A stretch of 64,000 bases of DNA from Macrostomum lignano (GCA_002269645.1 NIVC01001694.1:62001-126000); one strand, 5' to 3'. Shown: positions 1 through 64,000, counted from the stretch's first letter. The notes: a model not told the origin generated them from the letters alone. Program-made: numbers and translations.

Positions 1-197
1 TACCTTTATAAACCCGTTTCACGGTTTTTCAGACTCGTACTTATTGATACATGCTCGCAAAGCAAAGAATTCTCTACTTTGCTCCTGCCCTCTATCAGAT
101 GTGATTATTTCGGCAGTGCCTACAGTTTGCTCAGTGCCGTACGCAGCAGTTCAATTTGATGAGGCCGCCAACCAAAGGACCATGCAAGTTTTTTGGG

Positions 198-1749
198 CGC
201 CCATGTCTCTTGGTGGGCGTCCCTGTCTCTTGGTGGGCATCCCTGTCTCTTGGTGGGCGTCCCTGTCTCTTGGTTGGCGCCCCTGTCTCTTGGTGGGCGT
301 CCCTGTCTCTTGGTGGGCGTCCCTGTCTCTTGGTGGGCGCCCCTGTCTCTTGGTGGGCGTCCCTGTCTCATGGTTGGCGCCCCTGTCTCTTGGTTGGCGC
401 CCCTGTCTCTTGGCGGGTGCCCCTGTCTCTTGGTGGGCGTCCCTGTCTCTTGGTGGGCGCCCCTGTCTCTTGGTGGGCGCCCCTGTCTCTTGGTGGGCGT
501 CCCTGTCTCTTGGCGGGTGCTCCTGTCTCTTGGTGGGCGTCCGTGTCTCTTGGTGGGCGTCCCTGTCTCTTGGTGGGCGTCCCTGTCTCTTGGTGGGCGT
601 CCTTGTCTCTTGGTGGGCGTCCCTGTCTCTTGGTGGGCGCCCCTGTCTCTTGGTGGGCGTCCCTGTCTCTTGGTGGGCGCCCCTGTCTCTTGGTGGGCGT
701 CCCTGTCTCTTGGTGGGCGTCCCTGTCTCTTGGTGGGCGCCCCTGTCTCTTGGTGGGCGCCCCTGTCTCTTGGTGGGCGTCCCTGTCTCTTGGCGGGTGC
801 CCCTGTCTCTTGGTGGGCGTCCGTGTCTCTTGGTGGGCGTCCCTGTCTCTTGGTGGGCGTCCCTGTCTCTTGGTGGGCGTCCTTGTCTCTTGGTGGGCGT
901 CCCTGTCTCTTGGTGGGCGCCCCTGTCTCTTGGTGGGCGTCCCTGTCTCTTGGTGGGCGCCCCTGTCTCTTGGTGGGCGTCCCTGTCTCTTGGTGGGCGT
1001 CCCTGTCTCTTGGTTGGCGCCCCGGTCTCTTGGTGGGCGTCCCTGTCTCTTGGTGGGCGCCCCTGTCTCTTGGTGGGCGTCCCTGTCTCTTGGTGGGCGT
1101 CCCTGTCTCTTGGCGGGTGCCCCTGTCTTTTGGTGGGCGTCCCTATCTCTTGGTGGGCGCCCCTGTCTCTTGGTGGGCGCCCCTGTCTCTTGGTGGGCGT
1201 CCCTGTCTCTTGGCGGGTGCCCCTGTCTCTTGGTGGGCGTCCGTGTCTCTTGGTGGGCGTCCCTGTCTCTTGGTGGGCGTCCCTGTCTCTTGGTGGGCGT
1301 CCTTGTCTCTTGGTGGGCGTCCCTGTCTCTTGGTGGGCGCCCCTGTCGCTTGGTGGGCGTCCTTGTCTCTTGGTGGGCGTCCCTGTCTCTTGGTGGGCGC
1401 CCCTGTCGCTTGGTGGGCGTCCCTGTCTCTTGGTGGGCGCCCCTGTCTCTTGGTGGGCGTCCCTGTCTCTTGGTGGGCGTCCCTGTCTCTTGGTTGGCGC
1501 CCCGGTCTCTTGGTGGGCGTCCCTGTCTCTTGGTGGGCGCCCCTGTCTCTTGGTGGGCGTCCCTGTCTCTTGGTGGGCGTCCCTGTCTCTTGGCGGGTGC
1601 CCCTGTCTCTTGGTGGGCGCCCCTGTCTCTTGGTGGGCGTCCCTGTCTCTTGGTGGGCGTCCGTGTCTCTTGGTGGGCGTCCCTGTCTCTTGGTGGGCGT
1701 CCCTGTCTCATGGTTGGCGCCCCTGTCTCATGGTTGGCGCCCCTGTCTC
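198..1749 (+). repeat. 20-bp GC-rich minisatellite, tract 1 (consensus CCCTGTCTCTTGGTGGGCGY), ~77 copies
   Basis: Direct reading: 20-bp period with recurring variants (tggcgggtgc, ccgtgtctct, ccttgtctct, cccggtctct). Long ORFs here are by-products of the repeat. Confidence 0.97.
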
Positions 1750-1757
1750 CTGCACGC

Positions 1758-3260
1758 GAAGGCGTATTCAGCATGCCAGTAAGTATGAGACAGACTAGGC
1801 CCATGGGCTAAGGTCTGCGATGCTTTATGCCTGCGCCTTTTTTCAGCAGGTCAAGGCTGGTGGGAGGTCTGCACCCTCTATTTGCCTCTGGCAGCCGCAG
1901 ACCCCCCCCACGCTGTCTCGCAAGCCGACCCAGGGTACTCGTCTCCACGTGTGTTCAAGGCAGACCCTAGGGCTGCCGGACTGACTGGGCTCCGGCGCTG
2001 GGGACCCATCCAGTGACTTCTGCCGAACTTGGGTATGCGGGTCTGGCTTGCCAGTCCGCAGGCCGTGGTACTGCTCAACGTACCCTCTAATGCCTAAGGT
2101 GTTTGACCGTGCTGATGGGCTGGAAGGCCGGGGAGTAGTCCGGTCGCAAGCGGTCCCCTCCTGGTGTCGGGCCAGCCTTGAGGGTTCTTTTGGCCTACTG
2201 CCCGGTCAGGTGGAGCGGCCGGGTGGGTACCGCGCCCCTTCGAGGTAGCCCACCAACCTTTATCATGGCCTTCGAGCCGACTATGGATAAAAGCCCTATT
2301 TCTAGGGACGGGGACCCTTCTAAACCCCAACCTCAGTCCGAAGGACCGGCCGGCCCTGCTGGCAGAACCCAACCGACTGATTCATCTGTGGCAAAGGAAG
2401 TCGGATCTGCTGGCAGATCCGACCAGAGCTACCAAACTCAAAGTACCCAAAGACCTTCCAGCTCTGCTGGTGGATCTAAGGGAACCGCGAGCTCTGAGCC
2501 TAAAGGACCGGCCAAATCTGGCAGAACCGACGAAGCTCAGCGGGCTCGGCTTGAGCGCAAACGCGCTAAGCAACGCGCCAAAAGGCAGGCCAAGAAGGGA
2601 GCTGCGGTGGCCAAAGCGGCGGCGTCCACCATGGATGCTGAAGCGACTGGCGTCCCAAAGCAACCAGACGGGCCGGCCGGTGGAAGCTCCGGTAGTTCAG
2701 CGGCGGCGCTCCCTGGAGATGCTGCTACGGCTGAGGCTGAGCTGAGGCCGAAACCACGGCGCAACATATGGCCACTGCCAACAAGAAGTTTCTTTCGGGA
2801 GCTACCTTTTAGGCGAAGGCCAAGGCCAAAATCCCGGGAGTGATCATTCAAGGTCGCGACCAGGACGGGACCACTGGTCAGCTTCAAAAAGTGGAGTGCT
2901 GCTCACTCCTGTCTGATTGAGCTGACTGTCGAGGAGGGAAGCTGCGAAGCACATTCGTTCTTATTGCTCCCAGCAGTGAGGAGGACGCTCAGCAGCTACT
3001 CCAGCGACTGCCGACGGTCTCCTTGGATGCTGACCTTGGCAGAGCTCTTTTTCTTCGCGAAGGCCAGCGTCCAAAGACAATACCCTATGTGATTTTTGTC
3101 CCTGCTAAGAGCACCGCAGCTGGACCCGACGTTATCCGCCGGGTCCTACTGCGTCTGAACCCCGACCTCCCTGCTAGTGGACTGGTGTACCACCGCAAAG
3201 TCCGCAGGGGGGAGACGGGCAACTCAATTGTCCTCGGCCTTTCCAACGCTTGGGCGAGTC
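1758..3260 (+). mobile_element. 5' part (5'UTR plus degraded ORF1) of an older non-LTR retrotransposon copy (A), continuing as copy C after the nested insertion
   Basis: Reverse-complement homologue of 7620-9155. Begins gaaggcgtattcagcatgccag like copy B. ORF1 ATG at 2265 (MAFEPTMDK), with a frameshift near 2750 and small deletions near 2890-2940. Confidence 0.92.
2971..3260 (+). repeat. Left copy of 290-bp direct duplication (putative target-site duplication)
   Basis: Reads identical to 9155-9444. Both copies differ at many sites from the equivalent ORF1 region of copy B. Confidence 0.9.
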
Positions 3261-3357
3261 TTGACTTACTTGACTTAGCTGCAGGGCTGTCCCGGAGGGG
3301 ACACAGCGGGAAGGCGCGGGCGCCCATTCCGCTAGTCCCTGAACGGCCGACGCGTCG

Positions 3358-6300
3358 CTATGGACGGAGGGTTGGCGCCGCCCAGGGAGGTCCCCCAGTG
3401 TCGCCAGCAGCTATGGTGCTCTCTGGAAAGGAGAGTTCAGCCCTGCGGGTGGCCCGAAGGTAGCGCATGAGCTGATTAAAGTTTTCGGGTTTGCACGCTT
3501 CAGTAATAGATGTGTGTGGCCCGAGGTAAGTGAGTCTGGCCCGCGTGAAGGCGGGACAGATGCTGACGAAATGCTCAGCGGTTTCGTCACCTGAGTTGCA
3601 GAAACTACAGGTGGCGTTGGTGGCGTTGCCCTGCAGGTACTGGTGCCTGGAGAAGCAGCCGTGACCAGAGAGGGTCATGGTGGCAGCCCGGATGTCTCTG
3701 CGCGAGAGGCGCAAGAGGAGCTTCCGGAGCTGGTGAGAGGGCTGAGGGACAGCGCCTCTGGATTGCCTGCAGTTCGTGCGGTTCGCCCAAGTCGAGCGGT
3801 GCTGAGTCCTGATCCACGCTTTGATGCGCGAGTCGATGACACAGCCAGGGATCGGGACAAGAGGTTCGGGGCCGAGAGAGGAGCCGGAGGCACCAACTTT
3901 TGCAAGGGTGTCAGCCAACTCATTTCCTCGGATCCCCACATGCCCCGGAACCCACTTAAGGGTAATTTTGTTGGCGGAACCCAACACATTGAGGAGTTTG
4001 ATACAGTCAAGGACTGTAGCAGAGTTGGTGCTGCAGCCACTGATGGCGTGCAAGGCAGCTTGGCTGTCCGAATGGAAAATGATGTTCTTACCAGTAACGC
4101 CAGTGGCGAGAAGCTCTGCAGTGCAGGAGCTGATGGCCAGAACTTCATTTTGGAAAACACTGGAGTTGACCCCAGTGTATTGAGCGTGGGTAGCGATGAC
4201 CCTCCCGTTCAGAAAGATTCCAACACCAAAGCCGGTGTTGGCTGACTGCTTAGAACCGTCGGTGTAGCAATGAAGCTCACCAGGGTTCCAATGGTCATTG
4301 ATGTTATCGCGCGAGTCGATAGCTACGGAATAGCGCTGTCTCAGGTTGAGCGTTGAGGCAATGCCATCGGTGAAGACGCGATTGGCCTGACACTCGTTGA
4401 GAAAGTTGAGGCACAGATCGCTATGCGGGACAAGGTTCCGCTTAGCAGGTGCTCTCATGTAAATGAATTTGACGCCGGCATCAATTAGACGCCGCGTCGT
4501 TCTAGCCGCCTCACCCCTGATGAAGAGGTCAAGAGGCGGAAGATTAAGAAAGGCCCCCATGCCAGCAAAGGGCGTGGACCTGGTGGCGTTGCAGATGAGC
4601 CTACACGCTCTGCCTTGGATCGTGTTGAGCAGGTCTGCATGGCTTTTGACCTGGGTAGCGCTAACCCAGACAACAGAGGCGTACGTAATGGCAGGTCTAA
4701 CTACGGAAGTATAGATCCACCAAAGCCGCTTTGGGGATAGACCCCAAGAAGTGCCAAGTGCTCGTCGGAGCTGGGCCAGGATGGCTGAGGCACGCTTAGC
4801 TTTTGCTTTCACGTGGAAGGACCAGTTGAGCCGGTGGTCAAGTGTGACCCCGAGACATCTGGTCTGGTGCGCGAAGGCAATATCTCTGCCGTAGAGCTGC
4901 AGAGGACGTATGTTCCAGCGTAGTCTGCTGGTAAACATAATGGCAACGGTTTTGGGCTCAGAGAGTTCCAAACCATTGTCATTGGCCCAGGATTCTGCTT
5001 TGCGGATAAAGCTCTGCATCAGATCCCTGAGCGTGCTGGGAGACGGTCCTGCCACAATGGCCGTGACGTCATCAGCATACCCGACTTTGAAGACGGGGTC
5101 AGGTCGGGAGTCACTCAGAAGAGCGTCCATGACCAGGTTCCAGAGCGTCGGGGTGAGGACTCCGCCTTGGGGTCCACCCTTACAGACTCTGGTGGAGGCA
5201 GTTTGCCCAAGAAGTTGGGCAGTGTCCGTACGGTTGGAGATCATGTACATGATCCACCGTATGAGGGTAGCATGAGCTTTGCGATTTTGAAGGGCCCTCT
5301 GAAACGCTTCAAAGATAACGTTGTCGAAGGCGCCAACAATGTCAAGAAAGAGAGCCAGGGCGTAACCGTCACCCAGTACCGCCCGTTCAATCTTCTCGAC
5401 AATCGCATGCAGGGCGCTGTCAGTCGACCTCCCGGTACGGAAGGCGTGCTGATTATTGCTGAGGGGCATCGCTGTCAGCTCGCAGGAGAGCAGCCGCCAG
5501 AGAATAAGCCTCTCAGTGAGCTTAAGCATTGCTGACGTTAAGCTAATTGGCCGGAAGGCCTTGACGCTTTGGTAGTCACCCTTCCCAGGTTTGGGAATAA
5601 AGACTACTCGAGCTTCAGTCCAGCTTTTGGGAACGTATCCCAGCTGGATAGAGGCCCGCATAAGATTGCGGGTGAGTCTCAGGAACGAGGGTATCTTGGC
5701 TGCTTCACGAAGGAGAACAGGGTAGATACCATCAGGTCCAGGAGATTTGAAGGGTTTGAAGGTTCTGACCGCACGAGCGATTAGGTCTTCAGTGACAATG
5801 CCCGCCGCTAGGGTGGCTCCATCCATCGAATGGTTGGGCTCCGGTCTAGCAGTAGGTACCCTCGGGAAGAATGTGCTAAGCATATGCTGAAGCACTTCTT
5901 CAGGGTCTTTAGTAAGAGAGCCATCATCTTTTTTTATCATGGCTAATTTGGACATTTTGTCCATTGTAAGGGCCTTGACAAGCCTAGAAGTAGGTCTGTC
6001 TTGATCCAATTCATTGCAGAATTGGCGCCACTTACATTCCTTGGCCTTGCGCACTTCAGATTTGAAATTGCGGGAGGCTTGCCGGAAAAGCTCCATGTCC
6101 TCCGGGTTTCCGGTCTTCATGGCACGGCGATGAAGGCTTTTGGCCTTCCGCCTGAGTTTCCCCAGCTCCGGGTTCCACCACGGCGCCGAGGTCTTGCCTC
6201 TGTAGGCGCGAGCAGGACAAGCCGCTTCGTAGGCTGCAATAATGCAACCTGTCAGCGTCTCAGCCATATGATCCACATCCTCGCAGGTCTCAATCGGACG

Positions 6301-7097
6301 TAAGTCCGTGAGTTCCTGCAGGTGCAGATCAAGGGCAGCCTTGTAGGCCGCCCAATCAGTGTTGCGGATATTGCGTCTCCAAGTGATCGGAGACTGGGTT
6401 TTAGTGTCCGCGATATTAAAGGCGATAAAGCAGTGGTCAGACAGGGAGGGCTCCTCAGACCAGACTCTCCACTCCTTGACTCTGTCAAAGAGTCTTGGGG
6501 TAACGAGTGTGGCGTCGAGGACCTCGGTCCATCTGCCATTATTAAAGGTAGGAGTGCTGCCGCGGTTGCAGAGCATGAGGTTTGTGTTAGAGATGAGGGC
6601 CAGAAGCTCCTCTCCTCTAGTGTTGGTATCTTTGCTGCCCCAGTGCTTGTGGTGCGCGTTGAGGTCGCCCCCTAAGCACAGCTCAGCGTTCTGGGACTCG
6701 CAGTACTGCGCAAGGCGCAGTAAACTCTCGGGAGCAGGGTCTCTGTCGCCTGGGATATAAACCGAGGCAACAAGACACGTACGCGGAGAGAAATGATTAG
6801 ATTGGATGACGCAAAGGTCTCCATCAGAGAGATCAGTCCTCAGCCAAGCCTGGAGATGGCTAGCAGCGAGGATAGCCGCTCTAGGGCGGCTGTTCCCGGG
6901 CCACACACATAAAAATCAGAGTAGCCAGAGGGAATGTTGGGCAACTTACCGTTGCGCATCCAGGGTTCCTGGATCAGGATGAGGCCTGGCCTGTACAGCT
7001 CAGCAATCTTCATCAGATTTACTGACGCAGATACGCAATGCTGTAAATTTATTTGCAGACAGAATGTCGCTCCTTTGGCAGCGTGGAGCTTAGTCAT
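3358..7097 (-). CDS. ORF2 of copy B (~1246 aa if the single -1 frameshift near 6898 is corrected): endonuclease, reverse transcriptase, RNase H, C-terminal CCHC
   Basis: APE motifs QEP, GDLNAH, SDH. RT motifs PQGGVLTP and YADD. RNase H motifs YTDGSK, SDSQAAL, WVPGHVGIRGNELAD. CSFC-x7-H-x4-C finger. Copy B has cccggg where copy C has cccgggg, which splits ORFs 6840..7097 and 3358..6906. Confidence 0.93.
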
Positions 7098-7120
7098 ACT
7101 GTATTAAATGCAATATCTGG

Positions 7121-8641
7121 CTAGAGCCCAGGGCCATCAAGGAGACTTGGACAACAGATCGTCCTCGTCCCAGGCCGCTGGGGCTTGACTGGGAGATGGG
7201 AGTTGGTCGACGTCCATGGCCTCCTCACCCCCACCGGCCCCCCAGCAGAGTCCTCAGGCTCCGATGACAGGATGGAGGAAGCTTCCTCACCTGCATCTTT
7301 ACCTTCAGACCCCACCAAGGTGGCCGAGGAGAGCTCGGATTCCGAAGACCCGGCCTCGTCCTCAACTCCTTCTCCGACTGGCAGGTTTGGTTCCCGGGGC
7401 TCGGCCGGAGCCGTTACCGCGGTCGCCGAACTGCTGCTAGCAGAGGGGCGAGATGCAGCTTTGGCTTTGGGATCGGCTTGCGCCTTTCCTTGGGCCTTAG
7501 ACTGCGCCCCGCTCTTGCCGGAGATGCCGGGGTTGGCAGTAGCCTTCCCTTTGGCAGACTTTCCTCGGCGCAACTTGAGCTTGAGGGCACCCAGCTGGAA
7601 AGAGGATCCATTAGGGTACCGACTCGCCCAAGTGCTGGAAAGGCCGAGGACAATTGAGTTGCCCGTCTCCCCCCTGCGGACTTTGCGGTGATACACCAGT
7701 CCACTAGCAGGGAGGTCGGGGTTCAGACGCAGTAGGACCCGGCGAATAACGTCTGGTCCAGCTGCGGTGCTCTTAGCAGGGACGAAAACCACATAGGGTA
7801 TCGTCTTTGGACGCTGGCCCTCGCGAAGAAAAAGAGCTCCACCAAGGTCAGCATCCAAGGAGACCGTCGGTAGCCGCTGGAGCAGCCGCCGAGCGTCCTC
7901 CTCGCTGCTAGGAGCAATAAGAACGAATGTGCTTCGCAGCACCATCCGCTCAACGCCGATGGAGATTCCCTCCTCGACAGTCAGCTCAATCAGATAGGAG
8001 TCAACAGCACTCCACACTTTTTGAAGCTGATCAGTGGTCCAGTCCTGGTCGCGACCTTGGATGATCACTCCCGGGATTTTGGCCTTGGCCTTCGCCGCAA
8101 AGGTAGCTCCCGAAGGAACCTCCTTGTTGGCAGTGGCCATTTGTTGCGCCGTGGTTTCGGCCTCAGCAGCCGCGGCAGCAGCTCCAGGGAGCGCCGCCGC
8201 TGAACTACTGGAGCTTCCACCGGCCGGCCCGCCTGGTTGCCTTGGGACTCCAGTCGCTTCAGCATCCATGGTGGACGCCGCCGCTTTGGCCCCCGCAGCT
8301 CCCTTCTTGGCCTGCCTTTTGGCGCGTTGTTTAGCGCGTTTGCGCTCAAGCCGAGCCCGCTGAGCTTCATCGGATCTGCCAGATTTGGCCGGTCCTTTAG
8401 GCTCAGAGCTCGCGGTTCCCTTAGATCCACCAGCGGAGCTGGCAGGTCTTAGGGTATTTTGAGTTTGGTAGCTCTGGTCGGATCTGCCAGCAGAGCCAGC
8501 CGGTCCTTCCTTTGCCACAGTTGAATCAGTCGGTTGGGATCTGCCAGCAGGGCCGGCCGGTCCTTCGGACTGAGGTTGGGGTTTAGAAGGGTCCCCGTCC
8601 CTAGAAATAGCTTGTTTATCCATAGTCGGCTCGAAGGCCAT
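7121..8641 (-). CDS. ORF1 (gag-like) of copy B, ~506 aa from ATG 8641; central region resembles DUF4780-type ORF1s; no zinc knuckle
   Basis: Open frame upstream of ORF2, with a basic tract (RARLERKRAKQRAKRQAKK) and a globular core (..LRLNPDLP..SFQLGALKL). The true C-terminus is probably ..EEAMDVDQLPSPSQAP(A/T)AWDEDDLLSKSP (stop 7137-7139) after a homopolymer frameshift near 7240, by comparison with copy C. The DUF4780 likeness is from memory, not a search. Confidence 0.85.
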   Translation of the reverse strand: MAFEPTMDKQAISRDGDPSKPQPQSEGPAGPAGRSQPTDSTVAKEGPAGSAGRSDQSYQTQNTLRPASSAGGSKGTASSEPKGPAKSGRSDEAQRARLERKRAKQRAKRQAKKGAAGAKAAASTMDAEATGVPRQPGGPAGGSSSSSAAALPGAAAAAAEAETTAQQMATANKEVPSGATFAAKAKAKIPGVIIQGRDQDWTTDQLQKVWSAVDSYLIELTVEEGISIGVERMVLRSTFVLIAPSSEEDARRLLQRLPTVSLDADLGGALFLREGQRPKTIPYVVFVPAKSTAAGPDVIRRVLLRLNPDLPASGLVYHRKVRRGETGNSIVLGLSSTWASRYPNGSSFQLGALKLKLRRGKSAKGKATANPGISGKSGAQSKAQGKAQADPKAKAASRPSASSSSATAVTAPAEPREPNLPVGEGVEDEAGSSESELSSATLVGSEGKDAGEEASSILSSEPEDSAGGPVGVRRPWTSTNSHLPVKPQRPGTRTICCPSLLDGPGL

Positions 8642-9154
8642 GATAAAAGGTTGGTGGGCTACCCTCAAAGGGGCGCGGTACCCACCCGGCCGCTCCACCT
8701 GACCGGGCAGTAGGCCAATAGCACCCTCAAGGCTGGCCCGACACCAGGAGGGGGACCGCTTGCGACCGGACTACTCCCCGGCCTTCCAGCCCATCGGCAC
8801 GGTCAACACCTTAGGCATTAGAGAGTACGTTGAGCAGTACCACGGCCTGCAGGTTGGCGAGCCAGACCCGCATACCCAAATTCGGCCGAAGCCACTGGAT
8901 AGGGTCGCCAGCGCCGGAGCCCAGTCTGTCCAGCAGCCCTAGGGACTGCCTTGAACACACGCGGGGACGAGTACCCTGGGTCGACTTGCGAGACAGCGTG
9001 GGGGGGGGGGTCTGCGGCTGCCAGAGGCAAATAGAAGGTGCAGACCTCCCACCAGCCTTGACCTGCTGAAGATAGGGGCAGGCGTGAAGCATCGCAGACC
9101 TTAGCCCATGGGCCTAGTCTGTCTCATACTTCACTGGCATGCTGAATACGCCTT

Positions 9155-9444
9155 CAGCAGTGAGGAGGACGCTCAGCAGCTACTCCAGCGACTGCCGACG
9201 GTCTCCTTGGATGCTGACCTTGGCAGAGCTCTTTTTCTTCGCGAAGGCCAGCGTCCAAAGACAATACCCTATGTGATTTTTGTCCCTGCTAAGAGCACCG
9301 CAGCTGGACCCGACGTTATCCGCCGGGTCCTACTGCGTCTGAACCCCGACCTCCCTGCTAGTGGACTGGTGTACCACCGCAAAGTCCGCAGGGGGGAGAC
9401 GGGCAACTCAATTGTCCTCGGCCTTTCCAACGCTTGGGCGAGTC
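9155..9444 (+). repeat. Right copy of 290-bp direct duplication
   Basis: Reads identical to 2971-3260 and directly abuts the 5' end of copy B. Confidence 0.9.
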
Positions 9445-9973
9445 AGTACCCTAATGGATCCTCTTTCCAGCTGGGTGCCCTCAAGCTCAAGATGCGCCGA
9501 GGAAAGTCTGCCAAAGGAAAGGCTTCTGCCAACCCCGGCATCTCCGGCAAGAGCGGGGCGCAGTCTAAGGCCCAAGGAAAAGCGCAAGCCAATCCCAAAG
9601 CCGAAGCTTCATCTCGCCCCTCTGCTAGCAGCAGTTCGGCGACCGCGGTAACGGCTCCGGCCAAGCCCCGGGAACCGAACCTGCCAGTCAAAGAAGGAGT
9701 TGAGGACGAGGCCGGGTCATCGGAATCCGAGCTCTCCTCGGCCACCCTGTTGGGGTCTGAAGGCGAAGATGCAGATGAGGAAGCTTCCTCCATCCTGTCA
9801 TCGGAGCCTGAGGACTCTGCTGGGGGGGGGGGCTGGTGAGGGTGAGGAGGCCATGGACGTCGACCAACTCCCATCTCCCAGTCAAGCCCCAACGGCCTGG
9901 GACGAGGACGATTTGCTGTCCAAGTCTCCTTGATGGCCCGGGGCTCTAGCCAGACAATTGCATTTAATACAGT

Positions 9974-12900
9974 ATGACTAAGCTCCACGCTGCCAAAGGA
10001 GCGACATTCTGTCTGCAAATAAATCTACAGCATTGCGTATCTGCGTCAGTAAATCTGATGAAGATTGTTCAGCTGTACAGGCCAGGCCTCATCCTGATCC
10101 AGGAACCCTGGATGCGCAACGGTAAGTTGCCCAACATTCCCTCTGGCTACTCTGATTTTTATGTGTGTGGCCCGGGGAACAACCGCCCTAGAGCGGCTAT
10201 CCTCGCTGCCAGCCATCTCCAGGCTTGGCTGAGGACTGATCTCTCTGATGGAGACCTTTGTGTCATCCAATCTAATCATCTCTCTCCGCGTACGTGTCTC
10301 GTTGCCTCGATTTACATCCCAGGCGACAGAGACCCTGCTCCCGAGAGTCTACTGCGCCTTGCGCAGTACTTCGAGTCCCATAACGCTGAGCCGTGCTTAG
10401 GGGGCGACCTCAACGCGTACCATAAGCACTGGGGCAGCAAAGACACCAATACAAGAGGGGAGGAGCTTCTGGCCCTTATCTCTAACACAAACCTCATGCT
10501 CTGCAACCGCGGTAGCACTCCTACCTTTAACAATGGCAGATGGATTGAGGTCCTCGACGCCACACTCGTTACCCCAAGACTCTTTGACAGAGTTGAGGAG
10601 TGGAGAGTCTGGTCTGAGGAGCCCTCCCTGTCTGACCACTGCTTTATCGCCTTTAACATCGCGGACACAAAACCCCAGTCCTCGATTACTTGGAGGCGTA
10701 ACATCCGCAACACTGATTGGGCGGCCTATAAGGCTACCCTTGATCTGCACCTGCAGGAACTCACGGACTTACGTCCGATTGAGACCTGCGAGGATGTGGA
10801 TCATATGGCTGAGACGCTGACAGGTTGCATTATTGCAGCCTACGAAGCGGCTTGTCCTGCTCGCGCCTACAGAGGCAAGACCTCGGCGCCGTGGTGGAAC
10901 CCGGAGCTGGGGAAACTCGGGCGGAAGGCCAAAAGCCTTCACCGCCGTGCCATGAAGACCGGAAACCCGGAGGACATGGAGCTTTTCCGACAAGCCTCCC
11001 GTAACTTCAAATCTGAAGTGCGCAAGGCCAAGGAATGTAAATGGCGCCAATTCTGCAATGAATTGGATCAAGACAGACCTACTTCTAGGCTTGTCAAGCC
11101 CCTTACAATGGACAGAATGTCCAAATTAGCCATGATCAGAAAAGATGAAGGCTCTCTTACTAAAGACCCTGAAGAAGTGCTTCAGCATATGCCCAGCACA
11201 TTCTTCCCGAGGGTACCCACTGCTAGATCGGAACCCAACCATTCAATGGATGGAGCCATCCTAGCGGCGGGCATTATCACTGAAGACTTAATCGCTCGTG
11301 CGGTCAGAACCTTCAAGCCCTTCAAATCTCCTGGACCTGATGGTATCTACCCTGTTCTTCTTCGTGAAGCAGCCAAGATACCCTCGTTCTTGAGACTTAC
11401 CCGCAATCTCATGCGGGCTTCTATCCAGCTGGGATACGTTCCCAAGTGCTGGACCGAAGCTCGGGTAGTCTTTATTCCCAAACCTGGGAAGGGTGACTAC
11501 CAGAGCGTCAAGGCCTTCAGGCCAATTAGCTTAACGTCAGCAATGCTTAAGCTCACTGAGAGGCTTATTCTCTGGCGGCTGCTCTCCTGCGAGCTGACAG
11601 CAATGCCCCTCAGCAATCATCAGCACGCCTTCCGTACCGGGAGGTCGACTGACAGCGCCCTGCATGCGATAGTCGAGAAGATTGAACGGGCGGTACTGGG
11701 TGACGGTTACGCCCTGGCCCTTTTTCTCGACATTGTTGGCGCCTTCGACAACGTTATCTTTGAAGCGTTTCAGAGGGCCCTTCAAAATCGCAAAGCTCAC
11801 GCTACCCTCATACGGTGGATCATGTACATGATCTCCAACCGTACGGTCACTGCCCAACTTCTTGGGCAAACTGCCTCCGCCAGAGTCTGTAAGGGTGGAC
11901 CCCAAGGCGGAGTCCTCACCCCGACGCTCTGGAACCTGGTCATGGACGCTCTTCTGGGCGACTCCCGACCTGACCCCGTCTTCAAAGTCGGGTACGCTGA
12001 CGACGTCACTGCCATTGTGGCTGGGCCGTCCCCCAGCACGCTCAGGGATCTGATGCAGAGCTTTATTTTGCTTATTAAAGCAGAATCCTGGGCCAATGAC
12101 AACGGTCTGGAACTCTCTTAGCCCTAAACTTTTGCCATTATGTTCACCAGCAGAATACGCTGGAACATACGACCTCTACAGCTCTACGGCAGAGATATTG
12201 CCTTCGCGCACCAGACCAGATGTCTCGGGGTCACACTTGACCACCGGCTCAACTGGTCCTTCCACGTGAAAGCAAAAGCCAAGCGTGCCTCAGCCATCCT
12301 GGCCCAGCTCCGACGAGCACTTGGCACCTCTTGGGGTCTTTCCCCAAAACGGCTTTGGTGGATCTACACTTCCGTAGTTAGACCTGCCATTACGTACGCC
12401 TCAGTTGTCTGGGTTAGCGCTACGCAGGTCAAAAGCCATGCAGATTTGCTCAACACGATCCAGGGCAGAGTGTGTAGGCTTATCTGCAACGCCACCAGGT
12501 CCACGCCCTTTTCCGGCGTGGAGGCCTTCCTTAATCTATCGCCTCTCGACCTCTTCATCAGGGGTGAGGCGGCTAGAACGACGCGGCGTCTAATTGATGC
12601 CGGTGTCAAATTCCTTTACATGAGGGCACCTGCTAAGCGGAACCTCGTCCCGCATAGCGACCTGTGCCTCAACATTCTCAATGAGTATCAGGCCAATCGC
12701 GTCTTCACCGATGGCATTGCCTCAACGCTCAACCTGAGACAACGCTACTCCGTAGCTATCGACTCGCGCGATACCATCAATGACCACTGGAACCCTGGTG
12801 AGCTTCACTGCTACACCGATGGTTCTAAGCAGTCAGCCAACACCGGTTTGGTGTTGGAATCTTCCTGAACGGGAGGGTTATCGCAACCCATGCTCAGTAC

Positions 12901-13717
12901 ACTGGGGTCAACTCTAGTGTCTTCCAAAATGAAGTTCTTGCCATCAGCTCCTGCACCGCAGAGCTCCTCGCCACTGGCGTTACCTGTGAGAACATCATTT
13001 TCCATTCGGACAGCCAAACTGCCTTGCACGCCATCAGTGGCTGCAGCACCAATTCTGCTACAGTCCTCGACTGTATAAAACTCCTCAACATGTTGGGTAC
13101 CACCAACAAAATCACCCTCAAGTGGGTTCCGGGGCATGTGGGAACCCGAGGAAATGAGTTGGCTGACGCCCTTGCGAAAGTTGGCGCCTCCGGCTCCTCT
13201 CTCGGTCCCGAACCCCTTGTCCCAATTCCCGGCTGTGTCATCGACACGCGCATCAAAGCGTGGATCAGGACCCAGCACCGCTCGACTTGGGCGAACTGCA
13301 CTACCTGCAGGCAATCCAGAGGCGCTGTCCCTCAGCCCTCTCACCAGCTCCGGAAGCTCCTCTTGCGCCTCTCGCGCAGAGACATCCGGGCTGCCACCAT
13401 GACCCTCTCAGGTCACGGCTGCTTCTCTAGGCACCAGTATCTGCAGGGCAACGCCACCAACGCCATCTGCAGTTTCTGTAACTCAGGTGACGAAACCGCT
13501 GAGCCTTTCGTCAGCATCTGTCCCGCCTTTACGCGAGCCAGACTCACTTACCTCGGGCCACACATCTATTAATGAAGCTTGCAAACCCGAAAACTTTAAT
13601 CAGCTCATGCGCTACCTCCGGGCCACCCGCAGGGCTGAACTCTCCTTTCCAGAGAGCACCATAGCTGCTGGCGACCCTGGGGGACCTCCCTGGGCGGCGC
13701 CAACCCTTCGTCCATAG
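9974..13717 (+). pseudogene. Disrupted ORF2 of copy C
   Basis: In-frame stop at 12119-12121 and frameshifts near 12858 and ~13565 relative to copy B. APE, RT and RNase H motifs are still recognisable. Confidence 0.92.
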
Positions 13718-13812
13718 CGACGCGTCGGCCGTTCAGGGATTAGCGGAATGGGCGTTCGCGCCTTCCCGCTGTGTCCCCCGGGACAGCCCTGCAGCTAAGT
13801 CAAGTAAGTCCA

Positions 13813-13895
13813 GCCCCTGTCTCTTGGTTGGCGCCCCTGTCTCTTGGTAGGCGCCCCTGTCTCTTGGTGGGCGCCCCTGTCTCATGGTTGGCGCC
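13813..13895 (+). repeat. 20-bp minisatellite, tract 2 (~4 copies)
   Basis: Same unit as tract 1, lying between the retrotransposon 3' tail and the truncated gag. Confidence 0.95.
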
Positions 13896-14773
13896 TTTAC
13901 TCCCCTTACTACGGTGGTTGCCATATCTGGGCAGGCTGTACTATCGTGCGTCGAGCCACATCGGGGACACAGACGTGCAGAATTCTTGTTCTTTGCTATC
14001 GTTGAACCAGGTCTAAGAACTCCTACTTTCATTACAGCAGCCCCATCAGCTTTTGGAGCGTTTTTCATAATAATAGTAGCAATCAACGATGAGAACGCCT
14101 CTGCTTCAGCTACTGCGTCTCTGAAGGTAAGCTTCCGGTGGTCCTTTACAAGTAGCTTTCCGATAACGTTCTGATCACTCAGGCCGCAAATGAATTGGTC
14201 TCTCAGTCTTTCATCGATGTTATTGAAGTCACAGTTTTCTGCCTCTCTTACAAGTCGTTCGGAAAATGCACGCATGCTCTCTCCGTGGTTCCGAGTGCAT
14301 TGTTGAAATGTGAATCTCTCAGCCAAAACGAATGTTGCTGGAACTAACAGTTCATTTAGTGCTTCCACGAGTTCATCGAAGTTCAACCGGCTTGGTTTGT
14401 TAGGCGAGACATGATCGGCCAAGCTGTCATATAGCTTTGGTGAAAGTCGCATAAGAAGTATTTGGGCTTTCCCTACCGAGTCCCAGTTGTTAAAAGCTGC
14501 TGCCACCTCGAATCGGTCCAGCCAGCGTGGCAGATTACTGGAAGCCTCCAGCTTCTCAATATCCACTGCTCCCGCAGTTGGTCGAATAGTCGGTCCATTG
14601 CCATGCGCCATCCGGTCTGCAGAACCAGCTGTCTTCGTAGGACCAGCCGTTTTCGCTGAAGCTGCTGCCCTCGCCAGACCAGCTGTTTTTGCTGATCCCG
14701 CCGTTTTCGCAGGACCAGCTACTTTTGCAGGGCCCTCTGGTGGCCGTGCCGGTGAAGTCGGTGCAGATTTCAT
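13896..14773 (-). mobile_element. Ty3/Gypsy (Mag/K02A2.6-like) gag, 3'-truncated; no pol
   Basis: WLDRFE..LLMRLSPKLY..AERFTFQQCTRNHGESMRAF..L..EAENCDF..RLRDQFICGL, and a CPRCGSTHDSTAC knuckle (C-x2-C-x3-H-x4-C). The sequence runs into the minisatellite shortly after the knuckle. Confidence 0.85.
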
Positions 14774-14951
14774 CTTGCGACGCCACTGTTATGCTTTTCG
14801 TATTATTCTTTTGGAGACCGTGATGCGCAAAGACCACTCTTGAATTGTTAAGTTCTTTTGGAGCTCTTGGGCTCTCAGCTTTTCTTAAATTTATTAATTG
14901 TGTTTAAGAGAGTCGAGCTCTACTGGCTCAAGCAGGCGTTAGCTGCCTACA
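14772..14951 (-). mobile_element. Probable primer-binding site (TGGCGTCGCAAGATG, from 14785) and short 5' LTR (~14951-14787, TGT...ACA)
   Basis: On the minus strand ..ATAACA g TGGCG.. is immediately followed by the gag ATG, and AATAAA lies inside. The LTR 5' boundary is a guess because there is no second LTR to compare. Confidence 0.55.
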
Positions 14952-15659
14952 CAGCCATAGACAAAAATGAACTGAATTACGCTCGAAAATACAAGTAAAG
15001 CTCGCAATAAGTTTGCTGTGCTCAACCTACAGCAGTTGCCATATCCAAGAGTTGGAAAACTTTGAGCTTCTGCTATTCGTACAGCTTGGCTGCTTCTCTC
15101 ACATAGTTTTTGGAGAAAAGCCACTTTTTGGGGCGATTGGGAAGGGGCGTTTCCCTGAATGGGTACGCTAGTGTGCTCAACACTGAATTGATAGTCGGAT
15201 TTAGGTTGACTGTGAGTCAAATATTTGGTGCAGTCAAAATAAGAAACTTTAAAATATAGGCAAATATTGTTTAATAACCAAATTTCATTACTATTGCTGA
15301 AAATAATTGTGTCGTTTCATTTTTATCTTCTTAATAATTCTTACATTCTCCAAGGGATTACGTACACTAACTTTTACATGCAGGTACAATTAAAATTTTG
15401 GTATAACTGCTTAAATATACAACAAGAAACTCTTACAGCTAGTAAACACAGCACTCACCACACTGTGAACAGTAGGGGTTGGAAAAAGTCGAAACTACAA
15501 AGCTGAGCATTCTTGACTCCGAGGTACAATTCTCTGAAATCTGCATAGAAATGACCTTTGCTCACGTTCTAAAAGTCCGAAAGCAAGTATATGAAAGGCC
15601 AAGGACGATAAGATTTTACTGTTTCGATCTAGCTTGTAAGTCCACTCAACTCCAGCAAC

Positions 15660-17424
15660 ATGCTGTTCACCGTTTCAAACGCGATTGTAGTCGCTGTGAT
15701 TGCTCTGGCCATCTGCGCATATGCTTATGTCAAGCGCGCTCTCAGTAAGTCGCCTCAAGGCCCTGTCGGCGTTCCCGGCTTCGGCCTGCTGCCGCTGGTC
15801 ATGTGGCGAACCGTCATGAACAAGCGTCACCGACTTTTCCTGCTGATGCAGGACATCCAGAAGAAGTACGGAGACTTGGCTTCATTCCAAATGGGAACTC
15901 AGGAGATTATTCTTGTGTCCGGTTACGAGACCATGCGAGAGATGTTTACCATGCCCGACGTGTTCAGTGGTCGGCCGAATACAAATTATCACAAGTTTCT
16001 GTTCAAAGAATCCGGAATTGCGGGCTCCGAGGGAGTTCTGTGGCAGGAGCACAGACAGTTCGCGCTTCGCATTCTCAAGGACTTCGGGTTCGGTCGGAAC
16101 GCCTCAGAATTGCAGATTCAAGAGGAGGCTGTGCAACTGATGGACTTTTTGAGGTCGAAGGAAGGTCAGCTGGTTGATCCACGAGACTTCATCAGCAAGG
16201 CCGTGGCCAATGTGGTCACTCGGTTCATCTTCTCCAACTTCAGCAGCTACGAGGACTCGGACTTCAATGAGTTTTTAAAAAACCTCGGAGGTGTGACGAA
16301 CCAAAATGTTGTGGGCCTGCTCACCGCTTTCTATCGGTTCATGCCTGTCGAAACGGCGCTCGCCTTGTCTCCAGCAAACAAGAAACAGTTTGATGCAATC
16401 ACTTGGATCGAAGACCTTAGCCAACAAAAAGTGGAGGAGATCCGCAGCAAGTACAATGTCGACGACGAGCCCAGCAACTATGTGGAGGCTTATCTGCAAG
16501 AGCAGCACAGACGGGGCGTCGACCTGGGAACATTCACCGACTTCCAGCTGGTGAAGACCATCTGGGAGCTGTACATCGCAGGCGTCGACACGACCAGCAA
16601 CACCCTCGGTTGGAGTCTGATTTACGCGGCGCTGAACCCGGAGCTGCAGGACCGCTGCCACGCTGAGATCATGGCCAAGATCGGCAAGCGACAAGCCAGC
16701 CTGAAGGACAAGAAGGAGCTGCACTACTGCCAGGCGTTTCTGGACGAGTCTCAGCGAATTTCTACTCTTGTTCCGATGTCTGTCGACCACAGAGCTACTG
16801 AGGTACGGTAGCTTTATGGTTGAACGTTCCGTGATATAATAGTATAATAGGATAGGTTTAGTGGAGCTTCAGAGCGTTCACATTATGGTAAAACAGCCCT
16901 CTCATAAAGCAATATGAAATTCATCACTCTATGAATATTCTGTAAGCAAAATTTTACAATGCAAAGTAGTGAACAAGTTCTTTTTTGAAATTTTAGTCGT
17001 TGAATCTTTTAATTTACTGTCAACAACCAATAAAATTAACACCTCACCTTCTCAGGACACCGAGTTCCGTGGCTACAACATCTCCTCCGATGCCATGATC
17101 TCCGTCAACCTGTACGGTCTCCACCATGACGAGCGCTACTTCCCCAACCCGGACAAGTTCGACCCCGACCGCTTCCTCACTCCGGACGGTCAGTACAAGC
17201 CGTCGGAGTATTTGAATCAATTCGGAGTTGGCAAGCGCTCGTGTCTCGGAGAGGTTCTGGCTCGCATGGAGGTGTTCTTGTTCTTCGTGACCTTCATGCA
17301 GCACTTTCGATTCGAAGCGGACTCGTGGACTGCGGAGCAGCGGGAGCAGATCCTGCTGGGCACTGAAGGAATCGTTCATGCGACCATCGAGCACCGGTTG
17401 AAGGTGGCGAGCCGCGACAACTAG
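15660..17424 (+). CDS. Cytochrome P450, clan-2-like, gene 1; exons 15660-16802 and 17056-17424; 503 aa; intact
   Basis: N-terminal TM anchor, WQEHR, I-helix AGVDTT, ExxR (ESQR), PDRF, heme motif FGVGKRSCLG. Phase-0 GT..AG intron 16803-17055. Confidence 0.93.
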
Positions 17425-20262
17425 TGTATTAATGGGTACCGAAAACCGGTATGATCCTCATGATGCCTCGTCGGAGTTTTGATCGTCTGAATGCATATGG
17501 CATTGTTGCGTCCTACAGAAATTTAGCGATGGACTCAAATTCCGAAACGTTTTCCTATAAAGAATTCGGGTAGATTTTTTCAGTTTCGCAGTTTTGTGTA
17601 ATTCTGTGATGGATGGTCGTTGTTTTTTCGAACCCTATGAGTAATACTCGTACTTGTTATCTTACTGCTATTACATGCTATTCCCATTTAATAACCGCAA
17701 CAGCACAGTTATACATTTATTTGAAGAGCTTTTTGCTGCTTATGGTAGTTTTCCTTGAATTTGCAGTTTTGCAGTTTTGCTACATGTTCCAGAAACCTAG
17801 CTTGTATTACACATGTCGCGACTTTCCTAGTCATTTCTTAGTTCACCTTCAATTGTCTCTGTTTACTCCGTTTTCTCTCTCTCTGTCTAGCTCAATCTTG
17901 TTATTCTTATCTCTCTCTCCCTTGCTGCGTTCTGATTGGCTCTCCGTTCTCGCCTCTTTCCTCAGTCGCGCATTCCACCCCCTCTCTTTATTATTCTGGG
18001 CTCAATCCCCCAAAGTTAAATGTTCTATAAATATATCGGTTTGGGCCCTGCGCCCACTTACTGCTCATCCTGCTCCTTCAATTTAACTCCAATTAAATAG
18101 TCTTTAGTTTAGTATTTTTCTACAACACACGTAGCTCACTACTGCCATGCCAACTGTGTGAAGTGATACATTTTGGTCCGGAAAGTTCTTATCCAATTTA
18201 AATGTAATTCGAGCCAATCAATGCGCTCCAGCAGGCAAAAAGCTGAGGACAACTGAAGAAGAGTCATGTATGAATGCTATCTAATTAAAGACTAAAAATT
18301 CTTTATGAACCAATGCTAAAGCCAAGAAAGAAGGTCGCAATTCCTTCTCCCGAACTCCCGCTACTTCGCTCTACTTCGCTCTCGGTTGCTCAAGTCCTGC
18401 TTGTGATTCAGTCGACAGTACACCAATGTAACCTAATTATTATCTAGGTTTGACAAACTGATCCAATGAACATCCTGAGATTGTGACCATCAAATAGAAA
18501 AATCTGTAAGCTTACACCTTGTGATTGCATCATTAGGAAAAGTTTGTCGAATCCGACACCTCTTGCAGTTTTCTAGGTCTTACACTGGTAATTGAAGTTA
18601 TTATAGAGCCATTGTAGTGAAGGTCCTGAAGACCAAGGACACACAAAAACATCATCATTTTAATATTCGAGTTATTTTATGTGGTCTGGAATTTGTCTGA
18701 TACTGACGGCTGGACGCAGCAGTCCCGCATCGTCTTGCCGGACGGTGTCGATCGCTGTAATCGCGGAAGTCAGCAACTTTGTTGAATAAAATCGGTGTTA
18801 CATTTTCGCCCGATGGACAAAACACCAGGCTGACTCGTTGGAATGGCAAATAGCCCGCAGTGCTACCGTTGCTGCTAGTAGGAAAGCTATTGCCATCGAT
18901 AGAAATCAATTTCAAGAGGAGAGACATTTTCGTCTTATTCACTGCATCAATCAATCACACACGTTAACCGTCTTAGATACGCATCAATTAATATTGGAAG
19001 GTAAACGAAAGCAACTAGCAAACCGAAGCAATGGCAGTTATCTTTAAAATGCACAGGAAATGTCGTAAATGGCATTACTTCCATTTCGCCTATCCAAAGC
19101 AAAAGAATTATAAGACACAATAAAAACGAGGGCCAAAGCGATTTGCCTGAGGGCAAAAAAACTCTTGAGTGCGTCTCTGACGAAGACTGCAGCTCGCACT
19201 GCACACAAAAACTCTGGAATATTGCAACCCATTTTCAGTGTTGAGTTGAATAAATAACGACTGAGATACTGAAGAATTGAAAATAACCTGGCAGCTCAAA
19301 GCATCCACAAGTGCTTTAGAACGCCAAGATTTACTCGTGTGCGCCTGCCGACCTGACCGCCAATATATTTTGCCCCTCAAGAGACAGCTTGAGTCTACCT
19401 TGAGTTTATGCAGAAATTTAGTCCTACTTCGCAGTGTAAAAGCTTACATAGTGTAATCCATGAACGATCTTAATTTTTGATAGGATTCTGGAGAGCCAGC
19501 GGCTCTCAACCAGGGCGTTCTTGGACGTTTTGTTGGTGCTATTTCTTCATTTGCAAGCAAGAAAAGAGAAGACTACTTTGTACACAGCATTGCAGAATCA
19601 TGCTAATCTTAAAACTGTGAGGTATAATTTTTTAAATGCGGCAAAATTGTTTCAAAAAACTGAATTTACTTTGTTTCTTCACAGACCAAGACAAGTATAA
19701 TATACTTTAGCAGTTTGATTTTTGTTATAAATGTATCAGAAAAGATTTAGTTTTCAATCAATCCTCAGAGTGGTAGGTTCAGTTTTGAGACAAATCCATA
19801 TTTTATAAATCATCTGTCATGTCAAGAGATAATTGAGGACTTTGCAAAGACGCCAATTTTTTAAACAGTCTCCAACTCTAGAATCTTACTTTAAAACTCC
19901 TTGGTGTAGAGCGTTAATTTTCTGGCCAAATGAGCTGCAGACTACAGATAGACAGCTTTATCTAGACAATGTTTGCCCAGCAAACCTCTCAAACCAAGCT
20001 CAAGCCCCAGAGACCGCCAATGCCCAGCGGCAAGAGAAGAGAGTAAATAGGGCTGGGCCGCAAAAGTGCAGGATGTGTACAATTATTCGCACAGCTGCAA
20101 GGCTTTGAAGGAAAATGGGCAGTCGTCTGTCGTCATAGAAAAAAACTTGGCACACAGTTTTTTAAACGCAAAGACAATTTAGATATTGCAGTTTTAGTAA
20201 GACTCTCTTCTAGTAAGGCTCTTCTTTCTTGTTGAAAAAGCTAGATACATACCTCAAGACAA

Positions 20263-21914
20263 ATGCTCGGTACAGTTCCAATTTTTGCGTCTGCCATCGG
20301 CCTGGCCATCTGCGCCTATGCCTACGCTAAGCGAGCTCTCAGCAAGTCGCCTCCGGGCCCTGTCGGCGTTCCCGGCTTCGGCCTGCTGCCTCTGGTCATG
20401 TGGCGAACTGCCAACGACAAGCGCTACCGACTTTTCCTGCTGATGCAGGAGATCCAGAAGAAGTTCGGAGACCTTGCCTCATTTCGACTCGGAACCCAAG
20501 AGTTTATCTTAGTGTCCGGTTATCCAGCTTTGCGCGAGATGTTCGTAACGCATGCAGATAAGTTCAATGGCCGGTCGAACACCAACTTTCACAGGTTTCT
20601 CTTCAAAGAAGCCGGAATTGTTGGCTCCGAGGGCGCTCTGTGGCAGGAGCACAGACGCTTTGCACTTCGCGTTCTCAAGGACTTCGGGTTCGGTCGAAAC
20701 GCCTCGGAAGAACACATCCAGGATGAGGCTGGGCAAGTTGTGAACTTTCTGAGGTCGAAGGAAGGTCAGCTGGTTGATCCACGAGACTTCATCAGCAAGG
20801 CCGTGGCCAATGTGGTCACTCGGTTCATCTTCTCCAACTTCAGTAGCTATGAGGACCCCGAGTTCAACGAGTTTCTAGGAAAGCTCGGAAGTCTGACTAA
20901 CCAAAACCTTGTGGGCTTGATCACCGCATTCTATCGGTTCATGCCTGTCGAAACGGCGCTCGCCTTGTCTCCAGCAAACAAGAAACAGTTCGACGCTATT
21001 ACGTGGGTCGAGGACCTCAGCAAACGAAAAGTGGAGGAGATCCGCAGCAAGTACAGTGTCGACGACGAGCCCAGCAACTATGTGGAGGCTTATCTGCAAG
21101 AGCAGCACAGACGGGGCGTCGACCTGGGAACATTCACCGACTTCCAGCTGGTGAAGACCATCTGGGAGCTGTACATCGCAGGCGTCGACACGACCAGCAA
21201 CACCCTCGGTTGGAGTCTGATTTACGCGGCGCTGAACCCGGAGCTGCAGGACCGCTGCCACGCTGAGATCATGGCCAAGATCGGCAAGCGACAAGCCAGC
21301 CTGAAGGACAAGAAGGAGCTGCACTACTGCCAGGCGTTTCTGGACGAGTGTCAACGCATTTCTACTCTTGCTCCGATGTCTGTCGACCATCGGGCTATTG
21401 AGGTATTGTATATACTCTTAGGGGGAATTCTATGTGTACTGTTAGAATTCCTTATTGTTAATAGTATAAGAACATTAGCTGAATGTACACTTAAGAACAC
21501 TTGCTATATCTTAAAGTATAATCTTTGATATCCTACTTTGCACAGGACACGGAGTTCAGTGGCTACAACATCTCCTCCGATGCCATGCTCTTTATCAACC
21601 TGTACGGCCTTCATCATGACGAGCGATACTTCCCCAACCCGGACAAGTTCGATCCTGACCGCTTCCTTACTCCGGAGGGTCAGTACAAGGCGTCGGAGTA
21701 TTTGAATCCGTTCGGAATCGGCAAGCGCTCGTGTCTCGGAGAGGTTCTGGCTCGCATGGAGGTGTTCTTGTTCTTCGTGACCTTCATGCAGCACTTCCGA
21801 TTCGAAGCGGACTCGTGGACTGCGGAGCAGCGGGAGCAGATCCTGCTGGGCACTGAGGGCGTCGTCCATGCGACCATCGAGCACCGGCTGAAGGTGGCGA
21901 ACCGTGAAAATTAG
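20263..21914 (+). CDS. Cytochrome P450, clan-2-like, gene 2; exons 20263-21402 and 21546-21914; 502 aa; intact
   Basis: Same motifs (AGVDTT, ECQR, PDRF, FGIGKRSCLG) and the same intron position, GT..AG 21403-21545. Confidence 0.93.
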
Positions 21915-22464
21915 GGACTTTAAATTCTAAAATAAAAATACTTTCCTATTTAAACTGCAGAGTCAGTTTGGGCATTGTGTCAGCCTCGCAAGTTGATGGC
22001 GAAGGACCTTCTCGAACCCAAGGCGCGATATCAGTAATGAATGCAGCGTTTACTTTCAGTGGTTAGAGCAAGAATTTCTGTAGATTATGTGCGATTGAAA
22101 GTCAAATTAGTTGCTTTACTATGAAGGAAAATTTCTAATATAGTTTCTTTTCAAAAACTATAAAATAAAGAGACTTGTTTACTTGGAAAGATTTTTTGGA
22201 CGATTGTTTTTCAGATATACAATAAATAATAGCTTCTAATTTCTTATAACAAACCCTGTCGATAAGTTTTGTTCATTTTTATATCTTTACAAACCCGTTT
22301 TACGGTTTTTCAGACTCGTACTTATTGATACATGCTCGCAAAGCAAAGAATTCTCTACTTTGCTTCTGCCCTCTATCAGATGTGATATTTCGGCAGTGCC
22401 TACAGTTTGCTCAGTGCCGTACGCAGCAGTTTAATTTGATGAGGCCCGCAAGCCTAAGGGCCAA

Positions 22465-22874
22465 TATTTGGCGTCTTGGTGGGCGCTCCTGTCTCATGGC
22501 TGGCGCCCCTGTCTCTTGGTGGACGCTCCTGCCTCTTGGTGGGCGCCCTGTCTTTTGGTGGACGCTCCTGCCTCTTGGTGGGCGCCCTGTCTTTTGGTGG
22601 GCGCCCCTGTCTCTTGGTGGGCGCCCCTGTCTCTTGGTGGGCGCCCCTGTCTTTTGGTGGGCGCCCCTGCCTCTTGGTGGGCGCCCCTGTCGCTTGGTGG
22701 GCGCCCCTGTCTCTTGGTGGGCGCCCCTGTCTTTTGGTGGGCGCCCCTGTCTCTTGGTGGGCGCCCCTGTCTCTTGGTGGGCGCCCCTGTCTCTTGGTGG
22801 GCGCCCCTGTCTCTTGGTGGGCGCCCCTGTCTCTTGGTGGGCGCCCCTGTCTCTTGGTGGGCGTCCCTGTCTCT
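22465..22874 (+). repeat. 20-bp minisatellite, tract 3 (~20 copies)
   Basis: Same unit, mostly the ..GGGCGC variant. The left flank is homologous to window positions 1-175. Confidence 0.95.
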
Positions 22875-22901
22875 GGCCATCTGCGCAGATGGCTCGCAGA
22901 T

Positions 22902-23172
22902 GAAAAGTTTGTCGAATCCGACGCCTCTTGCAGTTTTTTGGGTCTTACACTGATAATTGAAGTTATTATAGAGCCATTGTAATGAAGGTCCTGAAGACCT
23001 AGGACGCACAAAAACATCGTCATTTTAATATACGAGCTATTTCATGTGGTTTGAAATTTGTCTGATACTGACGGCTGGACGCAGTAGTCCCGCATCGTCT
23101 TGCTGGACGGTGTCGATCGTTGTAATCGCGGAAGTCAGCAACTTTGTTGAAAACACCAGGCTGACTCGTTGG
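22902..23172 (+). repeat. Diverged duplicate of intergenic segment 18537-18841, with a 34-bp deletion
   Basis: Alignment by eye from gaaaagtttgtcgaatccgac to ccaggctgactcgttgg. Confidence 0.9.
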
Positions 23173-23267
23173 CGTGCCCCTGCCTCTTGGTGGGCTTCCC
23201 TGTCTCTTGGTGGGCGCCCCTGTCTCTTGGTGGGCGCCCCTGTCTCTTCGTTGGCACCCCTGTCTCT
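23173..23267 (+). repeat. 20-bp minisatellite, tract 4 (~5 copies)
   Basis: Same unit, joining the duplicated intergenic segment to a CYP exon-2 fragment. Confidence 0.93.
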
Positions 23268-23511
23268 TCACCCCGGTCAGTACAAGGCGTCAGAGCATTT
23301 GAATCAATTCGGAGTCGGCAAGCGCTCGTGTCTCGGAGAGGTTCTGGCTCGCATGGAGGTGTTCTTGTTCTTCGTGACCTTCATGCAGCACTTTCGATTC
23401 GAAGCGGACTCGTGGACTGCGGAGCAGCGGGAGCAGATCCTGCTGGGCACTGAGGGCGTCGTCCGTGCGACCATTGAGCACCAGCTGAAGGTGGCGAGCC
23501 GCAACAAATAG
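23268..23511 (+). pseudogene. CYP fragment (3' part of exon 2 only)
   Basis: GQYKASEHLNQFGVGKRSCLGEVLARMEVF..KVASRNK*. All upstream coding sequence is absent. Confidence 0.92.
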
Positions 23512-24979
23512 CGGTTCACAGTGTCACAAACTAATTTCATAGACGAAGGTTTTTGACGACTCGAGCTTTAAAAAGGAAAGACGCTGTACTTCCCATATTT
23601 AATTGTTTACTCACATCACAATTTTGGCCTATTATGTTTGGGCTGGTACCTTTCTTACCCTTCTCGTGAAATCGTCTGATAGCGCGAAGAAGTAAATTAT
23701 AAAATATTCATGTCGTAAACCTCTTGCTGAATAATTTCTAAATCTAAAACTTCGCTCTTAGTTGAATATATCTGTTTTATATTTGTTGTGCGATAATTAA
23801 AATTCTATTATTTGACTTATTAAATATTTAATAAGCTTTGGCATGCGGTGTCAACAATAAAAATTACACGTCAAAGTATGCATCATGTTTAACAGCTAAT
23901 AATCAAAGGTTTATCAAGCTATCATTTACAACGAAAATATATGCGAGCTAGTTCTGTCACCACGATTATCCGTATATGATTCCGTAAGGGGTAGAAGAGT
24001 CACGAGGATGCATTATCCATACATCCTGATTTCAAACCGGTTGATGAACGTCACACTTGGTTTTGATGTCTTTTTCTGAACTGTTATTTTCTGCTTTCCA
24101 GTAATGGAAAAACTGTAACAGTGCCCTAGCTTGTGCCGCCGACTTTTGACATCAAATAACTGTGAGCAGACATAATCAAAACACAGAGAGGAGCAGGAGC
24201 AAGAAGCCTGTCTTCTTTCCAGTACATTCTATAACGAGCAAAACGTACTTCAAGCAGAGGGAAGAGAGGGAAAGGTCAACTGAGTGCAGCGTTTGACAGA
24301 ATTATTGTTTTAAATCACGCGCAGACTGCATGACTGACTGACTGAGCATCTTCCGCTCTTGCAAATCTCTTTCTATGAATATTTTTAGAACATTAAAAAA
24401 TCGGGGGTGAAGTTTTTGATCACGAATAACGCGCGTGTCGGCTGCTCAAGTTTTTTTCGGACTTTTCTTACACTGTTATTTGAATTCAGGTCATATTAGG
24501 ACAGCTAATGTTATACGAGCCGTAATCGTCAATGACGCTGCTTCACTTCCCTAAGTAGGGGATTGCTCGTAGCTGTTGCTGGGTATATTATTCTCCTAGA
24601 AATGATGCAGGTACAACCATCAGTCTAGCTAACAAGCCAGCATCAATAACTCTGTGTGAGACCCTATTGTAAGCTAATCTGGCTTAGGAAGGATGCTGAC
24701 AAATCCTTTTAGTCTTTGTCACCTGAGCTGCAGTACCTGCAGGGAACGTTTGGGGTACTTGGAGAAGCAACTGGGACGTGTGGGTTATAAAATAGACGCT
24801 CTCAGTGGGTATCTCCTTTCAAGTGTCTTTTGGTGCGAGGCTTACAGCTTACAGCTCTCTCTACAGCCTACAGATGTTGCAGTTCACCCCAATCTATACA
24901 GTATATAGATTCCGACTCTTGACTCAAATTTATTTATATCTAAATCAAGTTTTCAAGGAGGAATAGACTGCTATTTGAG

Positions 24980-26112
24980 TTCTAAGGACGGTCAGCTGGT
25001 CGATACTCGAGACTTCATCGGCAAGGCCGTGGCCAATGTGGTCAGTCGTTTCATCTTCTCCAACTTTAGCAGCTATGAGGACTCGAACTTCAATGAGTTT
25101 TTAAAAAACCTCGGAGGTGTGACAAATCAAAATGTTGTGGGCTTGATTACGGCATTTTATCGGTTCATGCCAGTCGAAACGGCGCTCGCCTTGTCGCCAA
25201 CAAACAGGAAACAGTTTGATGCCATCACTTGGATCGAAGACCTTAGCCAACAAAAAGTGGAGGAGATCCGCAGCAAGTACAATGTCGACGACGAGCCCAG
25301 CAACTATGTGGAGGCTTATCTGCAAGAGCAGCACAGACGGGGCGTCGACCTGGGAACATTCACCGACTTCCAGCTGGTGAAGACCATCTGGGAGCTGTAC
25401 ATCGCAGGCGTCGACACGACCAGCAACACCCTCGGTTGGAGTCTGATTTACGCGGCGCTGAACCCGGAGCTGCAGGACCGCTGCCACGCTGAGATCATGG
25501 CCAAGATCGGCATGACAAGCCAACCTGAAGGACAAGGAGCTGCACTACTGCCAGGCGTTTTTGGACGAGTCTCAGCGAATTTCTACTCTTGTTCCGATGT
25601 CTGTCGACCACAGAGCTATTGGGGATAGTTGGGGCATGGGATCGTAGACTAAAATTATATTATCTGCTTCTTGAAAAATTACTGAAAGTTAACTGCTAGA
25701 TAAGAAAATGAATTTAAAAATCCCCAACTGTGCACAGGACACGGAGTTCCGCGGCTATAAAATTTCCTCTGGCTCAATAATATTCGTCAACCTGTACGGC
25801 CTCCACCATGACGAGCGATACTTCCCCAACCCGGACAAGTTCGATCCCGACCGCTTCCTCACTCCGGACGGTCAGTACAAGGCGTCGGAGTATTTGAATC
25901 CGTTCGGAATCGGCAAGCGCTCGTGTCTCGGAGAGGTTCTGGCTCGCATGGAGGTGTTCTTGTTCTTCGTGACCTTCATGCAGCACTTCCGATTCGAAGC
26001 GGACTCGTGGACTGCGGAGCAGCGGGAGCAGATCCTGCTGGGCACTGAGGGCGGTATTCACGGAACCATTGAACCTTGAACACCGGCTAAAGGTAACGAG
26101 CCGAGACAACTA
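24980..26112 (+). pseudogene. CYP pseudogene (5'-truncated exon 1 from ~24980 to ~25620; exon 2 from 25738)
   Basis: Starts at SKDGQLVD. Frameshift near 25510, lost splice donor near 25620, and a small duplication causing a premature stop at 26077-26079. Confidence 0.9.
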
Positions 26113-27204
26113 GCGGGACAATTGCGCACAATGTTACACGAGCAGAACCGGAACTGATGCCTGACTTTGGGGTTTTTGAGATTCAGACTTTGCGTGTTGT
26201 CTATCGCTCAAGCCATCTTTATTCTTTAGGCTTTTAACCTAGTATGATTTTTTGTTACTTGGCACGACAAAAGCAACAAAATTATTTTAACTCGATATAT
26301 CAACCTATTGTATATTGGTAATTATATCCATTAACTTTATCCTAATAAAGATAATAGTAAAAAGTACGAAGCATAAAATTTACGAAAGCGATGTGACTCT
26401 TTAGATAGAAATAGGTTTGCTTCCGACCTGAAATCCAGACTGCCCAATCGTCCATGGGATGTGACGCCGAATTACAATGTTAAGTATAGCTTATTCTTTA
26501 GCCTTAACACTTTTCAACGATTCTCACTTTTTCCCGACCCAACCAAGAAGTGTGGGCAATTTCTCTATTTAGTGAAGATTTATAGAAACTTGTTTCGTAG
26601 AAGCATTTGCAAAACTTCTGAAAGCAGTATAACAACAAAACTTGCGTACTTTTGCACAGTTACGAGTCGTATTAATCTACATCACTCATGTTACCCATAA
26701 AAACATCCAAGGTAAAGTAAACCGCAGTCACTAATACTCCAGCACAGGGCAACAAAGTAAATTGATATCGCAAAGTAGTTGGCACCGTGTCTGGCACCAA
26801 TTGTGTCCGGTATTCCCTAATTCAGTGTTCATCAGCTCATTCAGCTTAACTCTCTTCACGCAGAGCATAACCGCGGGAAACCATTGCTCCTTCCATAGTT
26901 TAACTCCTCTGCACATTCTGCACTACACTCCAAAGTATATACTCTACCGTAAATCCAGCAAATCCAGCAATGTAGCTTGTTACGAGCCCTGGACCGCATG
27001 CACCAACCCCTACCCCCAGGGGTTTTCTCTCTAGATTCAGCCTCAATCTTAATAAACGCTCAGCCAATGGTGAATGAGCTACACACAGATTCTCACAAAA
27101 TCTTGCGGCGAGATTCGAGCCTTTCTTTGCGAACCCAACTGTATTACCTGTTCATTAACTCCCCCGAGCTTTAAAGCGTTTGGAAACCAAAACCCTAACT
27201 TCTT

Positions 27205-28092
27205 TGTCAACTGTCAAGGTGAAGGTCGTTGTCTATTGTCAAGGTGAAGGTCGTTGTCTATTGTCAAGGTGAAGGTCGTTGTCAAATGTCAAGGTGAAGG
27301 TCGTTGTTAACTGTCAAGGTGAAGGTCGTTGTCAATTGTCAAGGTGAAGGTCGTTGTCAAATGTCAAGGTGAAGGTCGTTGTCAACTGTCAAGGTGAAGG
27401 TCGTTGTCAATTGTCAAGGTGAAGGTCGTTGTCAAATGTCAAGGTGAAGGTCGTTGTTAACTGTCAAGGTGAAGGTCGTTGTCAAATGTCAAGGTGAAGG
27501 TCGTTGTTAACTGTCAAGGTGAAGGTCGTTGTTAACTGTCAAGGTGAAGGTCGTTGTCAACTGTCAAGGTGAAGGTCGTTGTCTATTGTCAAGGTGAAGG
27601 TCGTTGTCAATTGTCAAGGTGAAGGTCGTTGTTAACTGTCAAGGTGAAGGTCGTTGTTAACTGTCAAGGTGAAGGTCGTTGTCAACTGTCAAGGTGAAGG
27701 TCGTTGTCAACTGTCAAGGTGAAGGTCGTTGTCAACTGTCAAGGTGAAGGTTGTTGTCTATTGTCAAGGTAAAGGTCGTTGTCTATTGTCAAGGTGAAGG
27801 TCGTTGTCTATTGTCAAGGTGAAGGTTGTTGTCTATTGTCAAGGTGAAGGTCATTGTCTATTGTCAAGGTGAAGGTCGTTGTCTATTGTCAAGGTGAAGG
27901 TTGTTGTCTATTGTCAAGGTGAAGGTCATTGTCTATTGTCAAGGTGAAGGTCGTTGTCTATTGTCAAGGTGAAGGTCGTTGTCTATTGTCAAGGTGAAGG
28001 TCGTTGTCTATTGTCAAGGGTGAAGGTCGTTGTCAATTGTTAAGGTGAAGGTCGTTTTCGCTTGTCAAGGTGAAGGTGTTTGTCAACTGTTA
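27205..28092 (+). repeat. 25-bp minisatellite (TGTCAAGGTGAAGGTCGTTGTCWAY), ~35 copies
   Basis: Direct reading: period 25 (27212, 27237, ...). Confidence 0.96.
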
Positions 28093-28960
28093 AATGTAGT
28101 TCTGCCTTTAAATTAAAAGAATGAAATAAAATGATGAAAGCAAGCCTTAATTTAGAATAGTCTTCTAATAATTTAGAATATTCAGGAGAACACAATTGTC
28201 AATTCTCGTAGCACAATCGATACACCAATAAACAAATAGAAAAAACAAAGCGATAACATAAAAAATAACATTTGCAAATGTAAAAAAACCTTTCAGTGTG
28301 ACTTTAATCGACAAAAGAGCAACGGTACTCGTAGAAGATCCGAAAATGATAGACAAACTACTCAAGAAAACGGGCAATATAAATCTGGTGGCAAAATCAT
28401 GGATAGACAAAGTAGGCTAAAAAAGAGAGGACTAGACAGCAGAACAGATCGGGCGGAGCTCGCCTTAGCGAGACAAAAAACACAAAAAATGTCGAAGGTA
28501 GGAAAAAAGTGGCAAGAGGAGAGAAACAGCGAAGGATTGCAACGCTTACAGTATATTATATAACAAAGAAACGCTTAACAACGCGCGCGAGGCAAGAATT
28601 TCGGGATTCCGAATCGTTTGCCAAGCTGACTACTTGTAGTAGGCAAAAAAGAGTGTGCGGAACGCTTTAATTAATTGTTTCAGGAGTGGGAAAACACAAA
28701 ACGCGAGCGCACAGCTAAAACGCAAAAACGTCAAATTATATTTTTTCAAAGCGAGGAAAAAACGGAGAAATTCTCGTGAATTCCGGAGTCTGATTTTTAA
28801 TTATTTTTACTAATAACATTGATTGCTAATTGATTTTTTGGTTAGAAAATAGATAAAGTATGACAAAAACAAGTTTTGCTTTTTTACGAACATTTAAAAC
28901 GACGCATTGATTTGCAATTTACAAATTCGGACTCAAGAAAAATCTTTGTTTCGAATCTTG

Positions 28961-29610
28961 GCTCTGACCAATCGCTAGCGAGTCTCACTTCTGCTCTGAC
29001 CAATCAGAGAGTCGCTAGCGAGTCTCACTTCTGCTCTGACCAATCAGAGAGTCGCAAGCGAGTCTCACTTCTGCTCTGACCAATCAGAGAGTCGCTAGCG
29101 AGTCTCACCTCTGCTCTGACCAATCAGAGAGTCGCTAGCGAGTCTCACCTCTGCTTCTGACCAATCAGAGAGTCGCTAGCGAGTCTCACTTCTGCTCCTG
29201 ACCAATCAGAGAGTCGCTAGCGAGTCTCACCTCTGCTCCTGACCAATCAGAGAGTCGCTAGCGAGTCTCACCTCTGCTTCTGACCAATCAGAGAGTTGCT
29301 AGCGAGTCTCACTTCTGCTCCTGACCAATCAGAGAGTCGCTAGCGAGTCTCACTTCTGCTCCTGACCAATCAGAGAGTCGCTAGCGAGTCTCACCTCTGC
29401 TCTGACCAATCAGAGAGTCGCTAGCGAGTCTCACCTCTGCTCTGACCAATCAGAGAGTAGCTAGCGAGTCTCAACTCTGCTCTGACCAATCAGAGAGTCG
29501 CTAGCGAGTCTCACTTCTGCTCTAACCAATCAGAGAGTCGCTAGCGAGTCTCACCTCTGCTCTGACCAATCAGAGAGTCGCTAGCGAGTCTCACCTCTGC
29601 TCTGACCAAC
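28961..29610 (+). repeat. 40-41-bp minisatellite (TCTGCTCTGACCAATCAGAGAGTCGCTAGCGAGTCTCACY), ~16 copies
   Basis: Direct reading: CCAAT at 29000, 29040, 29080, 29120 and onward. Confidence 0.96.
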
Positions 29611-29697
29611 ACTAGCACCAATGCTAACTGCTCCAGAGCGAATACTTACAGAACGAATGAATTATGGATAAAAATCAGCTGATTAAAAACCAAAGCC

Positions 29698-30400
29698 TCA
29701 CAGGTCAGTCCGCTCCGGGTGCATGCAGGACGTGTATGACGGCGCCATCGTGGTGGACACCTCATCCATAGCGCTCACGCTGTCCTGCTGGCCAGTGCGC
29801 GGCCTGCCGGCGAATCTTGACGAGCTGCCGGCGCCGCCGCCTCGACGAACGAAAATTGGCCGACGCGAGCCTGGCGAGCTGCCCGCGACTGCAGCGTGGC
29901 CGCCTCCGCCGCCGGCAAAGTTCAACGCCGGCTCGAGTTCTACAGCCGAGCCGCCGTAGCCGCCGGGGTGGCTGCCGCTGCCGCTAGCGCTCACGTTGCC
30001 GCTGATGCAGCCGTTGCCGCACCACTTGCAGCGCTGCTGCTGCTGCTGCTGCTGCTGGTCTCGCTGCCGCTGTCGCCTCAGCTGGTGCGGGTGATACCAC
30101 TGCCGGCTGTCCTGCTGCTCCAGCTCCGGACTGCTCACCGGCCGATGACAGCACCGACGCATGCAAGCGATTCTCTGACGACGAAAGACGCTATCCAAAG
30201 CCAAGGCAAGCAGCACAATCAGGCCGGCTCCCAGCACGGCTACGAATACGTGAGTCTGTGAGATCTCAGCTAGGCTGGTGGCCTCCCCGCCGCCTTTGCT
30301 ACCCGGCTGGACTGTGCTGGTGCTAGCATTTGGCTGCTTGGAGAATCCAGCCAGATGCACCAGCATGATCTGACAGTCTTGGCGATGAGGGTTCTGGAAG
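29698..30400 (-). CDS. Probable terminal exon of a single-pass membrane protein (~233 aa; TM helix plus low-complexity cytoplasmic tail)
   Basis: Acceptor tttgtttccag ending at 30401. Hydrophobic VFVAVLGAGLIVLLALAL followed by RRQR and CMRRCC. Poly-Q and Gly-rich tail, GC-rich codons. Ends PSYTSCMHPERTDL. Upstream exons not identified. Confidence 0.65.
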
Positions 30401-30689
30401 CTGGAAACAAAGCAAACAGGATACATGTGAGGACAGACAACATCAGCTGTATAACATTCTCTAGAGTCATATCTACCTAGAGTTATTAGGTGCGCTGAAA
30501 TTAACCATTGGGTGGCCTGGCTGAGCTTATCTTGCAGTTTAAACTCGATCGGGGGTGCAAACAAAACAAAATTTGGCTTGGATCATGCGGGCGGAAATGG
30601 TACGACAGGCTGGGGGAGCTGAGAGGCAGATTCTCCAGCACTGATGGGGATAAGACTGGGTCTGCTGGCAGGACTGGAATTGCAAAAGG

Positions 30690-30769
30690 CTGTCTGTCTG
30701 TCTGTGTGTCTGTCTGTCTGTCTGTCTTAGTGTCTGTCTGTCTTAGTGTCTGTCTGTCTGTCTGCGTGC

Positions 30770-30803
<34 letters not shown>

Positions 30804-31115
30804 GCGTTAGTGTCTGTCTGTCTGTCTGTCTATCTGCCTTAGTGTCTTTCTGTCGATCTGCATTAGTGTCTGTCTGTCTATCTGCGTTAGTGTCTGTCTG
30901 TCTATCTGCATTAGTGTCTGTCTGTCTATCTGCGTTAGTGTCTGTCTGTCTATCTGCATTAGTGTCTGTCTGTCTATCTGCGTTAGTGTCTGTCTGTCTG
31001 TCTGCCTGTCTGCCTTAGTGTCTGTCTGTCTATCTGCCTTAGTGTCTGTCTGTCTATCTGCATTAGTGTCTGTCTGTCTATCTGCGTTACTGTCTGTCCT
31101 GCCTGTCTGCCTGCC
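30690..31115 (+). repeat. (TCTG)n-derived microsatellite with ttagtg/ctat variants
   Basis: Direct reading. Confidence 0.95.
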
Positions 31116-31725
31116 TAGCAGAGGCAGATACTTAAGCAGTGAGGAACCACATATATCTAAAGCAGAATCAGGAAAAGTATTACCGAAGCAGAAAGCTATC
31201 CAAAACGCAGACTTGTCGCTATGTCAGCAGAGCACAAGAAGCCAGCAGCAGCAAGCAAGATGATGCTCCACACAGCTTCAAAAATATATATATCCTCTTT
31301 CAAAAGAGAAGTATAGACGATTTTGAAAGGCCTAAAGAAGGATTAGGAGCAGGATTCGAGAGTGGCTGCGAGTGTGCGACAGACAGACGCGGGCGGTGAA
31401 CAGGCCGAGATAGGGGAGGAAAGGGGTGAGAGAGGCAGGCCTGACCAGCCAGTTTGTCTGCCTGAGCAGGTTTGAGCAGCAGAGAGCCCTGTCAGAAGCT
31501 GGCCTGGATGTTGTCCCTTTCCCCATTCCTGGCAGCTGGCCTGCAGTTTTGGCAGGCTCAACGGCTCACTGGACGCAGAATTGGCACAGGAATTTTTTCT
31601 CACACTTTCCCCCCGAGATTTCTCTTGCATCCACCAGAGCCGAAGTGCCCGGCAGGATTTTTTATTATAAAAAATTGAACTCGTAAATGAGAGAAACATT
31701 TTAATTCGTTTGAAAATTTAAATTT

Positions 31726-34700
31726 TTGAGCTTGTGAATATTCTAGCTTGTGAGAATTAAATCTTGTGAAGATTCGATCTTGTGAAGATTTGAGCTTGTG
31801 AAGATTTGATCCTGTGAAGATTTGATCTTGTGAAGATTTGAGCTTGTGAAGATTCGATCTTGTGAAGATTTGAGCTTGTGAAGATTTGAGCTTGTGAATA
31901 TTCGATCCTGTGAAGATTTGAGCTTGTGAATATTCGATCCTGTGAAGATTTGAGCTTGTGAAGATTCGATCCTGTAAGATTTGAGCTTGTGAAGATTTGA
32001 TCCTGTGAAGATTTGAGCTTGTTAGGATTTGATCCTGTGAAGATTCGATTCTGTGAAGATTTGAGCTTTTGAAGATTTGATCCTGTGAAGATTCGATTCT
32101 GTAAAGATTTGAGCTTGTGAAGATTCGATCTTGTGAAGATTTGAGCTTGTGAAGATTTGATCCTGTGAAGATTCGATCTTGTGAAGATTTGAGCTTGTGA
32201 AGATTCGATCTTGTGAAGATTTGAGCTTGTGAAGATTTGATTCTGTAAGATTTGAGCTTGTGAAGATTTGATCCTGTGAAGATTTGAGCTTGTTAGGATT
32301 TGATCCTGTGAAGATTCGATTCTGTGAAGATTTGAGCTTTTGAAGATTTGATCCTGTGAAGATTCGATTCTGTAAAGATTTGAGCTTGTGAAGATTCGAT
32401 CTTGTGAAGATTTGAGCTTGTGAAGATTTGATCCTGTGAAGATTCGATCTTGTGAAGATTTGAGCTTGTGAAGATTCGATCTTGTGAAGATTTGAGCTTG
32501 TGAAGATTTGATCCTGTGAAGATTCGATCTTGTGAAGATTTGAGCTTGTGAAGATTTGTTTCTGTAAGATTTGAGCTTGTGAAGATTTGATCCTGTGAAG
32601 ATTTGAGCTTGTTAGGATTTGATCCTGTGAAGATTCGATTCTGTGAAGATTTGAGCTTTTGAAGATTTGATCCTGTGAAGATTCGATTCTGTAAAGATTT
32701 GAGCTTGTGAAGATTCGATCTTGTGAAGATTTGAGCTTGTGAAGATTTGATTCTGTAAGATTTGAGCTTGTGAAGATTTGATCCTGTGAAGATTTGAGCT
32801 TGTTAGGATTTGATCCTGTGAAGATTCGATTCTGTGAAGATTTGAGCTTTTGAAGATTTGATCCTGTGAAGATTCGATTCTGTAAAGATTTGAGCTTGTG
32901 AAGATTTGATCTTGTGAAGATTTGAGCTTGTGAAGATTTGATCCTGTGAAGATTCGATTCTGTGAAGATTTGAGCTTGTGAGTATTCGATCCTGTGAAGA
33001 TTTGAGCTTGTTAGGATTTGATCCTGTGAAGATTCGATTCTGTGAAGATTTGAGCTTTTGAAGATTTGATCCTGTGAAGATTCGATTCTGTAAAGATTTG
33101 AGCTTGTGAAGATTCGATCTTGTGAAGATTTGAGCTTGTGAAGATTCGATCCTGTAAGATTTGAGCTTGTGAAGATTTGATCCTGTGAAGATTTGAGCTT
33201 GTTAGGATTTGATCCTGTGAAGATTCGATTCTGTGAAGATTTGAGCTTTTGAAGATTTGATCCTGTGAAGATTCGATTCTGTAAAGATTTCAGCTTTTGA
33301 AGATTTGATCTTGTGAAGATTTGAGCTTGTGAAGATTTGATCCTGTGAAGATTCGATTCTGTGAAGATTTGAGCTTGTGAATATTCGATCCTGTGAAGAT
33401 TTGAGCTTGTGAAGATTCGATCCTGTGAAGATTTGAGCTTGTGAAGATTTGATCCTGTGAAGATTTGAGCTTGTTAGGATTTGATCCTGTGAAGATTCGA
33501 TTCTGTGAAGATTTGAGCTTTTGAAGATTTGATCCTGTGAAGATTCGATTCTGTAAAGATTTGAGCTTGTGAAGATTCGATCTTGTGAAGATTTGAGCTT
33601 GTGAAGATTTGATCCTGTGAAGATTCGATCTTGTGAAGATTTGAGCTTGTGAAGATTCGATCTTGTGAAGATTTGAGCTTGTGAAGATTTGATCCTGTGA
33701 AGATTCGATCTTGTGAAGATTTGAGCTTGTGAAGATTTGTTTCTGTAAGATTTGAGCTTGTGAAGATTTGATCCTGTGAAGATTTGAGCTTGTTAGGATT
33801 TGATCCTGTGAAGATTCGATTCTGTGAAGATTTGAGCTTTTGAAGATTTGATCCTGGAAGATTCGATTCTGTAAAGATTTGAGCTTGTGAAGATTCGATC
33901 TTGTGAAGATTTGAGCTTGTGAAGATTTGATTCTGTAAGATTTGAGCTTGTGAAGATTTGATCCTGTGAAGATTTGAGCTTGTTAGGATTTGATCCTGTG
34001 AAGATTCGATTCTGTGAAGATTTGAGCTTTTGAAGATTTGATCCTGTGAAGATTCGATTCTGTAAAGATTTGAGCTTGTGAAGATTTGATCTTGTGAAGA
34101 TTTGAGCTTGTGAAGATTTGATCCTGTGAAGATTCGATTCTGTGAAGATTTGAGCTTGTGAGTATTCGATCCTGTGAAGATTTGAGCTTGTTAGGATTTG
34201 ATCCTGTGAAGATTCGATTCTGTGATGATTTGAGCTTTTGAAGATTTGATCCTGTGAAGATTCGATTCTGTAAAGATTTGAGCTTGTGAAGATTCGATCC
34301 TGTAAGATTTGAGCTTGTGAAGATTTGATCCTGTGAAGATTTGAGCTTGTTAGGATTTGATCCTGTGAAGATTCGATTCTGTGAAGATTTGAGCTTTTGA
34401 AGATTTGATCCTGTGAAGATTCGATTCTGTAAAGATTTCAGCTTTTGAAGATTTGATCTTGTGAAGATTTGAGCTTGTGAAGATTTGATCCTGTGAAGAT
34501 TCGATTCTGTGAAGATTTGAGCTTGTGAATATTCGATCCTGTGAAGATTTGAGCTTGTGAATATTCGATCCTGTGAAGATTTGAGCTTGTGAAGATTCGA
34601 TCCTGTAAGATTTGAGCTTGTGAAGATTTGATCCTGTGAAGATTTGAGCTTGTTAGGATTTGATCCTGTGAAGATTCGATTCTGTGAAGATTTGAGCTTT

Positions 34701-37700
34701 TGAAGATTTGATCCTGTGAAGATTCGATTCTGTAAAGATTTGAGCTTGTGAAGATTCGATCTTGTGAAGATTTGAGCTTGTGAAGATTTGATCCTGTGAA
34801 GATTCGATCTTGTGAAGATTTGAGCTTGTGAAGATTCGATCTTGTGAAGATTTGAGCTTGTGAAGATTTGATTCTGTAAGATTTGAGCTTGTGAAGATTT
34901 GATCCTGTGAAGATTTGAGCTTGTTAGGATTTGATCCTGTGAAGATTCGATTCTGTGAAGATTTGAGCTTTTGAAGATTTGATCCTGTGAAGATTCGATT
35001 CTGTAAAGATTTGAGCTTGTGAAGATTCGATCTTGTGAAGATTTGAGCTTGTGAAGATTTGATCCTGTGAAGATTCGATCTTGTGAAGATTTGAGCTTGT
35101 GAAGATTCGATCTTGTGAAGATTTGAGCTTGTGAAGATTTGATCCTGTGAAGATTCGATCTTGTGAAGATTTGAGCTTGTGAAGATTTGTTTCTGTAAGA
35201 TTTGAGCTTGTGAAGATTTGATCCTGTGAAGATTTGAGCTTGTTAGGATTTGATCCTGTGAAGATTCGATTCTGTGAAGATTTGAGCTTTTGAAGATTTG
35301 ATCCTGTGAAGATTCGATTCTGTAAAGATTTGAGCTTGTGAAGATTCGATCTTGTGAAGATTTGAGCTTGTGAAGATTTGATTCTGTAAGATTTGAGCTT
35401 GTGAAGATTTGATCCTGTGAAGATTTGAGCTTGTTAGGATTTGATCCTGTGAAGATTCGATTCTGTGAAGATTTGAGCTTTTGAAGATTTGATCCTGTGA
35501 AGATTCGATTCTGTAAAGATTTGAGCTTGTGAAGATTTGATCTTGTGAAGATTTGAGCTTGTGAAGATTTGATCCTGTGAAGATTCGATTCTGTGAAGAT
35601 TTGAGCTTGTGAGTATTCGATCCTGTGAAGATTTGAGCTTGTTAGGATTTGATCCTGTGAAGATTCGATTCTGTGAAGATTTGAGCTTTTGAAGATTTGA
35701 TCCTGTGAAGATTCGATTCTGTAAAGATTTGAGCTTGTGAAGATTCGATCTTGTGAAGATTTGAGCTTGTGAAGATTCGATCCTGTAAGATTTGAGCTTG
35801 TGAAGATTTGATCCTGTGAAGATTTGAGCTTGTTAGGATTTGATCCTGTGAAGATTCGATTCTGTGAAGATTTGAGCTTTTGAAGATTTGATCCTGTGAA
35901 GATTCGATTCTGTAAAGATTTCAGCTTTTGAAGATTTGATCTTGTGAAGATTTGAGCTTGTGAAGATTTGATCCTGTGAAGATTCGATTCTGTGAAGATT
36001 TGAGCTTGTGAATATTCGATCCTGTGAAGATTTGAGCTTGTGAAGATTCGATCCTGTGAAGATTTGAGCTTGTGAAGATTTGATCCTGTGAAGATTTGAG
36101 CTTGTTAGGATTTGATCCTGTGAAGATTCGATTCTGTGAAGATTTGAGCTTTTGAAGATTTGATCCTGTGAAGATTCGATTCTGTAAAGATTTGAGCTTG
36201 TGAAGATTCGATCTTGTGAAGATTTGAGCTTGTGAAGATTTGATCCTGTGAAGATTCGATCTTGTGAAGATTTGAGCTTGTGAAGATTCGATCTTGTGAA
36301 GATTTGAGCTTGAGAAGATTTGATCCTGTGAAGATTCGATCTTGTGAAGATTTGAGCTTGTGAAGATTTGTTTCTGTAAGATTTGAGCTTGTGAAGATTT
36401 GATCCTGTGAAGATTTGAGCTTGTTAGGATTTGATCCTGTGAAGATTCGATTCTGTGAAGATTTGAGCTTTTGAAGATTTGATCCTGGAAGATTCGATTC
36501 TGTAAAGATTTGAGCTTGTGAAGATTCGATCTTGTGAAGATTTGAGCTTGTGAAGATTTGATTCTGTAAGATTTGAGCTTGTGAAGATTTGATCCTGTGA
36601 AGATTTGAGCTTGTTAGGATTTGATCCTGTGAAGATTCGATTCTGTGAAGATTTGAGCTTTTGAAGATTTGATCCTGTGAAGATTCGATTCTGTAAAGAT
36701 TTGAGCTTGTGAAGATTCGATCTTGTGAAGATTTGAGCTTGTGAAGATTTGATCCTGTGAAGATTCGATCTTGTGAAGATTTGAGCTTGTGAAGATTCGA
36801 TCTTGTGAAGATTTGAGCTTGTGAAGATTTGATTCTGTAAGATTTGAGCTTGTGAAGATTTGATCCTGTGAAGATTTGAGCTTGTTAGGATTTGATCCTG
36901 TGAAGATTCGATTCTGTGAAGATTTGAGCTTTTGAAGATTTGATCCTGTGAAGATTCGATTCTGTAAAGATTTGAGCTTGTGAAGATTCGATCTTGTGAA
37001 GATTTGAGCTTGTGAAGATTTGATCCTGTGAAGATTCGATCTTGTGAAGATTTGAGCTTGTGAAGATTCGATCTTGTGAAGATTTGAGCTTGTGAAGATT
37101 TGATCCTGTGAAGATTCGATCTTGTGAAGATTTGAGCTTGTGAAGATTTGTTTCTGTAAGATTTGAGCTTGTGAAGATTTGATCCTGTGAAGATTTGAGC
37201 TTGTTAGGATTTGATCCTGTGAAGATTCGATTCTGTGAAGATTTGAGCTTTTGAAGATTTGATCCTGTGAAGATTCGATTCTGTAAAGATTTGAGCTTGT
37301 GAAGATTCGATCTTGTGAAGATTTGAGCTTGTGAAGATTTGATTCTGTAAGATTTGAGCTTGTGAAGATTTGATCCTGTGAAGATTTGAGCTTGTTAGGA
37401 TTTGATCCTGTGAAGATTCGATTCTGTGAAGATTTGAGCTTTTGAAGATTTGATCCTGTGAAGATTCGATTCTGTAAAGATTTGAGCTTGTGAAGATTTG
37501 ATCTTGTGAAGATTTGAGCTTGTGAAGATTTGATCCTGTGAAGATTCGATTCTGTGAAGATTTGAGCTTGTGAGTATTCGATCCTGTGAAGATTTGAGCT
37601 TGTTAGGATTTGATCCTGTGAAGATTCGATTCTGTGAAGATTTGAGCTTTTGAAGATTTGATCCTGTGAAGATTCGATTCTGTAAAGATTTGAGCTTGTG

Positions 37701-40700
37701 AAGATTCGATCTTGTGAAGATTTGAGCTTGTGAAGATTCGATCCTGTAAGATTTGAGCTTGTGAAGATTTGATCCTGTGAAGATTTGAGCTTGTTAGGAT
37801 TTGATCCTGTGAAGATTCGATTCTGTGAAGATTTGAGCTTTTGAAGATTTGATCCTGTGAAGATTCGATTCTGTAAAGATTTCAGCTTTTGAAGATTTGA
37901 TCTTGTGAAGATTTGAGCTTGTGAAGATTTGATCCTGTGAAGATTCGATTCTGTGAAGATTTGAGCTTGTGAATATTCGATCCTGTGAAGATTTGAGCTT
38001 GTGAAGATTCGATCCTGTGAAGATTTGAGCTTGTGAAGATTTGATCCTGTGAAGATTTGAGCTTGTTAGGATTTGATCCTGTGAAGATTCGATTCTGTGA
38101 AGATTTGAGCTTTTGAAGATTTGATCCTGTGAAGATTCGATTCTGTAAAGATTTGAGCTTGTGAAGATTCGATCTTGTGAAGATTTGAGCTTGTGAAGAT
38201 TTGATCCTGTGAAGATTCGATCTTGTGAAGATTTGAGCTTGTGAAGATTCGATCTTGTGAAGATTTGAGCTTGTGAAGATTTGATCCTGTGAAGATTCGA
38301 TCTTGTGAAGATTTGAGCTTGTGAAGATTTGTTTCTGTAAGATTTGAGCTTGTGAAGATTTGATCCTGTGAAGATTTGAGCTTGTTAGGATTTGATCCTG
38401 TGAAGATTCGATTCTGTGAAGATTTGAGCTTTTGAAGATTTGATCCTGGGAAGATTCGATTCTGTAAAGATTTCAGCTTTTGAAGATTTGATCTTGTGAA
38501 GATTTGAGCTTGTGAAGATTTGATCCTGTGAAGATTCGATTCTGTGAAGATTTGAGCTTGTGAATATTCGATCCTGTGAAGATTCGATTCTGTAAAGATT
38601 TGAGCTTGTGAAGATTCGATCTTGTGAAGATTTGAGCTTGTGAAGATTTGATTCTGTAAGATTTGAGCTTGTGAAGATTTGATCCTGTGAAGATTTGAGC
38701 TTGTTAGGATTTGATCCTGTGAAGATTCGATTCTGTGAAGATTTGAGCTTTTGAAGATTTGATCCTGTGAAGATTCGATTCTGTAAAGATTTGAGCTTGT
38801 GAAGATTTGATCTTGTGAAGATTTGAGCTTGTGAAGATTTGATCCTGTGAAGATTCGATTCTGTGAAGATTTGAGCTTGTGAGTATTCGATCCTGTGAAG
38901 ATTTGAGCTTGTTAGGATTTGATCCTGTGAAGATTCGATTCTGTGATGATTTGAGCTTTTGAAGATTTGATCCTGTGAAGATTCGATTCTGTAAAGATTT
39001 GAGCTTGTGAAGATTCGATCCTGTAAGATTTGAGCTTGTGAAGATTTGATCCTGTGAAGATTTGAGCTTGTTAGGATTTGATCCTGTGAAGATTCGATTC
39101 TGTGAAGATTTGAGCTTTTGAAGATTTGATCCTGTGAAGATTCGATTCTGTAAAGATTTCAGCTTTTGAAGATTTGATCTTGTGAAGATTTGAGCTTGTG
39201 AAGATTTGATCCTGTGAAGATTCGATTCTGTGAAGATTTGAGCTTGTGAATATTCGATCCTGTGAAGATTTGAGCTTGTGAATATTCGATCCTGTGAAGA
39301 TTTGATCCTGTGAAGATTCGATTCTGTGAAGATTTGAGCTTTTGAAGATTTGATCCTGTGAAGATTCGATTCTGTAAAGATTTGAGCTTGTGAAGATTCG
39401 ATCTTGTGAAGATTTGAGCTTGTGAAGATTTGATCCTGTGAAGATTCGATCTTGTGAATATTTGAGCTTGTGAAGATTCGATCTTGTGAAGATTTGAGCT
39501 TGTGAAGATTTGATCCTGTGAAGATTCGATCTTGTGAAGATTTGAGCTTGTGAAGATTTGTTTCTGTAAGATTTGAGCTTGTGAAGATTTGATCCTGTGA
39601 AGATTTGAGCTTGTTAGGATTTGATCCTGTGAAGATTCGATTCTGTGAAGATTTGAGCTTTTGAAGATTTGATCCTGTGAAGATTCGATTCTGTAAAGAT
39701 TTGAGCTTGTGAAGATTCGATCTTGTGAAGATTTGAGCTTGTGAAGATTTGATTCTGTAAGATTTGAGCTTGTGAAGATTTGATCCTGTGAAGATTTGAG
39801 CTTGTTAGGATTTGATCCTGTGAAGATTCGATTCTGTGAAGATTTGAGCTTTTGAAGATTTGATCCTGTGAAGATTCGATTCTGTAAAGATTTGAGCTTG
39901 TGAAGATTTGATCTTGTGAAGATTTGAGCTTGTGAAGATTTGATCCTGTGAAGATTCGATTCTGTGAAGATTTGAGCTTGTGAGTATTCGATCCTGTGAA
40001 GATTTGAGCTTGTTAGGATTTGATCCTGTGAAGATTCGATTCTGTGAAGATTTGAGCTTTTGAAGATTTGATCCTGTGAAGATTCGATTCTGTAAAGATT
40101 TGAGCTTGTGAAGATTCGATATTGTGAAGATTTGAGCTTGTGAAGATTTGATTCTGTAAGATTTGAGCTTGTGAAGATTTGATCCTGTGAAGATTTGAGC
40201 TTGTTAGGATTTGATCCTGTGAAGATTCGATTCTGTGAAGATTTGAGCTTTTGAAGATTTGATCCTGTGAAGATTCGATTCTGTAAAGATTTGAGCTTGT
40301 GAAGATTCGATCTTGTGAAGATTTGAGCTTGTGAAGATTTGATCCTGTGAAGATTCGATCTTGTGAAGATTTGAGCTTGTGAAGATTCGATCTTGTGAAG
40401 ATTTGAGCTTGTGAAGATTTGATTCTGTAAGATTTGAGCTTGTGAAGATTTGATCCTGTGAAGATTTGAGCTTGTTAGGATTTGATCCTGTGAAGATTCG
40501 ATTCTGTAAAGATTTGAGCTTGTGAAGATTCGATCCTGTGAAGATTTGAGCTTGTGAAGATTCGATCCTGTAAGATTTGAGCTTGTGAAGATTTGATCCT
40601 GTGAAGATTTGAGCTTGTTAGGATTTGATCCTGTGAAGATTCGATTCTGTGAAGATTTGAGCTTTTGAAGATTTGATCCTGTGAAGATTCGATTCTGTAA

Positions 40701-40938
40701 AGATTTGAGCTTTTGAAGATTTGATCTTGTGAAGATTTGAGCTTGTGAAGATTTGAGCTTGTGAATATTCGATCCTGTGAAGATTTGAGCTTGTGAAGAT
40801 TCGATCCTGTGAAGATTTGAGCTTGTGGAGATTCGATCCTGTGAAGATTTGATTCTGTAAAGATTTGAGCTTGTGAAGATTCGATCCCGTGAAGATCCGA
40901 TCCTGTGAAGATTCGATCCCGTGAAGATCCGATCCTGT
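31726..40938 (+). repeat. 9.2-kb satellite of 16-bp monomers (TGTGAAGATTYGAKCY), ~575 copies, with higher-order structure
   Basis: Direct reading. Diagnostic variants recur at fixed spacings (see findings). Confidence 0.98.
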
Positions 40939-42119
40939 GAAGATTCGAGCTTGTGAAGTTTGGAGATCATAAAACCCTCAGATCCGAACACCAGCTGCCT
41001 GCCCAAGCACAAGAAAGGAACCGACATATAAAAGCAAGTTTATGCAGTTATGAAATATTAAAAGTAAGTAGATGCCAGAATTAGGTGCTGAGCTCCTAGC
41101 TAAATTAAGAACTGAATAAACTATTTATCAGACGAAATTGAAATTAATTTTCTAAGTTTATCTCACTTGATTGTCTAAATCCTGCACAAATTAAAAAAAA
41201 GAAAGCGTAAGACTGAAGTTTTTGTGAAAAGCGACAAATCAATTCCAGTAATTGGGCATATTTATATTTTTCATTGATTAGCAGGAGGCCACGTGACTTC
41301 TTTCACCTACTTATTTTTGCCTTGTAGTAGATAGTTTGCTAATTAATCAAATCAATTAGATTAATTTCTGTACTTAAAAAAGTCACGCGCCATGACGCGT
41401 GTGTAGTTGAAAATAGTTTTTTTGTTATATTGAGTGGGCGTTTTCAAATCTATTTTAGTGACAAAGCATGCACCGAGCCTACGACTATGAAGTGAATGTA
41501 TAGGCTTGCAAATAAACAATTCAAACTCAATAAGGTTTTGTTTTATTACATGAATATTTAGAACTGAAACTAAGCTTTACGAAGACTTGCAGTTGGGCAG
41601 TGTACTATTAACTATAACAGTGCATAGTTAAAGTACATATTCGTGTTAATCACAAGCGAAATAAAGGTTGGTTAGTAAAGAGCACAGCTAAACTCAAATA
41701 GTCGCATGACATTTCAACTGCGTTGGATAAATAAGCTGATTAAATAATAGTAACAATTAGTAAAAAAAACAGCAGCGGATGATGCAACAGTTAGTACAAT
41801 TTTGCCCGATATGTATCGAAAAAAACGGTTTTAGCAAAAAACGAACGAAATTCAACACCGCGTAGACATCAGATACGATACTAGTGGCGGTTAGTTATAA
41901 ATTAATAACTTGATCCGTGGGAAATTCGCGGTTATACCGCGTAAAGTGCACGGAATTTCCGCGGCAATACCACGATAATTCCATGGAATTTCCGCGGGAA
42001 ATCCATCTTACTTTGTTATTTCAGCAGGTTAAAATATTAGGAAGCTGTACTAAGATAGGCACATTTAGTTTTAGCTGTTTGTTTGGACTTCTAATCGACT
42101 GCACCGATTGAATGCATAA

Positions 42120-42539
42120 TCAATTGTAGCCTTCTTCCTTCTTGCCGTGCTTGATCATCTTCGTAAACTCGGAGTAATTAAACCGGCCGTCCTGCACCGG
42201 AGCTCCGTGCAGGAGCTCGTCAACCTGCTCATCAGTCCAGCGATCGCCCATAGTGGTGAGAATCTCGCGCAGCCGCTCCTCGGAGATCTGCCCGGAGCCT
42301 TCAGGATCGAAGCAGCCAAAGGCGTTCTTGATTGTCTCCTCCGGGTCGCTGCCGGACATTTTCTCGCCGAACAGAGTGAGAAACATGGTGAAGTTAATGG
42401 GGCCGGGGGCCTCGCTCACCATCTCTTCGGCGTATTGCTGCAGACCGACTTCGTTTTTGCCGAGTGAGACCAGAATCTCTGACAGATCCTCGGCGTCGAT
42501 GAAGCCATCCTTGTTGATGTCGATCATGTTGAAGGCTTC
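42120..42539 (-). CDS. Myosin regulatory light chain (MYL9/MYL12/sqh-like), coding exon 2
   Basis: [21 protein letters not shown]-hand, [39 protein letters not shown]. Phase-0 acceptor ccag ending at 42540. Confidence 0.95.
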
Positions 42540-42624
42540 CTGGATTAATGAGGATCAGTGCAGGGCTAATTTAGCGCCTCAATGAATAATCCAGTTCATC
42601 AAAAGATAATTTTGCCGCAACAAA

Positions 42625-43060
42625 AGCTAATTTGGGATCTGAGAAGCTAATTTGGCATCTGAGAAGCTAACTTGGCATCTGAGAAGCTAATTTGGCATTT
42701 GAGAAGCTAATTTGGCATCTGAGAAGCTAATTTGGCATCTGAGAAGCTAATTTGGCATCTGAGAAGCTAATTTGGCATCTGAGAAGCTAACTTGGCATCT
42801 GAGAAGCTAATTTTGAATCTGAGAAGCTAATTTGGCATCTGAGAAGCTAATTTGGCATCTGAGAAGCTAACTTGGCATCTGAGAAGCTAATTTGGCATTT
42901 GAGAAGCTAATTTGGCATCTGAGAAGCTAATTTGGCATTTGAGAAGCTAATTCGGCATCTGAAAAGCTAATTTGGCATCTGAGAAGCTATTTCGGCATAT
43001 TGGTACTTGAGAACCTAGTCTAGCATTTGAGAAGCTAATTTGGCATCTCAGAAGCTAATT
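42625..43060 (+). repeat. 20-bp minisatellite (GAGAAGCTAATTTGGCATCT), ~20 copies, intronic
   Basis: Direct reading. Unrelated to the GC-rich 20-mer. Confidence 0.95.
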
Positions 43061-43669
43061 AGGCCGCTACAAACGACAGAATTTCTTTAAAAAAGAAGCC
43101 TATCAAAACATCAAGAAAATCACGGAATGCAAGTCAAGAACACATAGCCGGACTACTATTAGTAAGTAAATAGCAAATTTAGACTAAATTGGTATTATTG
43201 AACTATTTGGCAAATAACCACTATTAGCATACCAGCTTCAAGTCCCGCAAGACATGGAATGAAAAACTCAAGGAAAAAACATTGGCGCTATGTTTAGCAA
43301 AACACACAAGTGACTTGTTAACTACTAAGCCGCATGTTACAGACTAAGCTAATTACAAAAGCATTTCCCTGTTAACTGGTTTGTTGGTTTGTTACAACGG
43401 CTGAATTTCTGCTTTTGCACAGAAAACTGCAAGTCAACTTGCGAAGAAATTTCTTGGCAAGAGAAATAAAGAAGTAAGACGCAGATACAGATGCAGATGC
43501 AGCAGCGATTCACAGAATATTGAAGTTTTGAACAGCGCACCATGGGTAAAACTGCTTTAGTGGCCAATTTTAATGGGGCGATTGAGGTACGCTACACGGA
43601 GCAAGGAGATACGAGTATATTCGGAGTCCGAGAAGAAAAATGAGGAAAGGAAAGGAGAGGAGAGGGAAA

Positions 43670-45050
43670 CTAGAGAAGAAAGGAGAGAAAAAAGAAAAGA
43701 AGACGAGAGAAGCGAGGAAACGAGAGAAGACGGAAGGAGAGGAGAGAGATGAGAAAAGAGATGGGATGAGATAGGAGATGAGAGGAGAGAGGAGACGAGA
43801 CAAGAGAGGAGACAAGAGAGATCAGAGGAGAGTAGAGGAGAGTAGAGGAGAGTAGAGGAGAGGAGAATAAAGTAGAGGAGAGGAGATCAGAGGAGAGGAG
43901 AGGAGAGTAGAGAAGAGTAGAGGAGAGTAGAGGAGAGTAGAGTAGAGTAGAGGAGAGGAGAGTAGAGGAGAGTAGAGGAGAGTAGAGGAGAGGAGAGGAG
44001 AGGAGATCAGAGGAGAGGAGAGAAGAAGAGAGTAGAGTAGAGTAGAGTAGAGGAGAGGAGATCAGAGGAGAGGAGAGTAGAGTAAAGTAGAGGAGAGGAG
44101 ATCAGAGGAGAGGAGATCAGAGGAGAGGAGAGTAGAGTAGAGTAGAGGAGAGGAGAGTAGAGGAGAGGAGAGTAGAGGAGAGGAGAGTAGAGGAGAGGAG
44201 AGGAGGAGAGTAGAGGTGAGGAGAGTAGAGGAGAGTAGAGTAAAGTAGAGGAGAGGAGATCAGAGGAGAGGAGAGTAGAGGAGAGGAGAGTAGAGGAGAG
44301 TAGAGTAAAGTAGAGGAGAGGAGATCAGAGGAGAGGAGAGTAGAGGAGAGGAGAGGAGAGGAGAGGAGAGGAGAGGAGAGTAGAGAAGAGTAGAGGAGAG
44401 TAGAGGAGAGTAGAGTAGAGTAGAGGAGAGGAGAGTAGAGGAGAGTAGAGGAGAGTAGAGGAGAGGAGAGGAGAGGAGATCAGAGGAGAGGAGAGAAGAA
44501 GAGAGTAGAGTAGAGTAGAGTAGAGGAGAGGAGATCAGAGGAGAGGAGAGGAGAGTAGAGTAAAGTAGAGGAGAGGAGATCAGAGGAGAGGAGATCAGAG
44601 GAGAGGAGAGTAGAGTAGAGGAGAGTAGAGTAGAGTAGAGGAGAGGAGAGTAGAGGAGAGGAGAGTAGAGGAGAGGAGAGGAGGAGAGTAGAGGAGAGGA
44701 GAGTAGAGGAGAGTAGAGTAAAGTAGAGGAGAGGAGATCAGAGGAGAGGAGAGTAGAGGAGAGGAGAGGAGAGGAGAGGAGAGTAGAGGAGAGTAGAGGA
44801 GAGGAAAGGAGAGGAGAGTAGAGTAAAGTAGAGGAGAGGAGATCAGAGGAGAGGAGAGTAGAGTAGAGGAGAGGAGAGGAGAGGAGAGTAGAGGAGAGGA
44901 GACGAGAGAGGAGACGGGACGAGAGAGGAGAGGAGACAAGTGGGATAGGAAAGACTGATACCAGAGGAGAGGAGAGAGTGACACATGGAGAGAAGACGAG
45001 AGAAGAGATGAGACGGGGAGAGAAGACGAGAGATAAGACGAGAGAGGAGA
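43670..45050 (+). repeat. Purine-rich (GAGAG/TAGAG/AGGAG) degenerate pentamer repeat, intronic
   Basis: Direct reading. Confidence 0.95.
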
Positions 45051-45171
45051 GGATAGAACTATCTAATCCAACGTCAGACACATCGACATCGCTAGCAAAT
45101 GGATAATTTTACACTACACCGACATTTGGCCAACGTAGAGAGACGAGAGGGGTAGAGAAGAGCTGGCAGAG

Positions 45172-45532
45172 ATGAGCCAGAGAACAGGGGGCGGGGGCAG
45201 GGCACCGAGGCCAGTGTCGCGGAAACAGCCAGAGAACAGGGGGCGGGGGCAGGGCACCGAGGCCAGTGTCGCGGCAACAGCCAGAGAACAGGGGGCGGGG
45301 GCAGGGCACCGAGGCCAGTGTCGCGGCAACAGCCAGAGAACAGGGGGCGGGGGCAGGGCACCGAGGCCAGTGTCGCGGCAACAGCCAGAGAACAGGGGGC
45401 GGGGGCAGGGCACCGAGGCCAGTGTCGCGGCAACAGCCAGAGAACAGGGGGCGGGGGCAGGGCCAGTGTCGCGGCAACAGCCAGAGAACAGGGGGCGGGG
45501 GCAGGGCCAGTGTCGCGGCAACAGCCAGAGAA
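45172..45532 (+). repeat. 52-bp (44-bp variant) G-rich minisatellite, ~7 copies, intronic
   Basis: AGCCAGAGAACAGGGGGCGGGGGCAGGGCACCGAGGCCAGTGTCGCGGCAAC. Confidence 0.95.
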
Positions 45533-46500
45533 GTTCTCTACGAATTCCGTCCAGCGGGCAGCATTGATGCGCAGCGCAAACTGAGAGAAGTCCAGAAGCG
45601 TCATGCAACAGTCAAACACACCAACTAGTCTAGCAGGACGAAAGGCGTAGAGAACTTCTCCTTCGTTTAAAGCTGATTCAAAGTATGCCTGTCAGTCTGT
45701 CAGTGTTTCGGAGAATGGGCAGCCGCTCAGGAGTCGCGGACCCCTCCCAGCTTATATAGACAGTTTTCTGGCGTGCAGATTCTCTTATACTGGATATTAA
45801 ATTGCAATATTGGTGGTAGGCCACATCGTTAATCCTGCCAATAAAGGATTTCAGTTAGGCGCCAGCAAGGATTAGGGGGGACGCAAGCGGAGACGGGTCC
45901 AATAATCCCACGGCTATTAACTGGGCTCACGAACTCATCAAGACGCAAAAAAAAACAAAAAAATTGAAAAACTTATTTAAGATTTTTCAAGATTTTAATT
46001 ACACTTAGGTATAAGCATGGGCGGGATTATTTTATTTTCTCATTTTCTTCCTTTAATGTGCCAACTGCAAAAATCCCATTTAGTCTGTCTGCGACATGAC
46101 GTCATGCCTCTCTCTGACCTTTCGGACGGCGTGCCTTCCTTCTGTCAGACTTCTTAGCTTTCACAGTAGGCGTCCTTGTTGTCCGCTGACAAATTTAGAT
46201 CCCCCCAAACCTCTTCGTTGTCTTCCATTTTTTAAAAACCCGATGAAAACGATACCTAGACAAAGAAACGTCCTCAAAACGTTGTAAAATCACTGAGTTG
46301 CGTCTAAAGCGCATCTGCGTCACTTTTTAATTAGAATCGCATTTTGCATTTACAGCAACTCTTTTTAGTGAGTTATTTCTGAATGACTCTAGCGATTCTT
46401 GTCACGGTAACGTTTTTAACAGCCTTCTATTCCCTTTGATCGCTCCTTGTGTCTAATCTCACAAGAACACATGCGCGCAAACAGATGAAACAAAACTGAC

Positions 46501-46605
46501 CTTGAACTCCTGAACCGACTGCTCGGAGAACATGCTGAATACATTGCTGGTGTAGCGCTGGGTGCGCTGCCTCGGTCCGCGACGCTTGGCTGCAGCTTTG
46601 GACAT
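46501..46605 (-). CDS. Myosin regulatory light chain, coding exon 1 (35 aa; absent from the ORF track); full protein 174 aa
   Basis: Hand translation MSKAAAKRRGPRQRTQRYTSNVFSMFSEQSVQEFK followed by a GT donor (gtcagt) at 46500. Joins in phase 0 to EAF of exon 2, reproducing the conserved TSNVF..QEFKEAF. Confidence 0.93.
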
Positions 46606-47302
46606 TTTTGCTTTAACTTTTATTTAAATTGTATTACAACTGACAAAAATTTAGCCTTTGCAAGCTGCTTTTAGATAAGCTGAAATTGTTATATGTAATG
46701 TGCTTTTTACTGCTCTTCATTGTTTGTTATATTTTTCAGTACCGAGTTTACCTAATTGTTTTTGTAACAATTAATTCCATATTGTAAAAATCAATATTTG
46801 CAGGAAGGCCGTGAACATTTAACTCTGCATTGCTTCAGTTTGCCTTGTGCGATGGGAACCAGCATTAGCTGGGGTTAATTGAGGGTGTGTGTGACGACTC
46901 CCCAGTCCTTAGACTGAACAGCCATATACAGCCTTCAGATGCGCATCGCATGCACCATGCAAAATCTGCCACTGAGCTGCTGGTTGCACATAACGGTGTT
47001 TCATACACACAAATTAGTTAATTAGTAAACTAATAGTATAAAATTAAGTCTAAGATATGCAAACTTACTAACCATTTGCCTTAAGAATTTTTATTAAAAT
47101 ATAGACATTTATAACCAATATATATTGGTATTATTTTCTATAAAAGTTGTCTTCTAAATTATTAAACAAGAAATGCTTTATAAAATTGGTTTAACAATGC
47201 AATATAAGAATCTAATGATAGGTATTACTACATTGTTGTTTATATATGCTTTGTAAACTGTTGATTGCCCTTCAACTTGTGCTTTATTAATGGTATTGCT
47301 TA

Positions 47303-48209
47303 CGAGGTGTTTTCAAAAACAAATGTCAGTGGCTGGATATCTCTGCTCAGGCAAATGTGGCAAACCTGATTTTTTAGCATGTTTTACATTGCCATATTGT
47401 GACTTATCAGCTGAAAATTTAAGTCAATCCTTTGCATTATTTTAGCGCTAGCAGTAGTTGAAGCAAACTAATTGTTCCAAGGCGTTCTGCTACTGCCATG
47501 ACCCAAGCTCACACTTTTGTTTGTGACAAGGTGGGGTATAGCATCCTAGAGATCAAAGATGCCTGAGCCATGGCCCACCCAGACAAGCAGCTGTCAGAGG
47601 CAAATCTACCACCTCATCCGCCAAGTGATAGATGGCCAGGACATAGAAGATCAGTGCAGGTTCAATGCAAAGGAAACAAGGCAATCTGCAGAGACCATTG
47701 CAGCTGTGCAAGAGGCTGTCAAGTCTGATCGCCACAAAACCATGGAGGAATTGGCTGAATACTTTGACCTGTCTATCGGCATAGTCCACACGATCCTGCA
47801 CGCAGATCTCGGACTGTCCAAGAAGAGCGAGTGCTAGGGGTCCCTTGGCTACTGTTGCTGGAGCAGAAAGCGTGAGGAGTTTTCTAGAGAGATACTTGAT
47901 CCATGTACTTCCTCATCCACTGTACTTTCCAGGTTTGGCTCCTGCATACTTCTGGCTCTTTCGTAAAGCAAAACAAGAGTTATTGGTCATCCAGCTTGCT
48001 GACAACTCAGTCAGGAACAAGTTGGAACAGGTTGTGCGAGGTCTTCCAGCAGAAGCCCTAGCCCTGGCCTTCAGGAAGTGAATAGATCCCTGCAAAAAGT
48101 GCATCGAACTTGAAGGAGATTATGTTGAAAAAGTGTGAAAATAGAATTGTGTACCTGCTCAGAGAGCTGAGATATGAGGTCACTGACATTTGTTTTTGAA
48201 TACACCTTG
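47303..48209 (+). mobile_element. Internally deleted mariner (Tc1/mariner) element, ~907 bp
   Basis: ~29-bp TIRs (CGAGGTGTTTTCAAAAACAAATGTCAGTG versus the reverse complement of 48181-48209) flanked by TA. Transposase remnants: MEELAEYFDLSIGIVHTILHADLGL (HTH), LPHPLYFPGLAPAYFWLF (YSPDLAP-like), KKCIELEGDYVEK. Confidence 0.9.
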
Positions 48210-48680
48210 TATCTATTCAATTTGTATGCTTTTACTTTGGGCTTATTTACTTTGACAGCATTAATTCTTTGTAGTTAGCTAGTAAATTACTGATTATAAA
48301 ACACTATTAGCCCAATTGAAAATTTTATAAGGCAAAGACCAAGAATAAGTTGACTTAACTAATAAGATCAAAAGAATCAAAATTGATAGTAAGATAGACA
48401 GCCAACCACTATCTCAGCTACTACCCTATAGCTACCATTACTAAACAAAAGGTTAGCAAATAAATAACTTCGTAAGAAAGAATTTTTTAAATATATATAT
48501 TTTAATATATATTTATATAATACATATATTTAATATTTATATATATGGCTTTAACTGGGATGATAATAAATTACACCATCTTTTATAGATAAAGCTTATT
48601 AAAAAAGGTGCTATTTACAACAAATGGAAAAGCCAAAGGTTTTTGCATTCTTAAATTAAATTAAAATTGTAAGTTTCCAT

Positions 48681-49790
48681 ACGAGTATAACTTTGGCCGT
48701 CAACTTTTCCATTAACTTTTCCATTAACTTTTCTGTCAACTTTTCTGTCAACTTTTCTGTCAAGTATTGTCAAATTTTCTGTCAACAATTTATTGTTCTT
48801 AAAAAACATATGTGACTTTCTCAAATAGGATCATCATGCGAGTAGCTCTTTGATCATTTATTGTGTTTGCATGCTTATATATATCAATGAAAAAACAGGC
48901 CTGCGTTAGTAACAATGTGCATCTTTAATTTTTTCCATTTTCTCTTGTACCAGCGCTTCATTTCACAAAGATAAATCAATAAACAAGTGCAGATGTTGTA
49001 GTGCAGGTAGTGCAGCAATACCAATTAAATTCAGGAACATGTCGCGCTGGAAATTTGTGTTTTTTATTTAGAATTTATACATGTACATGTGTATACTCTC
49101 AACAAATTAAATTTAAAGCATGTATAAAATATTGCTAAGAAAACTGCACTTATGCAAAAAATTAAACTTTCCATTCAGAGTACACAAAAAATTTGATAAA
49201 ATATATTTTACGGACTTGTATAAATGTTGATGAAATATTTAATGGAAAAGTGATAAGGTATTTGACGGAAAAGTTAACGAAATAGTAAACGCAAATGTTG
49301 ACAGAAGACTTAACGAAAAAAATTATTGGAATACTTGACGGGGCCTTTTCATATTGCTTGCTCTGGTTCCAGAACCAGAACTAATTTGTGAAGTATAACT
49401 TTTTGTCTCCATAACTAGATGGAGATACGTACTATAAATTTTTTATTATTGAATGACAATTGCCAAGAAGAAAGTGAAAAATTGTACTAAGTTAGGTTGT
49501 TAAGGCAGTCAAATATTAACAGAGTTTAATAGTTATACTGCTGTTTTTCTTGGAATTCCAAACCGATTCTGGTTCTGGAATTGGTAATATGAAAAAACCC
49601 ACAGAATAGTTAACGGAAAAGTTAATGGAATACTTAACAGAAAAGATAACGGAAAAGTTGACGGAATAGTTGACAGATAAAGTTATTTATCCTACTAACA
49701 CAAAAAGTTGACGGAATAGTTGATGGAATAGTTAACGGAAAATTTAATGGAGAAGTTGACGGAAAAATTGACGGCTTAAGTTATACTCGT
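48681..49790. mobile_element. Non-autonomous TIR DNA transposon (1110 bp) with 8-bp TSD GTTTCCAT and subterminal 12-bp repeats
   Basis: Termini ACGAGTATAAC...GTTATACTCGT with a ~30-bp imperfect TIR. GTTTCCAT at 48673-48680 and 49791-49798. AACTTTTCYRTY repeats on the left are mirrored by RAYGGAAAAGTT on the right. Confidence 0.85.
49341..49600. mobile_element. Possible small MITE nested in the TIR element
   Basis: Imperfect inverted ends ggg(cc)ttttcatatt..ttccagaaccagaa and ttctggttctggaa..aatatgaaaaaaccc, interrupting the host's 12-bp repeats. No clear TSD. Confidence 0.5.
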
Positions 49791-51873
49791 GTTTCCATAT
49801 CAAGGTCATTCTAAAATATAGAGCAAAAAATAATAGGCCTATGCAAAACTATTTTTTTCATAGCCTACCTTTTAGTTTTAATTTTGTATTAATTAAATAA
49901 ACTTGCTTTTAACTTGCTAATTGCTTTTGGTTTACTTTTTAGCATTTGGTTTTACTTTTTAGCACATTAGCTTTGTATTTTTAAGTCAGGAAAAACATGT
50001 ATAATTTGCTAAATTAACTGGTTTTAATGAAAAATAGCAAAATATTCTCCTATAGTCCCATGAGTCCCTTAATGCAATTTAAGCATAAGGTTAACTTTAA
50101 TGTTCCAAATATTTTGGCTAGGTTTGTATACTCCCTGTGCATTAAGGTCTTAGCCCTCATAGGTGTGAAGTACACAATAACTAAATTTACATATGTATAT
50201 ATTATACAATATATACAATTATATATTATATATAACAATATAGCTATAAAGTAATATCTTGATTATATAATTATAAGATTTATTTTTATCAACAGATTAA
50301 ATTAGGAATAAGAAAGTTGAAAATGATATATTCTTAACAATTGACTAACACAGTAGGCCCCTATATCTCATCTTGGAGACTAGAGTTAACTGACACACAG
50401 AAATAACAATAAAAAGAAACAACTAGCCCATATAGGTAGCATTGCAAATTGTATTGAGTAATTTCTTTTTATAAATTATAAATAAATTCTAACTCAATTT
50501 CTATTAATTTTATTTCATTAACAACTTTTAAAATATAAGCCTGGTTTTAAAAATCCTAGCAGCTACAAAATACATTCTTTACACCTTCAATTCATTAATT
50601 CACTCAAGGCATAATGACAAAGCTTATTTCTTGAAACTTGGAAGCATAATCCATATAATACCATTTATTATCTAAGTCTAAGAAGGCCCTCTTCTATTCT
50701 GGGCTGGCCAATGGTCCAATTCATAAAAAAACTAATGACAATGAGCTAAATATTACTGCGTAACTTTATTAGTCCATATTGCTACAGCTATATCTTAATT
50801 TTTTAGAAAAGCAACGAACAACTTGGTCTCCCACAGCTCAATTAATTGATATATTGAACTATTGTAAGTTTAATTTATCACAGGAAACCTACCTCATTTT
50901 GAAAAAAAGTATTAAATTTCTCATGCACGTTAAAACAAATCAAATACACTTATTAATTAAGCTTGCAGTTTTATGGTAAAGCTTAAATCAATTTTTCTTA
51001 TTTTTTTCTATAACATTAAATTTAATAACTAACTAACTAGTGTTAACTATATTTATTACAAGTGCAGTGCACCAAAGTCATAAATAAAATTTTAAGAAAA
51101 AGTCTGCAGATTACTTCAAAAATACATGTGGCTCTTTCCGTGAACACGTACAGTATCCACGCATGAGCTTGTACACATGTACATGCGCGTACAGGAGTCG
51201 ATCGGAGGAATGGAAAGAATTGCCTCATAGGGCAGAGTTACAGGGCGATGTCACTGAAAGCGTTGTTTCAAAAGTGCCCATGTCACTACTAGTCCTCCTG
51301 CCAAATATTGATCTATCGAGATGCAAATACGTACATGTACAGTATGCCTTCTTTTTTAAATATGGCAATGTACAAGCCGCGTAAAAGTTCCCCAAAACTA
51401 AATGCACAATTTACGTCTTTTCTAAACACCAACGATTTTTTTATTGAATTCTACTATTCTGATTCTAGCATGCAGATAAACAAATGAAATAAATTTAAAA
51501 GTTCCGGGTTTGCAATCAACTCTGGAGACTGCTATAAAATGCAGCTATTTTTTTGCTAAAGTCTCTTTCGGGATTTGTCACTTTTAGAGGGGCTCGGAAT
51601 GAATTTCCCGGCGCGAATGCGAGGCAAATTTTCCCTCTTAACGAGCATTCGACCACGGCTGTCCTGTAAACCGCGAAGGGATTAGAGAGTAGGGTAAACC
51701 GATTTACACTGCCACAAAAACAGGGCGCACAGCTTCAGCTAGGAATTGCGAATATTATTACTATGTGGCCATATTTTCTTTATGAAAATTCTACGCAAAA
51801 AAACTCCTTTGATAATCAATGAAGATGGGCATCCAGTATAATGCTACTCTTGATTCCAACTGCTGTAAAAATG

Positions 51874-53533
51874 CACCAAGAGACAGGGGCGCCCATCAAG
51901 AGACAGGGGCGCCCACCAAGAGACAGGGGCGCCCACCAAGACACAGGGGCGCCCACCAAGAGACAGGGGCGCCCACCAAGAGACAGGGGCGCCCACCAAG
52001 AGACAGGGGCGCCCATCAAGAGACAGGGGCGCCCACCAAGAGACAGGGGCGTCCACCAAGAAACAGGGGCGCCCACCAAGAGACAGGGGCGCCCACCAAG
52101 ACACAGGGGCGCCCACCAAGACACAGGGGCGCCCACCAAGAGACAGGGGCGCCCATCAAGAGACAGGGGCGCCCACCAAGAGACAGGGGCACCCACCAAG
52201 AGACAGGGGCACCCACCAAGAGACAGGGGCACCTACCAAGAGACAGGGGCACCCACCAAGAGACAGGGGCACCCACCAAGAGACAAGGACACCCACCAAG
52301 AGACAAGGGCACCCACCAAGAGACAAGGGCACCCACCAAGAGACAGGGGCACCCACCAAGAGACAGGGGCTACCCACCAAGACACAGGGGCGCCCACCAA
52401 GACACAGGGGTGTCCACCAAGACACAGGGGCGCCCACCAAGACACAGGGGCGCCCACCAAGAGACAGGGGCACCCACCCAGAGACAGGGGCGCCCACCAA
52501 GACACAGGGGCACCCACCAAGACACAGGGGCACCCACTAAGAGACAGGGGCACCCACCAAGAGACAGGGGCACCCACCAAGAGACAAGGGCACCCACCAA
52601 GAGACAAGGGCACCCACCAAGAGACAGGGGCACCCACCAAGAGACAAGGGCACCCACCAAGAGACAGGGGTGCCCACCAAGAGACAGGGGCTACCCACCA
52701 AGACACAGGAGCGCCCACCAAGACACAGGGGTGTCCACCAAGACACAGGGGCGCCCACCAAGACACAGGAGCGCCCACCAAGACACAGGGGTGTCCACCA
52801 AGACACAGGGGCGCCCACCAAGACACAGGGGCGCCCACCAAGAGACAGGGGCGTCCACCAAGAGACAGGGGCACGCACCAAGAGACAGGGGCACCCACCA
52901 AGAGATAGGGGCGTCCACCAAGAAACAGGGGCGCCCACCAAGAGACAGGGGCACCCATCAAGAGACAGGGGCACCCACCAAGAGACAGGGGCACCCATCA
53001 AGAGACAGGGGCACCCATCAAGAGACAGGGGCACCCATCAAGAGACAGGGGCACCCACCAAGAGACAGGGGCACCCACCAAGAGACAGGGGCACCCATCA
53101 AGAGACAGGGGCACTCATCAAGAGACAGGGGGCACCCATCAAGAGACAGGGGCACCCATCAAGAGACAGGGGCACCCATCAAGAGACAGGGGGCACCCAC
53201 CAAGAGACAGGGGCACCCATCAAGAGACAGGGGCACCCATCAAGAGACAGGGGGCACCCACCAAGAGACAGGGGCACCCATCAAGAGACAGGGGGCACCC
53301 ACCAAGAGACAGGGGCACCCATCAAGAGACAGGGGGCACCCATCAAGAGACAGGGGCACCCATCAAGAGACAGGGGCACCCATCAAGAGACAGGGGCACC
53401 CATCAAGAGACAGGGGCGTCCACCAAGAGACAGGGGCACGCACCAAGAGACAGGGGCACCCACCAAGAGACAGGGGCACCCACCAAGAGACAGGGGCACC
53501 CACCAAGAGACAGGGGCACCCATTAAGAGACAC
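51874..53533 (-). repeat. 20-bp GC-rich minisatellite, tract 5 (~80 copies), opposite orientation to tracts 1-4
   Basis: CAAGAGACAGGGGCRCCCAY is the reverse complement of the tract-1 unit. Confidence 0.97.
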
Positions 53534-54204
53534 CAGAGATAAAACTTGACTTCATTGCGAAAAGTCAACGAGAAAGCATGCAGGGTCGAGTACACGCGGG
53601 TACCGCTGCGTGCTGAACACGCAAGCATATCTCCTCTGTATCTTAATCTGATTATTGCGGGCAGTGATTTTATTCAGTCATAGAAAAGTGCACTATGCTT
53701 GAGGAAAAATCCTATACTAAACACAAAAAGTTCGAAGCGACCATGGCAGCTTGATGAATGCTTCGAGACTAGTAGGCAGACTATTTATATCGGATATTCC
53801 TTCTTGAAGACGAAACCAATGCATGCTTCAAAGCCTAGTCTTACCATTGGATTACCATATTAAGAAGGCTCTTCAACTAGTATAATGAATGTTGATGCCA
53901 TATTCGCATTCAGTTTATATGCTTTTTTGGACTGTTGACTCAGGTCGATAACGATCGATAACGTCAGTTGCTACTTACCTGGAACACATAATGATGTTTT
54001 GTAGGTATACAGCGATTAAACTGTTGGTAGCAATAAAGGGAACAGTTTAATGAGCCTTAAAAGTGTGGAAAGAAAGGTTATGAAGCGGAGCGGTTTTGCT
54101 AACCATAAACTCTGCACACTCGAATGCTTAAGCTTTTTGCGATAGCTTTTTTGAAATTTGAACATTTTGCGTCGCTTTAACTTTAAAGTCAGTCATCATA
54201 AAAA

Positions 54205-54690
<486 letters not shown>

Positions 54691-55369
54691 AATAGGTGGG
54701 GTCTAGTTGCAAAAAACTGCACCCCCACTCACTCAGCATGCAACTATGTAAAGAGAGCGGCAGTCCCCCTTGGGCAGTGCACTTTGACGCGATAAGCATG
54801 TAATCCAGTCTGATCCAAAAGCAGTTGAAAGCCAGCCAGAAATTTAGCTAAGCAGCAGCAACAATTCCTGATGCCCCAGTTTCTCGTGAACAACCATAAA
54901 ATGTTGATGACGGCCATCTGTCTGCGATGGTAACTGCAGTTAGCGAAAATTTCCATGCAAACGCATGAAAGAAGCAGAGAAATTGCTGGAAACTTTCTCA
55001 GAGAAGAGGCATCGCTTTTGCCTGTAAAATTTTGCCCGAAATTGCAACACTTGGGCAGCAAGAACTTCTTTTTTCTCTGCCTCTCTGTCTGGCCGACTGT
55101 CTGTCTTTGCTAAGAAATTCATTTCTGGAATAGGAAATGCTTTTTTGCAACTGCAGCCTCTCTGCGTCTTTTCAGTTCCCATGCCGGACGCGGGACATTT
55201 GGTGCTGGCATGCATTTTCTAAGAAAAGCAGCAGTTTCAAGTCGAAATAATCCTTGGGGAATGACTGACATCCGCACCCGTGCGCTGTTATCTTAGGCCA
55301 GCTGCTTGCATGCTGGGGGATGTGTCTGTGATTAAGCTTTCTGTCCACTGCCGCATAGAATTCGGTTAA

Positions 55370-55372
55370 GCC

Positions 55373-55403
<31 letters not shown>

Positions 55404-55410
55404 GTGTGTG

Positions 55411-55441
<31 letters not shown>

Positions 55442-55600
55442 GTGTGTGTGTCTGTCTGTCTGTCTGTCTGTCTGTCTGACTGTCTGTCTGTCTGTCTGTC
55501 TGACTGTCTGTCTGTCCGTCTGTCTGTCTGTCTGTCGGTCTGTCTGTCTGTCTGTCTGTCTGTCGGTCTGTCTGTCTGTCTTTCTGTCTGTCTGTCTGTG

Positions 55601-55653
<53 letters not shown>

Positions 55654-55676
55654 TTCTGTCTGTCTGTGTGTGTGTG

Positions 55677-55736
<60 letters not shown>

Positions 55737-55772
55737 CGTATCTGTCTGTCTGTCCGTGTCTGTCTGTCTGCC

Positions 55773-55812
<40 letters not shown>

Positions 55813-55853
55813 GGTCGGTCGGTCTGTCTGTCTGTCTGTCGGTCGGTCGGTCG

Positions 55854-55893
<40 letters not shown>

Positions 55894-55896
55894 GCC

Positions 55897-55945
<49 letters not shown>
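55370..55945 (+). repeat. (TCTG)n microsatellite
   Basis: Direct reading. Confidence 0.97.
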
Positions 55946-56448
55946 CAGAGTCAGAGTCGCCAAGTATCAGTCTGTAAGCGTCAGTCATGATTGTTGAAAC
56001 AGGGCTGTAAATAAGGCAGTAACGTGAGAAGACATCAGTCTAGAGATAACGAGCTCAGATTCCGAGAGACAGGCGTGTCTTGGAAGGGAAACACTTCATC
56101 CCGAGAGGCTGGGCCCTCCCAATCCGGTGGAGAGGTGAATCCCCAATCCACCCGCCTGCTGGCTGGCGGAACAACTGCAGCGGCTCTTCTTTAATTGCAA
56201 CAGGTTGCAAAGCATTGCAGCAGGAAGCAGGTGGCAGTTGCCTACCTTGGCCTGATGCATGCACCCCCCCCCGAGCAGCGCACATCTGCAGACTTCCCTG
56301 ATTGGCTCAGCCCGGTTCCTTCCTATCCCAATGCGCAGGCAGGGATCAGCTGGGGTCGGGGTGGTGGGCAGATATTTTCTCCCTTAGCAACAGGGAAAAG
56401 CGCAGCGGCTGGCACTTCATCTCGCCTTTGTCTCGCCCCGAGGACACC

Positions 56449-57084
56449 ATGGGAGCATTGTACTCCACCCCGGTTCGGGTCCTGCTGCTGGGCCTGGACA
56501 ACTGCGGCAAGACCACCCTGCTGCGCCAGCTCACCTGCCGCTACGGCCCCGGCTGTTCCAGAACCTCCAAATTCGACGAGGAGCTTCAGGACGACGAGTA
56601 CGAAGAGGACGAAGTGGCGGCAGCGGAGGCCGCGGACTCGAGTCGGATTCAGCCGACGTTCGGCTGCGTCGGCGCGCAGATCCGTCTGCCTTGCGGCGGC
56701 CCGGCGCTGGCCGTTGTGGAGGTCGGTGGCCGCCGGCTGTACAGGGACTTCTGGCGCTACCACTGCGCCGGCGCTGAGGCTGTCCTGTTCGTGGTGGACA
56801 GCAACGATTCACGTCGGCTAGATGAGGCACGCAGCTTCCTGTTTGAGGTGGCCACCAGCTGGGAGCTGCTCGGCGTGCCCGTCATTGTGCTGGCGAACAA
56901 GCAGGACCTGCCCATGGCTTTGCCGAGCTGGTCCGTGGCGGCCGGGCTGCAGATGGAGATGCTGGAGCGGCTGGGGCATCCGACGCACGTGCACCGCACT
57001 GTGGGCAGCTCCGGCGACGGAGTGCTGACGGCTCTGCACGTCTTGGCTCGGCTGGTCAGGCAGCGGAGGCGGAACGGCTGCTGA
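56449..57084 (+). CDS. Intronless Arf-like (ARL) small GTPase, 211 aa, atypical
   Basis: MGALYS myristoylation consensus, G1 GLDNCGKT, G2 QPTFG, G3 EVGGR, FVVDSND..RLDEAR, G4 NKQD. Kozak-like caccATGg. Confidence 0.88.
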   Translation: MGALYSTPVRVLLLGLDNCGKTTLLRQLTCRYGPGCSRTSKFDEELQDDEYEEDEVAAAEAADSSRIQPTFGCVGAQIRLPCGGPALAVVEVGGRRLYRDFWRYHCAGAEAVLFVVDSNDSRRLDEARSFLFEVATSWELLGVPVIVLANKQDLPMALPSWSVAAGLQMEMLERLGHPTHVHRTVGSSGDGVLTALHVLARLVRQRRRNGC

Positions 57085-57204
57085 TGACCGACTCTGAGAT
57101 GGAGACTTGAGGGCGTGTTTTGGCTGTGCGTGCGGAGACTGTGCCTTTGTTGTGCGATTGACTGTGCTTGGAGATAGCGTATTGACTAAGTACTGGATAA
57201 TTGG

Positions 57205-57525
57205 TAATGTACGGTACTAGATATTATGTACAGGATGCTGACTACGAGATTAATGAATTTTGTACGGGATGTTAAGTACCAGAAACTATTTACTAGATGG
57301 AAAGTAACAGATATTGTGCACATGTACAGGATGCTGAGTACCAGATATTGTGTAACATGTTCAGGATGCTAAGTACCAGATACTATTTACAAGATGTTAA
57401 GTACAAGATATTGTGCACATGTACAGGATGCTTGAGTACCAGATATTGTGTACATGTACAGGATGCTGAGTACCAGATATTGTGTACATGTACAGGATGC
57501 TGAGTACCAGATATTGTGTACATTA
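57205..57525 (+). repeat. 34-bp minisatellite (GGATGCTGAGTACCAGATATTGTGTACATGTACA), degenerate leftwards
   Basis: Period 34 (57461, 57495). Confidence 0.9.
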
Positions 57526-58225
57526 TATTAAGTCAAGAGTATAGTGCCAATACCCAATTCACTGTCATGGTCAGACGATCTGATTCAAACCAGATGACCC
57601 TCATCCTCGATCCTGTTCCCTACAATGTTCCACAGCTTGTACTGCATTATAAAACTCATTTCTAAATACACATTAGTGCATTCATACTCGATTAATTTTC
57701 TGCCGAAGCAGGTACAACTCGTCGGGCCCATTGAAGAAATTTCTTCCCGAATAGCTTGAGCAGCCGGATCTCGAGAACAATCTTGAATCTTTCAGCCCCT
57801 CCGGCTGCATTGTGGGCAAGTTTCTCATAGTCTGCTTTAGTGCTTCTGTACTCACTACCCTGTGTAGAAAATGTTGCCTACAATCAGGAAGAAACCCGGC
57901 TGTTCACGGGTACAGCGCGACATCAAAGAGAAGCTGCAGTGACGGACAGGCAAGAAAGAAAAAAGGAAATGGGTTGGCTACTCCGCCGCTAGCGACTCAA
58001 TTTTAGTGAGAGTAGAAAAAGAAAACTTCTATCGAAAAAGATTTTCTATACAAAGTAGAAGAGCAGAAGGTCGCAGTGTCTTAGGTTACTGCTCGGGTTA
58101 GGGTGAACTCAATGCCTTTGACCAGCTTTCATTAATGATATTGCAGGATAAAATCGATCTGAGTAGAGCTTTTTAATGAGGCCTTTCTGCACTCTGACTC
58201 CACCCTGACATTTTATATGAATGCG

Positions 58226-59612
58226 CTCCACCTCTCTCCCAAGCCCTCTCTACCTCTGACTCCACCTCTCTCCCAAGCCCTCTCTACCTTTGACTCCACC
58301 TCTCTCCCAAGCCCTCTCTACCTCTGACTCCACCTCTCTCCCAAGCCCTCTCTACCTCTGACTCCACCTCTCTCCCAAGCCCTCTCTACCTTTGACTCCA
58401 CCTCTCTCCCAACCCCACTCTACCCTCTGACTCCACTTCTCTCCCAAGCCCTCTCTACCCTATGACTCCACCTCTCTCCCAATCCCCTCCTACCCTCTGA
58501 CTCCACCTCTCCCAATCCCACTCTACCCTCTGACTCCACCTCTCTCCCAAGCCCACTCTACCCTCTGACTCCACCTCTCCCAACCCCACTCTACCCTCTG
58601 ACTCCACCTCTCCCAATCCCACTCTAACCTTCTGACTCCACCTCTCCCAATCCCACTCTACCCTCTGACTCCACCTCTCTCCCAAGCCCACTCTACCCTC
58701 TGACTCCACCTCTCCCAATCCCACTCTAACCCTATGACTCCACCTCTCCCAATCCCACTCTACCCTCTGACTCCACCTCTCTCCCAACCCCACTCTACCC
58801 TCTGACTCCACCTCTCCCAATCCCACTCTAACCCTCTGACTCCACCTCTCCCAATCCCACTCTAACCTTCTGACTCCACCTCTCCCAACCCCACTCTACC
58901 CTCTGACTCCACCTCTCCCAACCCCACTCTACCCTCTGACTCCACCTCTCCCAATCCCACTCTAACCCTCTGACTCCACCTCTCCCAATCCCACTCTACC
59001 CTCTGACTCCACCTCTCTCCCAAGCCCTCTCTACCCTCTGACTCCACTTCTCTCCCAACCCCACTCTACCCTCTGACTCCACCTCTCTCCCAAGCCCTCT
59101 CTACCCTCTGACTCCACCTCTCTCCCAACCCCACTCTACCCTCTGACTCCACCTCTCTCCCAAGCCCACTCTACCCTCTGACTCCACCTCTCTCCCAACC
59201 CCACTCTACCCTCTGACTCCACCTCTCTCCCAATCCCACTCTAACCCTCTGACTCCACTTCTCTCCCAATCCCACTCTACCCTCTGACTCCACCTCTCTC
59301 CCAAGCCCTCTCTACCCTCTGACTCCACCTCTCTCCCAAGCCCTCTCTACCCTATGACTCCACCTCTCTCCCAATCCCCTCCTACCCTCTGACTCCACCT
59401 CTCCCAATCCCACTCTAACCCTCTGACTCCACCTCTCTCCCAAGCCCTCTCTACCTCTGACTCCACCTCTCTCCCAATCCCACTCTAACCCTCTGACTCC
59501 ACCTCTCTCCCAAGCCCTCTCTACCCTCTGACTCCACCTCTCTCCCAATCCCACTCTACCCTCTGACTCCACCTCTCTCCCAAGCCCCCTCCTACCCTCT
59601 GACTCCACCTCT
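58226..59612 (+). repeat. ~33-36-bp pyrimidine-rich minisatellite (CTCTGACTCCACCTCTCTCCCAA..)
   Basis: Direct reading. Confidence 0.95.
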
Positions 59613-60064
59613 CACCATGACACTATTTATCTGTTTTTGAGTCTCCAGACAGACGCACAACATCTCACATTATTCGATGAACACCCACGCACAGAGTCGC
59701 CAAATGATAAGATATGACAGCGCCCCTTCCAGAATCTGAAGCCGTTGCATCCAGCAGCAAATGAGAAAGCGTTAAGTCCTTGAGCACTACAGAAATAGAG
59801 AATTTATGACAGGCGTGGGTGTTAACTGTTAATTGCATTTATTATTAGTATTTCCATTGAGTGTGCATGCAACTGGCGCTCTAGAGAGAGCTTAATTTGA
59901 AGACTATCAACAATTAATGCAAGTCAATAATCGTTCTCCGAGAATGCGAGATCCATTGGCTCTGAAAAGTACATCAATCTGCGATTTTTTTATGTACATT
60001 TAGTCCGGAAGTCTGTGCAGAGAAATATATTCTTTGATAAGATTTAACTATGCAGAATACGGTA

Positions 60065-61665
60065 GATATGAGAGGGCAGATAGGAGAGGGTAGTAAAGGA
60101 GAGGGTAGATAGGAGAGGGTAGTAAAGGAGAGGGTGGATAGGAGAAGGTAGAGAGGAGAGGGTAGATAGGAGAGGCCTGGATAGGAGAGGGTAGATAGGA
60201 GGGGGTAGATAGGAGAGGGTAGATAGGAGAGGGTAGATAGGATAGGGTAGATAGGAGAGGGTAGATAGGAAAGGATAGATAGGAGAGGGTAGAGAGGAGA
60301 GAGGAGAGGGTAGATAGGAGAGGCCTAGATAGGAGAGGGTAGATAGGAGAGGCCTAGATAGGAGAGGGTAGATAGGAGAGGGTAGATAGGAGAGGGTAGA
60401 GAGGAGAGGGTAGATAGGAGAGGGCAGATAGGAGAGGGTAGAGAGGAGAGGGTAGATAGGAGAGGCCTAGATAGGAGAGGGTAGATAGGAGAGAGTAGAG
60501 AGGAGAGGGTAGATAGGATAGGGTAGATAGGAGAGGGTAGATAGGAAAGGATAGATAGGAGAGGGTAGAGAGGAGAGGGTAGATAGGAGAGGCCTAGATA
60601 GGAGAGGGTAGATAGGAGAGGCCTAGATAGGAGAGGGTAGATAGGAGAGGGTAGATAGGAGAGGGTAGAGAGGAGAGGGTAGATAGGAGAGAGCAGATAG
60701 GAGAGGGTAGAGAGGAGAGGGTAGATAGGAGAGGCCTAGATAGGAGAGGGTAGATAGGAGAGGGTAGTAAAGGAGAGGGTAGATAGGAGAGGGTAGAGAG
60801 GAGAGGGTAGATAGGAGAGAGCAGATAGGAGAGGGTAGAGAGGAGAGGGTAGATAGGAGAGGCCTAGATAGGAGAGGGTAGATAGGAGAGGGTAGAGAGG
60901 AGAGGGTAGATAGGAGAGGGTAGAGAGGAGAGGGTAGATAGGAGAGGCCTAGATAGGAGAGGGTAGATAGGAGAGGGTAGATAGACGAGAGTAGATAGGA
61001 GAGGGTAGATAGGAAAAGATAGATAGGAGAGGGTAGATAGGAGAAGGTAGATAGGAGAGGGTAGATAGGAGAGAGCAGATAGGAGAGGGTAGAGAGGAGA
61101 GGGTAGAGAGGAGAGGGTAGATAGGAGAGAGTAGATAGGAGAGGGTAGATAGGAGAGGGTAGATAGGAGAGGGTAGATAGGAGAGAGTAGATAGGAGAGG
61201 GTATATAGGAGAAGGTAGATAAGAGAAGGTAGATAGGATAGGGTAGATAGGAGAGGGTAGATAGGAGAGGGTAGATAGGCGAGAGTAGATAGGAGAGGGT
61301 AGATAGGAGAGGGTAGATAGGCGAGAGTAGATAGGAGAGGGTAGATAGGAGAGGGTAGATAGGCGAGAGTAGATAGGAGAGGGTAGATAGGAGAAGATAG
61401 ATAGGAGAGGGTAGATAGGAGAAGGTAGATAGGAGAGGGTAGATAGGAGAGGGTAGATAGGAGAAGGTAGATAGGAGAGGGTAGATAGGAGAAGGTAGAT
61501 AGGAAAAGGTAGATAGGAGAAGGTAGATAGGAGAGGGTAGATAGGAGAGGGTAGATTGGAGAGGTAGATAGGAGAGATAGGAGAGGTAGATAGGAGAGGT
61601 AGATAGGAGAGTGTATACAGGAATGGGAGGAGAAGGGTTAGATAGGAGAGGGTAGATAAGAGAGA
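60065..61665 (+). repeat. 14-bp purine-rich minisatellite (GATAGGAGAGGGTA)
   Basis: Direct reading. Confidence 0.95.
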
Positions 61666-62484
61666 GTAGACAGGGGAGCGAGGGGAGGAAAGGCCAGAGA
61701 CAATGTGCGGTAGACAGTGGGAAGAGTACATGGTTGTCATTCCAGCCTACGAGAGCCAAGGACAGCATGTTGCATAAACGGGAAAAAATTGGTTAATCGC
61801 CAAACCGCCTCTGCCATAATCCCATGTACAAACATCCAACTCAGTCAAATTGATAACGCATTTTCCTCTCCTCTGAGCACAGTGTTTCATGTCAGAACGA
61901 GTTCTCCCATTAACGATCCGGCAATTCCTAACTAAGTGCTTGAAAGCTCAAGCGTGACCTTGGTTGAAGGGCCTGACGGTATCCTGTAAGGGAAAAGTAT
62001 AGCAAACTCAGTCCTATAGTATTGACAATCGGGTGATTCTGTACAGAGCCTCATCTCTTCTGCTAAAGCTCTCCCTTCTATTTTATTCCGCACTGTTTTC
62101 TCGCAGCTTTGACAAGTTCTTGTCAAATAAACTTGTACTTTGAGGCTGATAGTTAAATAGAGTAGAGAGCCGGGAGCTGCAGGAGTGTTTGTGTAGAAAA
62201 ATATAGCATGCACGCAGCACGTACTTGTGGGGAGGCAGCTTTGAGGTGCAGCCACGGGGATAAAATTGATTTAGTCCCTGCCTGGGGATCAAGGAAAGGG
62301 ATCGTGGAGACGGGCGACCTTTTTAAAGCGAAGGGGGAAGGGTAGGAGATTATAACCGGATATGCGAGTAGTCAGATGTAGGGGATAAACACAGTGCTGG
62401 GCTCTGCGACTGGGATGCAGCACAACTGCCGGAACTTCTGCGGTTGCCTTTCAAGGTTGAAGACAGACAGGGTTCTCTTCCTCA

Positions 62485-63215
62485 GAGTCTCTCTCTCTCT
62501 ATCTCTCTGCATCCACTCTCCTCTCCCCCAGCCTCTCTATCTCTCTGCATCCACTCTCCTCTCCCCCAGCCTCTCTATCTCTCTGCATCCACTCTCTTCT
62601 CTCCCTTAGTCTCTCGATCTCTCTGCATCCACTCTCTCCTCTCTCCCTCAGCCTCTTTCTGCATCAACTTTCTCCTCTCCCTCAGCCTCTCTCTGCATCC
62701 ACTCTCTTCTCTCCCTTAGTCTCTCGATCTCTCTGCATCCACTCTCTCCTCTCTCCCTCAGCCTCTTTCTGCATCAACTTTCTCCTCTCCCTCAGCCTCT
62801 CTCTGCATCCACTCTCTTCTCTCCCTTAGCCTCTCTCTCTCTATGCATCCACTCTCTTCTCTCCCTTAGTCTCTCGATCTCTCTGCATCCACTCTCTCCT
62901 CTCTCCCTCAGCCTCTTTCTGCATCAACTTTCTCCTCTCCCTCAGCCTCTCTCTGCATCCACTCTCTTCTCTCTCCCTCAGCCTCTTTCTGCATCCACTC
63001 TCTCCTCTTTCCCTCAGCCTCTCTCTGCATCCACTCTCTCCTCACTCCCTCAGCCTCTTTCTGCATCCACTCTCTCCTCTTTCCCTCAGCCTCTCTCTGC
63101 ATCCACTCTCTTCTCTCCCTCAGCCTCTTTCTGCATCCACTCTCTCCTCTTTCCCTCAGCCTCTCTCTGCATCCACTCTCTTCTCTCCCTCAGCCTCTTT
63201 CTGCATCCACTCTTT
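62485..63215 (+). repeat. ~33-38-bp pyrimidine-rich minisatellite (CTCTGCATCCACTCTC..CCCTCAGC)
   Basis: Direct reading. Confidence 0.95.
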
Positions 63216-63929
63216 TCTCTTTCACAAGTGGACGCAGAAAAGTCAAGCAAACGAATTTCTGCCACCATTTTCTGAAAGAAGTCCTCCCAAACCTTTATTT
63301 CTTATTTTCACGACGCGATTTCATTGGGAATGAAGCCATTTCAATCAAAGCCGATTCCCTATCTATCTTTCTATCCCCATTCCCTCACTTGATCCCATTC
63401 TCCATCCAACAAGGCATTTTCAATTTCAATCCAACCTCCCTACCGACCCCCGTCGCTTCCCTCTTTCTCGTCTATCTTCGACATTCCGGATGTGGGCGAA
63501 AGATAAAGGGGAGGGGGTGGGCAGGAGCGAGGATTTCCAGGAAATGACTTTGATTTTTCAAGCTCTCTGTTCGAATTGCTTCCAGGGAAGATCGAGAGAT
63601 TGAGAATGGGGAAAGAAGAAGAAGAGATTGAGAGGCTTCAATCGTTCAATTTATCGGCTCTGAGAAAGACGAAGAGCAAAGCAGAAGACGCGAAACAGCG
63701 CTGGCGCTAATTTGAAAATTGCAAAACTGTCTGCCCTACTGAGGGCGTCTCTGAGATTGAGAATCGGGCGCTCTTCTGCCAAAGAAATTGCTTTTTTCGC
63801 CCTGCTAGGCGCTGCACTTTGTCTGCCTTTTATAAGAAATCAGCGTGGGCAGCTACAGGTCTGTTGTCGGCTGCCAAATCCATTTGTGAGACAGGAGTTT
63901 TACAGCTTATTGACACTGAGTTCACAATA

Positions 63930-64000
63930 CTCTGTAGCTGGCGCCCCCTCTGTAGCTGGCGCCCCCTCTGTAGCTGGCGCCCCCTCTGTAGCTGGCGCCC
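63930..64000 (+). repeat. 18-bp tandem repeat (CTGTAGCTGGCGCCCCCT) running off the window end
   Basis: Four copies visible. Confidence 0.9.

What the first reader, a model, noticed from the sequence alone, without database searches (positions are those of the whole stretch)
198..53533. The same 20-bp minisatellite sits at deletion and truncation breakpoints: candidate mobile or repair-filler satellite
Seen: five dispersed tracts of CCCTGTCTCTTGGTGGGCGY in both orientations (198-1749, 13813-13895, 22465-22874, 23173-23267, 51874-53533). Tract 4 joins a duplicate of 18537-18841 directly to the middle of CYP exon 2, standing in for ~2.8 kb of the intact CYP2 unit. Tract 2 ends at the point where a Gypsy gag is cut off. 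Tract 3 joins CYP 3'-flank to a scrambled junction. Junctions show short overlaps with the repeat (ttgg at 23169-23172, ctct/gg at 22871-22876). Inference: the repeat is either captured as filler during double-strand-break repair (from RNA or extrachromosomal circles) or seeds local deletions after inserting. Either would be a system in which a minisatellite drives birth-and-death of a detoxification gene cluster.
Basis: partly seen in the sequence, partly recalled or inferred. Interest (0 to 1): 0.75.

Follow-up and report, generated by a model that had tools for sequence, protein, structure and literature searches.

The report
Unstable hairpin minisatellite, not a mobile filler
The five tracts are three ordinary loci of a hairpin-forming 20-bp minisatellite in the flatworm Macrostomum lignano; two arrays were later split by insertions, and only one array edge is a real rearrangement junction, so nothing shows that the repeat moves or serves as imported repair filler.

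Summary
The five tracts exist as described (182 matches against 0.02 expected). The window is Macrostomum lignano contig NIVC01001694.1:62001-126000. Two other contigs of the same assembly carry the same locus at about 96-98% identity, so the joins are not assembler chimeras.

Tracts 1 and 2 are one array, split by a LINE that has a 10-bp target-site duplication. Tracts 3 and 4 share a private unit variant and run in continuous phase. They are separated by a 298-bp patch made of local sequence. These two arrays are paralogues inside a duplicated block: CYP body, 3' flank, 182-bp flank and array.

Tract 5 has collinear flanks in the second contig, with about 5 units there against 83 here.

The gag-like piece is not cut by the satellite. 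It is a separate 1.1-kb insertion with its own 11-bp duplication, 33 bp from tract 2, and one contig lacks it.

One real breakpoint remains. The right edge of the second array carries microhomology joins to a 17-nt CYP exon-1 piece, to the copy of 18537-18841 and to a CYP exon-2 relic. One contig has a further ~90-bp microhomology deletion there.

Each unit junction forms the palindrome GGGCGCCC, and single strands fold into GC hairpins. The best reading is a fragile, expandable minisatellite. Mobility is unsupported.

The parts
1..197 (+). Left flank 'L' of array A. Positions 1-182 are 94% identical to 22282-22463, the left flank of array B.
   Evidence: Upstream of the window (L004) lie CYP0 and its 3' flank.
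198..1749 (+). Tract 1, the left part of array A (77 units).
   Evidence: It measures 960 bp and about 400 bp in the two other contigs.
1740..1749 (+). Left copy of the LINE target-site duplication CCCCTGTCTC, inside the satellite.
1750..13813 (+). Outer non-LTR retrotransposon (LINE) inserted into array A. Its 5' part is 1750-3260 and its 3' part is 9155-13813.
   Evidence: The nested copy of this LINE family (3261-9154) has endonuclease, RT and RNase H domains; only that copy's ORF2 was scanned.
3261..9154 (-). Second, full-length LINE of the same family, nested in the first. It is flanked by a 290-bp duplication that is 100% identical (2971-3260 = 9155-9444). Both other contigs lack it.
13814..13823 (+). 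Right copy of the LINE target-site duplication CCCCTGTCTC.
13813..13895 (+). Tract 2, the right part of array A. It shares the CTCATGGTTGGCGC unit variant with the end of tract 1.
13896..13928 (+). Native right flank of array A. It runs on into 15035 and beyond in the contig that lacks the insertion.
13929..15034 (-). 1,106-bp insertion with TG..CA ends that encodes only a gag-like protein with a zinc knuckle. It is flanked by the 11-bp duplication GTTGCCATATC (13918-13928 and 15035-15045). NIVC01000594.1 lacks it.
15660..17424 (+). CYP1, a two-exon cytochrome P450. Exon 1 holds the 17-mer CTCTGGCCATCTGCGCA at 15703-15719.
18537..18841 (+). X, the source or paralogue of the copy at 22902-23172.
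20263..21914 (+). CYP2, a hybrid gene. It has its own 5' flank and first ~75 nt. From there through exon 2, the 3' flank and L, identity to CYP0 is 98-99% in the exons and 92-96% in the intron, 3' flank and L.
22282..22464 (+). Left flank 'L' of array B.
22465..22874 (+). Tract 3, the left part of array B.
22871..22901 (+). Composite join. 22871-22887 is an exact 17-mer of CYP1 exon 1. Next comes a snap-back copy that completes the palindrome GCCATCTGCGCAGATGGC (22876-22893). Then comes the direct repeat TCGCAGAT.
22902..23172 (+). X', the copy of 18537-18841. It ends in TTGG, which is shared with the satellite.
23173..23267 (+). Tract 4, the right part of array B. It carries the CCCTGCCTC variant that otherwise occurs only in tract 3.
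23268..23511 (+). Relic of the C-terminal half of CYP exon 2, running to the stop codon, with its own 3' flank. NIVC01000594.1 has lost about 90 bp more here.
24976..26079 (+). CYP3, 5'-truncated in this contig only by a 935-bp deletion at an ATTT microhomology. No satellite is involved.
51874..53533 (-). Tract 5, or array C (83 units). Its flanks are unrelated to those of A and B. In NIVC01000522.1 the same flanks hold about 5 units.

Best explanation
This is an ordinary GC-rich 20-bp minisatellite family of Macrostomum lignano, present at three loci in the window. Array A is tracts 1 and 2. Array B is tracts 3 and 4. Array C is tract 5. The arrays sit at fixed places and grow and shrink in situ.

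Shown: a LINE inserted into array A and made a 10-bp target-site duplication. That array therefore looks like two tracts 12 kb apart.

Shown: arrays A and B are paralogues. They share a duplicated block made of the CYP body, the 3' flank, the 182-bp flank L and the array.

Inferred: the block arose by unequal crossing-over between exon 1 of two older CYP paralogues. This made CYP2 a hybrid gene and duplicated everything between them, including the array, CYP1, X and the next CYP.

Inferred: in the second copy, almost everything between array B and the middle of the last CYP's exon 2 was lost through microhomology-mediated joins. What remains, in genomic order, is a 17-nt piece of exon 1 with a snap-back palindrome, X', 95 bp of satellite, and the exon-2 relic.

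The simplest sequence of events has two steps. First, a large deletion anchored at the array edge joined the array to exon 2. Second, a break inside one satellite unit (CTCT|TGG) was repaired with a patch copied from local templates. This explains why tracts 3 and 4 run in continuous phase and share a private variant.

Proposed mechanism: GGGCGCCC at every unit junction is self-complementary, so single strands fold into a row of 8-bp GC hairpins. Such structures favour slippage, fork stalling and breakage. That would make the arrays length-variable and occasionally the site of error-prone repair. The repeat is the place where events happen. It is not a thing that moves.
For: - Tracts: searches confirm all five.
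- Organism and homeologues: the best CYP hit is M. lignano. The window is identical to NIVC01001694.1 from position 62001. NIVC01000522.1 and NIVC01000594.1 are collinear at about 96-98% and carry tracts 1-4.
- Array A: the LINE ends are defined by comparison with the nested copy. CCCCTGTCTC flanks both ends, and removing the LINE plus one copy restores an in-phase unit. The same holds in all three contigs.
- A/B paralogy: the left flanks are 94% identical. The CYP0 and CYP2 units are 97% identical over 2.1 kb. Identity is mosaic between contigs, which indicates gene conversion. The identity switch lies inside exon 1, and the 5' flanks cannot be aligned.
- Array B: CCCTGCCTC units occur only in tracts 3 and 4. 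Tract 3 ends at CTCT and tract 4 resumes at TGG. The 17-mer matches CYP1 exon 1 exactly. The palindrome and direct repeat lie at the join. TTGG and CTCTTC overlaps mark the other joins. The whole structure is identical in three contigs.
- Ongoing instability: tract 1 measures 1550, 960 and 400 bp; tract 3 measures 410, 120 and 178 bp; tract 5 measures 1660 and about 105 bp. NIVC01000594.1 has a deletion at a TGTCTC microhomology.
- Hairpins: folding energy is -21.2 and -22.0 kcal/mol per 100 nt on the two strands, with z-scores of -4.5 and -5.0.
- Background: 35% of this window is tandem repeats, and 15% of the assembly is simple and tandem repeats (PMC5730564).
Against: - The same 20-mer lies at two loci (A/B and C) whose flanks share no similarity. 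At some earlier time satellite sequence did reach a second place, and I cannot say how.
- No genome-wide map could be made with these tools. Enrichment at breakpoints is therefore untested beyond this locus.
- Three of roughly 15 structural differences between the contigs lie within 200 bp of an array edge, against about 0.5-1 expected. This is a post hoc count on a small sample, and it hints that array neighbourhoods are not neutral.
- The order of events at array B cannot be resolved. X' is about as diverged from X (93.6-95.6%) as the two L flanks are from each other. That fits X' as a remnant of the duplication as well as it fits a later templated patch.
- Hairpin formation and fragility in vivo are inferred from sequence only.
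Confidence: 0.75

Rival explanations
1. The 20-mer is itself mobile, or is captured from RNA or extrachromosomal circles as filler when breaks are repaired. Each tract then marks an independent repair or insertion event.
For: Arrays A/B and C share the unit but no flank, so the family has dispersed at least once. Tract 4 (95 bp) lies between two unrelated pieces with short overlaps at both joins. In one of my sub-models it is a locally templated copy of the array.
Against: No contig shows an empty site. Tracts 1 and 2 are explained by a LINE target-site duplication. Arrays A and B are inherited together with 2.3 kb of flank and gene. Tract 5 is collinear on both sides. Tract 4 carries tract 3's private variant, so its source is 300 bp away and not a circle or an RNA. 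The gag 'truncation' is not at the satellite.
Confidence: 0.06
2. The satellite is the central repeat of a non-autonomous transposon, such as a Helentron/HINE as in oysters and Drosophila DINE-1. L would be its left arm and the palindrome after tract 3 its 3' hairpin.
For: L is conserved next to two arrays. An 18-bp perfect palindrome follows tract 3. HINEs carry central tandem repeats and a 3' palindrome (PMC7492417).
Against: L is shared because the whole gene block is duplicated. Array C has neither L nor any shared right flank. No subterminal inverted repeats of 9 bp or more were found between left and right flanks at any array. The palindrome is absent at arrays A and C. It is explained as a snap-back of a CYP exon-1 17-mer.
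Confidence: 0.04
3. Dispersed arrays act as substrates for unequal (non-allelic homologous) recombination. The A/B duplication and the deletions would then be array-to-array exchanges.
For: Arrays A and B lie in direct orientation about 9 kb apart once later insertions are removed. Similarity to the right of the two arrays is lost exactly at the arrays.
Against: The left limit of the duplicated block is inside CYP exon 1, with no array upstream of CYP0. The pieces right of array B are collinear with CYP1 exon 1, then X, then exon 2. This fits a gene-to-gene exchange followed by deletions better than an array-to-array exchange. The joins show 4-6-nt microhomologies, not long homology.
Confidence: 0.12
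4. Assembly artefact: the joins are chimeras made by the assembler through the shared repeat.
For: 36% of Mlig_3_7 scaffold length is reported as chimeric between subgenomes (PMC10733133). Tandem repeats are hard to assemble.
Against: Every join (L/tract 1, tract 1/LINE, LINE/tract 2, tract 3/patch, X'/tract 4, tract 4/relic) recurs base for base in three separately assembled contigs. Those contigs differ by 2-4% and by private insertions. Both tract 5 joins recur in two contigs.
Confidence: 0.02

Closest known systems
Classical unstable minisatellites, such as the human hypervariable loci and CEB1 (named from my own knowledge)
   Same: The unit is 10-100 bp and GC-rich. The arrays are head-to-tail at fixed loci. 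Copy number changes severalfold to 16-fold between homologous copies. Variant units cluster within an array. Secondary-structure potential is the presumed cause of instability.
   Different: The structure here is a self-complementary 8-mer (GGGCGCCC) that gives hairpins on both strands, not a G-quadruplex motif. Nothing is known about meiotic behaviour in this flatworm. Allelic variation was not measured; only differences between subgenome copies were.
Microhomology-mediated repair with templated insertions: polymerase-theta end joining or MMBIR (PMC7165422, PMC8421209; found, abstracts only read)
   Same: The join between tracts 3 and 4 has 4-6-nt overlaps at each step. It has an inverted snap-back copy and a short direct repeat. 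Its pieces were copied from templates a few kb away (CYP1 exon 1 and X).
   Different: A 270-bp piece is longer than typical polymerase-theta inserts. The enzymes cannot be identified from sequence. X' may instead be a remnant of the duplicated block and not a copied patch.
Helentron-borne satellite-like repeats of the Pacific oyster (PMC7492417)
   Same: Short arrays of one repeat family are scattered in gene-rich DNA, and a palindrome follows one array.
   Different: There is no conserved left or right module, no subterminal inverted repeats, and the unit is 20 bp against 100-500 bp. The palindrome is join-specific. Membership was tested and not met.
Tandem gene duplication by unequal crossing-over between paralogues, giving a hybrid gene (general knowledge)
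   Same: CYP2 has its own promoter region and first ~75 nt. From there it carries the body, 3' flank and downstream sequence of CYP0. The material after it is collinear with the interval between the two parent genes.
   Different: The second copy of the interval has been almost wholly deleted. The parental, unduplicated state was not observed in any contig.
Nested LINE insertion into tandem repeats
   Same: The LINE is full length with a target-site duplication taken from the repeat. A second copy is nested in the first.
   Different: The nested copy has an unusually long 290-bp duplication of its target.

Membership tests
Minisatellite (fixed-locus, length-variable tandem array) | Head-to-tail units of 10-100 bp | tested here: met
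   Period is 20. Copy numbers are 4-83, with 89-93% matches.
Minisatellite (fixed-locus, length-variable tandem array) | Same flanks but different copy number in homologous copies | tested here: met
   Tract 1 has 77, 48 and 18 units. Tract 3 has about 19, 6 and 9. Tract 5 has 83 and about 5. The flanks are identical in each case.
Minisatellite (fixed-locus, length-variable tandem array) | Array-private unit variants, indicating local homogenisation | tested here: met
   GGGCGT alternation occurs in tract 1. TGCCTC occurs only in tracts 3 and 4. TTGATGGGTGC and TGTGTC occur in tract 5.
   All three contigs carry tracts 1-4. Both contigs that cover tract 5 carry it.
   The LINE target-site duplication joins tracts 1 and 2. 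A shared variant and continuous phase join tracts 3 and 4. Arrays A and B share 2.3 kb of flank.
   No M. lignano genome or read set can be searched by DNA here. A protein-space proxy and a metagenome scan found nothing.
Helentron non-autonomous element (HINE) with central repeats | Conserved left and right flanking modules at every array | tested here: not met
   The flanks of tract 5 compared with those of arrays A and B score at shuffle level, with z from -1.2 to 1.0. The right flanks of A and B are unrelated.
Helentron non-autonomous element (HINE) with central repeats | Subterminal inverted repeats of 11-12 bp, with a 3' palindrome after the right one | tested here: not met
   No inverted 9-mer was found between left and right flanks at any array. 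The palindrome occurs only after tract 3 and derives from a CYP exon-1 17-mer.
LINE insertion by target-primed reverse transcription | Target-site duplication, with element ends matching another copy | tested here: met
   CCCCTGTCTC lies at 1740-1749 and 13814-13823. The ends align with the nested copy. The nested copy's ORF2 has endonuclease, RT and RNase H domains.
Microhomology-mediated templated repair junction | Microhomology at each join, local templates, and snap-back or direct-repeat scars | tested here: met
   The overlaps are CTCT(GG), TTGG and CTCTTC. The 17-mer comes from 15703-15719 and X from 18537-18841. The palindrome lies at 22876-22893.
Microhomology-mediated templated repair junction | Dependence on polymerase theta or break-induced replication | not testable with these tools
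   This needs genetics.
Unequal crossing-over between paralogous genes (hybrid gene) | Sharp switch of identity inside the gene, with shared downstream sequence | tested here: met
   CYP0 and CYP2 cannot be aligned upstream and differ at about 25 of the first ~75 nt. From there they are 98-99% identical in the exons and 92-96% in the intron, the 3' flank and L.
Unequal crossing-over between paralogous genes (hybrid gene) | An unduplicated parental arrangement in an outgroup | not tested
   No outgroup locus was available.

The most novel reading that the evidence does not exclude
Arrays of this palindrome-bearing 20-mer may be natural fork-collapse sites. At array B, one collapse would have been repaired by serial template switching: array, then CYP exon 1, then snap-back, then X, then array, then CYP exon 2. 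A single germline event would then have removed about 6 kb and killed two duplicated P450 genes. If this holds genome-wide, hairpin minisatellites would be a measurable driver of gene loss between the three young subgenomes of M. lignano.
Probability: 0.25. Interest if true: 0.5.

Novelty: new member of a known kind. Interest (0 to 1): 0.27.

Why it matters
The finding would have mattered if a satellite moved or was pasted into breaks, and that is not what the sequence shows. Two smaller points remain of use. First, M. lignano carries three recently diverged copies of most loci in one assembly. Any odd-looking join can therefore be checked against two internal controls, and here that check resolved a complicated locus. 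Second, the locus is a clean natural example of three things: a hairpin-forming minisatellite that changes length up to 16-fold between subgenomes, that received a LINE, and that carries a multi-step microhomology junction next to a dead P450 copy. A genome-wide test of array edges against other sites across the three subgenomes would show whether such arrays speed up gene loss after genome duplication.

Tried and rejected
- Translated satellite plus left flank, searched against the protein collection to fish out other arrays: no hits.
- Metagenome scan for a two-unit pattern: no hits.
- Exact look-ups of the LINE, gag-like and ARL proteins to sample more of the genome: none on record, and the ARL protein has no annotated homeologue. 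It worked through a cluster look-up, and that gave the tract 5 homeologue.
- A Helentron reading, prompted by the palindrome after tract 3: rejected.
- My first idea, that the A/B duplication ends in the array because of a template switch from CYP0 into the CYP2 locus. I replaced it with unequal crossing-over in exon 1 followed by deletions. The surviving pieces (exon-1 17-mer, X', exon-2 relic) lie in genomic order, and X' is as old as the flank duplication.
- Homology between the right flanks of arrays A and B: none found.
- tRNA and Rfam scans for SINE-like carriers: nothing found.
- Similarity between the 20-mer and the 18-mer at the window end: weak (13 of 20 positions; 4% of shuffles do as well).

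Full report
**1. Observation**

Tandem Repeats Finder and a pattern search confirm five tracts of CCCTGTCTCTTGGTGGGCGY at the stated coordinates. Four are on the + strand and one on the - strand. There are 182 matches at up to 3 mismatches, against 0.02 expected. The window as a whole is very rich in tandem repeats: 35% of its bases, of which the 20-mer makes up 5.9%.

**2. Where the window comes from, and three copies of the locus**

- The cytochrome P450 genes of the window find Macrostomum lignano proteins as their best hits.
- Fetching the contigs that encode these proteins shows that the window is NIVC01001694.1:62001-126000 of assembly GCA_002269645.1. L004 overlaps window 1-5558 identically.
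- The same locus is present on NIVC01000522.1 (L002, L001, L005) and on NIVC01000594.1 (L007, L003). It is collinear and about 96-98% identical.
- This fits the published picture of three subgenomes in this assembly (PMC10733133). It also fits a genome in which simple and tandem repeats make up 15% (PMC5730564).
- These copies serve as internal controls for every join.

**3. Tracts 1 and 2 are one array split by a LINE**

- The 12 kb between tracts 1 and 2 is not Gypsy. It is a non-LTR retrotransposon on the + strand (1750-3260 plus 9155-13813).
- A second full-length copy of the same family is nested in it on the - strand (3261-9154). Its ORF2 has endonuclease, reverse transcriptase and RNase H domains.
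- The nested copy is flanked by a 290-bp duplication that is 100% identical. Both other contigs lack the nested copy and hold a single copy of the 290 bp.
- Comparing the ends of the two copies defines the termini of the outer element. The outer element is flanked by CCCCTGTCTC at 1740-1749 and at 13814-13823.
- Removing the element and one copy of the duplication restores an in-phase unit. The same joins occur in all three contigs.
- The unit variant CTCATGGTTGGCGC occurs at the end of tract 1 and in tract 2.
- Tracts 1 and 2 are therefore one array (A) into which a LINE inserted.

**4. The gag-like piece is not cut by the satellite**

- Right of tract 2 come 33 bp of native flank. Then comes a 1,106-bp segment (13929-15034) with TG..CA ends, whose - strand encodes a gag-like protein ending just after a zinc knuckle.
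- The segment is flanked by GTTGCCATATC on both sides. NIVC01000594.1 lacks it and has one copy of the 11-mer, with the native flank running straight on.
- Pfam gives only a weak hit, below the curated cut-off, to DUF7083.
- The long ORF that seemed to run from gag into the satellite exists only because four of the six frames of the satellite are open.

**5. Arrays A and B are paralogues within a duplicated gene block**

- The 182 bp to the left of tract 1 and of tract 3 are 94% identical.
- Upstream of the window lies another P450 gene, CYP0. From within exon 1 through the intron, exon 2, the 3' flank and the first 131-135 bp of L, it is 97% identical to the CYP2 unit.
- Identities between the six copies in the three contigs form a mosaic, which indicates continuing gene conversion.
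- The 5' flanks of CYP0 and CYP2 cannot be aligned, and their first ~75 coding nucleotides differ at about 25 positions. After that the exons are 98-99% identical.
- In NIVC01000594.1, CYP0, the 3' flank, L and tract 1 are contiguous. In the other two contigs an LTR retrotransposon sits in L. It encodes protease, RT, RNase H and integrase, has 153-bp LTRs, and lies at L004 12178-16094.
- The simplest origin is unequal crossing-over between exon 1 of CYP0 and exon 1 of a downstream paralogue. This predicts a hybrid gene, CYP2, followed by a second copy of everything that lay between the two parents: the array, CYP1, X and the downstream gene. This step is inferred.

**6. The real rearrangement: the right edge of array B**

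Reading rightwards from tract 3, the sequence is:
- tract 3 ending in ...CCCTGTCTCT;
- GGCCATCTGCGCA, which together with the preceding CTCT is an exact 17-mer of CYP1 exon 1 (15703-15719; 14 nt also match CYP2 exon 1);
- GATGGC, which completes the perfect palindrome GCCATCTGCGCAGATGGC;
- TCGCAGAT, a direct repeat of the preceding bases;
- X' (22902-23172), a copy of 18537-18841 that ends in TTGG;
- tract 4, which starts at TGG..., the next phase of the unit;
- at CTCTTC, the C-terminal half of CYP exon 2 down to its stop codon, followed by a 3' flank unlike that of any other copy.

Further points:
- A 14-17-nt exact match is not expected by chance in 80 kb. This is my own estimate, about 6e-4 for a 14-mer.
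- The structure is identical in all three contigs. It is therefore real and older than the split between the subgenomes.
- The surviving pieces lie in the genomic order exon 1, X, exon 2. X' is about as diverged from X (93.6-95.6%) as the two L flanks are from each other. This fits remnants of the duplicated interval.
- Tracts 3 and 4 share the unit variant CCCTGCCTC, which occurs nowhere else, and they run in continuous phase. This fits one array into which the patch was placed at a break between CTCT and TGG.
- I cannot decide between two sub-models. In the first, a large deletion joined the array to exon 2, and a templated patch came later. In the second, a single event with several template switches produced everything.
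- In both sub-models tract 4 comes from the adjacent array, and every join uses microhomology.
- NIVC01000594.1 has a further loss of about 90 bp, from inside a satellite unit to GTGTCTC in the exon relic. This is an independent microhomology deletion at the same edge.

**7. Tract 5**

- Its flanks show no similarity to the flanks of arrays A or B.
- In NIVC01000522.1 both flanks are the same as in the window, but the array has about 5 units instead of 83.
- This is a collinear, unrearranged locus with expansion or contraction in place.

**8. A sequence feature that can explain the behaviour**

- The unit junction reads GGGCGC|CC, so GGGCGCCC recurs every 20 nt and is self-complementary.
- Folded as single-stranded DNA, five units form two 8-bp GC hairpins on either strand. 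The energies are -21.2 and -22.0 kcal/mol, against about -12 for shuffles (z -4.5 and -5.0).
- It is established knowledge that hairpin-forming repeats slip, stall forks and break. That this happens here is inference.

**9. Is the satellite special at breakpoints?**

- Between the three contigs I count about 15 structural differences of 30 bp or more, apart from changes in array length.
- Most are ordinary transposon insertions or deletions away from the arrays.
- One of them is a 935-bp deletion that removes the 5' end of CYP3 in the window contig only. It sits at an ATTT microhomology with no satellite nearby.
- Three lie within 200 bp of an array edge: the LTR element in L, the gag-like insertion, and the ~90-bp deletion. 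About 0.5-1 would be expected. This count is small and post hoc, so I treat it as a hint only.

**10. Rivals**

- A transposon carrier of the Helentron type fails its defining features.
- Array-to-array unequal exchange is less likely than gene-to-gene exchange, because the left limit of the duplicated block is in exon 1 and no array lies upstream of CYP0.
- Assembly artefact is excluded by the three-fold recurrence of the joins.

**11. Verdict**

The interpretation as a mobile or imported filler satellite is not supported. The weaker idea, that the array is a place where deletions start, holds at one of three loci. This is a new example of a known kind of sequence. How the family first reached two unrelated loci is unexplained, and the genome-wide test could not be run here.

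Noticed in passing
window 2971-3260 and 9155-9444 (flanking 3261-9154): The nested full-length LINE is flanked by a 290-bp duplication of its target that is 100% identical. Both other contigs lack the LINE. The insertion is therefore very recent, and its target duplication is unusually long.
   Followed up: partly
L004 12029-16274 (upstream of the window): An LTR retrotransposon (protease, RT, RNase H and integrase; 153-bp LTRs; no gag ORF) sits in flank L in two contigs but not in NIVC01000594.1. The first 135 bp of L occur on both sides of it at only 90% identity. This is too long and too diverged to be a target-site duplication and is probably the end of a gene-conversion tract.
   Followed up: partly
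window 13929-15034: This is a gag-only retroelement piece with TG..CA ends and an 11-bp flanking duplication. That duplication is longer than integrase normally makes, and the piece has no poly(A) tail. Its mode of insertion is unclear.
   Followed up: partly
window 17814-18124: A 312-bp insertion is specific to this contig. It has TG..CA ends and a 5-bp duplication (ACACA), and it looks like a solo LTR.
   Followed up: partly
window 24976 (against L002/L001 merged 39707-40642): CYP3 has lost 935 bp, including its start, in this contig only, at an ATTT microhomology. It is intact in NIVC01000522.1, where it is annotated as PAA81604.1. The 935 bp are also present in NIVC01000594.1, where no gene is called at that spot.
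   Followed up: yes
L002 27699-31379 (equivalent to window ~18700-18704): NIVC01000522.1 has a 3.7-kb insertion inside X with about 5 bp of overlap at the ends. It was not characterised.
   Followed up: no
CYP0 (L004 10001-11650) and CYP2 (window 20263-21914) in all three contigs: Identity is mosaic. For example, the intron is 100% identical between this contig's CYP0 and both copies in NIVC01000522.1, but 92-96% identical to the others. This indicates continuing gene conversion between the two paralogues within and across subgenomes.
   Followed up: partly
window 63930-64000, continuing in L008 17518-18179 and 19755-20672: An 18-mer minisatellite, CTCTGTAGCTGGCGCCCC, also ends in a GC palindrome core (GGCGCC) and resembles the 20-mer weakly. 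It occurs as two tracts on either side of a 22-mer array. Split arrays therefore seem common here.
   Followed up: partly
window 42120-46596 (- strand): The myosin regulatory light chain gene has two exons. Its 4-kb intron holds three different tandem arrays: a 20-mer AAGCTAATTTGGCATCTGAG, a GAGGA-rich tract and a 52-mer.
   Followed up: partly
window 31725-40962: A 9.2-kb array of the 16-mer TTTGATCTTGTGAAGA has a strong G-over-C skew. It is collinear with NIVC01000522.1 as far as that locus reaches.
   Followed up: no
window 53566-53610: A 45-bp indel lies 33 bp from the edge of tract 5. It is present here and absent in NIVC01000522.1, with a GT overlap.
   Followed up: no
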